A DNA stretch of 64,000 nt, from the NCBI GenBank assembly GCA_951406725.2, contig OX597827.1, positions 19,344,001 through 19,408,000 on the forward strand, written 5' to 3'. The position numbers and the translations under genes were made by a program. Under the pieces are notes generated by a model. It made no database searches. It was not told the origin of the DNA and worked only from the letters and a program-made list of their open reading frames with translations. The DNA comes from Octopus vulgaris (Eukaryota). Positions 1-64,000 of this stretch are shown piece after piece (the stretch's first letter is position 1; every line of letters starts with the position of its first letter).

Positions 1-489
1 CAAAGCATACAAACACCAACCCCATGCGACGCCACAAAATTACAAGATGGATAAAAAACAACCCCCACTATCAATACAATACAAACACAAAACAAATGTA
101 ATATGGTTGGACCTTTCAGTCACATGCACAATCCATCCAACAGGTTTCCATCTAGCCAATTTTATTCACAAGGCTTGGGTTAACCTAAGGTCATAAAAAA
201 AAAAAAAAGGTAACCAAAAGGTGCCATACCATAGGATTGAAACCAAAACATGACTATGAAGTGAGGTTCTTAAGTGCTCAGCTAAGCCTGCAGTCATTAG
301 GGGCCAATATAAATCATCTCGTCTGATCATAAACCCACTCAAAGCTGACCTGGGGTTCAACAACAACAATGACAGCCTGTTAGACCTATAAGAAATAATA
401 ACCAAATCACCCTCAAACCACACTACATCCTACCATCATCACCGTCATCGTCGTCATCATCATCATCACTTTAACGTCCACTTTTACCA

Positions 490-1015
490 TGATAGGGTGC
501 AGAGAGCACCATACAAGCGTGATCATTGACAGAGCGGCTAATCGGCTTCCGTGCCAGTGGCACTTAAAGGGCACCATTCAAGCGTGATCGTTACCAGCGT
601 CGCCTTACTGGCACTTGTGCCCATGCTAGTAGGGTGCCAAGAGCACCATCCAAGCGTGATCGTTGCCAGAGTAGCCAACTGGCTTCCGTGCCAGTGGCAC
701 GTAAAAGGGCACCATTCGAGTGTGATCATTACCAAAATCGCCTTCTGGCACCTGTGCTGATGGCATGTGTAAAAGGATTCGAGCGAGGTCATTGCCAGTA
801 TCACCTGACTGGCCCCTGTGCCGGTGGCACGTAAAAAGCACCCACTACACTCTCGGAGTGGTTGATGTTAGGAAGGGCACCCAGCTCTAGAAACTCTGCC
901 AAATCAAGATTGGAGCCTGGTGCAGCCATCTGGTTCGCCAGCCCTCAGTCAATATCGTCCAACCCATGCTAGCATGGAAAGCGGACATTAAATGATGATG
1001 ATGATGATGATGATG
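490..1015 (+). mobile_element. 5'-truncated RTE-clade LINE 3' UTR copy (family A)
   Basis: Repeated GTGCC(A/G)GTGGCAC...AAAGCACC units, then CCAACCCATGCTAGCATGGAAAGCGGAC and a (GAT)n tail. The same end follows RTE RT coding sequence at 58860-59813. Similar copies at about 1550-1840, 4020-4612, 5215-5480, 5678-6130, 13413-13775, 14790-14980, 21350-21530, 37594-37885, 38600-38830, 54856-55215 and 56843-57490. Confidence 0.8.
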
Positions 1016-2360
1016 TAAGGGTCAAACAAGAGTTTATTCAGGCAGATTTTCGATGGCCAGATGCCCTTCCTGTCACCAACCCTTACTTGTTTCCTAACAA
1101 GTTAATCTTTCCCCAAGGCCAGACATGTTTTTGCAGAATACTGGAAATAACTGACACTGCTTGTATGAGAGTGATTATCATTTTAAAACTGTCAAATGAT
1201 ATCAAGACAAGGGAACACAAACACACACACATGAGGTACACAGCCTAAGGGTTAAGGTGTTGCGCTCATGATTGCGGGATCATGGTTTCAATCCCTGGAC
1301 TGGCTGATGCATTGAGTAAAACAGTTGAGCAAAACACTTTATCTCATGTTGCTCTACAACCACTTCAGCATCTGATGCGGTACACTGAGTACCTGTTCAG
1401 GGAATGTCGATTTGATGGAGAGAGGGAGCTGATGTACAGTGCATACATTTGACCCCTATAAACAAATATCCCAGATTCAGTTGAACCATCCAACCCATGC
1501 CAGCATGGAAAGCGGACGCTAAACGATGATGATGATATATATATATATAAAAGCACCGTCCGAACGTGGCAGATACTAGCGTCGCCTGACTGGCGTCCGT
1601 GTTGGTGATACGTAAAAGCACCAACCGATCGTGGCCATTTCCCAGTCTACTCTGGCTTGTGCCGGTGGCACGTAAAAAAACACTCACGGAGTGGTTGGCG
1701 TTAGGAAGGGCATCTAGCTGTAGAAACACTGCCAAATCAGACTAGAGCCTGGTGCAGCCCCCATGGCTTACCAGACTCCGGTTGAACCGTCCAACCCATG
1801 CTAGCATGGAAAACGGACGTTAAATGATGATGATGATGATATACACAACGGGCTTCCTTCAGTTTCTGTCTTCCAAATCCACTCACAAGGGCTTTGGTCA
1901 GCCCGAGGTTATAGTAGAAGATACTTGACCAAGGTGCCACGCAGTGGGACCGAACCCGGAACCATGTGGTTGGTAATCAAGCTACTTATCACACTGCCAC
2001 TTCCGCACCTATATGTATATATGTATAAAAAGACATGATGCTCGTGGGTGGAAAGTCTTTTATGACAGAGCTACTTGACCAGGGCTGACCTGGTACTAAA
2101 CAACAATAGCAGCCAACAACACTCATGTTGTCATGGAAACATGGAAGACAACAAAAATAGAAAGAAAAAAAAACACTAAGAAAATAAAAAAATTAATTAA
2201 TTAAAATACTTTTCGTAATTAGAAGATAATTTTCAATTCAATCAAGTTTGATAGGAACAAGTTTCAAACTGGTTTTCGTTGGTTTCAAAGCATAATCTTT
2301 AGTTCATTGGACTGTGTGTGTGTTCAATAATTAATGGTCTGATTATTATTATTGTTGTTG

Positions 2361-2392
<32 letters not shown>

Positions 2393-3046
2393 GTTGTTGT
2401 TGTGTATTTGGTTTTTATTGGTCAGTACAGGCCATCTATTTTGGTGGTCAGCATTGTTCATCTTGGACAATAGTTTATTTTTGATGTTTTTCTTTATCTT
2501 GTGCCAAAAATAAATTTGCTTCTACTGCCTCCATTACATCCCACAACCACCACCACTACCACCCACTCACTGCCACAACCACCACCACTACCACCCCACC
2601 CACTCACTGCCACAACCACCACCAACTGCTGTAAGCACTTCACCAGTGAAATCACAAAACCACCCACCCACTCACCAGCGCAACCACAACATACCACAAC
2701 ACCACCAACCACCCAACATCTACCATCAACACCATCACCAGCAGCAATATCATAAGCCAACAAGAAGGCTTCTATGTGGTCACTTGGCTTGCTAGACATA
2801 GTAACCTAATCTCTCATAATTATAGCCTACCTTCTTATATAATGTATTCCTCGATACACTCTGTCTGAATACAAAATGGAATGGCCATGACTGGAATACC
2901 TTTGATCATAGGGTTGGTTGATCAGAGCTGACCTGAGATTAAACAAACAATATCAGTAAAGACAAATGCTACAATCTAACCAAATCCCTTCTATTTGCTC
3001 ATTTCCTCAACAGCAACAGCTGGAAGAGGGTTCAAAGGTTTAGTTT

Positions 3047-3560
3047 GTTGGCCCTGCCTGAGATTTGAAACCAAATCTGCCCACTTGTTGCTTATCAAAA
3101 CAAGCAGGTGGAGAAACACTTGACCCCCATGGACCTGTGCTGGTCAAGGAAACATCAGTCCTTTGTTTAAGGTTCCAACTAAATTACTGACCATAGTCTA
3201 TATCTCTTCCTCTTTTGTGTCAGCCAGACCAAGGGGCAACAGCCTCTTTTGCGCCAGCCATGACCAAAAGCAGCGCTTCCCTTCACCTGACCACAAGAAA
3301 GAGTAGTGTTGGCCCTGTCTGAGATTTGAAACCAAATCTACCCACTTGTTGCTTGTCAAAACAAGCAGTAGGGGGGGGGGTCATCTCCACACCAAATGAT
3401 TGATGGGGAAACACTTGATCCCCCCCCCCCCAAGGACCTGTGCTGGTCAAGGAAACATCAGTCCTTTGTTTAGGGTTTGACCTACATTACTGACCATTGT
3501 CTATATAACAGTGAGAATTTTGTGTCAGCCAGACCAAGGAGCAACACTTCCCTTCACCCA
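3047..3560. repeat. Imperfect tandem duplication, about 260 bp unit x2
   Basis: GTTGGCCCTG(C/T)CTGAGATTTGAAACCAAATCT...GGACCTGTGCTGGTCAAGGAAACATCAGTCC...CAGCCAGACCAAGG starts at about 3047 and again at about 3308. Confidence 0.85.
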
Positions 3561-4870
3561 AAATAAGAGACTTTCAGTCACAAAAAAGATGATGCCGCCG
3601 CCTTTATCCTTTCTTCCTTTCTAGTCAGCACCATGCATTCCTTACTCTTTCCCTCTCTACTGGCTGACAGCAAGTTCTACACTATCGACTGCTAACCAGT
3701 GAGCCAACTTTTTTGTCACTATCACTACAATTACTACTGTCTCTCTAACTACCTATCAGGGCATACGAATAAATATGTGTAAATAATATTTCTTCCTTCA
3801 CTTGGTGGTATTGATTCTTCAATGTTCAGTGGTTACTCCAACACAAGAACCTTCAAGCATTACATCTATACACTACATTTGATAGTGGGCTACATCATAT
3901 CGACATGATATGGTATATCATTTCAGCCACTCAAGCTGATTTTCCTTTGAGAGAATACACAGAAGCTAGCTCAGGAGATAATACTGTGGTTGCAGTGTAT
4001 CTTTAACACTTTAACATTCAGGAGGCAAGTGAAATCAAATCAAATCAATCAAAAGCAAAATCAAAATCAAATTTGATGACTGGTGTCCGTGCTAGCAGGG
4101 TGCAAAGAGCACCATACGAGCGTGATCATTGACAGAGCGGCTAACCAGCTTCCGTGCCAGTGGCACTTAAAGGTCAACATTCATGCGTGATCGTTACCAA
4201 AGTCGCCTTACTGGCACTTGTGTCTGTGATAGTAGGGTGCCAAGAGCACCATCCGAGCATGATCGTTGCCAGAGCAGCCAACTGGCTTCCGTGCCAATGG
4301 CACGTAAAAGGGCACCATTCGAGCGTGATCATTACCAAAGTCGCCTTACTGGCACCTGTGCTGGTGGTATGTGTAAAAGGATTCGAGCGAGGTCGTTGCC
4401 AGTACCACCTGACTGGCTCCCGTGCCGGTGGCACGTAAAAAGCACCCACTATGCTCTCGGAGTGGTTGGCGTTAGGAAGGGCATCCAGCTGTAGAAACAC
4501 TGCCAAATCAGACTAGAGCCTGGTGCAGCCTCCATGGCTTACCAGACCCCGGTCGAACCATCCAACCCATGCTAGCATGGAAAACGGACGTTAAATGATG
4601 ATGATGATGATTATACTGTCAGATCTAATGCTTATCCATTCACATTGTTTTGACTTAATCATGTATTGATCTCATAACTTTGATGATTTCTATATTTTAC
4701 TTGTTTCAGTCATTTAGATTGTGGCTGTCCATTCTGGGGCACCGCCTTGAAGAATTTTTAGTCGTATGGCTTGACCCCAGTACTTATTCTATAAATCTCT
4801 TTTGCTGAACCCCTAAGTTACAGGGACGTAAACACACCAACACCAGTTGTCAAGTGGTGGTGGGGGATAA

Positions 4871-4920
<50 letters not shown>

Positions 4921-7827
4921 GACAATCTTCTTTCAGTTTCCATCTACAAAATCCACTCACAAGGCTTTGGTCAGCTCGAGGTTATATTATAACCAAGCAG
5001 TGTGACTGAACCCAGGACAATGTACTTGGGAAGCAAGCTTTTTACCATACAACCACAGCTGCACTTCTGATTGTTTATTTTTAGAATAACACTGTAGGGT
5101 AAGTGTGAGAGGCCAGATCTGGCTAGCTGGAACACAAAACAAACAGAATATTGGAGCGGGATATGTCCAGTTTGACCCTTTGGCATTCGGATTATTCTGT
5201 CAAATGTAATGCTTCATCATCATCGTCATCATTTAACGTCCGCTTTCCATGCTAGCATGGGTTGGACGATTTGACTGAGGTCTGGCGAACCAGACTCCAA
5301 TCTGATCTAGCAGGATTTCTACAGCTGGATGCCCTTTCTAACGCCAACCACTCCAAGAGTGTAATGGGTGCTTTTACGTTTGGTGGTACTGGCAACAGCC
5401 ACGGCCAAATGGTGCTTTTTACGTGCCACCTGCACAGGAGCCAGTCCAGTGGCACTGGCGACGTCCTTGCTCGAATGTTTCACATGTTTACTAGCACGTG
5501 ATTGCTTATTTATTCAAATTGTCTTAAATCAATCATGTACCTTCAAGATTTCGATGATGTGATTGTTCATTTTTAGAATAACACTAAATAGTAGGTGTGA
5601 GAGGCTGAATCTGGCCAGTTTGAACATAAAACAGGTAGAATATTTTGGCCAGTTATGACCAGTTTAAATGCTAAAACATCATCATCATCATCATTTAACG
5701 TCTGTTCTCCATGCTGGCATGGGTTGGACAGTTCGACCGGGGATCTGGGAAGCCAGAAGGCTGCACCAGGCTCCAGTCTGATCTGGCAGTGTTTCTACAG
5801 CTGGATGTCCTTCCTAACGCCAACCACTCCGTGAGTGTAGTGGGTGCTTTTTACGTGCCACTGTCACAAATGCCAGGCGAGGCTGGCAACGGCCACGATC
5901 GGATAGGTGCTTTTTACGTGCCACCGGCATGGAAGCCAGTCAAAGCGGTACTGGCATCAGCTACGTTCAGATGGTGCTTCTTATGTGCCACCGGCACGGA
6001 AGCCAGTCAAGGTGACGCTGGCATCGGCCACGTTCGGATGGTGCTTTTTACGTGCCACCGGCCCAGGGATCACAACTACAGTTTTCATTGATTTTTGATG
6101 TTGGTGTACTTGACTCCAAATACTTGACGTCAATTACTAACTGGTTAAACAAGTGATTGTAATGTGTTGGCGAGTAGATCTTTGTCAAACAACTGGATGT
6201 CCTTCTTTCAAGGGAAGCCCAGGATGTATGTGATGCTGTAGCAGCAGCAGTGATCCAGGTATGGATGTGAAGACTACAATTTGTGTGTTAGTGGAACTTC
6301 GTGGAGTTGTCAGAAAGTCATTTTTCTTTTTTTGCCCCTGAAGTGTAGCTTTAGTTTATAGGATGTATTTTGGACCAAGTTACTGATGTCCAAACTTAAC
6401 GATAATCATCTCAAACTCACTAATGTGGGGAGGTTTGCAAAAGCAATGAGCTCCCCACCTCTCTCCCTCTACTTTGCAGATTAACTCAAATGAAGGCCAC
6501 TAGGTGGCTTTGAATAAAGAGGGCAGATTAGAGGTTTAACATTATTGGGATGCAGACTGAGTCGTGATCAACCCAGCTGGGTCAACTGGGCAAGAGGACC
6601 TGATGTTGAAAGACCCAAAAATCCCGGAGACCAAATCACAATCATTATCATCATCATTACCATCATCATTGTTGTCGTCATCACTATTTTAAATGTCCAC
6701 TTTCCAAGCTTGCATAGGCCAAATGGAATTTGTTGAAGTGGATTTCCTAAGGGTGGAACCTAACCCTACCACCTGAACAGTCACAATAAACCTCACACAA
6801 GAAACCAATGCTGGCAAACCAGGCTGAATTCTAACCCACGAATCATGGCATTTCTGGAAGGCAGAGCCAAAAGACAATGCTCCAAAACATATCCCAATAT
6901 CCACAAATCTCTGTGCCATGGGTCCACTTCTTCTTACAGCATTCACCCGTGGTGGGTTGAGCTGGCTTCATCCATCCTCAATGCTGCATCTCTCACAAAC
7001 GCCAACCAGGCCTGGCAATTTGAGGCTAACGACCGCGTGATCTCCAACCACTCCTTATTCCAGCGGCGAACACCGTAGATATGGGGGCTTGGGTTGGGTT
7101 CCAGATAAGCCTTGACTGTCATCAGCCAGGTTTTTCGTTGTCCACCACATAGCTTTCACCAACCCTGAAGGGGAGCTGGGGCAATTGCTTCGTAAATGAA
7201 TTCTCCTGGTTGACGACAGAGGGCATGACCCAGAACAACGCAGACGTCTCGTTAGGATGACTTGTCGGAGGGAGGTGATCCTTCAAATATTCCTCACCTC
7301 CCTCCATGGAATGGATACACTCAGATGACATAAGTCTACTCAAGCAGACACTTACCTTGTAAACCTCTGTATATTATACAAGCCTGTATGTGGTTGGTTG
7401 ACCTGTTAGAAATAGTAAATCAAATCTTCATCAAACCACACTCTTCCATCTTAGACAATGTCCAAATTACACTAGGAAAGATGATGTAGTTATGATTTGA
7501 ATGGCCTTTGACACAAGTTGTCATTCTGCTCTATCAGGGTTGACCTAGGGCTACACAACAGTCACACACTTGTCATAGATAAAGAGGTTCAATGGGTATT
7601 GCTTCTAATCCTCAGATTAACTAATAAACCTAAAAGAGATTTGAAAGATACTTACATATGCCATCCATTTTCTTCAGTTGTGTCTTCTAAGCATATTCTC
7701 TAAAATTAAATGCCAAACCTGAAAATCCAAAACAAACAATAACAACATTAACAATGATGACAATAATAATAATAATAATAATAATAATAAAGTAATTCTT
7801 TTATTGGCCACAAGAGCTAATATAAAG

Positions 7828-7886
<59 letters not shown>

Positions 7887-7887
7887 T

Positions 7888-8103
7888 AATCTTTTCTACT
7901 CTAGGCACAAGGCCCGAAATTTTGGGGTGAGGGGGCCAGTCAATTAGATTGACCCCAGTATGCAACTGGTACTTAATTTATCAACCCCAAAAGGATGAAA
8001 GGCAAAGTCGACCTCAGCAGAATTTGAACACAGAATGTAAAGACACACGAAATACCGTTAAGCATTTTGCTGGTGTGCTAACATTTCTGCCAGCTCACTG
8101 CCT
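7888..8103 (-). mobile_element. SINE family D (tRNA-like head, CTTTCATCCTTT...GATAAATTAAGTACCAG central domain)
   Basis: Minus strand reads GGCAGTGAGCTGGCAGAAATGTTAGCA...GAGGTCGACTTTGCCTTTCATCC..., with an (ATT)n tail at about 7830-7887. Confidence 0.75.
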
Positions 8104-8132
8104 AATAATAATAATAATAATAATAATAATTA

Positions 8133-9815
8133 ATTCGTTTATTGGCCAAAAGGGCTAACAAAAATCAATTAAAACATGTAGGGACAAAATACAGGATGAA
8201 AGATACAAAAGGGTTTTGTCCGTTTTAAAAAAAAGTCATTGTAAAAATATTAAATAACAACGAAAATGTAACAATTAAAACTCCCAATAGGGGGATGCGC
8301 TTCGAAAGGTTACTCATGGAAAAACCCATAAAAGCCACGGGAGCCTGGTCAAAAAGGGGCCAGAGAGCCCTTTTCTCCTTTTATATTTACCTTTTAGTAT
8401 CACAGGTGTAACTTCAGAATAGGTCCGTTCATACTGGCCATTCTTGCGACATTCACCCACCTCTTAATAAACTTGCTATGAGACAGCACTTCCCTCTTGC
8501 AGCTCTGTCAAAGAGACGAGCTGTGGAAAGTCGTGTCTAAACAAAACACAACCACATGCTTGAGATGCATGTCTGCACATCAGTAACCACGGTATGCCAA
8601 GGCCCCCATTCAGCAGCCGTTGACAGCAGATGGAGCGCCTGACCCTTCCACAAAAAGTCAAAGAGCAAGCGCACCAGCTTGGCCAACCAGTGGTCGAGAC
8701 AAGGGACGACAGTCAATCGGTAATAGATGACGGATGCGATGTACGCATTCGCCACCTCTGCTCGACCTTTCAGGGACAGCTTCCTCTCGGCCCATTTCTG
8801 GGTGAGATTGGCCACCCTGTTTGTCACTTCTTCCCAGTTTTTATCCACCTGGAGATCCGGACAAAACCAGACCCTGAGCAGTTTAACGGGTCCGTCTGTC
8901 CAGCGCCCTACAACGCATGGACTTGCCTCTCCAGGTGCCCAGTTGCAAGCCCACGGACTTTTCCGCATTAATCTTTGCACCTGTCACTGCTTCGTACTCG
9001 TTTAGCGTCTCGCCAATCAGGTTAATGTGCCCATGGCTCGACACCATCACGGTGACGTCATCGGCATAGGCAGACACGCTGTTTCCACCTCCTAGATCGC
9101 GCGGAATACCCCTCAAAGCCTCCAACTTGCGTAGTAATGGCTCGAGAGTCAATATGTACAAGAGGGAGGAGAGAGGGCATCGTTGGCGAACCGAATGCAA
9201 AATGTCAAACAGCTCCGAAAGGTGACCGTTCACCCGTATCACCGAGCAGATGTTGCTGTACAAAGCAGCGATCCACCCGCAGAAGACTGGACTGAAGCCG
9301 GCTGCCTTGAGAACAGCTGCCAGGTATCGATGGTCGACCCTATCGAAGGCTTTACTCTGATTTAAATTGATCAAAGCCCCACCTGTGCCAGCTTCGTTAC
9401 CCACCCTCTCTATGATGTAGCGCATGAGATGGAGATTATCGTGTATCGACCTGGTCGGCACGGCGCATGTCTGCACCTTGCCAATCAGCTTGTCCACAAC
9501 AAGCGCCAATCTCTTGGCTAGCATCTTGGCCAAAATCTTCAACTCTGCATTGAGCAGAGTGATGGGCCTAAAGTTCCCTATAACGTCCCCTTCGTTTGGG
9601 TCCTTTCTCAGCAAAGCCACCTCTCCTCGACAAACAAAAGCAGGAATTCTCCCGTTTTGTTGCCAGTTGCAGTAGACGTTTGCCAAGAGGCCCGCAAACA
9701 AGTCTGGCATTGAAATGTAAACCCGGCGATTTGCCTCTCGTGCAGTTCTTCATTGCTTCCTCCACTTCTCAGGCAGATATCGGTCTTTCGCAGCACTCCG
9801 CCTCGCTGTCCGAGA
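8133..9815 (-). mobile_element. 5'-truncated, frameshifted L1/Tx1-clade LINE (RT remnant plus 3' UTR)
   Basis: ORFs 8883-9710 and 8537-8980 contain NFRPITLLNAELKILAK, KAFDRVDH, VRQRCPLS, AYADDV and KLSLKGRAEVANAYIAS. AATAAA and an (ATT)n tail mark the 3' end. Confidence 0.9.
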
Positions 9816-10429
9816 GAGAAAGGCAAAACCGACCTCGGCAGAATTTGAACTCAGAACGTAAAGATACACAAACAATAATAATAATAGTATAATGATTTCT
9901 TTTATTTTCCCCATCAACTCCCAGTATATAACTGGTACTTTATTTTTATCAACTCTTTAAGGATGAAAGGTAAAGGTGAGTTCAATGGTATCTTTTATCC
10001 TTTACTTTGTTTCATTCATAAGACTTAGGCCATGCTGGAGCACCATCGTGAAGAATTTTTAGTCAAATGAATCAACCCCAGTACTTATTTTTTTTCAAGT
10101 CTGATACTTATTCTGTCAATCTCTTTTGCCAAACCGCTAAGTTACAAAGACATAAAACCCACCAACACCAGTTGTCAAGCAGTGGGTTGGGGGGGGGGGG
10201 GGTATAGACACAAACACACACATCTTCCTCATCATCATCATCATCATTTAGCATCTGCTTTCTATGCTGGAATGGTTTAAATGGTTTGACTGAAACTGGT
10301 AAGCCATGGAGGCTACATCAGGTTCCAATCTGATTTGGCATTGTTTCTACAGCTGGATGCCCTTCCTAACGCCAACCACTCCACGAGTGTAACACACATA
10401 GATACATAATTATTTAACTTTTATTTTTT

Positions 10430-10912
10430 ACTTGTTTGAGTCATTAGATGGCAGCTATGTTGGGGCCCTACCTTGAAAAATTTTTAGTCGAATCGAACCC
10501 TGGTCTTACTATCTTGTACTTATTCTATCAGTCTCTTTTACCAAACTGCTAAGTTACAAGGATGTAAACACACCAACACCAGTTGTCAATTGGTGGTGGG
10601 GAACAAATACAGACACTTTGTAAGCCTAGTACTTATTCTATAGGTCTCTTTTTGCCGAACCGCTAAGTTATGGGGATATAAACACATCAGCATCAGTTGT
10701 CAAGCAATGTTGGGGGGACAAACACATACATATATATACATATATATACGACGGGCTTTTTTCAGTTTCCGCCTACCAAATCCACTCACAAGGCTTTTGT
10801 CAGCCCGAGGCTGTAGTAGAAGACACTTGCCCAAGGTGCCACGTGGTGGGACTGAACCCGGAACCATGTGGTTGGTAAGCAAGCTACTTACCACACAGCT
10901 ACTCCTGTGCCT
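10430..10912 (-). mobile_element. tRNA-derived SINE family B (with partial internal duplication)
   Basis: Head AGGCACAGGAGTAGCTGTGTGGTAAG...GGTTCAGTCCCAC (A/B-box-like), central (TA/TG)n and a diverged ...TGACTCAAACAAGTAAAA tail. Other copies at about 4695-5065, 12132-12525, 16270-16680, 28128-28537, 37080-37460 and 50770-51190. Confidence 0.85.
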
Positions 10913-11117
10913 ATATGTATATATACATATGTAGTGGCTTCATGCAGGCATAGCATGGATTCGATCCTTCATCACCAAATTTCAATTAACAGTTCAACAG
11001 CTCTTTTCTCATGGTAAAACAATAGTTCTTCTGTAAGTGACAGCAGTTACATTTGCCAAATGCCTTCGCTAAGTAGAATAATGTCTTTGTCACTTGACCT
11101 TTCTAAACTCTTCTTGT

Positions 11118-11420
11118 GGAGACACATAGCCTAGTGGTTAGAGCAGCGGACTCACGGTCGAGGGATCGCGGGTTCGAATCTCAGACCGGCCGATGTGTGT
11201 GTTTATGAGCGAAACACCTAAGCTCCACGCAGCTCCAGCAGAAGGTAATGGCGAACTTCTGCTGACTCTTTCGCCACAACTTTCTCTCACTCTTTCCTCC
11301 TGCATCTTGCAGCTCACCTGCAATGGACCGGCGTCCCGTCCAGGTGGGGAACCTATATGCCAAGGAAACCGGGAAACCGGCCCTTATGAGTCAGGCATGG
11401 CTTGAGAAGGAACAACAAAC
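11118..11420 (+). mobile_element. tRNA-derived SINE family C
   Basis: GGAGACACATAGCCTAGTGGTTAG (A box)...GGTTCGAATC (B box)...CGTCCCGTCCAGGTGGGG...GAAGGAACAAC tail. Confidence 0.9.
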
Positions 11421-11498
11421 CTCTTCTAGGCCACCAAAAGCTAGAATAGAGATAATAGACCACCAACAAAATCCATTCTCAACAACATGTCCGTCTTT

Positions 11499-11568
11499 CT
11501 AACTAGTTTTGGATAGTTATAAATACTAGAACAAATTCTAGTATTTATAACTATCCAAAACTAGTTAG
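11499..11568. repeat. Perfect 33-bp inverted repeat with a 4-nt loop
   Basis: CTAACTAGTTTTGGATAGTTATAAATACTAGAA-caaa-TTCTAGTATTTATAACTATCCAAAACTAGTTAG. Confidence 0.95.
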
Positions 11569-12001
11569 TGAACAGACAATTAGAGTCATAGTCATAAGCA
11601 GGCTGCCACTAAAGATAAATGGCCAGAGGGAGAAAGAAGGTTACAACCAGCCAACTATGAGACAACTTCCCTTGACTCTATAACTTTCTGTAACTCATAT
11701 TCTGTTCTCTGTAACATTACCATATCTCTCTCTATACACTACTATGAGAACAAATACACACCCTGGCCGAAATTAACTCTTTTTACCTCACATGCTTTTC
11801 CATTTACTAATTATACATACCAATCCGTCGCAGTTTTGGATACATACAAAGTAATGGTAAATGAAAATATCTCTTTACAACTTCAACCACTGTTCTTCTT
11901 CCATCTTGCATACTGGCAACCAACACCTTAACAACAAACCACTACAATTGGTGACGACTCCAACATTCCATCCTATTGTTTATCTATTATTGTTTAACCA
12001 T

Positions 12002-12046
<45 letters not shown>

Positions 12047-12533
12047 AAACAAAAGAAAAAAAGTTCCTTCAAAGGGATGTAAATAAATTGTCAATTGTAT
12101 TTATTTCATTTAATATTTGTATGTATGTATCTCTTTACTCTTTTACTTGTTTCAGTCATTTGACTGCGGTCATGCTGAGCACTGCCTTTAGTCGAATAAA
12201 TCGACCCCTGGACTTATTCTTTGTAAGCCTAGTACTTATTCAATCAGTTTCTTTTTGCCAAACCACTAAGATATGGGGATGTAAACACACCAACATTGGT
12301 TGTCAAGTGATGGTGGGGGGAACAAACACAGACACACAAATATACATACATATATATATATCTATACGATGGGCTTCTTTCAGTTTCCATCTACCAAATC
12401 CACTCACAAGGCTTTGGTCTACCCAAGGCTATGGTAGAAGACACTTGCCCAAGGTGCCACGCAGTGGGACTGAACCCAGAACCATGTGGTTGGTAGACAA
12501 GCTACTTACCACACAGCCACTCCTGTATGTATG

Positions 12534-12578
<45 letters not shown>

Positions 12579-13049
12579 TAAAACAAAGAAAAGAAACTAT
12601 TCCTTCAAAGGGATGTAAATAAATTGTTAGTTTCATCATCATCATCATCATACTTCAGTTTTTTAAAATCTGGGCTATTGTCCCCGTTAATGGGGGTGGC
12701 CGGATCTACCTCAATGCCATAACAACAGAGGTAGGTAGGTGCAGCCCACCACAACCCTTGGGGTGGCTGGTGCCCGTTCTCCTTTGCTATCGTGAGGCTT
12801 TTTTGGAGCTGGATTTTCTACAGGGAGCATGCTCTTGCTTACTCCCAACCTCAGTTTCTAGACATGAGTGGTCCTGAGACCAAGGCTTCTATGGTGATTT
12901 TTAAGAAATATGGTCGAAAACTAGCTCAGGAAGGCAGGGACGCTAATCCCTGACACCCCTTTCGAAGACCCCCTACCCTAGTTTGTCAATTGTATTTCTC
13001 TATTTCATTTAATATTTGTGTGTGTATATATAACCCCCCCCCCCCCCAC

Positions 13050-13380
13050 CTCTGGTCATATATGACCATGAAATTGCACCTAGAAAGTTACCCGTTACCG
13101 TCTGAGGCATAAATCCAGGAAACATTGTTTATGGAAAACCAGCAGTTACTCGTGCATACCAGCCACCCCCTCTCCATGTCAGTGGGATTATCCAAGGGAA
13201 AGGCAAAGACTAATACAACTTGGCACCGGTGATGTCACAACTCAATTTCTACAGATGAGTGAACAGAACCAATGTGAAATAAAGTGTCTTGCTCAAGAAC
13301 ACAACACACAGCCCAGTCCGGGAATCAAACTCACTATCCCATGATTGTAAGCCCAATGCTCTAACCACTGAGCCATGTAT
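13050..13380 (-). mobile_element. tRNA-derived SINE family E
   Basis: Minus strand ATGGCTCAGTGGTTAGAGC...GTGTTCTTGAGCAAGACACTTTA...; homologous to 26822-27138. Confidence 0.75.
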
Positions 13381-15600
13381 ATTTACAACCATGCTATCTA
13401 GCAGCTAAGCACATCATCATCATCATCATCATTGTTTAACGTCCGCTTTCCATGCTAGCATGGGTTGGATGGTTCAACTGGGATCTGGGAGGCCAGAAGG
13501 CTGCACCAGGCCCAGTCTGATCTGGCAGTGTTTCTACAGCTGGATGCCCTTCCTGACGCCAACCACTCTGTGAGTGTAGTGGGTGCTTTTTATGTGCCAC
13601 CAGCATGGGGGCCAGATGAGGCTGGCAAATGGCCACGATCGAATGGTGCTTTTTACGTGCCACCGGCACGGAGGCCAATCGGGGTGGCGCAGGCAACGGC
13701 CACGTTCGGATGGTTCTCTTACATGCCACCGGCACTGGTACCACAGCTACAATTTCCATTGATGTTGATCAATTTATGAATCTCAGGAGATGGGGCTAAA
13801 AGTCTAGAAAAAGGTGGATGTGTTGTTTCTTATCACTGTTTTGGTTTTTTGACAAATCAACAAGAGAGAGCTTTTGTCAGAGAAGCAAGAGAAAAGAAAG
13901 CAGGAGGAATGAATCTATTGAAGCGGAGACCATTGTATCTCTCTAAATATAAACGGCAAAATGTCTGCCTGTGTGTCCTTTACACAAATCCACAATTTTT
14001 CAGTTAGAGGGCTCACATTTTCTATGGTCATTCAAAACCATCCAAGGGTGGTTGTGCACATCTTTACATTTTCCCAGTCACCCTGCAAAGCCATTAAAAA
14101 AATCAATAGAAGTGACTTTTTTGTGAATTTTCTATCCAAAACCCAATCAAAATGACCGAAACTTGATACGCTTAACCCTTTAGTGTTCTGATTATTCTAT
14201 CAAACATAATGCTTATTGATTCCCATTGATTTGAATTAATCATGCATTATCTCATATCTTCAAGATCTTGATGGTGTAATTACTTAATGTAGAATAACAT
14301 TGTAGGGTAGGTGTGAGAGCCTGGATCAGGTCAGTTTGAACATAAAACAGATCAACTATTTTGACCGGATATGGCCGGTTTAAATACTAAAGGATCAAAG
14401 CTCATCAGCAATTAAGTGAGAAGATTACATTGTCTCATTAAACCTCCTTCCCCAGTATACATAACCCACACCTGACATACCCTTATTCTTTTACTTGCTT
14501 GTCATTTGACTGTGGCCATGCTGGAGCACCGCCTTTAGTCGAACAAATCAACCCCAGGACTTATCTTTTGTAAGCCTAGTATTTATTCTATCAGTCTCTT
14601 TTGCCAAACCGCTAAGTTACTGGGACGTAAACAAAACCAACTTCAGTTGTCAAGTGATGGTGGGGGGGGGGGGGGGTATACACACACAAATACATACATA
14701 CATATATACATATATATATATACCAATTATATACTTTTTATTTATTATTTTGTACATTACTTAATCATTGGTATATGTTATATTTAATTACGTGCAGGTG
14801 GCACGTAAAAAGCACCCACTACACTCGCGGAGTGGTTGGCGTTAGGAAGGGCATCCAGCTGTAGAAACTCTGCCAGATCAGACTGGATCCTGGTGCAGCC
14901 CCTGGCTTCCCAGACCCCAGTCGAACCGTCCAACCCATGCTAGCGCGGAAAACGGACGTTAAACGATGATGATGATGATGATATATACATATATGATATA
15001 TACATAAATGGCGGTGCCCCAGCATGGCCACAGCTCATAAGCTGAAACTGGAAAAATCAAAATCAAAATCATATATATATATACGATGGGCTTCTTTCAA
15101 TTCCCGTTTACCAAATCCACTTTGGTTAGCCTGAGGCTATAGTAGAAGACACTTGCCCAAGATACCACACAGTGGAACTGAACTCGGAACCATGTGGTTG
15201 GGAAGCAAGCTTCTTACCTCACAGCCACTCATGCGCCTATAGATTGCATTATTCAATAACTGTGTTACATTTAATAAGCATTTCTTAATTATCTGAAAGA
15301 AAAGTTTACCTAGGAAAATGAATGGAATGCAAACAAACTTACATCTACACTTGTCAGCTATTTGCAATGAGTGGATGACAACGAAGTCGTAATGGAGATA
15401 AAAAGCACCAGTGATGGTGCCACTGTCTTTTAAAAAGCACTTATGCTAATGTCAGGTAAGAAGCACCTGTGCAGGTGTCATGAAAGAAGCACCTGTGCAG
15501 GTGTCATGAAAGAAGCACCTGTGCAGGTGTCGTGAAAGAAGCACCCATGCCAGCACAGGTAAAAAGCACTTGTGCCAGTCCCACACAAGAAGTATTCATG

Positions 15601-15910
15601 TGGAGGCACATGGCCTAGTGGTTAGAGCCGCGGACTTGCGGTCGAGGGATTGCAGGTTCGAATCTCAGACCAGGCGATGTGTGTGTTTATGAGCAAAAAC
15701 ACCTAAGCTCCACGCAGCTCCGGCAGAAGGTAATGGTGAAACTTCTGCTGACTCTTTCGCCACAACTTTCTCTCACTCTTTCCTCCTGCATCTTGCAGCT
15801 CACCTGCGACAGAGCGGCGTCCCATCCAGGTGGGGAACCCATACGCCAAGAAACCGGGAAACCGGACCTTATGAGTCAGGCATGGCTCAAGAAGGAACAA
15901 ACAACAACAA
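15601..15910 (+). mobile_element. SINE family C with 16-bp TSD
   Basis: Flanked by ACAAGAAG(T/C)ATTCATG at 15585-15600 and 15911-15926; A/B boxes and (AAC)n tail present. Confidence 0.92.
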
Positions 15911-16486
15911 ACAAGAAGCATTCATGCATTGCCTTGTAGCTTTGATATTTCAATGACATGATAGCTAATTTTTAAAGTAATATTGTAGGGTAAGTGTGAG
16001 AGGTCTGATCTGGTTGGTTTGTAGATAAAACTGGTAGATAATTTTGGTCAGATATGGCCACTTTAAATGCAAAAGAGTTAAACACATTTTCAAAATAATC
16101 TTAATCAAGATAAGGACAGGAACAGAACATTATGTTACCAGTTAGCAGAATCATAACAGACGATGGACCAAAATCCAATATAATTTCATTATATAAATAA
16201 GGCGGCAAACGGACAGAATAGTTAACACATTGGACAAATTGCTGTGTGGCATTTCTTTGGACTCTCTCTCTCTTTACTCTTTTACTTGTTTCAGTCATGT
16301 GACTGTGGCCATGCTGGAGCACTGCCTTTTAGTCGATCATATCGACCCCAGGACTTATTCTTTTGTAAGCCTAGTACTTATTTTATCAGTCTCTTTTTTG
16401 CCGAACCGCTAAGTTAGGGGGACGTAAACACACCAGCATTGGTTGTCAAGCAATGTTGGGGAGACAAACACAGACACACAAACACG

Positions 16487-16518
<32 letters not shown>

Positions 16519-17544
16519 ACAGGCTTCTTTCAGTTTCCGTCTACCAAATCCACTCACAAGGCTTTGGTCGGCCCGAGGCTATAATAGAAGACACCTACCC
16601 AAGGTGCCACGCAGTGGGACTGAACCCGGAACCATGTGGTTCGTAAGCAAGCTACTTACCACACAGCCACTCCTACGCCTACTCTTTATGTTCTGCATTC
16701 AAATTCCGTTGAAGTCAACTTTACCATTCTTCCTTTTGAGATTGATAAAACAAGTCCCAGTTGAGCAATGGGGTTGATGTAATTGATGTATCCCATACCC
16801 TAAAATTCCTGGCCTTGTGCCAAAATTTGAAACCATTATATAAGTACCCAGCATGTTTAGTTATTTCCATAAATATTTAATACAGGGGCCACTGGTCCAT
16901 GCAGATATATAAGAAGAATTACATGCTGGATGCAATGGCATTTGGGACATATAGATGGTATAAAATCAGCTCTTGTTTGATTTAAAGAAATCTGTGGTGG
17001 AAATGAGGAAACCACGAGTAGGTTAAGGTCCACAAAGCTGGGTTCAGAAAAAGGGGTTAGATGCTATAAACACAAACACCCACACTACTTGTGGGGTGTA
17101 AAGTAGGGGAATACCATCCAGCTGTGTACCCTAGTATTTCCATTACTAGATCATTCCAAATGATCTACTACTTTGAGGGGTTTCCTTTTTATTTATTTTT
17201 ACAAAAGGGTCTTTGTAAAAAGCCATTCAGTAAAAAGGGGCACCAAGTTACAAGATGGTGAAAAAAGCTGATCTAAAGCTACATAACATAAGGGGTCCTT
17301 GTTTTCTCAAGATTGTTGGACACAGTTTTGTGGGTGATAAGGCAATTATTTTTAATAAATTGAATGATTAGACATAGACCCTCCATGGCTCGACACAACT
17401 GCTGCGCTTGGTCCAAAGTTTTAACTCAACAAACCCACGAGCAAAGACATTGTAACTATTACCCCCCACCCCATTACCACAAGCATTGTGTATCTAGGAC
17501 TAACATTACAAATGTAACATTCCTTTTAATTATATTTTTTTCCG

Positions 17545-18215
17545 ATGTTGTTTAACCCCCAGTCTGATCCGATTTATCAAAACAGACCAGCGGTCAAGGG
17601 CGTTCCAGCCATGACCATCTCGTCTATTTTTATTGATAAAGGACTATGGTGTCTTTCTTTATTTAAGACGAAAGGGTGCGATTCAAGCGAGATTTAACTG
17701 TCATTTCTAAGAGGCCGAATGACAACATGGAGGTTATTTTGATGGATCGACATTACAACTGCTGTTGTTTAACCCCAGGTCAGCCCTGACCGAGCTGATC
17801 TGCGATCAATGACTTTCGAGCCATGACTATCCTGTCTTTTCGGAATACATAATTAAATATCGCTTCCCTTTTTTTTGTCTCAAGATGCTAGGACGTGATT
17901 TGGCTGCTATTTCTAGCAGTACGAGACTACGTCGAGGTTCCTATGTAGGCTCGTATCGTTGTTTAGCCCGGGAGGTCGGCCTTCGTTATAGCAGACCTGT
18001 GACCAAAACTATGAGCACCACTCCCTTTTATTTTGTCAGGTATAATGTATTTAATACTAACAATACATAACACAGCTTCAGATGTTATTTTTTGAACGAA
18101 AGGGATGCGATTTACGAAAGATTTGGCTGCTATTTCTAGTAGGTTTAAATGACTATGTAGAGAATGGCCTCGTTGGCTCGTGGCTGGATTTATTATGACA
18201 AGGGCTGTTAGGAGG
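17545..18215. repeat. Cluster of diverged copies of a short interspersed repeat
   Basis: GTTGTTTAACCCC...CCAGCCATGACCATC...GATTTGGCTGCTATTTCTAG recurs 3-4 times. Related copies lie at about 300-420, 2780-2945, 7400-7560 and 47350-47630. Confidence 0.6.
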
Positions 18216-18586
18216 TGGATATGAAAACAAAAAAAAACAACATATTTACATACAGAATGCAAATATATTTCGAAAAGAGAAGTGGAAAAAAAAAACGCGT
18301 GTCTATGTCTGTGTATAAACAGAAAACAGATTCAGTCATATACAGTTACCAGACATCTAAAATATATACTGGTGCATGCTTACATGTGCATATATTTACA
18401 TACAAACAGAAACAGCCAGTTGTATTCACAGACACCCACATCATACACAGGCCACGAGTTAACGAAGGCGACTATATTTGGTCGATAATTCTGCTAGAAG
18501 TAGTAACCAGCTGTCCCTCGAAATGACGCTGTATAGACTTAAGTAAAAAAAATAATAAAAGGATACATTGGACACTGTAGTCCCTG

Positions 18587-18630
18587 AGATAGATAGAGAG
18601 AGGTAGATAGATAGATAGATAGATAGATAG

Positions 18631-18729
<99 letters not shown>

Positions 18730-18734
18730 GATAT

Positions 18735-18769
<35 letters not shown>

Positions 18770-18850
18770 TAGATAGATAGATATATAGATAGATAGATAT
18801 ATAGATAGAGATAGATAGATATAGATAGAGATATATAGATAGATAGAGAT

Positions 18851-18947
<97 letters not shown>

Positions 18948-18980
18948 GATAGATTGATAGATAGACAGACAGATAGACAG
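18587..18980. repeat. (TAGA)n microsatellite, about 390 bp
   Basis: Long AGAT run. It explains the spurious LSIY-repeat ORFs at 18472-19168. Confidence 0.98.
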
Positions 18981-19873
18981 AAGAAAATGACAAAATGATC
19001 ACAGTTTGGAAGACCTTTCATCACAGATTTGCACGATCGGGCCTGACCTGGTGCTAAATAACAGCCATTCACAAACGTACACCTACAGTTTTCACAAAAC
19101 ACAAAAATAAAAGATAAACGCATACGTATACACCTTAATAAAAAACAAAGGGCTATATACCCATACATACATATACATTCTCGTACACACTGTATAATAT
19201 ATATATATATATAGGCGAAGTTTCATATATATATATACAATGAAGAAAGTGGAGGTGGTGGTGTCACAGCATGGCTTTAGCCGTGGTGACTAAAATAAAG
19301 TACAGAACCCCCATATTTACAAAACACACCAATACTTCTTCTTCTCCCTAGAAGTAAACAACAAAACAGCAATGCTGCTGCCTCTTAAGTTTTGTCTAAG
19401 AACAAAAAAACGGTAAAAGACTTCTAAAAGACTTCTCGGGTATTAAACAACCACAAAACATACTGTTCGTTTCTTTTTCTTTTCTTTTATTATTTTTTTT
19501 TACGGGTGTTGTTTTAGGGAAAAACTAAATTAAATTAGGAATTATTGGAACCAAAAAAATTAATTAATTAATTAATCGGGATACATTTTCTGAAGAATCT
19601 TTAGATCAAAGACCCAAAGATGTACTTTTAGACGCGATTTGGCTGTCTTTAAGTTTGGTCGTTGTTGGTTTTGGACCAAAACTTAAAACCATCATTTACA
19701 CAAATTAAAGATTATTGTTGAGAGAGAAAAATATCACAATTTAAACAACCTGTATTTCTTATTTTTTTGTAATTAACACCTTTCCACGCGCACACATATG
19801 CACAGGAAACTTTTTTTTTTTTAAGGAATTTTACCAAAATATGCAAAGTAAAGTAAAAATTTGTGAGACTTAC

Positions 19874-20292
19874 TCCGTTTTCTTTCTGTTTTCCAGTGAA
19901 ATAACTTGAGATCAAAACGTTTTCTTTTCACTCAGCAGGTGCGATATACATATACATACATATATATATATATACATATATAGATAGATAGATAGATAGA
20001 TATATATATACACACACACAATCTATATTAGAGAGTGAGAGACAGGGAAAGATGGAAGTTGATAAAAAAGATAGCTACATGTAGATATTCGTCGATGGCA
20101 GAGGCAAGATGCTGATCATACAGAAGTAAACAGACAATCGAATGTGTTAAAGCGTCATGGCAGGATCGAATCTAGGTCCAGGGAGTACGAGAGAAGTAAT
20201 CAGTGTAGATCTTTTGAAAAAATGCCATTTGCTGTCGTCAGCGTCGCGCGAACCACGCTTCCGTCTCTTTCTGGCTTTCTCCTCTTTTTTTT

Positions 20293-20300
<8 letters not shown>
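19874..20300 (-). promoter_or_regulatory. Possible promoter / non-coding first exon of a minus-strand gene
   Basis: Unique CpG-containing sequence (CGTCAGCGTCGCGCGAACCACGCTTCCG) in a TE-poor stretch, plus a minus-strand donor GA|GTAAGT at 19873. No coding evidence. Confidence 0.3.
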
Positions 20301-20325
<25 letters not shown>

Positions 20326-20409
20326 CTTTTTTTTTTCACAATGTCAATCTCCGGTACACGGTACCACCGAAGAACCTGTAATACATAGCCAATATATACA
20401 CCACAGTAA

Positions 20410-20479
<70 letters not shown>

Positions 20480-21168
20480 GCGCGCGTGTGTGTGCGTGCG
20501 TGCGATTGTGTGTGCGTGTGCGTATGTGTGTACTGTTTAGTTATTATATGTGTGTATACAAATATATATGTATTTATTTACATATATACATTTGTATACA
20601 TACATACATACATTTACTGGTCAGAGCGATACGGGTTTCCAGATGTCGCAAGAACTGTGTTAAGAAAACACTAATTAAAAAAAAAACAAATAAAAAAAGA
20701 ATGTTTCTAAATAAAAACGAGAGAAATGATAACGAAGAAGAAGGGATTTCCCAAATAAAGTATATATTATTCTCTCTCTCTTTCTCTCTCTCTCTCTCTA
20801 TTGGCCTCTCTGTTCTTTCTCTTTATTCCTCTCTTTGTTTCTCTCTCTGTTTTCTCTCTCTATATCTAATTGCTAACTTTCAGTTGCTTTACATTAGTTA
20901 CTTCCCCTGATTGCCGCTCTTTTACACTTGCGAGGAAAAACAGACACTATCCCCTCACCTCCCCTCCTCTCTTGTTTGTGTTTTTTTTTTTTTATTATAT
21001 TTCTTAAAAGAAACTTTCCGAAGTTGGTAGAAACTTTTTTTTTTTTGACAACTTCTTTTTAGCTTTTTTTTATTCTTTTTCCTGTTTTATTCTTTTGGTA
21101 TTTTTATAGTGTCTAAAACCTTTATGGTCAAATAACCACTAATAAAAAAATAATATATCTTTTCTTTT

Positions 21169-21262
<94 letters not shown>

Positions 21263-21742
21263 GTGTGTGTGTGTATGTATATATATATGTATATATATAT
21301 ATATATATATGTGTATATATATATATATATATATTACATATATCATATTAATTTTAGCGTCCGCTTTCCATGCTAGCATGGGTTGGACGGTTCAACTGGG
21401 GTCTGTGAAGCTGAAGGCCACATCAGGCCCAGTCTGATCTGGCAGTGTTTCTACGGCTGGATGCCCTTCCTAACGCCAACCACTCTGTGAGTGTAGTGGG
21501 TGCTTTTTACGTGCCACCCGCACAGGTGGGTTGGACGGAATTTGCTGAAGCGGATTTTCTACAGCCGGATGCCCTTCCTGTCGCCGAACCTTACAGTACA
21601 GTCATGTTTCTCATGAACGGACGATATTCTTTCAAAGAAGAGTGGAAATAAAGGCCGCCGCTTGCATAACGGTGACACTCGTTTACAACTATTGCAAGAT
21701 GTGATGTCAAAGCAAGGAGACAGTAACACACACAGACACATA

Positions 21743-23372
21743 TCATCATCATCGTTTAACGTCCGTTTTTCATGCTGGCATGGGTTGGGCAGTTTGACTG
21801 GGGTCTGGCAAGCCAGGAGGCTGCACCAGGATCCAATCTAATCTGGCAATGTTTCTACAGCTTGATGCCCTTCCTTAGGCCAACCACTCTGAGAGTGTAG
21901 TGGGTGCTTTTTACATGCCACCTGCACAGGAGCCAGTTGGCGCGAGGTAGCTGGCAACAACCACGTTCAGATGGTGCTTTTGACATGCCACCAGCACAGG
22001 AGCCAGTCAGGGCAAGGGAGCTGGCATCGACCAGTTCAGATGGTGCTTTTACATGCCACTGGCACGGAGACCCAGTCAGGTGGATCTGGCAATGACCCAT
22101 GCATGAATGGTGCTTATTGCGTGCCACCAGCATGGAAGCCAGTCAGGCAGCACCAGTAATGACCCACGCATGAATAGTGCTTATTGTGTGCTACCAGCAT
22201 GGGAACCAGTCAGGCAACACTAGCATCAACCACAACTACAATTTCCATTTGATTGCAGTTTCATTTGACTTCGATTTTGATGTACTTGACTCAATAGGTC
22301 TCCTCAAGCACAGCATGTCGCCCGACAATCCAAAGGTACTTTTTTAAGTGGGCTGCTTATGCGACACTGGTGTAGGGTACAGCTGCGATCTCACTGTATT
22401 TGCCAGGTCTTCTCAACCACAGCATATCTCCAGAGGTCTCAGTCTTTCGTCATTGCCTCTGTGAGGCCCAACATTCAAAGGTCATACTTCACTACCTCAT
22501 CCCATGTCTTCCAGGGTTTCCCTCTACCACGGGTTCCTTCCACTGTTTGAGAGTGGCACTTCTTCACACAGCTCTCCTCTCCTCATCCATACATAGTACA
22601 TGACCTTACCAGCACAGTCGTCTCTCTTGCACGTCACATCTGATGCTTCTTATGTCCAACATTTCTCTCAGGGCGCTTACACTCTGTCGTGTGTACACAC
22701 TGACATTACATATCCAGCAGATCATGTTAGCTTCATTTCTTTCAAGCCTACGCATGTCTTCAGTCACGGCCCATGTTTCACTGCCATGAAGCATGGTAGT
22801 TCGCACACATGCATCATACAATCTACCTTTAACTCTGAGCGAGAGACCCTTTGTCACCAGTAGGAGATTTCTGAACTTTGCCCAGGCTATTCTTATTCTA
22901 GTAATAATGCTCTCTGAGCATCCCCCCCATCCCCACTACAGACTTGGTCACCTAGGTAGCGGAAGCTATCAACTACTTCTAGTTTCTCCCCCTGGCATGT
23001 GATGGAATCTGTTTTCTGAGCATCTGTGGTGTTTATTATCCCTGTGCATCTGCCGCTCACAAAAGCTATCTTCCCAATTAACCTTCCTTTGATGTTGCTG
23101 CACCTCTTATGCATCCATAGCTTACACTGGGTACATCTTATGGAGTTTCTACCTATACCTTTTCTACAGATTGAGCAGGGCCATCTACCTGAAAGGGCTT
23201 GTTATGTGTTTGCCTTGCTACTTACTAGGACTTTGGTTTTTGCGACATTGACTCTAAGACTCTTCGATTCTAAACCTTGCTTCTACACCTGAAATTTTTT
23301 TTCTAATTCTGGTAGTGATTCTGCTATGACAGCCAGGTCATCAGCATAGAGGAGCTCCAAGGGGCAACCTGT
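21743..23372 (-). mobile_element. 5'-truncated degenerate RTE-clade LINE (RT C-terminus plus family-A 3' UTR)
   Basis: ELLYADDL at about 23335-23360; EVVDSFRYLGDQ; LSLRVKGRLYDACVRTTMLHGSETWA; continues into the family-A UTR and (GAT)n tail. Confidence 0.9.
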
Positions 23373-23388
23373 CTTATATATATATCCA

Positions 23389-24196
23389 TGAGTTAAGGAA
23401 TGGAGTAGATAAAATCTAGGCTGCATATGTTTCATAGCAAGCGGAACCTCAGATGTGGTAAATATCCAAGTGAGGTGTATACCACAGGTTACTCATCAGG
23501 CCAAGGGTATTTTGGTTAAATGAAGATTACATTGTCATTAGGAGGCTCATGTTAACACATGGAGGATTCAATCAGAATGCGTATATATATATCTCCACTC
23601 AAAACTGTGCTCTGTACGCATTCTGATAAAATCCTCCATGTGTTAATAGGGGCCTCCCAATGACAATGTAATTTTCATTTAATCAAGATATCCTTGAAAA
23701 TCAAAAGGCAAGTGAAAATCAAAATCAAAATCGAAATTGAAATCGATCAACATCAATGGAAATTGCAGCTGTGACACCAGTGCCGGTGGTACATAAGAAA
23801 ACATCCAAACATGGCCGTTGCCAGCGCCGCCCCGATTGGCTTCGTGCCTGTGGCATGTAAAAAGCACCATCCAATCATGGCCATTTGCCAGCCTCGTCTG
23901 GCATGTAAAAGCACCCACTACACTCACGGAGTGGTTGGCATTAGGAAGGGCATCCAGCCGTAGAAACATTGCCAGATCAGACTGGGCCTGGTGCAGCTTT
24001 CCCAGGCCCCAGTTGAACCGTCCAACCCATGCTAGCACGGAAAGCGGATGCTAAACGAGGATGATGATGATGATGATCCTTGGTGCGAAGAATAGCCTGC
24101 AATATACACCTCGCTTCAATATTTACCACTTCTGAGGTTCCACTTACTATGAAGCATATGCGACCTAGATCTTATCTACTCCATTCCTTAACTCTT
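23389..24196. mobile_element. Fold-back palindromic element (about 200-bp imperfect arms) with an RTE 3' fragment inserted in the right arm
   Basis: GAGTTAAGGAATGGAGTAGATAA...ATCAGAATGCGTA (23389-23583) is inverted at 23615-23696 plus 24083-24196. The insertion at about 23697-24075 is flanked by the duplication ATCCTTG. Confidence 0.85.
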
Positions 24197-24427
24197 GTAT
24201 TTTTATTCACATTCCTGGCAACCCCAGCTGCCTACCGTGAAATATAAAATAATTTTTTTCGACTTATCATACATCAATACAGAGACAAATCCACAACCTT
24301 CCACCCCCAACAAACTTCTATTGTTCCTGAAAGCTCTCTTTCTTGAAGCTCACTTTCTTCCTGCACCTTGATCCTTGGATCTTACATTTATATATCTATA
24401 TATATATACATATATATGTATACATAC

Positions 24428-24458
<31 letters not shown>

Positions 24459-25210
24459 AAATAACAAAATAATAAATAAAACATATGCATATATACATAC
24501 ATATATGTACGTACCTACATCTATATGTATATATACATACATATAATGGGTACAGGACACCAAAGAAAAAACGTCGAACACAATGAGAAACGAAAACATA
24601 AAAACAAAACCAAGGAAACAGACATTTTTTTAAACAATGAACAAACAGAGTACAAGACATACAACACAAGGAAAATTCCCCTTCTTCAGCCGCCTCTGTT
24701 TCGTCTACTCTGTGTTTCGAAGGTCAAGGCAAGACACGACTTCTTGGAAACAGTCCTTCCCGCAAAGCAAATTAAATAAAATTTGAGATTTTTTGCGGAG
24801 GTGGGGTAAAAGTGGTAACAAAAAACAGGACAGTAAAGACAATACAAATAAAAACAGTAAAAGACAGGACAAGGAGAATGACAGTAACACAAACATTAAG
24901 GGCTGTTAAGCCTGAATGAAAGAAAAATTATTTTGAACACTTTGAAAAACGGCTTGAGAGGGACAGAGAAAGCCGTCTACACTTGTTCGAAGCAGTAGTC
25001 AGAAAGGCAGTGGCCCTCTGGTCACATGTCAGTGACGGGAGGGAGGAGGAGGAGGTGGAGTAAGAGAAAGGGAGAGAAAAAAGGGAAGGGTTGTAGGGAA
25101 AACCAGAAAGAATGAGAGAGAGAGAGAGGGACAGTAAGGTTAGAAGAAAGTAAACCATAAATATATACACATATACAAAGGGGTTTGCATGATTGTGTAT
25201 AGAAGAATAT

Positions 25211-25542
25211 ATTACTCAAAGGAATTCCAACTCTGTCTGTTTATTATGTTTTATTTATATTCTTATAATATTAATATAGGATATAGAATATATGAAATGA
25301 AATATTGATTGTCTTCCTGTCACAATCTGAACCTGATGAATGCTTAAAAGCAAGAAAGTATACTAGTTCAATGAGAATAGACATTTAATATTTAATTTTC
25401 AATATTTCATTTGTTCAATAAGACAATCAATACTTCATTTCATTTCTTTCTTGCTATATATTCTATATTCCATATCCTATATTAATATTATAAGAATATA
25501 AATAAAACATAAAAAAACAAAGTTGGAATTCCTTTGAGTAAT
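25211..25542. mobile_element. Inverted-repeat Penelope-like pLTR structure
   Basis: Arms 25211-25315 and 25420-25542 (ATTACTCAAAGGAATTCCAAC... / ...GTTGGAATTCCTTTGAGTAAT) enclose a hammerhead motif. Confidence 0.65.
25328..25370 (+). ncRNA. Minimal type-I hammerhead ribozyme motif
   Basis: UGAAC-CUGAUGA-A-UGCU(UAAA)AGCA-A-GAA-AGUAUACU-A-GUUCA. Stem I 5 bp, palindromic helix III AGUAUACU, cleavage triplet CUA; the 10.1/11.1 position is an A-A mismatch. Confidence 0.7.
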
Positions 25543-26800
25543 CATCATCATCATTGTTTGACCGTGGTCGAGACAATGGAATTTACCATGCTACGCCAGA
25601 CTTCACGGTCCATCATGGCATTACGGAGGTCCTATTGCTGGATGCCTGTATCCCTGGAGATTACAACAGGGTAGGAGAGTGTGCGCCCTCTGGTATTGCG
25701 AGTAGATGGCTTCCAGAGGAGAGGAGTAGAAATTACTTCTTTTTCAGCTCTACTACAATGTCCAGCAAACTGGACTCTCCTACCTTTCACAAGAGATGAC
25801 ACAGGTGGTAGTTTCCCATATATTTGCATTTTGGTTGAATGGCGCTTCCACGAGAGATTTTGAGCTCTCATAAGGAGGCGAGTGTAAGTTCCATCCAACC
25901 GCCTCTCAAGCTTCTTTGATAAGGTCCAGGTTTCTGAGCCATATAGTAGAATTGGTTCGACTGTGGCTTTGAATATTTCAAGTTTGAAGTCTCTACTTAG
26001 ATTTGATGACCAGATCTTATGCATGTCATTACAGGCTGACCAGGCCATACCCTTTCTAGTTAGAAAGTCTTTTCCAGATGATGATATGTATGACCCAAGA
26101 TATTTATAATCAGAAATTAAGGGCACATTGTTGAGAGTATGGATGATGCAATCACTGTTGGACAGGCACTTGTTTATGTATTCAGTTTTGGCCTCATTGA
26201 GGTAAAGACCTACACAATTTGAGGCTTGTTCAAGAGATTGTAAAAGAGACTGGGCATTGGAGAGAGAATCACTGATAAGAGTGATGTCGTCAGCAAAGTC
26301 AGTGTCTGTCAAGTACTCAGCTGGGTGTCTGGAACTTCTTCTTGGTTTTATTTCAAAGCCCTTGCCAGAGATGGTATCAACTGACATACGTAGCACATAA
26401 TCAACAACAATGATGAAAAGAAATGGGGCGAGTGTGTCTCCCTGCAGTATTCCGGCTTTGATTGAGAAAGATGATGTTTCTCCATCAGGGGTTAAGATGG
26501 TTGAAGACGTATCTGTGTAGAGGACCTTGATGGCAGAAATGATTTTGTCTGGTATCCCATAGAGCTTAAGGATTTCAAACATCTTGTACCTATCTACAGA
26601 ATCGAACGATTAAATGCTTTTGATTCTTCAATAAGTCTGCGTAGGCATAGTATCTGGCTCAGCGTTGAGCGCCCATGTCTGATTCCATTTTGGTTCTTTC
26701 GGAGCAAAGGTTCAACAAAAAGGACAAGACGATTTAGGATCAGTTTGTTGTACAGTTTTGCAGCAATTGACATTAGAGATATACCCCTGTAGTTGGTGAC
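25543..26800 (-). mobile_element. 5'-truncated RTE/RTE-X-type LINE with 7-bp TSD
   Basis: NYRGISLMSIAAKLYNK; GILQGDTLAPFLFIIVVD; DFADDI; YKYLGS; LLYGSETWTL. (GAT)n tail; GAGTAAT duplicated at 25536-25542 and 26801-26807. Confidence 0.92.
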
Positions 26801-26821
26801 GAGTAATAAATATATATATTC

Positions 26822-27138
26822 TGAGACCCCCTTCGGTCATGACTGACCATGGGACTGCACCTAGAAAGTTACCCTCCCAGGCACAAGTCCGGGCAAGGTT
26901 GTTTATGGAAGACCAGCAGTTGCCCATGCATACCGGCCTCCCCTCTCCACACCACCAGTGTATCCAAGGGAAAGGCAAAGGGGCCAATACAGCTTGGCAC
27001 CTGCGACGTTGCAACGCATTTCTACGTGAAATAAAGTGTCTTGCTCAAGAACACAACATGCAGCCTGGTCCGAGATTCGAGCTCACAACCTCACAATCGT
27101 AAGCTTGACTCTCTAACCACTGAGCCATGCGCCTTCAC
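26822..27138 (-). mobile_element. tRNA-derived SINE family E
   Basis: GAAGGCGCATGGCTCAGTGGTTAGAG...GCTCGAATCTC...TTCTTGAGCAAGACACTTTA... on the minus strand. Confidence 0.85.
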
Positions 27139-27315
27139 ATATATATATATATATATATATATACGACAGGCTTCTTTCAGTTTCCCTCTACCAAATCCAC
27201 TCACAGGGCTTTGCTTGAACTAAGGCTATAGTAGAAGACACTTATATATATAAACCAACACTTTCATTGATCCCACACCCATACTTTACCACCAAATTAC
27301 CCCTCTCTCTCTCTC

Positions 27316-27367
<52 letters not shown>

Positions 27368-28664
27368 GTCACACACACACACTCATCCTGTTTACAGTAT
27401 CATTAATATTCTGATTTTCCACACTATCAAACATACCCTAATCCCCCAATGCCCTATTCATTCCTACTCACCTTGTACCTTGAAGGTCCATACTGATCCC
27501 TTATCACTTTCCCTATTTCCTATCACTTCCCAGCTTCACCTGATAACTCCTTCTCTCTTTTCAAAACTGTGAGAAGTTACATAGCTCCTCCACAGCAAGA
27601 AACCCATTCTGTTCTGTTTTTTTTCTCATAATTCACTCCCTCTACACCTCATCCCCAAGCATAAAGTTGCCTCCTTTGGGGTTCATAGTCTTACAAGCTA
27701 CATGGTGACCTCACTACTGCTGGTGGCATGAAAAAAGTACCCACAATTAAATTGCACTGCTAACACTGTAAGACACAATACTGACTTATAAAACCTTCAG
27801 TGTATTTGTTACTGTATTGTGGTTGCATAATGAAATAGGGTATCCCTACCAGCAATTAAGACATCCATACCAGTTGTCAGTAATGTGTTTAATGTTTAAA
27901 AAGTGGTATATCCAATAATATTACATCACTGTATTTAGTGGCTATTAAGTAATGTGTTTGTGAATGGTTAGTGGTACTGAAAAAGGAGCAATTACTCCTG
28001 AAATATGTATATACACCCATTGCCTACTCTTCTATCTTCAATCACGTTGTTTACATAGACGTATTCATATACAAAACATTGTAGCTTTAAGTGCTGGCTC
28101 TAATGTCTGTAGAAATATATATGTATACTCTTTACCCTTTTACTTGTTTCAGTTATTTGACTGCGGCCATGCTGGAGCACCGCCTTTAATCGAGCAACTC
28201 GACCCTGGGACTTATTCTTTTGTAAGCCCAGTACTTATTCTATCGGTCTCTTTTGCCGAACCGCTAAGTAACGAGGACATAAACACACCAGCATCGGTTG
28301 TCAAGCAATGCTAGGGGGACAAACAGACACACAAACACACACATGCATGTATATATATATATATATATATACATATATACGACGGGCTTCTTTCAGTTTC
28401 CGTCTACCAAATCCACTCACAAGGCTTTGGTCGGTCCGAGGCTATAGTAGAAGACACTTGCCCAAGGTGCCACACAGTGGGACTGATCCCGGAACCATGT
28501 GGTACGTAAACAAGCTACTTACCACACAGCCACTCCTAAGAAATATATATATATATATATTAATAAGTACATATTTCTATATATACTCTAACCTCATCCT
28601 GCTGCCAGCATCTCTGGAATTTGAAACGGTCACTAACATTAACGTAGTTCGCTGTACGAAGATC

Positions 28665-30400
28665 CAAGAAAAGACTGATTGAGTTCCTTGAAGACAACGA
28701 CCTGCTCTCTGACACCCAACATGGCTTTCGCCCGGGAAGGAGCTGTCTTACACAGCTTCTGTGACATTATGACTGGGTACTGTCATTTAATTAATGAACT
28801 GCGCAAAGGTTGATGTGGTATACCTCGACTTTGTGAAGGCATTTGACAAGGTCGACCATGGAATGATATGCCACAAAATACGGGGACTCAGCATCACTGG
28901 TAAAGTCGGAGAATGGCTGCATGATTTCCTGAAGGACAGGAGCCAAACTGTAGCAGCCAACGGAGCTCTCTCCACAGAGACACCAATAGTGAGTGGAGTG
29001 CCCCAGGGCACTATGCTGGGGCCACTGCTTTTCATGGTAGCCCTATCAGATCTGCCATCAGTGACAGAGGCAGCCAAGCTTACCAGCTGTACCGACGGCA
29101 CAAAAGTCACAGTCAGCAAGGCAACCTCTGATGCTACGCTCTTACAGAAAGATCTAGATGCCATCTATACATGGGCTGAGGATAACAACATGCAATTTAA
29201 CCCTTTAGTGTTCACATTATTCTACCCAAATTAATGCTTTTTCATCCACATTGTTTTGAACTAATCAGGCATTATCTTGTAGCTTTGAGATTTTGATGAG
29301 GTAGCTGTTAATTTTTAAAACGATATTGTAGGGTTGGTGTGAAAGACCAGATCTGACCAGTTTGAACATAAAACAGGCAGAATACTTTTGGCCGGATATG
29401 GCTGGTCTAAATGCTAAAGGGTTAATGCAAGTAAATTCCAGGCCGGCCTCTACCATTTAAGCACTGCTCAGGGATCACGACACCAGTACACTAGACCAAG
29501 TGGAGCAACGATCCCAGAATCAAATACGGTGCATGATCTTGGAATAGAAATGAGCAACAATGCCTCATTTCACACGCATATCAACAAAATGGTAGCAGTA
29601 TCCAGAAGACTGGCCGGTTGGATTCTGAGAACCTTCTAGATGAGGGATCAAGAAACTATGATGACACTAAGGAAGTCATTTATCCTCAGCCGACTGGACT
29701 ACTGCTCTCGGCTATGGTCACCTTATACTACAAGGACAATAGCAGAGCTTGAAGCAGTCCAATGACATTTCACCAAGAAAATTGCATCAATGGAACGACT
29801 GAGCTACTGGGACAGGTTGAAAGAGCTGCGACTCTATTCCCTGGAACGAAGGCGTGAGAGGCATGCACTGATATATATATATTTCTTTACTACCCACAAG
29901 GGGCTAAACACAGAGGGGACAAACAAGGACAGACAAAGGGATTAAGTCGATTCCATCGAACCCAGTGAGTAACTGGTACTTAATTTATCGACCCCAAAAG
30001 GATGAAAGTGATATATATATGGAAGGTACCGGAAGGACTGGTACCAAACTTTGGAATAAAGAGCTATACCAGACCACAAACAGGACATCACTGTGCTGAC
30101 TGCTTCATCTCGGGTAAGGACGATGTACTGCAATAGCTTGGGTTTCAAGGGACCACAGCTGTTTAACTGTTTGCTGAAGCATCTGAGGAGCCTCCATGGA
30201 GTGGGTGTAGATGTTTTCAAACAGCCGAGATCCCGGATGAGCCAATATCTAGTCAGGAAACTCAAAAGAGAGCAGTAACATCAAACTCTATCCTTCACCA
30301 AAAGCCGCTCCGACAAAGGTGGAGAGTGGAAAGATGATCACAATGGCGGTGCTCCTGCATGGCCACAGTCATTGGACTGAAACACATAAAAAAAAATAAA
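28665..30400 (+). mobile_element. 5'-truncated CR1-group LINE (RT to 3' end) with nested insertions
   Basis: QHGFRPGRSC; VYLDFVKAFDKVDH; SGVPQGTMLGPLLF; LDYCSRLWSP; NSLGFKGPQLFNCL. Contains stops and is interrupted by a MITE (29201-29421) and a SINE-D fragment (about 29883-30009). Ends GGCGGTGCTCCTGCATGGCCACAGTC...A-rich. Confidence 0.9.
29201..29421. mobile_element. piggyBac-type MITE
   Basis: TTAA TSD (29197-29200 / 29422-29425) and termini CCCTTTAG...CTAAAGGG. It splits the CR1 codons MQFN|ASKF. Diverged copies at about 14172-14395, 5065-5676 and 15940-16082. Confidence 0.9.
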
Positions 30401-30406
30401 AGAAAA

Positions 30407-30810
30407 GGCGTAGGAGTGACTGTGTGGTAAGTAGCTTGCTTACCAACCACATGGTTCCGGGTTCAGTCCCACTGCAGGCACCTTGGGCAAGTGTCTTCTA
30501 CTACAGCTTCGGGCCAACCAAAGCCTTGTGAGTGGATTTGGTAGACGGAAACTGAAAGAACTCCGTCGTGTGTATATATATATATATGTGTGTGTGTATA
30601 CGTTTGTGTATCTGTGTTCATCCCCCCCCCCAACATCGCTTGACAACCGATGCTAGTGTGTTTACGTCCCCGTAACTTAACGGATCGGTAAAAGAGACCG
30701 ATATAATAAGTACTAGGCTTACAAAGAATAAGTCCTCGAATAAGTTTGCTCGACTGAAGGCGTTGCTCCAGCATGGCCACAGTCAAATGACTGAAACAAG
30801 TGAAATAACC
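30407..30810 (+). mobile_element. Full-length SINE family B
   Basis: GGCGTAGGAGTGACTGTGTGGTAAG...GGTTCAGTCCCAC...GGCGTTGCTCCAGCATGGCCACAGTCAAATGACTGAAACAAG. Confidence 0.9.
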
Positions 30811-31345
30811 GAAAAAATTTTTCATTTTTGTGAAATATAGCTAAAGGGAGGTAACTGTGCAAAACATTTAAACATTTCGTTTTAGGATTTGGTTTGCAAG
30901 ATTCTTTATGTGAGTTCGTGTGTTGAAGCATATTGTGTCTGGAGAGAGTAATTTACTTTTAATGCCTTATTAACACACTCGCCAGCAAAATTTTCGTTGC
31001 ATCATGCAACCTTTCAACAGTTGTTGACTCTGTCTGTTATTCAAGCTGCTAGGCCTCACAGAGGCAATGTCTATTATTCTGTCAGGGTTCTAGTTTTTAG
31101 AAATTCACCCAAATGCAATCAAGTATAAAAATTTCAAAGTTAGTCATGTGTGAACTTTTTTGATCAAATACAAAAAAAAAGCATTGATTTTCATTGTTTT
31201 TTCGCAAAAACTCATCAGAATATTATACAGGACTATGGAGTTACAAAAAAGTTGTATGCCTAATGTATGCCTATGGTGAGATTCAGTAACCAGGTTTTGA
31301 GTTGGTGTTGTTTGCTATGGGTAAGTCTTCTTGAGCACAGCAGAG

Positions 31346-31455
31346 GGATTTTTTCGGTTTGAACGGCAGTTTTTTTCTAGCGGTGTCATATGTAATTGTC
31401 ACCCATAATTATGACCCTAGAATCGATAGGCTTAGTTAGGGTTAGGGTTAGGGGT
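31346..31455 (+). mobile_element. Left-end fragment of the TIR element seen complete at 46119-46536
   Basis: GGATTTTTTCGGTTTGAACGGCAGTTTTT...ATGACCCTAG...TTAGGGTTAGGGTTAGGG. Confidence 0.75.
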
Positions 31456-31510
31456 GTGTGTATATATATTTTATTGGCAGAATAAAAAGTCGATTGAAAT
31501 TTCTAAGGTA

Positions 31511-31723
31511 GTACTATTTAAGAAGAGTGGTCCCGGTGCGCGCACTCGCGCATCCGCGATAGCTAGTCGTGACTAGTCGATCTTTACTTTGTGTTTTTGT
31601 GTTTTATTTACTTTGTGTAAAAAAATTATTAATTTTGTATTTTATTTACTTTGCTAGGTAGTCACGACTAGCTAGTGCGATTGCGCGAGTGCGCGCACCG
31701 GGACCACTCTTCTTAAATAGTAC
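31511..31723. mobile_element. MITE-like element with perfect 42-bp CpG-rich TIRs plus an inner 16-bp inverted repeat
   Basis: GTACTATTTAAGAAGAGTGGTCCCGGTGCGCGCACTCGCGCA (31511-31552) is exactly inverted at 31682-31723. TAGCTAGTCGTGACTA (31560-31575) is inverted at 31659-31674. Confidence 0.85.
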
Positions 31724-32879
31724 CTTTTGTATTTTTGCACTGGAACATTGCAAACTTAAGTTACTGAATCCGATTTTGAATTCCATCTTACCAATACAGA
31801 CATGATTATGCAACAATATAGATATGATATAAAAACCATATAGACACGATATTTTTTTAATGAAGATTTGTATAAATAATTTTCAGATGCTGTAAATTAC
31901 GATTATATCGGAATTTAACATAAAAAAAGAAAATGATGTGACGCACACGTACGTACAGGAGAAAGTTATGTGGAAACAAAGTCGATGGGGCGAGGTACAT
32001 TTGTGTAGGTACGCCTGGAAACTGTTGTACCTCACTTCAAGAAAGTCCTGTGAGAAAGTTTTGAAAATGATGTTCATTAAACCATATATTTGTGTTACAA
32101 TTTGCGATCAGGGATCTTCTTACGCTGACCCTAATTAAATAATTAGGGAATCCTGGATTTAAAGTCCAACACGAAAACTTTTCAAAACAAATACTTGACG
32201 GTCACATTTAGTTTTGCCTTTTCTTCATGTGGCAGTAATTAACTGCATTTAATACAATTACTGAAAAACTTATTATTGGTAAAGAGTTATTAGGATTAGG
32301 TTTTGTTCCCGACAGGAATGATTTTCTTTAAACAAATTAAAAAGAGAAATTCCGATTTCTTAAAAACACGACGATACGAAAACAACCAGAAAGCTACAGA
32401 TGTTGAGATTCTCAACACATTCGCACGAACATTAATTACTTCAACACGGACTGTCAAATATTTGGTTTGAAAAATGTTTTCATTCAAGCACTAAAGCCAG
32501 TCCTCGATATTCCAATATCACTGATCATGATCGATATTAAACAAACAAATAAATATTTTCTTAATTGTCATGTAACATCAATAATTAAACTGCCGTCGAT
32601 TTCATTCAGAAAACGAAACATACATTAAAATACAAGATACTTTCTTCGCTCCCTGCAACGGTTCTATTGTATAAAATAAACGATCCTTCACACCTTCCAA
32701 CATCGAATCAGTATTTCTTTAAAACGAAACTCTCATAGAATTTCTTTAATTTTGCGACGAACAAGATTTTTACATTAATTGCATCCGAGAGTCTTTCTTC
32801 TTTCGTTATTATTATTATATAATTATTCCACAGAAAAGAAGGGTAGCCTTATATTTATAATTTGGTGAGAGAACAATTT

Positions 32880-33827
32880 TCATTCGATTAATCCCGTAAC
32901 TTTTTCGCTGAAGTTCCACAACTTTACAGCAAGTTGTTTATCCAGAGCCTGATTTGCCCATTCGTCTCTCTGGCATTCACTGTAGTAGCAACCAGATTGG
33001 TCTTTCGTCTCTTCACTAACAGAACAATATACAACAGTTTGACAACCTTCTTGGCAATTCTTGAAAAGTGATTTGAAAGCAGAGACCCTTTGTATCAGAG
33101 GAAATGAATTCAAAATGTTCCTACTTATATCTGTGTTTACTATTCCTGGGTGAACATAGTATATGTTGATATTAGTGTCTGACATTCGATTGCTAAATTC
33201 ACGGCAAAATAAAGCACATGCTAACTTACTGTCACAGTAGGCACCGTGTTGATGGAAAAACTCCGGTTTATTCATGTTGTCAAAATCGATTTTCCCGTAT
33301 TTGTAAATAACACTCCCGACAAAAACGACGCGGGGTGAATCAGACTTCTTTAATAACTCCAGTAGAAGATGTGTCAAAAGGAAGGGACCAAAATAATTGA
33401 CGCCCATATGCATTTCCAGGCCATCTTCTGTCTCAGCATACGGGTGGAAATAAACACCCGCATTGTTTATAAGGATATCCAAAGAGGTGATATGTTGCTT
33501 AATATTCTTGCAGAATGTCCGAATGGAATCGAAGCTTGAGAGATCAAGTTTTTCAACAAGTACAACACCTGAACCTAATTCGCTTAATTGTTCTGCAGCC
33601 GATTTTGCCTTATTTAAGTCCCGACATGCGAGGATCACTCGGGCCCCTCGTAGTAATAAATTACGGGCTGTTTCGAATCCGATTCCACAGTTACCTCCAG
33701 TAATAATAACTGTTTTGCCTTCCAGTTTAACAGGGCTGGTACAGGTGGCTCCTTTCATATAATAGCGAATCGACAAAGGTAAAATGATTATTATGGCTAC
33801 AACTGCCAAAATTGTCAACAACATCAT
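32880..33827 (-). CDS. RDH14: Retinol dehydrogenase (classical SDR, RDH11-14 family, closest to RDH14), 315 aa, intronless CDS
   Basis: N-terminal hydrophobic anchor; TGGNCGIG Rossmann motif; ACR (NADP(H) preference); LINNAG; catalytic Ser (VGSV) and YCDSK (YxxxK); HPG; KLW..SE C-terminus. SVIYKYGKIDFDNMN resembles the RDH14 segment as I recall it. Orthology is less certain than family assignment. Confidence 0.93.
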   Translation of the reverse strand: MMLLTILAVVAIIIILPLSIRYYMKGATCTSPVKLEGKTVIITGGNCGIGFETARNLLLRGARVILACRDLNKAKSAAEQLSELGSGVVLVEKLDLSSFDSIRTFCKNIKQHITSLDILINNAGVYFHPYAETEDGLEMHMGVNYFGPFLLTHLLLELLKKSDSPRVVFVGSVIYKYGKIDFDNMNKPEFFHQHGAYCDSKLACALFCREFSNRMSDTNINIYYVHPGIVNTDISRNILNSFPLIQRVSAFKSLFKNCQEGCQTVVYCSVSEETKDQSGCYYSECQRDEWANQALDKQLAVKLWNFSEKVTGLIE

Positions 33828-34254
33828 TAATATACTGAGATTTCGACAGAAACCAGGACTAACACAGCTTTTTCACAGCACAACTTTCACAGTTCTGACG
33901 TTTATAGTACAAAGGTGCGTCAGAACTACATATCATCCCACATGTAATTCGACAAGGTCGGCGCATCGTAAGCTCACGTGCCTAATGATTAAGTTCATCT
34001 TTATAACGAACAAGACAAATTATATTTTCATTTCTATTTTTCTGAGTCACGGCTGGTAAGACAAGCATTTCTTTTCAGCAGCCTGAGCATAAAAACTGCA
34101 GGCGATGTTTGAGTTTAACGTACCATTTCAGTTTCTTGTAAGCTTTTTTGACAGCAGTCGGAGACTTTTTTTTTTTGTTAAAGGTGTACTGCTGATCACT
34201 TGTTTGTGAGTAGGGACAATTCAAGTTTGTTGTCGTTGTTATTATTTAACATAG

Positions 34255-35665
34255 AGACCTCACTCTCCAGTGGGCCCTCTTCGCAACCCTCACACGAACC
34301 AGATCACTGACGACCCCAAGGAATGCGCAGAACTCATTGCCAAGTGCTATGCAAACATATTCACTGTCGAAAGTCAAAATGTACCATCTTCACCATCACT
34401 AACAGCAAACTCCATAACAACTATGGAATTTACACCTGAAATGCTGCGACGTCACCTTCAAAATAAGCGCAACTATGCCTCCCCTGGTCTCGATGGAGTT
34501 ACATACCTGCTTCTCAAACGTGGCAGGCACTTCCTTTTACACCAGCTTTCTATTTTCTTCCAGTACTGTCTCAACAATGGTGCTACTCCGGAGCAGTGGA
34601 AAACTGCCAGTGTCATTCCTCTGTTCAAAAAGGGTGACCGCACATCACCTGTCAACTATCGCCCAGTCAGTCTCACTAGCTGTATTGCAAAACTGATGGA
34701 ATCGTGTGTCAGAGAAACACTCTGGAACTTCTGGAGCTCTCACAGTCTCATCCGACCCTCACAATATGGATTTGTCCCTAACTCCAGCTGCAGTGACCAG
34801 CTTGTCGAGTTCCTTGAGGACATTACTCAGATCACTGACAGTGGCTCATGGGTGGATGTTGTCTACCTTGACTTTGCTAAGGCTTTCAACTCTGTGCCAC
34901 ACAAAAGGCTTATGGTGAAACTCTCTGCAATGGGTGTGGGGGATGACCTTTTTAACTGGTTGAAATCCTTCATCCTCAGCCGAAAGGAGGTAGTCACAGT
35001 TCTAGGACAGCACTCTACACCATATGAGATGTCATCGGGTGTACCACAGGGATCTGTCCTTGGTCCCCTCCTGTTTGTGGCATACATTAATGACATAGAT
35101 GCCAATTTAAAGAATGCCACAGTATTGAAATATGCAGACGACATCAAGCTGTACCTTGAAATCAAGAGGACTGATCCTGATGTCTACAACTCTTTCCTGC
35201 AATCAGACCTAGACACAATGCAGCAATGGATCACAGACTGGCAACTGAAACTGGCTGTGGACAAGTGTACCACCATGCATTTTGGGAGAAAAAACTCTGC
35301 GTCCACATACTCCCTTCACAACACTGATATCAAGAAATCCTCTTGCGAGCGTGACCTAGGCATCACTGTCAGCAGTGATTTGCGTTGGACAAAGCATATC
35401 TCTAAAATTGTCAAGAAGGCCGAGGGTGTCTTGGCATCACTCAGCAAGACTTTTGTTAGCCGCTCTCCAGCCATCTATTTAAAACTGTATACAGCTATGG
35501 TACGACCACACTTGGAATTCGCATCATCAGTTTGGAATCCCTATCTTGCTCAGAACATTGACCTCCTGGAATCTGTCCAGAGACGTGCAACCAAACGCAT
35601 ACCCTCCATCAGACACCTACCATATTCTGAGCGCCTTGTTTCCCTGGGCATGGATTCACTGAAGC
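34255..35665 (+). mobile_element. Young 5'-truncated CR1-group LINE with an uninterrupted RT reading frame
   Basis: ORF 34270-35793 contains SPGLDG, NYRPVSLTS, QYGF, YLDFAKAFNSV, SGVPQGSVLGPLLF, KYADDIKL, ERDLG and VRPHLEFASSVWNP. The last ~40 aa are read-through into a different element. Confidence 0.95.
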
Positions 35666-35732
35666 TTGATTCGTTAGCTACTGCACGCATTTTTTTTCTC
35701 TCCTTCTTTCCGTGTTTTTCTCTCTCTGTGTA

Positions 35733-35770
35733 TCTTTCTGTTGAAGAGCGTAGGCTCGAAACGTTAAAGA
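35733..35770 (+). ncRNA. Hammerhead-like motif with core variant CUGUUGA, in a Penelope-like terminal fragment (about 35667-35870)
   Basis: UCUUU-CUGUUGA-A-GAGC(GUAG)GCUC-GAA-ACGU-U-AAAGA. Same architecture as 56034-56068, but A6 is replaced by U. Confidence 0.55.
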
Positions 35771-35867
35771 CTTGTTTTATTTATATTTCCTGAGCGCCAT
35801 ACTAATACAATTGTTCGTTTGTTTTCCACCTGCCTTCGTCTTTTGTTTATTTTCATAAAGCTTCCCG

Positions 35868-35902
<35 letters not shown>

Positions 35903-35978
35903 CGTAGATATACACATATATATATATACATATATACGTGTATTTACCCACACACGCATATATCCTATATATATATGC

Positions 35979-36009
<31 letters not shown>

Positions 36010-36012
36010 CAA

Positions 36013-36090
<78 letters not shown>

Positions 36091-36709
36091 CTATATGCAT
36101 AAATACATGCATTCATACATATACACGTGTATATACCCACAAACTATAAAACAAACTATAAACCTGATCAAGTCCAAAGGGTAGTACTAGATATGGTGAG
36201 GACTTTATAGAGTTTTGGCGTGTAATTAAATGTAGTCCTCGTAACTTAGCGGTTCTGCAAAAAAGACCGATAGATTAAGTACTAGGCCTACAAAGAATAA
36301 GTCCTGTGGTTGAACTGCTCTCGAATAAAGGTGCTGCTCCAGTATGACCGCAGTCAAATAACTGAAAAAGCGTAAAAGAATAAATGGCAACGAAAGTGTA
36401 TGTTCTCCTAACCGCATAATTAAGGGAGATAACTGAAAAATATCTTTAAATAGTTACTTCCCTTGCATCATATAAAAAAAAAGACATTACAGTATAAAAT
36501 TTAAGTGTGTCCGTTTTTCGCTTGCGATAGGGACACGACCATTCGCGCACGAACAGACACACATACACATCTAAGGGCACCAAGCATCCGCGCAGGAAGA
36601 GACAAACATACACATGCAACTTTTCTGCTGTTAACTTTAACAAATAAACATTAACTGTCTTATAATTAACATTTAATTACACCCTACAACTATATAAAGT
36701 ACTAACAAT

Positions 36710-36848
36710 GGATTTTTTCGGTTTGAACGGCAGTTTTTAACATAATTTCTAGGTAACTAAAAAATTTTAAACTTCGTATACAGTGTTTATAACACATCTT
36801 TTTCTCTTGGCTTTATTGAGAAAATTCTATAGTTTGTAAGATATTTTA
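36710..36848 (-). mobile_element. Right-end fragment of the 46119-46536 TIR element
   Basis: GGATTTTTTCGGTTTGAACGGCAGTTTTTAACATAATTTCTAGGTAACT is the reverse complement of about 46487-46536. Confidence 0.8.
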
Positions 36849-37016
36849 CAAACAATAACTCTGAGCACCTTTTCAAACTCCACCTGTCTAACACCCGTGG
36901 ACATGTTTTCAGCCAAACGTTTACCAATTTCAACAAATTTCATTCAAATTTGATGTCTCTGTCACTTATTTTGGTTTGAAATAAAGCGCTTGATCATTTA
37001 ATAATCCTAAGTTAAT

Positions 37017-37044
37017 CCCGGACAACGCCAGGCTATACTGCTAG
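37017..37044 (+). mobile_element. Helitron 3' end
   Basis: CCCGGACAACGCCAGG hairpin-like segment, then ATACTGCTAG|T; matches the Helitron end at 39914. Confidence 0.7.
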
Positions 37045-38004
37045 TTATATATAAAGACAGCACATTTCTGGGCAGGTTTACTCTTTACTCTTTTACTTGT
37101 TTCAGTCATTTGACTGCGGCCATGCTGGAGCACCGCCTTTAGTCGAGCAAATCGACCCCGGGACTTATTCTTTGTCAGCCCAGTACTTATTCTATCGGTC
37201 CTCTTTTGCTGAACCGCTAAGTGGCGGGGACATAAACACACCAGCATCGGTTGTCAAGCAATGCTAGGGGGACAAACACAGACACACAAACACACACACA
37301 TACATATATACGACAGGCTTCTTTCAGTTTCCGTCTACCAAATCCACTCACAAGGCATTGGTTGGCCCGGGGCTATAGCAGAAGACACTTGCCCAAGATG
37401 CCACGCAGTGGGACTGAACCCGGAACCATGTGGTTGGTTAGCAAGCTACTTACCACACAAAGCAAAGTTAAAGTGAGACAACAACATTCTCTAAAATATA
37501 CGACCATTGCTTATAGGACTGAAAATGTAAATGTGTCTTAGTCATTTAACCATAAAACAACGGGCATGCATAATATTTGACGGCTATGATGAATCATCAT
37601 CATCATCATCGTTTAACGTCCGTTCTCCATGCTAGCATGGGTTGGACGGTTCGACCGGGGTTCTGGGAAGCCAGAAGGCTGCACCAGGCTCCAGTCTTAT
37701 CTGGCAATGTTTCTACAGCTGGATGCCCTTCCTAACGCCAACCACTCCGTGAGTGTAGTGGGTGCTTTTTATGTGCTACCGGCACAGGTGCCAGGCGAGG
37801 CTGGCAACGGCCATGGTCAGATTGGTGTATTTTATGTGCCACCGGCACGGAAGCCAGTCGAGGCGGTGCTGGCATCGGCCATCATTTTGAATAAAACCCA
37901 TCTTTTGGTATTTAGCTCCTAACCACAAAGCAATTCCACTCAACGTACTGGTGGGGATACTTCAACTATCTCCATCCATACTCTATAGAGAAAAAGACAG
38001 AATT

Positions 38005-38370
38005 ATACTTGAGCACCTTTTCAAACTCCACCTATCTAACACCCATGGACATAGTTACAAAGTCAGAAAACAGCACAGCTCCCATGACTTCAGGAAACAT
38101 TTTTTCATGCTGAGAGTTGCTGAAGCCTGGAACAAACTGCCGGCATCAGTTGTTAGTTGTCGGAGCACTGCATCCTTCAAAACTTCCATGCTTTCTGAGA
38201 TTCGCCAACACTACACCTGATTTTCTCCCCTCCATACACACGCAAGCATGTATCTGACTCATACATTGTTCGCTTTCCAGACATTTGTACATTACTGCAT
38301 GTACTTTATATGCACTTTCTGACAAGTTGTGGTGCACCTGAACACTATACAAAAATTTCATTATTATTAT
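38005..38370 (+). mobile_element. CR1 ORF2 C-terminus plus 3' UTR fragment
   Basis: EHLFKLHLSNTHGHSYK...FFMLRVAEAWNKLP motif and (ATT)n tail. A short matching piece lies at about 36850-36910. Confidence 0.85.
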
Positions 38371-39079
38371 ACATACTCTATGTGTTGATTTTGAATACAT
38401 GCTGCAGATAAGTGGGCACAACAGTCCTCTTCCATTTACCAAATCCACTCCCAAGATCTTGGTCAACATGGGGGAAAAAAACACTTGCCCAAGGTGTCAC
38501 ACATCAGGAATCCTCACATGTCCATTTGTTAATGAAACTGAGTCCATTTCCATGGGATTGTGGTGTGGCACAAATATATGTTTAAATAAGATATAATATG
38601 AAGCACCATTTGGGCGTGGCTGTTGCCAGTACCACCAAACTGGCCCTCATGCCGGTGGCATGTAAAAGCACCCACTATACTCTCGGAGTGGTTGGTGTTA
38701 GGAAGAGCATCAAGCTGTAGAAACTCTGCCAGATCAGATTGGAGTCTGGTTCGCCAGAACTCAGTCAAATCGTCCAACCCATGCTAGCATGGAAAGTGGA
38801 CGTTAAATGATGATGATGATGATGATGATGATACAAGAAAATGGTGCTCTGTTATATTGGCTTGACTGATTTTCAATCTGGCATTTGGTGTCTGGTTGTC
38901 TGTTACTGATGATCTGAAATACAGTGGAATCATGATACAGTGCCATCCATCAGTGTTCACAAAATATCATCAAGCGATATTGTTTGTGCTTTTTAGCATT
39001 TGTCATCTACACAAGATGATTTCTGCGGTTAGTCTAAGGCATTGTAAACAGCACATCCAAGTTAGGTTGGAGCTTTTAT

Positions 39080-39388
39080 ATATATATATAAAATATTAGA
39101 AAAAAATCCACCTTTTATCAATTCAAAATGAATAATTAAATTACACCATCTAGAAAATTACATATAATAGAAAAGTTACAATTAAAATAACAATAAAATG
39201 TCAAAGATTAAGTAAATTACATACCTATTATATACATTATAATATTTTTGTAATTTACTTAATCTTTACTTTTTATTGTTATTTTAATTTTAACTTTTCT
39301 ATTATATGTAATTTTCTAGATGGTGTAATTTAATTATTCCTTTTGAATTGATAAAGGGTGTATTTTTTCTAATATTTTGTATATATAT
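39080..39388. repeat. AT-rich inverted repeat, about 140-bp arms, about 28-nt spacer
   Basis: AAATATTAGAAAAAAAT...CACCATCTAGAAAATTACATATAATAG...AAGATTAAGTAAATTACA is mirrored by TGTAATTTACTTAATCTT...CTATTATATGTAATTTTCTAGATGGTG...TTTTTCTAATATTT. Confidence 0.9.
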
Positions 39389-39530
39389 TATATTGTGTGG
39401 AATTTGATTTAGTATTTCTAAATTGAATTCTTTTTCCTTGTAAGTTTGGATTTTATTCCCTCAAATAATAATTATATATATATATAACTATACACACACA
39501 TACATACACACACACACACAAATATATATA

Positions 39531-39914
39531 TCTTTATATATAAAAGTGAAGTTGTGTGTCTGTCTCCTACAATTTAGATTCCTAACTACTCCCACATTTT
39601 GCGGTGCAGTGTAACCAAAAGCGGGTATCTTTTAGTCGTGATTCATATAGAGCCCTTCTGGGTATTAGCACGCGTCTACGATGAGTCTACGATTTAAAAA
39701 CAAATTTTACCATCATTTTATGCACTTTTTTGCTATTATATAAGGGAAGTAACTCTCTAAAAACGTATTATTAAATCTCAGAATGTAAAAAGCTACAGTA
39801 ACACCCCTCTTTGTGGTTAGCCATATTGAGATGGCTATTATACTTTACATCTCTAAAAATGCTTATATAGTTATTTCCCTTACAAACCCGAGCAACGCCG
39901 GGCGATACTGCTAG
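39531..39914 (+). mobile_element. Non-autonomous Helitron, complete
   Basis: A|TC start; subterminal hairpin CCCGAGCAACGCCGGG; CTAG|T end; no TSD. Confidence 0.85.
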
Positions 39915-40386
39915 TATATATATATAATAGTAAAAGCAAAATTCTGTCTGTCCATCTGGGACCCTTGTATCTCAGTTTACATTTTGCTCGACCATAGACA
40001 CATTGTATTTTGGAGGGATCAGGATAATCCCAGGATTGAAAAATCTGCCCTACATTTGGTTCTGGAACATCCAGCACTAGGATCTGATTTAAAAGCATTT
40101 GGGTTGCTATTTCGAGCAGGTAAAGCTACCATAAGAGATTTCAGGGTCATCGTCTTACCAAGAGAGGCAAACAAGAGTTACCTCCCTTAGACTAAAGTTA
40201 TACAAAGGAATTTAGCGGTTCTTTTATCTTTTTCAGTCATCCGACTGTGACCATGCTGGGGCACTGCCTTGAAGAATTTTGATCGGAAAAAGATGACACC
40301 TTTTCTTTCTTTTTTATGCTTGGTACTTTTTTTTATAGGCCTCTTTTACCGAACCGTTAGGTCACATGAACGTAAACACACCAATA

Positions 40387-40797
40387 CCTATTTCTTTATT
40401 ACCCACAAGGGGCTAAACATAGAGGAGACAAACAAGGACAAAGGTATTAAGTCGATTACATCGACCTCAGTGCGTAACTGGTACTTATTTAATTGACCCC
40501 GAAAGGATGAAAGGCAAAGTCGACCTCGGCGGAATTTGAACTCACAACGTAACGACAGACGAAATACCTATTTCTTTACTACCCACAAGGAGCTAAACAT
40601 AGAGGGGACAAACAAGGACAGACAAAGGTATTAAGTCGATTACATCGATCCCAGTGCGTAACTGGTACTTAATTTATCGACCCCGAAAGGATGAAAGGCA
40701 AAGTCGACCTCGGCGGAATTTGAACTCAGAACGTAACGGCAGACGAAATACCGCTAAGCATTTTGCCCGGGGTGCTAACGTTTCTGCCAGCTTGCCT
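40387..40797 (-). mobile_element. SINE family D with tandemly duplicated 3' body
   Basis: Two copies of TTTCTTTA(T/C)TACCCACAAGG...GTCGACCTCGGCGGAATTTGAACTC...GACGAAATACC; the head is at about 40750-40797. Confidence 0.85.
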
Positions 40798-40863
40798 CCT
40801 ATACCAGTTATCAAGTGGGAGAGGGAGGAGAGACAAACAGACACAAAGCCACAATAAACAAAC

Positions 40864-40923
<60 letters not shown>

Positions 40924-40949
40924 TCTATAGTTGTTTCTCTTTTTAATTT

Positions 40950-41421
40950 AATAACTACTGAGTTTTTTAAATTTTGGGATCTTCCTGGAATGCTTTCTCA
41001 CAAACTGATATTGAAGAAAGGAGTTCCAATCATGCTTTTGAGAAATCTGGATCCCCCAAAGTTTTGCCATGGAACAAGATTGATTGTCAGTCAAATGCAT
41101 CCACACCGTTTGGAAACAACAATCTTCACTGAGCAAGGAAAGGGAGAAAATGTGTATATTTCAAGAATTCCACCGATTCCAGCAGACATGTCCTTAGAAT
41201 TCAAGTAACTTCAATTTCCAGTAAGAGTTAATTTTGCAATGTCAATTAACAAGAGTCAAGAACAATCACTCAAAATTGTTGGACTTCACCTCCTGCAGCA
41301 CAGCTTTTCCCATGCTCAGGTCAATGTTGATTGTTCCCAAGTTGAAAATTGCTGCAATTTCTTCATACTCACACTAAATGGTAAAATCAAGAATATTATT
41401 TATCCTGCTGCTTTACAGTAA
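40950..41421 (+). pseudogene. Helitron PIF1-like helicase C-terminal fragment (stop-interrupted)
   Basis: HKLILKKGVPIMLLRNLDPPKFCHGTRL...IPPIP...FK*LQFPVRVNFAMSINKSQEQSL...FSHAQ...NIIYP matches the Helitron RepHel helicase end. Confidence 0.9.
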
Positions 41422-41568
41422 TTTCCAAATGTCACAGTGATACAAAATTCTCCAAATGTGATACTCTGTTATATGAATCTGAGATGGTAGATATAATTAT
41501 TTCTCACTTCAGTTTTGGGCTGCAGGCCCAATTAGCCCTCTGCAAAGAGTATGGCTTTGAAGCTAGTA

Positions 41569-42600
41569 TCATCATCATCATCGTTTAATGTCCATTTTCC
41601 ATGCTGGCATGGGTTGGATGGTTTGATTCAGGTCTGGAAAGCCAGCAGCTGTACCAGGCTCCAGTCTGATCTGGCAGAGTTTCTACAGCTGGATGCTCTT
41701 CCTAACGCCAACAACTCTGGGAGTGTAGTGGGTGCTTTTTACGTGCCACTGGCATTGGAGCCAGTTGTGGGGGGGCACTGGCATCAACTACATTCAGGTG
41801 GTGCATTTTATGTGCCACCAGCACTGATCATAGCTACGATATTGGTTTTACTTGACTCAACAGGTCTTCTCAAGCACATCATATAGCCCGATGCATCAAG
41901 GGTACTATTAAACAGGCAGGACTTGCAACACTGGCATCGCCCATGGCTGTGATCTCACTTTAGTTACTGGGTCTTCTCAGTCACAGCAAATCTCCAAAGT
42001 TCTCGATCTCCTGTCATTGCTTCTGTGAGGCCCAACTTTCAAAGGTCATGCTTCATCACCTAATCCTTTGTCTTCCTGGAGGCTACCTCATTGACAGGTT
42101 CCTTCCACAGTTAGGGTGCGTCACTTACTCACATAGCTGCCTTCATCCATACATAACACATGACCATACCAGTGCAGTCGTCTCTCTTTCATCCACATTT
42201 GAGTCTTCTTATGTCCAAATTTTCACTCAGAGCCCTCACACTCTGTTCTGTATGCACACTGACATTACACATCCAGCGGATTATACTAGCTTCATTTCTT
42301 TCAAGCCTACACATGTCCTCAGCAGTCATGGCCCATGTTTCACTGCCATGCAGCATGGCAGTTTGCACACATGCATCATACAGCCTACCTTTCATCCTGT
42401 GCGAGAGGACCTTAGTTGTCAGCAGAGGTAGGAGTTCCCTGAACTTTGCCCAGGCTATTCTCATTCTAGTCGCTACACTCTCAGAGCAACCACCCACACT
42501 ACAGGCTTGGTCACCTAGGTAGTGGAAGCTATCAACTACTTCTGACTTTTCCTCCTGGCATGTGATGGAATCTATTTTCTGTACATCTTCAGTGTTGGTT
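41569..42600 (-). mobile_element. 5'-truncated RTE-clade LINE
   Basis: EVVDSFHYLGDQ...RIAWAKFRELLPLL...MLHGSETWA, followed by the family-A UTR and (GAT)n tail. Confidence 0.9.
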
Positions 42601-43167
42601 AGACTTGATTGATCAAATCTAGGGCACATATGTAAATAGAAGAATGATTATGTGCGATCCATTGACCCATGATGGATGTGCTGTACCTTCATCAAATTGA
42701 AACCAGCTTTGTCTTTTCTGACATGCTAGTCTTCAATGGTATAGTTATTTCATTCCATGTTTACCCTGATTGTGCAGACTTGTGATTTGAAGTATTCCAA
42801 TCATGACCATCTCATCATTTCTTCAAGCATGTGTATTTAGGATTACATTGCAGAATAGGACTCTCCCTTTCTAAGGTAGCAAGCTGTCATTTGTAAAGGG
42901 TTTGGTTCCTTCATTGTCATGACACAGTGGTTGATGTTGATTAGCTCCATGTCAATCCAGATAAAGCACACCTACAATAGAAAACATTCCAGTGATGAAT
43001 ATTCCATTTAATATTCAAACACATTGTAAGAAAGCATAAGTAAAGGCAGACTTGAGTTTGGTCACTCATCTTTAGAAATGGCTAAATCTACCCCATACTA
43101 CATCTTAACTCCAATACCAACCTTAACCATGTTTAAAAGAATATAAGTGGGAGATTGTCTTTGTGAC

Positions 43168-43475
43168 TGTAGTGTTGGCGGTCAGTGTTATGGGCCATGA
43201 TGAGCTATGTGGAGAGGATGACAGATGAGGTGGGCAGAAGTAGGGCTTGCAGGGGCTAGCGGAGTAAAGGGCGCATGCGTGGCAAGAAGCATGTGTGGTC
43301 AGCGAGGAAGCACATGTGGTCAGTGAGGAAGCGTCGTCAGTTCCAGCATAGACGGCAAAGCGACAGGACGTGTTGAATTCGTGAGAGACGGCTGATTTTG
43401 CTGAGATAAGGCCTTTTGTATTTCTTGCTCCCATTGCTTCTGTTTTCTGTTGTCCTTTTCCCCCATCACACTACA
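43168..43475. mobile_element. Solo LTR with 5-bp TSD
   Basis: GTGAC|TGTAGTG...CACTACA|GTGAC; TSD at 43163-43167 and 43476-43480. Confidence 0.85.
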
Positions 43476-44084
43476 GTGACATATCAATCTCTAAAGAAAC
43501 TTCCAATCATAAGGATGAAAGAGGTTAAAAAAAAAAAAGGCGAATACTTTAGCCTAAAGTTTAGAGTTTTATTATTGCAAAAGACAATGGCCATGCTCTT
43601 ATTGAAATTGTTAATGGTAAAATACAATTGCTGCATAGTAACAGAAAGATAGGTGCTGAGGATATCGAGCACTATGAAAGACATGTTTGTGGTCACTGAG
43701 AAGAGAAAGACTCAATGTTGTTTCGCCCCAGATCAGCCCTAATTGAAATGACCATATGATCGAGAAGCATTCAAGCCGTGACCATCCATCCTTTTTTTAG
43801 GGACTACATAGGAGTGCATTATCGAAAGGGTCTTCTTTTCATTTAAGATCCCCAAGGAGATAAAAGAATGCAGTCGTTTACAATCGATCCGTTAGGATCG
43901 TTTGAAAGATTGCTCTTAATGATAAGACACACTGTCATTTGTTTCTATCGGCTGGTTACATGTAGAAGCTGGATGAGATTCAATGAAGTTGAAATCGGGA
44001 TCCTTCGGATGTTGTAATCAGATGTGCTTTTCAGAGATTATAATTCAAACTATATAAGATTCAAAATATATATTTATATCTCTA

Positions 44085-44581
44085 CTAGCAGTATTGCCTG
44101 GCTTTGCAAAATGGTCACATTTAATTCAAAGCGTTAAAAATGTTATGAAAACAATTGGTATGTGTTCACAAAGTCCAAACGATTAATATGAAAAAACCCT
44201 CCAGGCTACATCCCGAAAAATAATTTCTTTGCCGAATTTCTACAGTGTTTACGGCGATTTGTTTTTATATCTTGATTTTTTATTTTTCATGCAATTTACG
44301 CATGCTTGCACGCGTGGTGAACACAGTTCACGTCAAACAGCTGACTGAGTAAAGTTCACTATTCAATGTATGGGATAAGGCCTAAACAAACACATTATCG
44401 ATTTTTGTACTTGTGAGATGAATTTCGGAAAAGAAATAGCGCAGTTCAATTTTCATTCGCCTAAACTTTAAGTGACCCATTTTTGGTGGTTCTATGATTT
44501 GTTGGCTAGGAGGAGATGTACCGGGAAGTTAAACACACAGATACACACACAGACACACAAGTTGAATTTTATATATATAGA
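44085..44581 (-). mobile_element. Non-autonomous Helitron
   Basis: Minus strand starts TCTATATATATAAAATTCAACTTGTGTGTCTG and ends GCCAGGCAATACTGCTAG|T. Confidence 0.7.
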
Positions 44582-44904
44582 GGTAAGCCTTGTTTGAACA
44601 AACTTATGATCAAAGTAGGCCAGGGCTGTATCTGTGAAGGAGTATATTGTTTTTTTTTATATGCAGAAATGTATGTTTATGTATGTGATTGTTTGCATAT
44701 ATTTTTTCAAACGAGTGCATCTTAGAAGGGTAATGAAGGAGAAAGAGATAGAAAGGAGTGAACTGCTTTAAAATGGAATAGAAAGACAGAAAGAGGGACA
44801 AAAAGAGAATTTATGTACCTGTCCCATCAAAACCTGATGAATCTAAAAACAACTTTGCTGATTTCTACATGAAACAATTTGAAGAAAGAAAAGTTTGCCA
44901 TACG

Positions 44905-46600
44905 ACAGCGAGAAAGGTGGCTCTCCTAACTCAGACCTGGTCTGAGCGGAAGCTGTCCTTGAAAGGGAGGGCGGAGGTTGCAGAGGTGTTTATCACCTCT
45001 GTAATCACTTGCCGCCTGACCGTCATGCCTTGCCCCGATTTGTGGCTGAACAAGCTGGAACGCATGCTCTTTCGCTTTTTGTGGAGGGGCAGCAGACTTC
45101 TTGTAAGATTGCTGCCAAAAGCTGTTGAAGGGTGGGTTAGGGATGCCGTGGCTAAAAATGCGCTCAGGCTTAGGCACCTCTGGCTTTACCTGGACGGTGA
45201 GCAGGTGTGGTCTCCATTCGTCAAGCTGTTATTTCCACAGTTCACATCGTTTACCAAACTGAAACCCATGGATCAAGTGTAGACCGAGGTTAGGCGAGTG
45301 GCATGTAGAGTGCCATCAGGCACTCGTGCTTCTCTCCCAGCCGGGCAACGGTGGTGGCGGGGGTACTACCTCGTTCTTCTATAGAGGGTTAGTAGAGTTT
45401 AAGTGTGACGACGTCCTGGAAGAAACCCTAGGCTTCGATGAAGATCAACTGGCCAGCCTGTTCCAAAGAACATTCGGTCTGGGGCCTATGGATAATTACC
45501 AAAAGTTCCTGGCGTGGCAATGTTACAGAGGAGCTTTACCGGTTCGAGATAAGCTCTTTAGACATGGGTGTGCACCTTCGCCAGATTGTGCCAGATGCGA
45601 GAGGGACAGTGAAAACTGTCCTGCACGCGATTGTGCAATGCCCCAAGGTGACTGAACTCTGGGCTTATGTCGAACACCTGCTGTCGTATTCGAGAAGAGT
45701 ACAACTGTCGAGCGAATCTGTAATTAAGATCATTCCGGTAGTTGCTGTGGCGAAAGAGGTAGTATGTAAGACGAGAGTGAAAGGAATTGCAACAGGCATG
45801 TTCATCTCCAGTTTCGAGCTAATCGACTTTTTCGTTTTCCACATGAAACGGAAAATAAGGCTGGGTGGAAGTCTATAAGCAAGTATGTTGCGAGTGAAAG
45901 AACCTGTTTAAACGAGAATGTAAAAAAGGAGAAAGCAAAGTCTTCAGTGTGAGTATGTGGTTTGTGGGGTCAACCACATCCTCCGCTTCATTTCTCGTTA
46001 ATCACTCATTCTCATTTAATTGTATGTATTTTAATTGTTTGTTTATTCATACGTTTCGTCTCATTCGATACCCTGACCCTAACGTTTGTTTTGTCTGTTC
46101 CCATATTGTCCCCTCTTTGGATCTTTTCGACTTGAACAGCAGTTTTTTCTAGCGGTGTCATATGAAATTGTCACCCATAATTATGACCCTAGTATCGATC
46201 TATTGCATTTCAATCTCTTTTAGGGTTAGGCTTAGGGGTGGGGGGAAGGATATCTTTTTTTCTTCACAAATGTAAATAAACCCAATCTGTTTCTTAAACG
46301 AGTGACATATTCATACAACACAGAATGTTTTTTTTACCTCAATGGACGTCAGTGATTGGTTGAAATTGCAGAAATTGAAGAAAAAACAACAACAATCTTA
46401 CAAACCATAGAACTTTTCTCAATAAAGCCAAGAGAAAAAGATGTTTTATAAACACATTCTACCAGTATACGAAGTTTAAAATTTTCTAGTTACCTAGAAA
46501 TTATGTTAAAAACTGCCGTTCAAACCGAAAAGATCCCGTTTGTTTTGTCTGTCCCCGTATGGTCCCCTTTTTTCTCAACCTTATGGTAAATAAAGAAATT
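44905..46600 (+). mobile_element. 5'-truncated L1/Tx1-clade LINE (post-RT region, zinc-finger-like domain, 3' UTR)
   Basis: TWSERKLSLKGRAEV (shared with the 8.5-kb copy); WQCYRGALPVRDKL...CARC...HAIVQCP. The 3' end is AATAAAGAAATT, and the UTR is interrupted by a TIR element. Confidence 0.85.
46119..46536. mobile_element. Non-autonomous TIR DNA transposon (unclassified), about 29-bp TIRs, internal TTAGGG-like repeats
   Basis: GGATCTTTTCGACTTGAACAGCAGTTTTT ... AAAAACTGCCGTTCAAACCGAAAAGATCC. Confidence 0.85.
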
Positions 46601-47342
46601 CCTTCTCTCTCTCTCTATCTCTATCTCCCTCCCTCTCTCTCTCTCCCTTTGTTGTTTTGTTTTACTCCCCCCATCATATTTTGACAACTCTTCCTGTCAC
46701 CAGAGGCGTAATGTCAAGGAAGAAAACGTAACTCTTGATTGAAAATTGTCAAAATATCTGTCTAAACTATGAATTGCATCTCTCTTAACTCTTTCAGCAT
46801 CACTCTTATCTCTCTCGCACATCTTGATAGGTACCCCCACCACCTCTCCCAATTGATGTCCTGGTCATCGTCAACAACGACAGACAAACATTATAATACA
46901 CATACATAATGTAATCCAACAATTGACCTGACATTTCAGTCGGCTTTTTGCCTTCTGTGTTTATTAAACACATACACACATTTCTGTGTGTATTTCCGTT
47001 ATATATTTTCAATACTCTACACATGTCACTTAATATTTCAGTTAAATTTTGAGGCTTGTTTTGACAAGTCTTCGCTTCTCCCATTTCACTGTCTCACCCT
47101 CAACTACCTCTATCTAATCTATCTTTCCTCACTCTTTGCTCTGGTAAAAAAATGAGGGACAAATATTTCCTCTACCACTCCCTACTCTTATCGACTGTTT
47201 TATCATTTCATTTTTTTTTCTTTTCATCAATTTGGCAATGTCCTTCTTTTTCCCCCACCCTCGAAATGCATATTTTGTTTTCTCTTATTTCCTTTTGAAA
47301 TAAATCTAAACTACCCCCATCTCACTCTTTAATCTCTGAGAA

Positions 47343-47613
47343 AAACCTAATTATGATAGTTCGACTTGCTAGAAATAGCATTTAAATCGTCCTAATATAG
47401 CAATGCAGATTACGATACACAAAAAGGCAGGATGGTCATGGCTGGAACACTTTGATCATAGGTTTTACTCAATCAAACCTAATCATGATCGTTCGACTTG
47501 CTAGAAATAGCATTTAAATCGTCCTAATATAGCAATGCAGATTACGATACACAAAAAGGCAGGATGGTCATGGCTGGAACACTTTGATCATAGGTTTACT
47601 CAATCAAACCTAA
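47343..47613. repeat. Near-perfect tandem duplication, about 132 bp x2
   Basis: AAACCTAAT(T/C)ATGAT(A/C)GTTCGACTTGCTAGAAATAGC...TACTCAATC at 47343 and 47475. Confidence 0.95.
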
Positions 47614-47924
47614 GCTGAGGCTGAACAACTATACATAGTTTTAAACTCTTCCACTAAATCTTTTCCCTCCATCTCACTAATTCTTTCCTCTTCTATTTGT
47701 TTTTTTCTCTCCCGTTAATCTACTTTAAATCTCGTACTCATTATTATCTCCATCCTTACTTCTCTTTTTTTTTTTTATTTATTTATTTATTCTTCTCGTT
47801 GTTTACTTAACACTCTTCCTTTTATAACATCACTCTCTCCATCCTCACTCTCTTTTTCCCTCCAATTTCTCTCTCCCTTCCTCTCTCACATTGACTGAGT
47901 AAAGTAATCCTCCTCCTACTCTTC

Positions 47925-48075
47925 TCTTTCTCCGTCACTCTCTCTCTCTCACACTCCTTTCTCCGTCACTCTCTCTCACACTCCTTTCTCCGTCACTCTC
48001 TCTCTCACACTCCTTTCTCCGTCACTCTCTCTCACACTCCTTTCTCCGTCACTCTCTCACACACTCCTTTCTCAC
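47925..48075. repeat. Pyrimidine-rich 27-29-bp minisatellite (about 5 copies) upstream of the candidate first exon
   Basis: Unit CTCCTTTCTCCGTCACTCTCT(CT)CACA. Confidence 0.9.
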
Positions 48076-48295
48076 ACTCACAGACGATTCAGAAGTCTTA
48101 TATTACAACAGCCTCCACCTCAGCCTCTCATCCCACACTTTTCCTTGTTGACACACACACACTCTGTCTCGCTCTCACTCTTTCACTCTCACACGACCAG
48201 CGCGCACATGCCGAGAGCAAGAATAAGCTACGTTAATACACTATAACTAAGGTGGTTGCCTGTTTTAGCTTTTATTTCCTGAATGGATCTACATC

Positions 48296-48446
48296 ATGTC
48301 GACCCCGTCTCAAGACCCTTACCCGGATAAGGAGAGAGTCAGTAGCACTGAGTTACCCATGGAAGAACGTAGCCAGACCCGAGCACGTCCCGTGCCACCC
48401 GTACCCGAGAGACCAGCCTCTATCAGGGTGTCTAAACATGGCCAAG
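48296..48446 (+). CDS. Candidate first coding exon of an unidentified gene (MSTPSQDPYPDKERVSSTELPMEERSQTRARPVPPVPERPASIRVSKHGQ, phase 1)
   Basis: ATCATG start, 50 open codons of GC-rich non-repetitive sequence, and a consensus donor AAG|GTAAGT at 48447. It is preceded by a CT-rich promoter-like region. No downstream exon was identified. Confidence 0.6.
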
Positions 48447-48744
48447 GTAAGTGACACACACATTTCAAATACGCACTTAACGATTTATGTTCTAGCATTT
48501 CGTTTGAAAGGACAATTGAGTGAAATCCGTGTGAACACGTACGCGTAGAAAATGTTGATCGGGGAAGGATGTGGACTGGATTTATGGATGCAGATGTGTC
48601 TGGGTAATTATAAAACAGCAATTATAGACCATCAACTGTTTTTCAGTTTCTCTCTCTCTAAGGTACGCGCACGCGCACACATCCTCTGTGTCTCGCTCGC
48701 GCGCACACACATATATGTCTATAGCCGAGTTAAACTCCGCCTAT

Positions 48745-48783
<39 letters not shown>

Positions 48784-48785
48784 CG

Positions 48786-48809
<24 letters not shown>

Positions 48810-48817
<8 letters not shown>

Positions 48818-49298
48818 CGCACACATACTCGTCACATATATCACACGCACACTCGTCACAATATATACACACGTACACACACACACTCGACACAATATAC
48901 ACACACACACTCGTCACATTATATACACACGCACACACACTCGTCACAATAAATATATATATACACACACACATACTCGTCACAATATATACACACGCAC
49001 AGACACACTCGTCACAATATATATACACGCACACACACACTCGTCACAATATATATACACGCACACACACACTTGTCACTATATATACACGCACACACAC
49101 ATACTCGTCACGATATATACACACGCACACACACTCGTCACAATATATATATACACACACACGTACTCGTCACAATATATACACACGCACACACACTCGT
49201 CACAATATATATACACGCACACACACACACATACTCATCACAATATACACACGCACACACTCGTCACAATATATACACACGCACACACACTCGTCACA

Positions 49299-49330
<32 letters not shown>

Positions 49331-49575
49331 GTACTCGTCACAATATATACACACGCACACACATACTCGTGACAATATATACACACGCACACAACTCGTC
49401 ACAATATATACACACGCACACACTCGTCACATATATACACACACATACTCGTCCCAATATATACACACACATACTCGTCCCAATATATACACACACACAT
49501 ACTCGTCCCAATATATACACACACACATACTCGTCACATATATACACACGCACACACACACATACTCGTCACAAT
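48810..49575. repeat. Compound minisatellite: constant ACTCGTCACAATAT core plus variable (AT)n(AC)n
   Basis: More than 20 copies of the core with units of about 25-40 bp. It explains the spurious 385-aa and 310-aa ORFs. Confidence 0.95.
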
Positions 49576-50307
49576 GTAGGACGCACCCATGTTATTATTA
49601 TGACACAGATCTATGTATAAATGCGAATGCGTACAGAGATGTGTGTTTATGCGCTGGTTTCATGTTTTATACGTGTGTAATGTGTGTGTGTGTGTATAAT
49701 AAATTGTGATTATGTATTTGACTTGATATGTTTATAAACCGTCTCCAATTAGCTCCACACCTTTCTGAGTATCTGCATCGCTAATTAATAATTGTTCAAT
49801 GGTGATTTGCCCGGTGTTTTTCACTCAGCTAGATCGATGGCTATATATATATGAATGTCCCTACGTCTATATCTGTTATTGTAGTAAATATATTCTTGTA
49901 TTTTTCGGTAGACAATCGACTTAGAGGTGTGTCTGATTTTATATTTACTGTTGGTGCTTCTCTTTGTGTGTTAACACAAATTTGGAGAATGTGTAGAATA
50001 TTTTATAATATAGGAAACAGTGACTGAATAAACCGATTTCGTGTGTGTGTGTGCGGGCTATGTCTAATATCTATTATAAATTTTTGACAGTGACTTCGAA
50101 GTCACGCGTGTGTGTGTGTTAACGTTAACAGAATTTTACTCAGTATTTTTTTTTTAGTAGAAAACATTAAACGTTTTCATACAAAGAAAATTGTACAAAC
50201 GTATATATAATATATTATAATATATATATATATATGTATGTATGTGTGTGTTGATATATGTGTATATTATGCTTGTATATATATATGTAACTAGTACCGA
50301 ATGATCG

Positions 50308-50364
<57 letters not shown>

Positions 50365-51269
50365 AGAGAGAGAGAGAGAGCAATAAGAAAATGGAGGGAT
50401 CAATAGGTGGTTCGTCAACTTTTAGACATTATATTATGTTAACTTATTTATTTATTTACTAAAATGACAATTACAAGAATATACATACATGTATAACATA
50501 TTATGCTTTACGTATAAAATATATTAATGTATAAAGATACCAGTAATTATTAAAATATAACATACAGGAATATAAATTGGGAAAAATGCAATTAGCTTTC
50601 GGAAAACACCCACCAAAATTTAACTCGGTTACACATCAGCTGACCAAATAACTTTTTAACCAAGTTGGGTTTTTTTATGACACCTAAACAAAAAAACCCT
50701 AGTACCTGAAACTGACATTCCTAACTAGACACACCTAACCACAAAGTTTTACACACACACACATACTCTCTCTCTTTACTTGTTTCAGTCATTTGACTGC
50801 GGCCATGCTGGAGCATCGCCTTTAGTCGAGCAACTCGACCCCGGGACTTATTCTTTGTAAGCCCAGTACTTATTCTATCGGTCTCTTTTTGCCGAACCGC
50901 TAAGCGACGGCGACATAAACACACCAGCATCGGTTGTCAAGCGATGTTGGATGGGACAAACACAGACACACAAACATACACGCACACACACACACACATA
51001 TATACACATATATATATATATATATACGACGGGCTTCTTTCAGTTTCCGTCTACCAAATCCACTCACAAGGCTTTGGTCGGCCCGAGGCTATAGTAGAAG
51101 ACACTTGCCCAAGATGCCACGCAGTGGGATTGAACCCGGAACCATGTGGTTGGTAAACAAGCTACTTACCACACAGCCACTCCTGCGCCATAACTTGCAT
51201 TCAAGAAGCTTTGAAACTTTTTCAAGGCTGACATCTATTTCAAAGAAGTACAAAACTCTTATTCTCCTT

Positions 51270-51595
51270 CAAAAGTAGGATCTTCTGGCTTCAATGAACC
51301 TATTGAAGTGTTCCAGCTTCTTTCTGAGGGCCCCACGGAAGTCATCCAAAACGAAGGTGTTCAGGACCCTTATCACAACCTCCTTTATCTCCCCCTTTAG
51401 TTTGGGAAACAACCAAAACTTACAGGTGCAAGGGCTGGACTGTAATGATGATGAGGGACAGTTTTGATGCCCCATCTTTGTTGAGCAGTTGGTTACCAAG
51501 ATGGAAATGTGCACTGGTGCATTGTCCTGGTACAGGTGTTCTTCTGGTCTTTTGTGATGAAATCTCTTCATACACTCTTTCAAATCCTCGCTCAA
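51270..51595 (-). pseudogene. Tc1/mariner transposase C-terminal fragment
   Basis: QDNAPVH...FWLFPKLKG matches mariner DNAxxH and YSPDLAPxDFxLFPxLK; degenerate and frameshifted. Confidence 0.75.
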
Positions 51596-53588
51596 ATGGT
51601 GCTCAGATGGAGCTGTTAGCGCTCAACTGGCACAGGTGCCAGTCATCGAATATGGTTCAATTTCGATTTCACTTTCCCCAACATATCTTCGAAAGCAAAG
51701 TTTAGTGTCCAATGAAGGGAGTTTGGCATGGGTGCCAGTCGTCAAATTTGGTTCGATTTTGAATTCAATTTCGATTTCACTTGCCTCAACAGGTCTTTGC
51801 AAGCAGAGTTTTGTGTCCAAAGAAAGAAAGGTATGCATAAGTGGGCTGGCTACATCCCTGGTAAAGGCTACGGGTTATGGTCTCACATGCCCTGCTGGGT
51901 CTTCTCACGCACAGCATACTTCCAAAGGTCTCAGAAATATAAATACAATAAGAATAATAATATCAGGACATAACAACAGGTGTCTTTCGACTGGGGATGA
52001 ATTGAATTCAGCTGCCATGTGTGGAAATGAAGCCTTACGGCAGAGATACAAAACTTTCATGAACACAGGGAAGAATATCGTCGCAGCTCATTTATCAACG
52101 TGCAAGTGGCCAAGCATTTCACAGACACTTGTACCCTTAATGTAGTTCTTGGGGAGATTCAGCGTGACACAGAGTGTGACAAGGCTGGCCCTTTGAAATA
52201 CAGGTACAACAGTATCAAGAAGAAAGAGTGAGAGAAAGTTGTGGTGAAAGAGTACAGCAGTATGAACCAGACATTATAAAGTTAGACTTTTCTGTTTATA
52301 TTTTCTCTGATGAACTGGAATACCTATGATTCGAATTTCATCAAAATTGCAGATGAGGGTTATTTCCCTCTTTACACACCCTAAAAAAATTGTAATCATG
52401 ACACATATATCCCATACTACTGATTTTTATGCATAGATTCCAAAATTCCTGTCTTATAGAACCTGTTAAAAGGATTTTGCTCCTGAAAAATGGAGGTCAT
52501 GGAGCTCTAAAATGGGGGTGGGTGTCTTAATGTCACCCAGAAAAGTTGAATTGTTGAGAATCTTTTTAACTTGGGTCTTATAATCTATTGTTTGAATGTC
52601 TTTGAAATAGGAAATATATGTATGTTCACTGGGTTTGTAAAAGGGAGCAAAGCTACAGGAAATGGAAAGATGAATGATCACAATAAGCAGTCAGTTACCC
52701 TACCCTAGTCGTTACCACTCCCAATGTAGGATTCCTCACCATACAGGTGACAGGCACAGCTGTAAGATGCATTACAGATCTATAGCAATTGGAAGGGCGT
52801 GACCCAACTGAAATAAACATTAACAACTGTGTGACGTGAGGGCTAATGAGAAATGAAAGTGTCACTTCTGGAATTTGCAAATGACTACTATACTGATACG
52901 TAACTGGACAGAATAAATTTACAATCTATAAATGTCTTTGAATAACCAGTCACTCACCTGGGAAGGCCTTGAAATCAATGTTACCATCTGGGGACTCTGT
53001 GACCCAGTGATAATAAAAAGACTGAAAGGAGGTCTGCAACCAAATAACTTTACTCAACTCTTTGCAACTGAATCAGTGGAGGCAAAGATGCGTCTCATTT
53101 ACTTGACAGTTTATGCACCACCCTGCAGAAAACACAACTCTTCTGTTTTAGCCTCAGACCAACCAAAGCCTTGTCAGTGGGTTTTGTAGACAGAAACTGA
53201 AAGAAATCAATCATATATATATATGTATGTAGGTATGTAAGTGGTAATACTAAGTGATCATTGACACTTATTACGACTTGATGTGGTTAGCCATAACCTG
53301 GAATTCACTTGAGAGCCAACCTAGCACCTGCCTGAATAATTTATCCCTGTACACTCATGTTTATATATATATATATATGTGTGTTTGTGTGTGTGCGTGT
53401 GTCAATATAGTGAGTATATACAAATGTATGACAGATATACAAGTGCATCTTTTCCTTGACATATGGACTCTTAGACAACTAAGTTATGATATATATATAT
53501 ATCTATCTATCTATATATATACATATATATATAGATAGATAGATAGATATGCATCAAATGAAATAAAAAACAGAACACAAAGGATGTC

Positions 53589-53680
53589 GCGGTACACGTG
53601 TTTCAAGTTTTATACAACAACCTATTCTTACATCAATGTATAATCGACATAACAGGTGGTTTAAAGCTCTCTTCAGCCGC
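53589..53680 (-). ncRNA. Type-I hammerhead ribozyme motif with extended loop 2
   Basis: Minus strand: GCGG-CUGAAGA-GAGCUUUA(about 49 nt)UAAAACUU-GAA-ACACGUGU-A-CCGC. Intact core, palindromic helix III ACACGUGU, cleavage triplet GUA. Confidence 0.75.
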
Positions 53681-53879
53681 ATGCAATTGCTATACCCTCT
53701 CACCTCTGCTACTACGTGCATATACAGGTGCTTACACTTATCAAGTATTCACCCTGAATTCATATAGGTAGGTTGGTAGGTAGGCAGGTAGGCAGGCAGA
53801 GAGAAAGAGAGAGATCTGTCTCTGATCTCACATGCTAGTCATAGAATACACTGTCAGAAGGAGGAGGATGGCATTCCTA

Positions 53880-55810
53880 AAAGAAACTAGCTTGCTGACA
53901 AACCTGTAATAATGGCTTCTATTCAATGAAGGGCTGCCTCACATAGCTACTACACCATTTTTACTGGGTTCTGAAAAACAGATCAGCCAATCAAATGTGT
54001 ATATGGATATATATCTGGACTTTGCCAAAACCTTTGATGATGTTGATCATAAGTCACAAACTGCATGGCCTTGATATCCTTGGAAAACCAAGGGGGTGAC
54101 TGCACAACTTTTTAAAAGGCAGAAGTCAGGGAGCCACGGCCAATAGTGCCCTTTCTCTGTGAAGAGACATCAATTTTCAGTGGAGTCCCCCAGGGAATTG
54201 TACTGGAACTGCCTGCTACTGTTGCAGCGGAGGCACATGGCCTAGTGGTTAGAGCAGCAGACTGACGGTCGAGGGATCGCAGGTTCGAATCTCAGACCGG
54301 GCGATGTGTGTGTTTATGAGCGAAACACCTAAGCTCCATGCGGCTCCGGCAGAAGGTAATGGCAAAACTTCTGCTGATTCTTTCGCTACAACTTTCTCTC
54401 ACTCTTTCCTCCTGCATCTTGCAGCTCACCTGCGATGGACCAGCGTCCCGTCCAGGTGGGGAACCTATATGCCAAGAAACCGGGAAACCGGCCCTTATGA
54501 GCCAGGCATGGCTCGAGAAGGAACAAACAACAACAAAAAAACAAAACAACAAGCTACTGTTGCAGTGGTTCTTACAGACATGTGTGCAGTCACACAGTCA
54601 GCTACTCTCACCAGCTTTGTTGACAAAACAAAACTCTCACAAGCTGTTAAGAACCATAATGGCACCATAAAACTAAAGAATGTCCTAAATGCAGTATACA
54701 AGTAGGCTGGTGGAAAATTTACAACATTGAACTGAATGCTGTTCAATAAAAATTTTCAAGCACTCTGATATCAGCCCATGAACAGATAGCAATCTGGATA
54801 CACAGAACCAAAGTTGACACATAACCTAGGAGCCCACGTAAGTAATGATGCATCATTCATCATCATCATCGTTTAGCGTCCGCTTTCCATGCTAGCATGG
54901 GTTGGATGGTTCAACTGGGGTCTGGGAAGCCAGAAGGCTGCACCAGGCCTAGTCTGATCTGGCAATGTGTCTACAGCTGGATGCCCTTCCTAACGCCAAC
55001 CACTCCGTGAGTGTAGTGGGTGTTTTTTACGTGCCATTGGCACGGAGGCCAGGCGAGGCTGGCAACGGCCACGATCGGATGGTGCTTTTTACATGCCACC
55101 GGCATGGAGGCTAGTCGGGGCGGCGCTGGCAACGGCCACTTTCGGATGGTTCTCTTACATGGCACTGGTATCACAGCTACAATTTCCATTGATGTTGATC
55201 AATTTTGATTTTGATTCCACTGTGCATATTACTGAGATGGCAACACTGCAGGCAAGTGACTGGCTGGTTGTGAGATCATGTAGAACAAGGAAAAGGGAAA
55301 GTATGCTACTACCTATGGAGAATATTTGTTCTCAGTAGCCTGGATTGCTGTTCCCCACTATGGTCACTACAAAGTTCGAGTTAATAGCAGGACTAGAGGC
55401 AATCCAATGCCACTACACCAGGAAGGTTAACTCATTGCAACAGATGAGCTGTTAGGAGAGGCTGAAAGTGCTGACTCTACTTTCTAGGGATAAGACCTGA
55501 AAGATATGCAGTGTGTTTGTGTGTGTGTCTAGTTCTCAAATTTCGGAATTGAAAGTTATACCAACCACTGGAGTTCATGTCACTGCAGAGTACCGAAGAC
55601 CCTATCCTCTCCATCTTGAGTTAGGACATAATATTGTAACAGCTTAGATTTTTAAGGGCCCGCAACTTTTCGACACTTTTGCCAGACCACTTCAGGGATC
55701 TGTGAAGAGCAGATAAGGATGTATTCAAGAAATATTTGGACAAATTTCTAAAGTACCAGATGAACTTGCATCACCACAGGAAAAAAAAGAAAGAGTAGCT
55801 TTGGCCAACT
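53880..55810 (+). mobile_element. Old degenerate CR1-group LINE remnant with nested SINE C and RTE tail
   Basis: IYLDFAKTFDDVDH; SGVPQGIVL; ...CNSLDF.GP. Many stops; same family as 28665-30400. Confidence 0.75.
54228..54552 (+). mobile_element. SINE family C with 13-bp TSD
   Basis: GCTACTGTTGCAG at 54215-54227 and 54553-54565. Confidence 0.93.
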
Positions 55811-56033
55811 CGTTACTTCATCAGAAACGGTTCTGGAGCGAGCTGGGAAATGAGTGTTAAGTAGAAACCGATCACATTAAAGGTTGTACCCCAGCGTAGC
55901 CATAGAAACCAGTAAAAGTAAGTATATATTTGTGTGTGAAGGTAATCCAAACATGAAAACACAAAGAGAAAACACAACAACGCGAGGACGTGGAACAAGT
56001 ATAGTGTTATTGGACGCTCAGGAAATAAGGAGG

Positions 56034-56068
56034 GTTTAACGTTTCGAGCGGAGCTCTTCGTCAGAAAC
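56034..56068 (-). ncRNA. Minimal type-I hammerhead ribozyme motif in a Penelope-like terminal fragment (about 55925-56145)
   Basis: Minus strand: GUUU-CUGACGA-A-GAGC(UCC)GCUC-GAA-ACGU-U-AAAC. Helix III is the palindrome ACGU; cleavage triplet GUU. Confidence 0.75.
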
Positions 56069-56310
56069 ATAGGAAAAGGTAAGATCCAAAGAAGGGAAGA
56101 CAGAGGGAAAAAAATCGCCAACAGTACACACATGGTCACATTTTATATATATATGTGTGTGTGTGTGTATGTGTGCATATATATGTATTCCTTTGTTCTT
56201 TTATACATTTCAGCCATAAGGCTGTGGCTATGCTGGGGCACCATGCATATTATATATGTGTGTATATACATGTGTGTGTATCGGAGGTGACAGATCTCAT
56301 CTAAGTATGT

Positions 56311-56605
56311 TGTTTGTTCCTTCTCGAGCCATGCTTAGCTCATAAGGGCCAGTTTCTTGGCGTATAGGTTCCCCACCTGGACGGGACACCGGTCCTTCGC
56401 AGGTGAGCTGCAGAATGCAGGAGGAAAGAGTGAGAGAAAGTTGTGGTGAAAAAGTCAGCAGAAGTTCACCATTACCTTCTGCCGGAGCTGCGTGGAGCTT
56501 AGGTGTTTCGCTCATAAACATACACATTGCCTGGTCTGAGATTTGAACCCGCGATCCCTTGACCGCGAGTTCGCTGCTCTAACCACTCGGCCATGTGCCT
56601 CCACA
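56311..56605 (-). mobile_element. SINE family C with 12-bp TSD
   Basis: ATCTAAGTATGT at 56299-56310 and 56606-56617. Confidence 0.93.
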
Positions 56606-57509
56606 ATCTAAGTATGTGGCAGGCTGTGAATGCGCATCATTCACAAGGCCTAACAAGGTCAAAATACATCTGGTGTTCTCACTAGCTGCTACAGCTGCTG
56701 GGATGATTTTCATCTCCTAATATATATTGTTTTCAAACACAGCATGTCCATAAGAGATATCTTCAAATGAATGTCACTATAAATTTCCTTTTAGCGATGT
56801 ATTACCATTATGATATACAGATCAAATGGATATATATATATATCATCATCAGTATCATTGTTTGACTTCCACTTTCCATGCTGGCATGGGTTGGACGGTT
56901 TGACTGAGGACTGGCCAGCCAGCAGGCTGCACCAGGCTCCAATCTGATCGAGCAAGTTTTCTACATCTGGATGCCCTTCTTAATGCCAACCACTCCATGA
57001 GTGTAGTGGGTGGTGTTTTCATGCCACCAGCATGGAAGCCCGTCAGATGGAACTGGCATCAACCACATTTGAGTGGTGCTTTATACGTGCCATTGGCATG
57101 GGGAGCCAGTCAGGTGGCATGGCACCAACACACGCTCAGATGGTGCTTATTACATACCACAGGTGCCAATCAGGCAGTACTGACCACGACTACAATTTTC
57201 ACTTCACTTGACTCAACGGGTCTTCTCAAGCACATCACATTTCCTGATGATTGAAGGGTACTTTTAAATGGGTTGGTTGTGTGACACTGGCATCGGCCAC
57301 GGCTACAATCTCACCTTATTTGCCGGGTCTTCTCAATTACAACATATCTCCAAAGGTCTCAGTCTCATGTCATTGCTTCTGTGAGGCCCAACTTTTGAAG
57401 GTCATGCTTCACCACCTCATCCCATGTCTTCCTGGGTCTACATCTTCCACAGGTTCCTTCCACTGTTGGGTGTAACTCTTCTTTACACAGGCTATATATA
57501 TATATTTAT

Positions 57510-57725
57510 AGGGCAGCGAGCTGGCAGAAATGTTAGCACGCTGTATTTCGTTTGCCGTTACATTCTGAGTTCAAATTCCGCCGAGGTCGAATTTGCCTTT
57601 CATCCTTTCGGGGTCAATAAATTAAGTACCAGTTACGCACTGTGGTCAATGTAATCAACTTAATCCCTTTGTCTGTCCTTGTTGGTCCCTTCTGTGTTTA
57701 GCCCCTTGTGGGTAGTAAAGAAATA
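57510..57725 (+). mobile_element. SINE family D
   Basis: GGCAGCGAGCTGGCAGAAATGTTAGC...GAGTTCAAATTCCG...GCCTTTCATCCTTTCGGGGTC...TTTAGCCCCTTGTGGGTAGTAAAGAAAT. Confidence 0.85.
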
Positions 57726-57980
57726 TATATATATATATATATTTATAGTCCGCAGATGAAATCTAGAGATTCTCAGTACAGAAGACACTTGGAGTGATTA
57801 ATGCTCAAAAGATTCAAACTTTGACTCCAAAGTCTTTATGGGGGATCAATTCCACAGGGTAAAGAGTTGCTATAAGAGGGATCAAGTTGAGTAGATACAG
57901 AGGCAGTTATGCAGATAAACAAATTAGATATATTAAAGATAATAGTTTGGGCATGAAACAGAAAATATGTATACATGCAT

Positions 57981-58320
57981 AGGCGTAGGAGTGGCTGTGT
58001 GGTAAGTAGCTTGTTTACCAACCACATGGTTCCGGGTTCAGTCCCACTGCGTGGCACCTTGGGCAATTGTCTTCTACTATAGCCTCGGGCCGACCAAAGC
58101 CTTGTGAGTGGATTTGGTAGACGAAAAACTGAAAGAAGCACATCGTATATATGTATATTTATATATATGTGTGTGTGCGTGTATGTTTGTATGTCTGTGT
58201 TTGTCCCCCCCCCCCCCAACATCGCTTGACAACCGATGCTGGTGTGTTTATGTCCCTGTCTCCAAAGCCTTGTGAGTGGATTTGGTAGACGGAAACTGAA
58301 AGGAGCCCGTCGTATATATG

Positions 58321-58368
<48 letters not shown>

Positions 58369-58595
58369 ATGTATGTGTGTGTATATGTTTGTGTGTCCGT
58401 GGTTGTACCCCCAACATCGCTTGACAACCGATGCTGGTGTGTTTACATCCCCGTAATTTAGTGGTTCGGCAAAAGATACTGATAGAATAAGTACTAGGCT
58501 TACAAAGAATAAGTCCTGTGGTCGATTTGCTCGACTAAAGGCGGTGCTCCAGCATGGCCACAGTCATATGACTGAAACAAGTAAAAAGTTTAAAG
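57981..58595 (+). mobile_element. SINE family B with internal duplication
   Basis: The CCAAAGCCTTGTGAGTGGATTTGG...CATCGCTTGACAACCGATGCTGG block occurs twice. Confidence 0.88.
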
Positions 58596-58859
58596 AAAAA
58601 AAAATGCAAAATGCGAGAAAGCAGAAGATGGAAATTTCAAATGATAAATATTTAAGTCGAGACTTACAGATATTTATATCAACATATTTCTGTGTTGTTT
58701 GTATTCTGTGTAGGTTGGATCTATTAATATAAATATCTATATATTTATACTCAAATATTTATTGTCTGAAAGTCTTCATCTTTTGCTTTCTCTCATTTTG
58801 CACGTATACATATATATTTATTTTCTGTTTCATGCCAAAACTATTATTTTATATCACAC

Positions 58860-59813
58860 TCCAGGGAGTGAAACAAGAAGTAGTTGATGGCTTCCGCTAC
58901 CCAGGAAACCAAGTTAGTAATGGAGATGGATACTCAGAGAGTATTACCACTGGAATAAGAATAGCCTGGGCAAAGTTTAGAAAGCTTCTACCCCCTACTG
59001 GCAACAAAGAGCCTCTCGCTCAGAGTCAAAGATAGATTGTACGATGCATGTGTGCGAACTGCCACGCTTCACAGTAGTGAAACATGGGCCGTGACTGCGG
59101 AGGACATGCGTAGGCTTGAGAGAAATGAAGCTAGCAGAGTGTAAGGATCCTGAGAGAAATGTTGGACATAAGAAGCATTGGATGTGGTGTGCAAGAAAGA
59201 TGTTCACGCTGGTATGGTCATGTACTACGGATGGATGAGGAGAGATGTGTGAAGAAGTGCCACTCCCAAACAGTTGAAGGAATCCGGAGTAGAGGTTGAC
59301 CCAGGAAGACATGGGATGAGGTGGTCAAGTATGACTTTCGAACGTTGGGTCTCTCAGAGGCAATGACGAAAGACCGAGACCTCTGGAGATATGCTGTGAC
59401 TGCAAAGACTCGGCATTTAAAGCGTGTTCACTGCTGTATCCTACACCAGTTTCGCATAACCAGCCCCAGCCCATTCAAAAGTACCTTGGATCGTAGGGCG
59501 AACTGCTGTGCTTGAGGAGACCTATTGAGTCAAGTACATCAACATCAAAATGAAAATCAAATGGAAATTGTAGTTGTGATACCCATGCCAGTGACACGTA
59601 AAATGCATCATCCGAACGTGGCCGTTCTGTGCTGATGGCACGTAAAAAGCACCCACTACACTCACTAAGTGGTTGGTGTTAGAAGGGCATCCAGCTGTAG
59701 AAACACCACCAGATCAGACTGGAGCCTGGTGCAGCTTCCTAGCTTTCCAGACCCCAGTCGAACCGTCCAACCCATGCTAGCATGGAAAACAGACGTTAAA
59801 AGATGATGATGAA
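58860..59813 (+). mobile_element. 5'-truncated RTE-clade LINE (RT end plus family-A 3' UTR)
   Basis: EVVDGFRY...IRIAWAKFRKLL...RLYDACVRT...SETWAVTAEDMRRLERNEA, then the UTR ending CCATGCTAGCATGG...(GAT)n. Confidence 0.9.
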
Positions 59814-59930
59814 TTTGTTTATCCACTTAATTGCCTCTCTATATAAACACACACAAACACATATACATTTGAATATACTTATAAGTATACGTACTTACAT
59901 GATACATGTATATCTCTTTGAATAGTAAAG

Positions 59931-62900
59931 CTCATTATAGCATAAAAGGAGCGGTTGATGGGTTAACCGAGCACAAAAGCACATTATAACATAAAGGGAG
60001 CTGTTGATGGGTTAACCAAGCACAAAAGCACATTATAACATAAAGGGAGCTGTTGATGGGTTAACCAAGCACAAAAGCACATTATAACATAAAGGGAGCT
60101 GTTGATGGGTTAACCAAGCACAAAAGCACATTATAACATAAAGGGAGCTGTTGATGGGTTAACCAAGCACAAAAGCACATTATAACATAAAGGGAGCTGT
60201 TGATGGGTTAACCAAGCACAAAAGCACATTATAACATAAAGGGAGCTGTTGATGGGTTAACCAAGCACAAAAGCACATTATAACATAAAGGGAGCTGTTG
60301 ATGGGTTAACCAAGCACAAAAGCACATTATAACATAAAGGGAGCTGTTGATGGGTTAACCAAGCACAAAAGCACATTATAACATAAAGGGAGCTGTTGAT
60401 GGGTTAACCGAGTACAAAAGCACATTATAACATAAAGGGAGCTGTTGATGGGTTAACCAAGCACAAAAGCACATTATAACATAAAGGGAGCTGTTGATGG
60501 GTTAACCGAGCACAAAAGCACATTATAACATAAAGGGAGCTGTTGATGGGTTAACCAAGCACAAAAGCACATTATAACATAAAGGGAGCTGTTGATGGGT
60601 TAACCAGCACAAAAGCACATTATAACAAAGGGAGCTGTTGATGGGTTAACCGAGCACAAAAGCACATTATAACATAAAGGGAGCTGTTGATGGGTTAACC
60701 AAGCACAAAAGCACATTATAACATAAAGGGAGCTGTTGATGGGTTAACCAAGCACAAAAGCACATTATAACATAAAGGGAGCTGTTGATGGGTTAACCAA
60801 GCACAAAAGCACATTATAACATAAAGGGAGCTGTTGATGGGTTAACCAAGCACAAAAGCACATTATAACATAAAGGGAGCTGTTGATGGGTTAACCAAGC
60901 ACAAAAACACATTATAACATAAAGGGAGCTGTTGATGGGTTAACCGAGCACAAAAGCACATTATAACATAAAGGGAGCTGTTGATGGGTTAACCAAGCAC
61001 AAAAGCACATTATAACATAAAGGGAGCTGTTGATGGGTTAACCGAGCACAAAAACACATTATAACATAAAGGGAGCTGTTGATGGGTTAACCGAGCACAA
61101 AAGCACATTATAACATAAAGGGAGCTGTTGATGGGTTAACCAAGCACAAAAGCACATTATAACATAAAGGGAGCTGTTGATGGGTTAACCAAGCACAAAA
61201 GCACATTATAACATAAAGGGAGCTGTTGATGGGTTAACCAAGCACAAAAGCACATTATAACATAAAGGGAGCTGTTGATGGGTTAACCAAGCACAAAAGC
61301 ACATTATAACATAAAGGGAGCTGTTGATGGGTTAACCAAGCACAAAAGCACATTATAACATAAAGGGAGCTGTTGATGGGTTAACCAAGCACAAAAAACA
61401 CATTATAACATAAAGGGAGCTGTTGATGGGTTAACCAAGCACAAAAGCACATTATAACATAAAGGGAGCTGTTGATGGGTTAACCAAGCACAAAAGCACA
61501 TTATAACATAAAGGGAGCTGTTGATGGGTTAACCAAGCACAAAAGCACATTATAACATAAAGGGAGCTGTTGATGGGTTAACCAAGCACAAAAGCACATT
61601 ATAACATAAAGGGAGCTGTTGATGGGTTAACCAAGCACAAAAACACATTATAACATAAAGGGAGCTGTTGATGGGTTAACCAAGCACAAAAGCACATTAT
61701 AACATAAAGGGAGCTGTTGATGGGTTAACCAAGCACAAAAGCACATTATAACATAAAGGGAGCTGTTGATGGGTTAACCAAGCACAAAAGCACATTATAA
61801 CATAAAGGGAGCTGTTGATGGGTTAACCAAGCACAAAAGCACATTATAACATAAAGGGAGCTGTTGATGGGTTAACCAAGCACAAAAGCACATTATAACA
61901 TAAAGGGAGCTGTTGATGGGTTAACCAAGCACAAAAGCACATTATAACATAAAGGGAGCTGTTGATGGGTTAACCAAGCACAAAAACACATTATAACATA
62001 AAGGGAGCTGTTGATGGGTTAACCAAGCACAAAAGCACATTATAACATAAAGGGAGCTGTTGATGGGTTACCCAAGCACAAAAGCACATTATAACATAAA
62101 GGGAGCTGTTGATGGGTTAACCAAGCACAAAAGCACATTATAACATAAAGGGAGCTGTTGATGGGTTAACCAAGCACAAAAGCACATTATAACATAAAGG
62201 GAGCTGTTGATGGGTTAACCAAGCACAAAAACACATTATAACATAAAGGGAGCTGTTGATGGGTTAACCAAGCACAAAAGCACATTATAACATAAAGGGA
62301 GCTGTTGATGGGTTAACCGAGCACAAAAGCACATTATAACATAAAGGGAGCTGTTGATGGGTTAACCAAGCACAAAAGCACATTATAACATAAAGGGAGC
62401 TGTTGATTGGTTAACCGAGTACAAAAACACATTATAACATAAAGGGAGCTGTTCATGGGTTAACCAAGTACAAAAGCACATAACATAAAGGGAGCTGTTC
62501 ATGGGTTAACTGAGTACAAAAGCACATTATAACATAAAGGGAGCTGTTGATGGGTTAACCAAGCACAAAAACACATTATAACATAAAGGGAGCTGTTGAT
62601 GGGTTAACCAAGCACAAAAGCACATTATAACATAAAGGGAGCTGTTGATGGGTTAACCAAGCACAAAAGCACATTATAACATAAAGGGAGATGTTGATGG
62701 GTTAACCAAGCACAAAAGCACATTATAACATAAAGGGAGCTGTTGATGGGTTAACCAAGTACAAAAACACATTATAACATAAAGGGAGCTGTTGATGGGT
62801 TAACCGAGCACAAAAGCACATTATAACACAAAGGGAGCTGTTCATGGGTTAATTGAGTACAAAAGCACATTATAACATAAAGGGAGCTGTTGATAGGTTA

Positions 62901-63983
62901 ACCGAGCACAAAAGCACATTATAACACAAAGGGAGCTGTTCATGGGTTAACTGAGTACAAAAACACATTATAACATAAAGGGAGCTGTTGATGGGTTAAC
63001 CAAGTACAAAAACACATTATAACATAAAGGGAGCTGTTGATGGGTTAACCGAGTACAAAAGCAGATTAAAACATAAAGGGAGCTGTGTATGGGTTAACCG
63101 AGCACAAAAGCACATTATAACATAAAGGGAGCTGTTGATGGGTTAACCAAGCACAAAAACACATTATAACATAAAGGGAGCTGTTGATGGGTTAACCAAG
63201 CACAAAAGCACATTATAACATAAAGGGAGCTGTTGATGGGTTAACCAAGCACAAAAGCACATTATAACATAAAGGGAGCTGTTGATGGGTTAACCAAGCA
63301 CAAAAGCACATTATAACACAAAGGGAGCTGTTCATGGGTTAATTGAGTACAAAAGCACATTATAACATAAAGGGAGCTGTTGATAGGTTAACCGAGCACA
63401 AAAGCACATTATAACACAAAGGGAGCTGTTCATGGGTTAACTGAGTACAAAAACACATTATAACATAAAGGGAGCTGTTGATGGGTTAACCAAGCACAAA
63501 AGCAGATTATAACATAAAGGGAGCTGTTGATGGGTTAACCGAGTACAAAAGCAGATTATAACATAAAGGGAGCTGTTGATGGGTTAACCGAGTACAAAAG
63601 CAGATTATAACATAAAGGGAGCTGTTGATGGGTTAACCGAGTACAAAAGCAGATTATAACATAAAGGGAGCTGTGTATGGGTTAACCGAGTACAAAAGCA
63701 CATTATAACATAAAGGGAGCTGTTGATGGGTTAACCGAGTAGAAAAGCACATTATAACATAAAGGGAGCTGTTGATGGGTTAACCGAGCACAAAAGCACA
63801 TTATAACATAAAGGGAGCTGTTGATGGGTTAACCGAGTACAAAAGCACATTATAACATAAAGGGAGGTGTTGATGGGTTAACCGAGCACAAAAACACATT
63901 ATAACATGGGAGCTGTTGATGGGTTAACCGAGCACAAAAGCACATGGTTAACCCATGAACAGCTCCTTTTATGTTATAATGAG
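59931..63983. repeat. 49-bp tandem satellite (about 82 units) bounded by 38-bp terminal inverted repeats
   Basis: Unit CACATTATAACATAAAGGGAGCTGTTGATGGGTTAACCAAGCACAAAAG. The left end 59931-59968 and right end 63946-63983 are inverted copies (35/38 identical). Confidence 0.97.
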
Positions 63984-64000
63984 AGTGAAGAGGCAAAAGT

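Follow-up and report, generated by a model that had tools for sequence, protein, structure and literature searches.

Four hammerhead motifs lie within a 64,000-nt stretch of Octopus vulgaris DNA (hereafter the window), and they are minimal type I hammerhead sequences of three repeat families, probably left as lone pseudo-LTR ends of Penelope-like retroelements (PLEs) after short or 5'-truncated copies entered TA-rich octopus DNA. The attribution to PLEs rests on the architecture of the motifs and on what is found in other animals, no octopus PLE ORF being linked to the three families. Lone PLE hammerheads are the state already published for many animal genomes (Cervera and de la Peña 2014, PMC4209133), and the octopus motifs are not a new system.

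Four Motifs with a Palindromic Helix III

The motifs are located as follows:

25328..25370, + strand: H1, type I hammerhead motif of minimal form; 5-bp stem I, CUGAUGA and GAAA intact
35733..35770, + strand: H2, minimal hammerhead motif; 5-bp stem I, A9 followed by an extra A, helix II closed by G10.1-C11.1
53588..53681, - strand: H3, hammerhead motif; CUGAAGA and GAAA intact, GC-rich 5-bp stem I
56034..56068, - strand: H4, minimal PLE hammerhead motif of textbook form; 4-bp stem I, CUGACGA, A9 followed by an extra A

The CUGANGA, GAAA and UH elements occur in type I order in H1, H3 and H4, but not in H2, whose core reads CUGUUGA, the conserved A6 being replaced by U (A6U), and so departs from CUGANGA. 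An extra nucleotide between A9 and 10.1 is present in H1, H2 and H4 and absent from H3, as in two published rows (PMC4209133). Helix II is closed by G10.1-C11.1 in H2 and H4, by G-U in H3 and by U-A in H1, where it has 4 bp and one extra A per side. The helix III palindrome is 8 nt long in H1 (AGUAUACU) and H3 (ACACGUGU); H2 and H4 both have ACGU, together with the triplet GUU. Cleavage is predicted after A25365 in H1, A53593 in H3 and U56038 in H4. The helix II of H3 is a rod-like arm of 65 nt (53605-53669) which folds no more than modestly better than its shuffles (z -2.0; 9/200). Among the 40 difference rows listed, of 170, the letters that prevail in other H3 copies at 53608 and 53656 preserve or re-form pairs of this helix. 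H4 agrees in every element with the consensus published for metazoan PLEs (CUGANGA-H, G10.1-C11.1, GAAA, palindrome, UH; PMC4209133). It is also a relative of H2, with which it shares 73% identity over 81 nt (E 3e-6) and the helix II stem, one C-G/G-C swap being seen between their stems I, so that the families number three, not four.

A descriptor demanding a stem I of at least 4 bp, CUGNNGA, a stem II of at least 3 bp, GAAA and U-H, with the helix III palindrome left optional, matched both strands of the 64,000 nt exactly four times, at H1 to H4, and helix III was palindromic in all of them; having been composed post hoc, with the motifs already known, it is somewhat fitted to them. For the background, positions 1-59,700, without the terminal satellite, went through 400 rounds of block-wise dinucleotide shuffling. 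Matches of any kind averaged 0.41 and reached four in a single shuffle, while palindromic matches averaged 0.005 with a maximum of one. A sequence-only reading had reported the four motifs with these palindromes, giving for each the low end of its span. Its statement that the stems differ in sequence needs correction for H2 and H4, which have one helix II stem in common. The shared CUGNNGA-type architecture that it described is there as well, although it passed over the A6U of H2, the long helix II of H3 and the U-A closing pair of H1.

Several other candidates were rejected. Allowing one core mismatch added a candidate at 27977 (+ strand), in which G8 is changed and the "palindrome" is a TA run. 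An apparent second CUGAUGA near 55823 (- strand) lies antisense to the end of a LINE ORF and lacks partner elements, and a TA-ending repeat at 24547-24780 (- strand) has GCGGCUGAAGA in common with H3, yet has no hammerhead fold. Nearly all of the 69 Rfam matches obtained at E<=1 were microsatellites matching miRNA models.

Could motifs such as these simply arise by chance in repeat-rich DNA? It is true that none of the Rfam matches belonged to a hammerhead family, that the whole motifs fold no better than shuffles (z +0.6 to -1.4), and that the descriptor was written after the fact. Nevertheless, two or more palindromic matches arose in 0/400 shuffles, features that were not required fit the published consensus (the palindrome in 4/4, the extra base after A9 in 3/4), and the two footprints tested, those of H3 and H4, are discrete high-copy repeats. 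Chance is thus a very improbable source of the motifs, and for H2 and H4 it is already refuted.

Cassettes and Their Surroundings

Each motif sits singly in a non-coding cassette of 200-330 nt. The cassettes and the coding remnants around them are:

25211..25315, strand not assigned: left arm of the H1 cassette, an inverted copy of the cassette 3' end
25420..25542, + strand: H1 cassette, right arm (3' end), adjoining the (CAT)n tail of an opposite-strand LINE
25543..26836, - strand: LINE reverse-transcriptase remnant beside H1, not PLE (Pfam RVT_1, E 1e-13 and 8e-8)
32880..33830, - strand: host gene, retinol dehydrogenase 11/12-like, uninterrupted ORF (adh_short, E 2e-35)
34255..35667, + strand: LINE RT ORF interrupted by the H2 cassette (RVT_1, E 2e-36)
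35668..35869, + strand: H2 cassette, ~200 nt, U-rich, with a (TA)n tract at its end; likely a solo pseudo-LTR
53552..53760, - strand: H3 cassette, ~210 nt (5' end approximate), with a TA/TATC tract at its end; member of a high-copy repeat
55935..56143, - strand: H4 cassette, ~210 nt, flanked on both sides by CA/TA tracts; member of a very high-copy repeat

The LINE ORF that the H2 cassette interrupts, which we take to be CR1-like, continues with its C-terminus at 36838-36904 and 38011-38220. The retinol dehydrogenase-like ORF has 88% identity over 100% with O. bimaculoides and 100% identity over 63% with a protein of O. vulgaris, which assigns the window to Octopus; it is the sole host gene found, and H1 and H2 lie antisense to it. 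The H2, H3 and H4 cassettes all measure ~200-210 nt, begin 70-85 nt ahead of the core and end 0-3 nt from a TA, CA or TATC tract, ends which were placed by eye and in part with the help of the tracts themselves. The sequence-only reading had all four bordering TA-rich or microsatellite DNA, which holds for these three; the H1 cassette is AT-rich, with the nearest tract 676 nt distant. TA tracts at the cassette ends agree with the target bias that is reported for PLEs (PMC8557442).

That no PLE ORF is adjacent, as had been noted, agrees with the protein searches. Pfam recognized no GIY-YIG family in the candidate ORFs of at least 62 aa (175 of 374), and four pieces of PLE protein, run by tblastn against positions 1-59,700, returned nothing better than E 0.25. 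In these searches no ORF in the window joins a PLE-type RT to a GIY-YIG endonuclease at its C-terminus. There was no tandem array holding a motif within 24,000-64,000 and no second copy next to any motif. The cassettes are likely pseudo-LTR remnants, not complete PLEs.

Both tested footprints, those of H3 and H4, are high-copy repeats. In DNA run X6 the summed contig depth, which is not a copy number, stood at ~3,200-fold the flank median for H3 and at ~16,000-fold for H4, with neighbouring SINE-like repeats at 27,000- and 110,000-fold by the same measure; the raw DNA runs X22 and X23 yielded 46 and 97 reads, too few for use, and left the unique flank almost uncovered. These depths suggest that at least two octopus hammerhead families are abundant. 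Protein searches with the cassette translations, seeking other octopus copies, gave nothing relevant.

At H1, the left arm aligns with the reverse complement of 25420-25542 at 99 identities, 3 mismatches and 24 gap columns. The adjoining LINE remnant, presumably RTE-like, gave no match to PLE queries. Inverted arms of ~105 nt, identical in 99 of 102 aligned letters, could be the terminal inverted repeats of a DNA element of MITE type that enclose a hammerhead-like sequence by accident. The enclosed motif, however, combines an intact core with a stem I of 5 bp and a palindrome of 8 nt. A PLE insertion layout with an inverted 5'-truncated copy, which the H1 arms match, is on record (PMC8557442), and motif pairs on opposite strands occur in at least 5 of the at least 120 metagenome loci listed in the scan below. 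We therefore regard the MITE as an unlikely explanation of H1.

Motifs of the Same Type in Other Animals

Scanning metagenome contigs with the core pattern of H2 and H4 returned at least 120 loci with at least 125 motifs; the same pattern had no match in viral contigs, and an H3-specific pattern had none in metagenome contigs. Two properties that the pattern does not demand recur among the matches listed: H17 is not G in 118 of 125 motifs, and each of the first two stem I pairs is formed in 50 of 61 distinct variants (the third in just 33 of 61). Stem I thus covaries in the motifs of other animals. PLE RT or endonuclease sequence was present in at least 16 of the at least 120 loci listed, three of them being the sources of the queries. 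In at least 11 loci the motif has the endonuclease end upstream of it and on its own strand, at a distance of 91-285 nt in 10 of the 11 among the matches listed. Most listed loci have no PLE ORF, like the octopus window. A covariance model scored H4 and H2 at E ~1e-8 and no other copy below E 0.4; it is partly circular, its loci having been fetched by the H2/H4-derived pattern, and its 43 motifs were pre-filtered from the 125 (stem I of at least 2 bp, stem II of at least 4 bp, H not G), which inflates its pair counts; the stem I counts given above come from the unfiltered motifs.

Origin of the Cassettes

How might such lone motifs come about? In the parent element, two tandem pseudo-LTRs would put two motifs on one RNA, where the palindromes of both would pair to form helix III and each 5' arm of stem I would pair with the 3' arm of the partner. 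The resulting double hammerhead would excise a unit-length RNA, to be inserted elsewhere by the reverse transcriptase and GIY-YIG endonuclease of the PLE. Short or 5'-truncated copies pasted into TA-rich DNA in this way would leave lone pseudo-LTR ends. In vitro, lone motifs went uncleaved and dimers were cleaved at a low level (PMC4209133), and helix III of the monomer is computed at +2.9 kcal/mol for H1 and +2.4 kcal/mol for H3. A lone copy is predicted to cleave poorly or not at all; with no partner in cis, the four copies most likely survive as inert relics, and for H2 its A6U makes this doubly so.

The cassettes may instead be genuinely non-autonomous, SINE-like elements derived from PLE pseudo-LTRs (retrozyme-like monomers) that move as short units with borrowed PLE proteins, rather than products of truncation of autonomous PLEs. 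We hold this to be possible but tentative; it is compatible with the origin from PLE ends and would refine it. The uniform size and start of the H2, H3 and H4 cassettes speak for it, as does the depth of the H4 family, which comes near that of its SINE-like neighbours, and retrozyme families with many dispersed monomers have been called PLE derivatives (bioRxiv 10.64898/2026.07.22.740005). Yet a solo pseudo-LTR of fixed length is likewise expected from ordinary truncated PLE insertions, and the window is without tandem units, by which retrozymes are defined. Of the earlier proposal of short non-autonomous retroelements, the part that stands is PLE-type motifs in ORF-less cassettes of abundant families (H3, H4), likely solo pseudo-LTRs; a strict "retrozyme-like" label does not, since no cassette is in a tandem array.

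Possible Pairing between Copies and Cleavage in trans

Setting aside the preferred reading of lone PLE ends as inert, dispersed copies could still be active in trans, with transcripts of separate loci within one family pairing through helix III and stem I and cutting each other as well as host pre-mRNAs, selectively by family. A double-hammerhead register test gave a full fit for same-family pairs only, and stem I, which forms between both partners, separates the octopus families. The 8-bp palindrome duplex between two H3 copies is computed at -10.3 kcal/mol and its stem I arm duplex at -6.5, a partner is likelier to be at hand at high copy number, and non-tandem copies of Xenopus retrozymes are reported to be depleted from introns (bioRxiv 10.64898/2026.07.22.740005). 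Against these points, the ACGU duplex is worth merely -1.7 kcal/mol, covalently linked dimers cleaved only weakly (PMC4209133), 8 of 9 Xenopus dimers showed no cleavage (bioRxiv 10.64898/2026.07.22.740005), and H2 bears A6U. Activity of dispersed copies in trans is thus improbable. We are similarly doubtful of a bolder form centred on H3, in which an undescribed high-copy octopus PLE hammerhead with a conserved 65-nt rod would have its dispersed copies cut each other family-wise through the strong 8-bp palindrome and GC-rich stem I, as genome-wide partner-dependent RNA cutters.

Two suggestions of the sequence-only reading fare poorly here. Palindromes were to serve as family-specific codes, but ACGU, common to H2 and H4, is the most frequent palindrome among animals, carried across phyla by 29 of 56 published motifs, and stem I must match too. 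Copies in introns were to cut host transcripts, but the only host gene found runs antisense to H1 and H2.

Comparison with Known Systems

The octopus motifs are most like the minimal hammerheads of metazoan PLEs (PMC4209133), with which they share type I topology, CUGANGA with one extra base, a short stem I, GAAA, a palindromic helix III, U-rich flanks and several families per genome; in both, the motifs are mostly single and apart from full PLEs. Lone copies number ~2,000 in S. mansoni, 4,000 in coelacanth and 9,000 in X. tropicalis, and among molluscs the motifs are known from Lottia and Crassostrea (PMC4209133). None of the 56 published rows is from a cephalopod, none has the A6U of H2, and their helix II reaches ~23 nt at most, judged by eye and under a descriptor that bounded stem size, as opposed to the 65 nt of H3 (PMC4209133). 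Small palindromic helices III are also known for PLE hammerheads of Drosophila, Aedes, Adineta, Marsupenaeus, Hydra and Saccoglossus (Fig. S3, PMC4209133). With these rows H1 and H3 share 8-nt palindromes and a UA cleavage site, although the sequences differ. H1 resembles the Hydra row in its U-A helix II closing pair, long palindrome and UA site, whereas H3 differs from all of them by its long helix II arm.

Non-LTR retrozymes are likewise ORF-less, AT-rich units of 150-450 nt with a type I hammerhead, are proposed to be derived from and moved by PLEs, and are known as dispersed monomers (PMC7229834; bioRxiv 10.64898/2026.07.22.740005). They differ in being tandem repeats by definition (0/4 of the octopus cassettes) and in having mostly canonical hammerheads and circular RNAs.

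What minimal PLE hammerheads do in vivo is still termed a mystery (PMC7761336). The octopus now joins the animals whose genomes carry scattered lone PLE hammerheads, and its families of differing palindrome length suit tests of intron strand bias and of homo- versus heterodimer cleavage. A long helix II like that of H3 would escape the published descriptors, and ribozyme counts may therefore be too low. This wider significance does not depend on the individual copies in the window.

Hammerhead motifs and families

A descriptor composed after the motifs had already been seen (stem I, CUGNNGA, stem II, GAAA and U-H, on both strands, palindrome not demanded) matched the 64-kb window four times:

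25328-25370, plus strand, hammerhead motif H1
35733-35770, plus strand, hammerhead motif H2
53588-53681, minus strand, hammerhead motif H3
56034-56068, minus strand, hammerhead motif H4

Helix III is palindromic in all four. Positions 1-59,700 were dinucleotide-shuffled in blocks 400 times: matches of any kind averaged 0.41 and a single shuffle got to four, while palindromic matches averaged 0.005 and two were never reached. The sequence-only reading, which proposed four hammerheads with palindromic helix III, is borne out within the window. An Rfam search of the window found no hammerhead family, and a relaxed descriptor scan gave no further credible copy. Whole motifs folded no better than shuffles, which is unremarkable because helix III is almost absent in such motifs.

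H4 is the textbook case, with an intact core, an extra A following A9, G10.1-C11.1 and an ACGU palindrome. H2 is akin to it (73% over 81 nt) and has an identical helix II stem, a C-G/G-C swap in stem I and, in the core, U for the conserved A6. In H1 the core is intact, the palindrome is 8 nt long, and a U-A pair closes helix II, flanked by a spare A on either side. The core of H3 is likewise intact, its stem I is GC-rich, its palindrome spans 8 nt and its helix II is a 65-nt rod fold (-13.4 kcal/mol; z -2.0, equalled by 9 of 200 shuffles). Given the relatedness of H2 and H4, the four copies fall into three families, with these two grouped. At 24547-24780 (minus strand), 550 nt from H1, a U-rich repeat end merges with a TA tract and has GCGGCUGAAGA in common with H3; it was rejected as a further hammerhead since the relaxed scan gave no hammerhead fold.

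Genomic setting

The sole host gene found in the window has Octopus proteins as its best matches:

32880-33830, minus strand, retinol dehydrogenase 11/12-like gene, single uninterrupted ORF

At least two O. vulgaris proteins are related to it (89% and 100% identity), and it may therefore be a recent duplicate or retrocopy. The proposal that intronic copies cut host transcripts is unsupported, and H1 and H2 are antisense to this gene. H3 and H4 share its strand and are located 20-22 kb upstream of it.

Repeat or simple-sequence masking covers about one third of the window. Across 175 of 374 candidate ORFs (at least 62 aa, so that short exons would escape), Pfam found LINE-type reverse transcriptase (RT) pieces and no GIY-YIG endonuclease, and tblastn of positions 1-59,700 with four Penelope-like element (PLE) protein pieces brought no hit below E 0.25, in agreement with the earlier view that no PLE ORF is adjacent. 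The non-coding cassette around H2 splits a LINE RT ORF, the C-terminal part of which continues at 36838 and again at 38011; H1 adjoins the tail of another LINE and sits within inverted arms of ~105 nt (99 identities, 3 mismatches). We take the LINE clades to be CR1-like and RTE-like. A 43-nt piece of the interrupted C-terminus occurs twice (36862-36904 and 38010-38052, 95%), flanking a nest of later insertions.

With ends set by eye, the H2, H3 and H4 cassettes end 0-3 nt from TA/CA-type tracts (11% of random positions lie within 25 nt of one) and the H1 cassette, itself AT-rich, has no such tract at its end; TA-rich or microsatellite borders had been claimed for every copy. No tandem array within positions 24,000-64,000 contains a hammerhead motif; the satellite at 59927-63945 has a 49-nt unit in 82 copies with 96% matches. 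A Pif1 helicase 2B fragment (40858-41205, plus strand) and a repeated 140-nt piece (36710-36842 and 46395-46536) are possibly Helitron remnants.

Abundance of the H3 and H4 families

Four public runs were aligned to 53548-56143, which covers H3 and H4, at 80% likeness. Summed contig depth in X6, a DNA run, is not copy number; H3 reaches ~490,000 and H4 2.5 million, for a flank median of ~150 (~3,200-fold and 16,000-fold), and two SINE-like repeats in the same interval stand at 27,000- and 110,000-fold. The H3 and H4 footprints are discrete high-copy repeats. Of 170 sequence differences 40 were covered, and two of these fall within H3 helix II: at 53608, 97% of X6 depth has a letter converting the window copy's C-A mismatch to C-G, whose neighbour in the list, 53656, becomes U-G instead of C-G with the letter of the majority. 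Because depth stays high midway along the long arm, the 65 nt likely belong to the H3 family. Two raw DNA runs, with 46 and 97 aligned reads, were uninformative.

Depth in X8 (guessed to be RNA, organism A) divided by depth in X6 (organism C) gives 0.0006 over the H3 family (53548-53721), and values of 0.012-0.045 over H4 (55984-56143) and both SINE-like repeats. A lineage difference in H3 copy number could account for the low value, as could depletion from RNA; the organism labels differ between the two runs and X8 may be DNA. Record 8 of X6, a contig of single-copy depth (55678-55964), extends out of the LINE tail and covers 30 nt of the H4 cassette, which misses the bridging rule by a single base; it is a hint that organism C has this H4 insertion too.

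Link to PLEs in other animals

A metagenome scan with the H2/H4 core pattern returned at least 120 loci with at least 125 motifs, on contigs that are largely animal-derived as judged by their genes (89 of 108 ORFs scanned). The parts outside the pattern behave hammerhead-like: H17 is not G in 118 of 125 listed motifs, and of 61 distinct stem I variants among them the first two pairs form in 50 each, the third in 33 and all three together in 21 (shuffle mean 6.4, maximum 19 in 2,000). Only the core is common to the listed loci and the octopus cassettes.

A recognisable RT or GIY-YIG ORF adjoins the motif at three listed loci. With these ORFs as queries, PLE-type sequence appeared in 16 of the 120 listed loci and not in the other 104 (48 of the 120 are under 1.5 kb); 11 of the 16 have the endonuclease end upstream of the motif and on its strand. 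Motif pairs on opposite strands occur in 5 of the 120, and same-strand pairs in none. The opposite-strand pairs (L013, L026, L059, L061 and L077) lie within 55-450 nt, an inverted layout of pseudo-LTRs, the PLE end repeats that bear the hammerhead.

Predicted double hammerheads and the proposed pairing code

In the parent element, tandem pseudo-LTRs would form a double hammerhead, which would set free a unit RNA to be inserted by the PLE machinery; lone copies would be relics. In the accessible text of PMC4209133, the lone S. mansoni minimal hammerhead shows no cleavage and its dimers and trimers low cleavage, and one of nine Xenopus dimers cleaved in that of bioRxiv 10.64898/2026.07.22.740005. 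From topology, each site of a type I double hammerhead would borrow UH and the 3' stem I arm from its partner, and helix III and stem I would therefore both have to match. A pairing test gave a full fit only in same-family pairs: H2 and H4 have ACGU in common, yet their stem I forms three A-U pairs only.

The palindrome had been proposed as a family-specific pairing code. This fails for ACGU, which cannot label a family because it is present in 29 of 56 published motifs (our own count from the accessible rows of PMC4209133) and its duplex is worth -1.7 kcal/mol; stem I would have to match too. The H3 palindrome is strong (-10.3), and 8-nt palindromes could discriminate between families, as an expected by-product of the dimer fold.

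Comparison with known hammerheads

The observation as a whole is real and was well spotted; the four motifs are likely solo PLE pseudo-LTR hammerheads in the octopus genome, a fresh instance of a described kind. As far as the accessible text of PMC4209133 goes, minimal hammerheads number thousands per genome, mostly single and belonging to more than one family in each; the palindrome and the additional base following A9 are already described there, and the 56 published rows include two molluscs and no cephalopod. In the portions available, Penelope is among the families expanded in coleoids (PMC8967140) and retrozymes are treated as PLE derivatives (bioRxiv 10.64898/2026.07.22.740005; further background, likewise in part, in PMC8557442, PMC6765202, PMC7229834 and PMC7761336). 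In a literature thin in subscription papers, no report of these families, a pairing code or a long helix II was found. Lünse et al. 2017 may already treat long-stem variants, heterodimers or octopus.

The metagenome loci and the octopus window are alike in pattern, the pseudo-LTR motif being usually solitary. Set against the minimal hammerheads in the accessible part of PMC4209133, the long helix II of H3 is the sole feature that falls outside the published set.

Follow-up and report, generated by a model that had tools for sequence, protein, structure and literature searches.

Among the described systems, the Xmix and Xstir repeats of Xenopus (T2-MITE, Kolobok) come closest to the locus reported here. 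As they are described, part of a short element with inverted repeats was amplified and the array stays between the ends of the element; for Xstir, the terminal inverted repeat (TIR) is given as the source region in a review table (PMC6004289; PMC12628747; PMC9659126). A variable tandem array inside inverted ends has also been described for miDNA4 of Xenopus tropicalis and for DTC84 of Donax trunculus. Short direct-repeat microhomologies were invoked for the growth of the miDNA4 array (PMC12628747; PMC9659126), and each DTC84 unit is reported to carry a palindrome of 12 nt (PMC3879986). Tandem repeats derived from TIR sequence were reported for two Drosophila elements, Tetris and Galileo, and the latter, a foldback-like member of the P superfamily, is described with TSDs that can be 7 bp long (PMC4168063). 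In the Haber-Louis model, a minisatellite is born at flanking direct repeats of 5-10 bp, by slippage or unequal exchange of the segment that they bound (PMC3389668; PMC6947457). For octopus, a published repeat catalogue includes 80 satellite and 74 MITE consensus families, which it lists without sequences (PMC13282606).

Here, we describe an array of 49-bp units that ends in a single inverted copy of the 38-bp arm with which each unit begins, found in a stretch of 64,000 nucleotides (the window). We propose that this array, which is likely to be single-locus and length-variable, grew from a solitary hairpin of ~92 bp. The hairpin would have been left by an orphan insertion of a non-autonomous DNA transposon, and it is probably immobile today; the probability that we give to this reading is about 0.55. 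The locus resembles each of the above systems in some respect. Its array lies between inverted ends, as in Xmix/Xstir, miDNA4, and DTC84; every unit contains a palindrome, GGTTAACC, as in DTC84; the repeated sequence is TIR-like, as in Galileo and Tetris; and the flanking direct repeat has the length of a Galileo TSD. The unit is bounded by direct repeats (8/9 identical, extending to 11/16), and the array ends with a partial unit, CACAT, as in a birth of the Haber-Louis type. The features of the locus are as follows.

59920-59935 (+): left microhomology, comprising the flank end and the first 5 bases of unit 1; 11/16 identical to the spacer end 63930-63945
59924-59930 (+): left 7-bp direct repeat AGTAAAG, candidate TSD; 6/7 match with 63984-63990, unchanged in an X1 contig of single-copy depth
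59931-59968 (+): left 38-bp arm (TIR-like), the start of unit 1; 3/38 mismatches against the inverted right arm
59931-63940 (+): 82 tandem units of ~49 bp, each an arm with 11 bp of spacer, from repeat finding and unit parsing
62817-63453 (+): multi-unit duplication with an offset of 10 units; units 60-62 (62817-62963) equal units 70-72 (63307-63453)
63930-63945 (+): 16-bp spacer that separates the final forward arm from the inverted one and forms the hairpin loop; junction also in X1 and X4 contigs
63946-63983 (-): single inverted 38-bp arm (TIR-like), the array terminus; arm and right flank present in X1, X2, and X4
63984-63990 (+): right 7-bp direct repeat AGTGAAG, candidate TSD; the flank runs on for ~200 bp in contigs of single-copy depth from three runs

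Tandem Repeats Finder reported a period of 49 with 82.2 copies and 96% matches at 59927-63945. Parsing resolved 82 units of 49 bp at 59931-63940, half of which (41/82) are identical to the consensus, followed by CACAT (63941-63945) and the inverted arm, and the whole element today measures 4,053 bp. The terminal inverted copy that the preliminary description had read from the sequence was thus found again by parsing. The same picture was given by a 14-base motif of the arm, which with at most 2 mismatches matched the window 80 times, against 1.85 expected; 79 of these matches lie forward within the array and one lies in reverse at its end. With 82 forward units against one inverted arm, the array is one-sided, and the mirrored arrays of foldback-type elements were not encountered. 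Between the inverted arm and unit 1, 3/38 sites differ (35/38 identical, 92%), and the outward similarity ends at CTC. An arm of 39 bp with a loop of 14 bp is an equally good cut, and compared with the commonest unit (A39) the inverted match gains one base.

The last unit and the inverted arm form a predicted hairpin of -29.5 kcal/mol (z -10.7), and none of 200 shuffled sequences folded as well. Within its loop (63930-63945), the sequence AGCACA is present twice as a direct repeat, and the palindrome GGTTAACC adjoins the loop. No open reading frame of at least 120 aa overlaps the array, so the element is non-coding. Rfam gave 0/14 matches at the gathering threshold; the best, to mir-1179 (32.6 vs 80 bits), is a generic hairpin match. 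The term satellite was used initially; at 4 kb, with a 49-bp unit and one locus, the array is a minisatellite and not a satellite in the megabase sense; the short direct repeats that bound the unit agree with this class.

The variants within the array distinguish its ends from its interior. Two variants, T2 (the CTC start) and A17 (AAAAGGAG), are confined to unit 1 and the right arm and are absent from the remaining 81 units, just as the earlier reading of the two ends had it. G at position 17 marks the internal units, and both ends retain A. Internal units start with CAC, except units 65 and 74-77, which start with CAG, and G10 and G23 are private to the arm of unit 1. The mean number of differences from the consensus is 0.39 in units 2-50 and 2.59 in units 51-82. 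The interior has been homogenised and the ends are older, since T2 and A17 are common to both of them. The distribution of divergence among units, together with the identity of units 60-62 and 70-72, points to recent expansion on the left side and to multi-unit unequal exchange. A further variant, C27, is common to the right arm and six internal units (52, 53, 60, 62, 70, and 72; 62428-63453). This sharing may reflect the ancestral state, conversion, or parallel mutation. Gene conversion from the right arm was considered and C27 was rejected as evidence for it, because A17 is found in no internal unit and parallel change is not rare (~28% by our own estimate, with some 16 substitution types).

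The 7-bp flanks, AGTAAAG and AGTGAAG, match at 6/7 sites, as had been noticed, and they lie exactly at the arm boundaries. Among 200,000 random pairs drawn from 50000-59930, a match as good occurred in 0.26% for a fixed 7-mer and in 1.1% for any length from 6 to 10 with at most 1 mismatch; both values become somewhat higher once the post-hoc choice of the boundary is considered. No empty site was seen in the contigs of three runs (X1, X2, and X4), and the 7-bp repeat is for this reason a candidate TSD only. The microhomology between the left flank and the spacer end is real and longer than first described: 59920-59935 and 63930-63945 agree at 11/16 sites, for which the chance is 0.9% with the arm start fixed; the core of this match is 8/9.

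The end of the array was compared with public contigs. A search of public runs with 59400-60030 gave 24 listed runs, with 20 holders and 11 studies; those of organisms C, D, and E had shares of 0.23-0.30 and were given no weight. Four of the runs were aligned to 59812-60030 at 85% likeness, three of them as contigs (X1, X2, and X4) and one as raw reads (X22, see below); X1 and X2 are labelled as organism A and X4 as organism B, and they come from three studies. All three (3/3), which fall under two species labels, contain the inverted arm next to the same right flank, and the strand switch lies within one record in two of them (X1 and X4), the latter under the second label. The preliminary description had called for a check of the inversion in long reads; here it is supported by contigs. 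X1 and X4 each contain one 273-bp contig, in which the last 30 (X1) or 29 (X4) forward letters are followed by the opposite-strand arm and then by ~200 letters of flank, beginning as the window does at 63982-64000. These forward sides are just below the 31 letters of our bridging rule, and the strand change is absent from the joint table; short forward sides are expected, because the contig runs into the repeat there. In X2, the arm and the right flank were found, and the forward piece was absent among the matches listed. X1 is possibly the source sample of the window itself. An assembly or read fold-back artefact is very unlikely, because X4 and X2 give independent support and the arm carries the variants of unit 1, not those of unit 82. 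The terminal inversion is real.

Only X1 yielded the left junction, with no differences over 59877-59983; in X2 and X4, where it must also exist, it was not seen. In X4, a 358-bp contig of organism B (record 14) carries 30 letters of the left flank (59881-59915) with two gaps, followed by unlike sequence; it may be an orthologous left flank that was rearranged or an AT-rich match that arose by chance. Within a unit, 14 foreign letters precede 59965 in one X2 contig.

Relatives of the arm were searched for in several ways. In the window, a motif scan, blastn, and nhmmer revealed no other copies, and the ends gave chance hits only (best nhmmer E 6.6). Among the 30 contigs listed (5 from X1, 21 from X2, and 4 from X4), none joins the outer edge of the arm to a foreign flank at identity of at least 85%, and none contains an unamplified 92-bp copy. 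This search detected 4 of the 6 expected array ends and covered X2 to ~80%; 15 pieces lie outside the listing, 2 loose ends were dropped at repeats, and its range is copies of at least 85% identity. Five loose ends were listed, of which three are the right flank of the locus, one is the foreign stretch within a unit in X2, and one is the gapped left-flank match in X4. The contigs that carry flank have depths of 11.8 and 13.5 (X1), 62.8 (X2), and 44.6 (X4), and because this is single-copy depth, the flanks are not themselves repeated. The exact arm pattern had no match in viral, metagenome, and prokaryote sequences, collections hardly expected to contain an animal repeat. No read matched in the raw data of a further run, X22 (1,934 million letters, with the species label of X1), in which an 82-unit array should have yielded ~19 reads, and ten dispersed copies of 92 bp ~7, assuming 2.8 Gb; the presence of the organism in this run was not shown, and the result was not counted.

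The array is thus likely to be at a single locus. The preliminary description had named the occurrence of the TIR at one locus only as the outcome that would speak against its model, and this is so far what was found, within the reach of the contig search. Its wording "MITE family" and "mobilisable unit" is unsupported. The MITE label fails because a MITE belongs by definition to a dispersed family of high copy number, and neither the window nor the 30 contigs showed a second copy; nothing indicates mobility of the whole array. In the 30 contigs, the outer edge of the arm meets only the flanks of the locus.

The number of units appears to vary between animals. Contigs made of units have a depth of 60 in X1, 3800 in X2, and 2008 in X4, and the ratio of unit depth to junction depth is ~5, ~60, and ~47, respectively, compared to 82 units in the window; contig depth is not equal to copy number, and these unit numbers are rough. 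The roughly tenfold spread among animals suggests that the locus is a VNTR. Unit totals of such size fit one array, and a second one is therefore unnecessary.

The window as a whole is animal-type repetitive DNA with microsatellites, and its SINE-like repeats presumably resemble those of octopods. Domains were scanned in 12 of its 33 open reading frames. An uninterrupted stop-to-stop frame of 330 codons at 32880-33872 (-) matches Pfam adh_short (E 1.5e-35, profile positions 1-190 of 195) and is predicted to encode an intronless short-chain dehydrogenase domain, from either a single-exon gene or a retrocopy. LINE-like reverse-transcriptase frames (RVT_1) were found at 8883-9749 (-), 25632-26609 (-), and 34255-35793 (+). 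An element of ~230 bp at 29197-29425, which we take to be piggyBac-MITE-like, has inverted TTAA-CCCTTTAG ends, and a similar left end lies at 14172. Other short tandem duplications are located at 40383-40752 (period 184), 47343-47613 (132), 15450-15545 (26), and 47926-48073 (27/56).

The origin that we propose would proceed in four steps. A TIR-spacer-TIR piece of ~92 bp would have inserted and left a 7-bp duplication. Provided that the arms were identical at the start, this would have happened ~12 My ago (2-38 My); the estimate presumes a host of the octopus group and no conversion between the arms, and it is based on 3 differences over 38 paired sites with a JC distance of 0.09 taken as 25 My (PMC13282606). 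Next, at the microhomology, which is observed, slippage or unequal exchange would have duplicated the left arm together with the spacer. A crossover in the shared CAT would be the reason why later units start with CAC and not CTC, and the CAG of units 65 and 74-77 would be a later change. This step fits the Haber-Louis model, because the microhomology (11/16) is as the model requires. G17 would then have arisen in the amplifying lineage, with unit 1 at the edge keeping the old bases along with private ones; homogenisation of the interior and the duplication of a 10-unit block, both of which are observed, would belong to the same stage. Finally, copy number would have diverged about tenfold among animals, as roughly indicated by contig depth. 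No function is needed to account for the array. Of the initial proposal that an ancestral MITE of ~92 bp was amplified, the duplication of the left arm and spacer through microhomology is kept, since it fits both the sequence and the published model, and the membership in a MITE family is given up.

The debatable issue is how the hairpin came into being. Insertion by a TIR transposase is favoured because the 7-bp repeat lies exactly at both arm ends, and a template switch is favoured because no relatives were found. The latter explanation, which we regard as possible and hold only tentatively, assumes that the hairpin was made in place by a short-range switch of the four-point type 1-4-3-2 or 3-2-1-4, in which 38-39 bases were copied backwards; the left arm and spacer would then have expanded, and the 7-bp flank match would be a coincidence. 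It accounts for the absence of a second copy, and its fold-back point adjoins the palindrome GGTTAACC. Such events are reported to make up 31% of the high-confidence human-chimp events (PMC5453318), and more than 6,000 suitable hairpins, defined by stems of 30-55 bp, are reported to have originated by such switches in primates (bioRxiv 10.1101/2023.04.19.537475). However, a template switch does not predict a direct repeat placed exactly at both arm ends (chance 0.3-1.1%), and the pre-switch state was seen in none of the runs, which also yielded no outgroup orthologue. The insertion reading, which we prefer, has to face the failure to find a relative, unusual for a transposon end this old, the imperfection of the 7-bp repeat, and the absence of an empty allele among the X1, X2, and X4 contigs. 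To our knowledge, no superfamily has a signature that matches the CTC termini.

Other explanations fit the data less well. Both arms are present with 92% identity, and MITEs that carry repeats are known (Xmix/Xstir, miDNA4, and DTC84), as would suit a member of a dispersed family with ends that still function and a 4-kb array that is cut and pasted whole. We consider this unlikely, given that the outer edge of the arm met a foreign flank in 0/30 contigs, that the flanks are at single-copy depth, that the arm of unit 1 has two private substitutions, and that none of the 12 scanned frames (of 33 in the window) belongs to a transposase family; the same right junction under two species labels suggests an old and stationary insertion. 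It is similarly a long shot that the ends represent an undescribed low-copy cut-and-paste class, with CTC-starting 38-bp TIRs and 7-bp TSDs, and that the cassette still transposes whole; if this were true, ~80 near-copies of a transposase-binding end would constitute both a mobile satellite seed and a transposase sink. The ends of piggyBac elements read TTAA-CCY, and the inner arm ends, GGG-TTAA and TTAA-CCC, are like those of the TTAA-CCCT-ended element at 29197-29425. The arms could accordingly be seen as outward-facing ends of piggyBac-like elements (right end, TTAA, short spacer, TTAA, left end), with the dimer junction amplified. This is very doubtful, as no partner end lies upstream, where 0/4 TTAACCC sites (1-59930) extend into arm-like sequence, the DNA outside the two arms is single-copy, and the flanks have no common inverted similarity beyond CTC. 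The position of the inversion, 17 bases from the window end and beside a palindrome and a homogeneous array, is one at which an artefact at the end of a collapsed repeat might be suspected, yet the probability of this is negligible: the junction and flank recur in contigs of other studies and under a second species label, and the variants of the arm are of the unit 1 type, unlike those of the neighbouring unit 82.

If the insertion that we favour is set against the classes introduced above, the agreement is partial in each case. With respect to MITEs, the inferred ancestor of ~92 bp is short (<600 bp) and non-coding, and its 38-bp arms are foldable (hairpin z -10.7), but dispersed high copy was not observed in the window and 30 contigs at likeness of at least 85%. 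Xmix is described as a family of high copy number that targets TTAA and ends in AGGRR (PMC6004289); the octopus locus, in contrast, occupies one site, has a 7-bp candidate TSD, AGT(A/G)AAG, in place of the TTAA target of T2-MITE/Kolobok elements and CTCATT in place of their terminus, and its unit spans the whole left arm from the first bases. miDNA4 and DTC84 are also described as dispersed high-copy families, the repeats of which are internal cores distinct from the ends, and for DTC84 at most five cores are reported (PMC3879986). The TSDs of Galileo follow GTANTAC and are 7-8 bp long, so that the length fits and the sequence does not; its longest copy is described with repeats in both long TIRs (PMC4168063), whereas the array reported here is one-sided, with the 7-mer AGT(A/G)AAG and no transposase or family known. 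The P superfamily is further marked by a THAP-domain DDE transposase; the element itself has no coding part, and such a domain was absent from the 12 frames scanned among the 33 of the window. Unlike in the Haber-Louis cases, the duplicated segment is half of a hairpin, and because of this the second arm survives as an ancestral marker.

The locus adds a clean case to a route already known for the origin of tandem repeats, and no new mechanism has to be assumed. It is an unusually legible minisatellite birth, in which the two ancestral ends are preserved together with the microhomology, a variant that spread through the interior, and what appear to be alleles of ~5 to 82 units. It can be used as a teaching case, possibly as a VNTR marker, and as a site for deciding between insertion and template switch. 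For the locus to be of strong interest to specialists, transposition of the array, or a new class of elements defined by its ends, would have to be demonstrated. In the way it works the locus parallels Xmix/Xstir, but it does not belong to that group. What sets it apart from Xmix/Xstir, miDNA4, DTC84, Tetris, and Galileo is that it is single-locus and one-sided and that the arm itself makes up its repeat.
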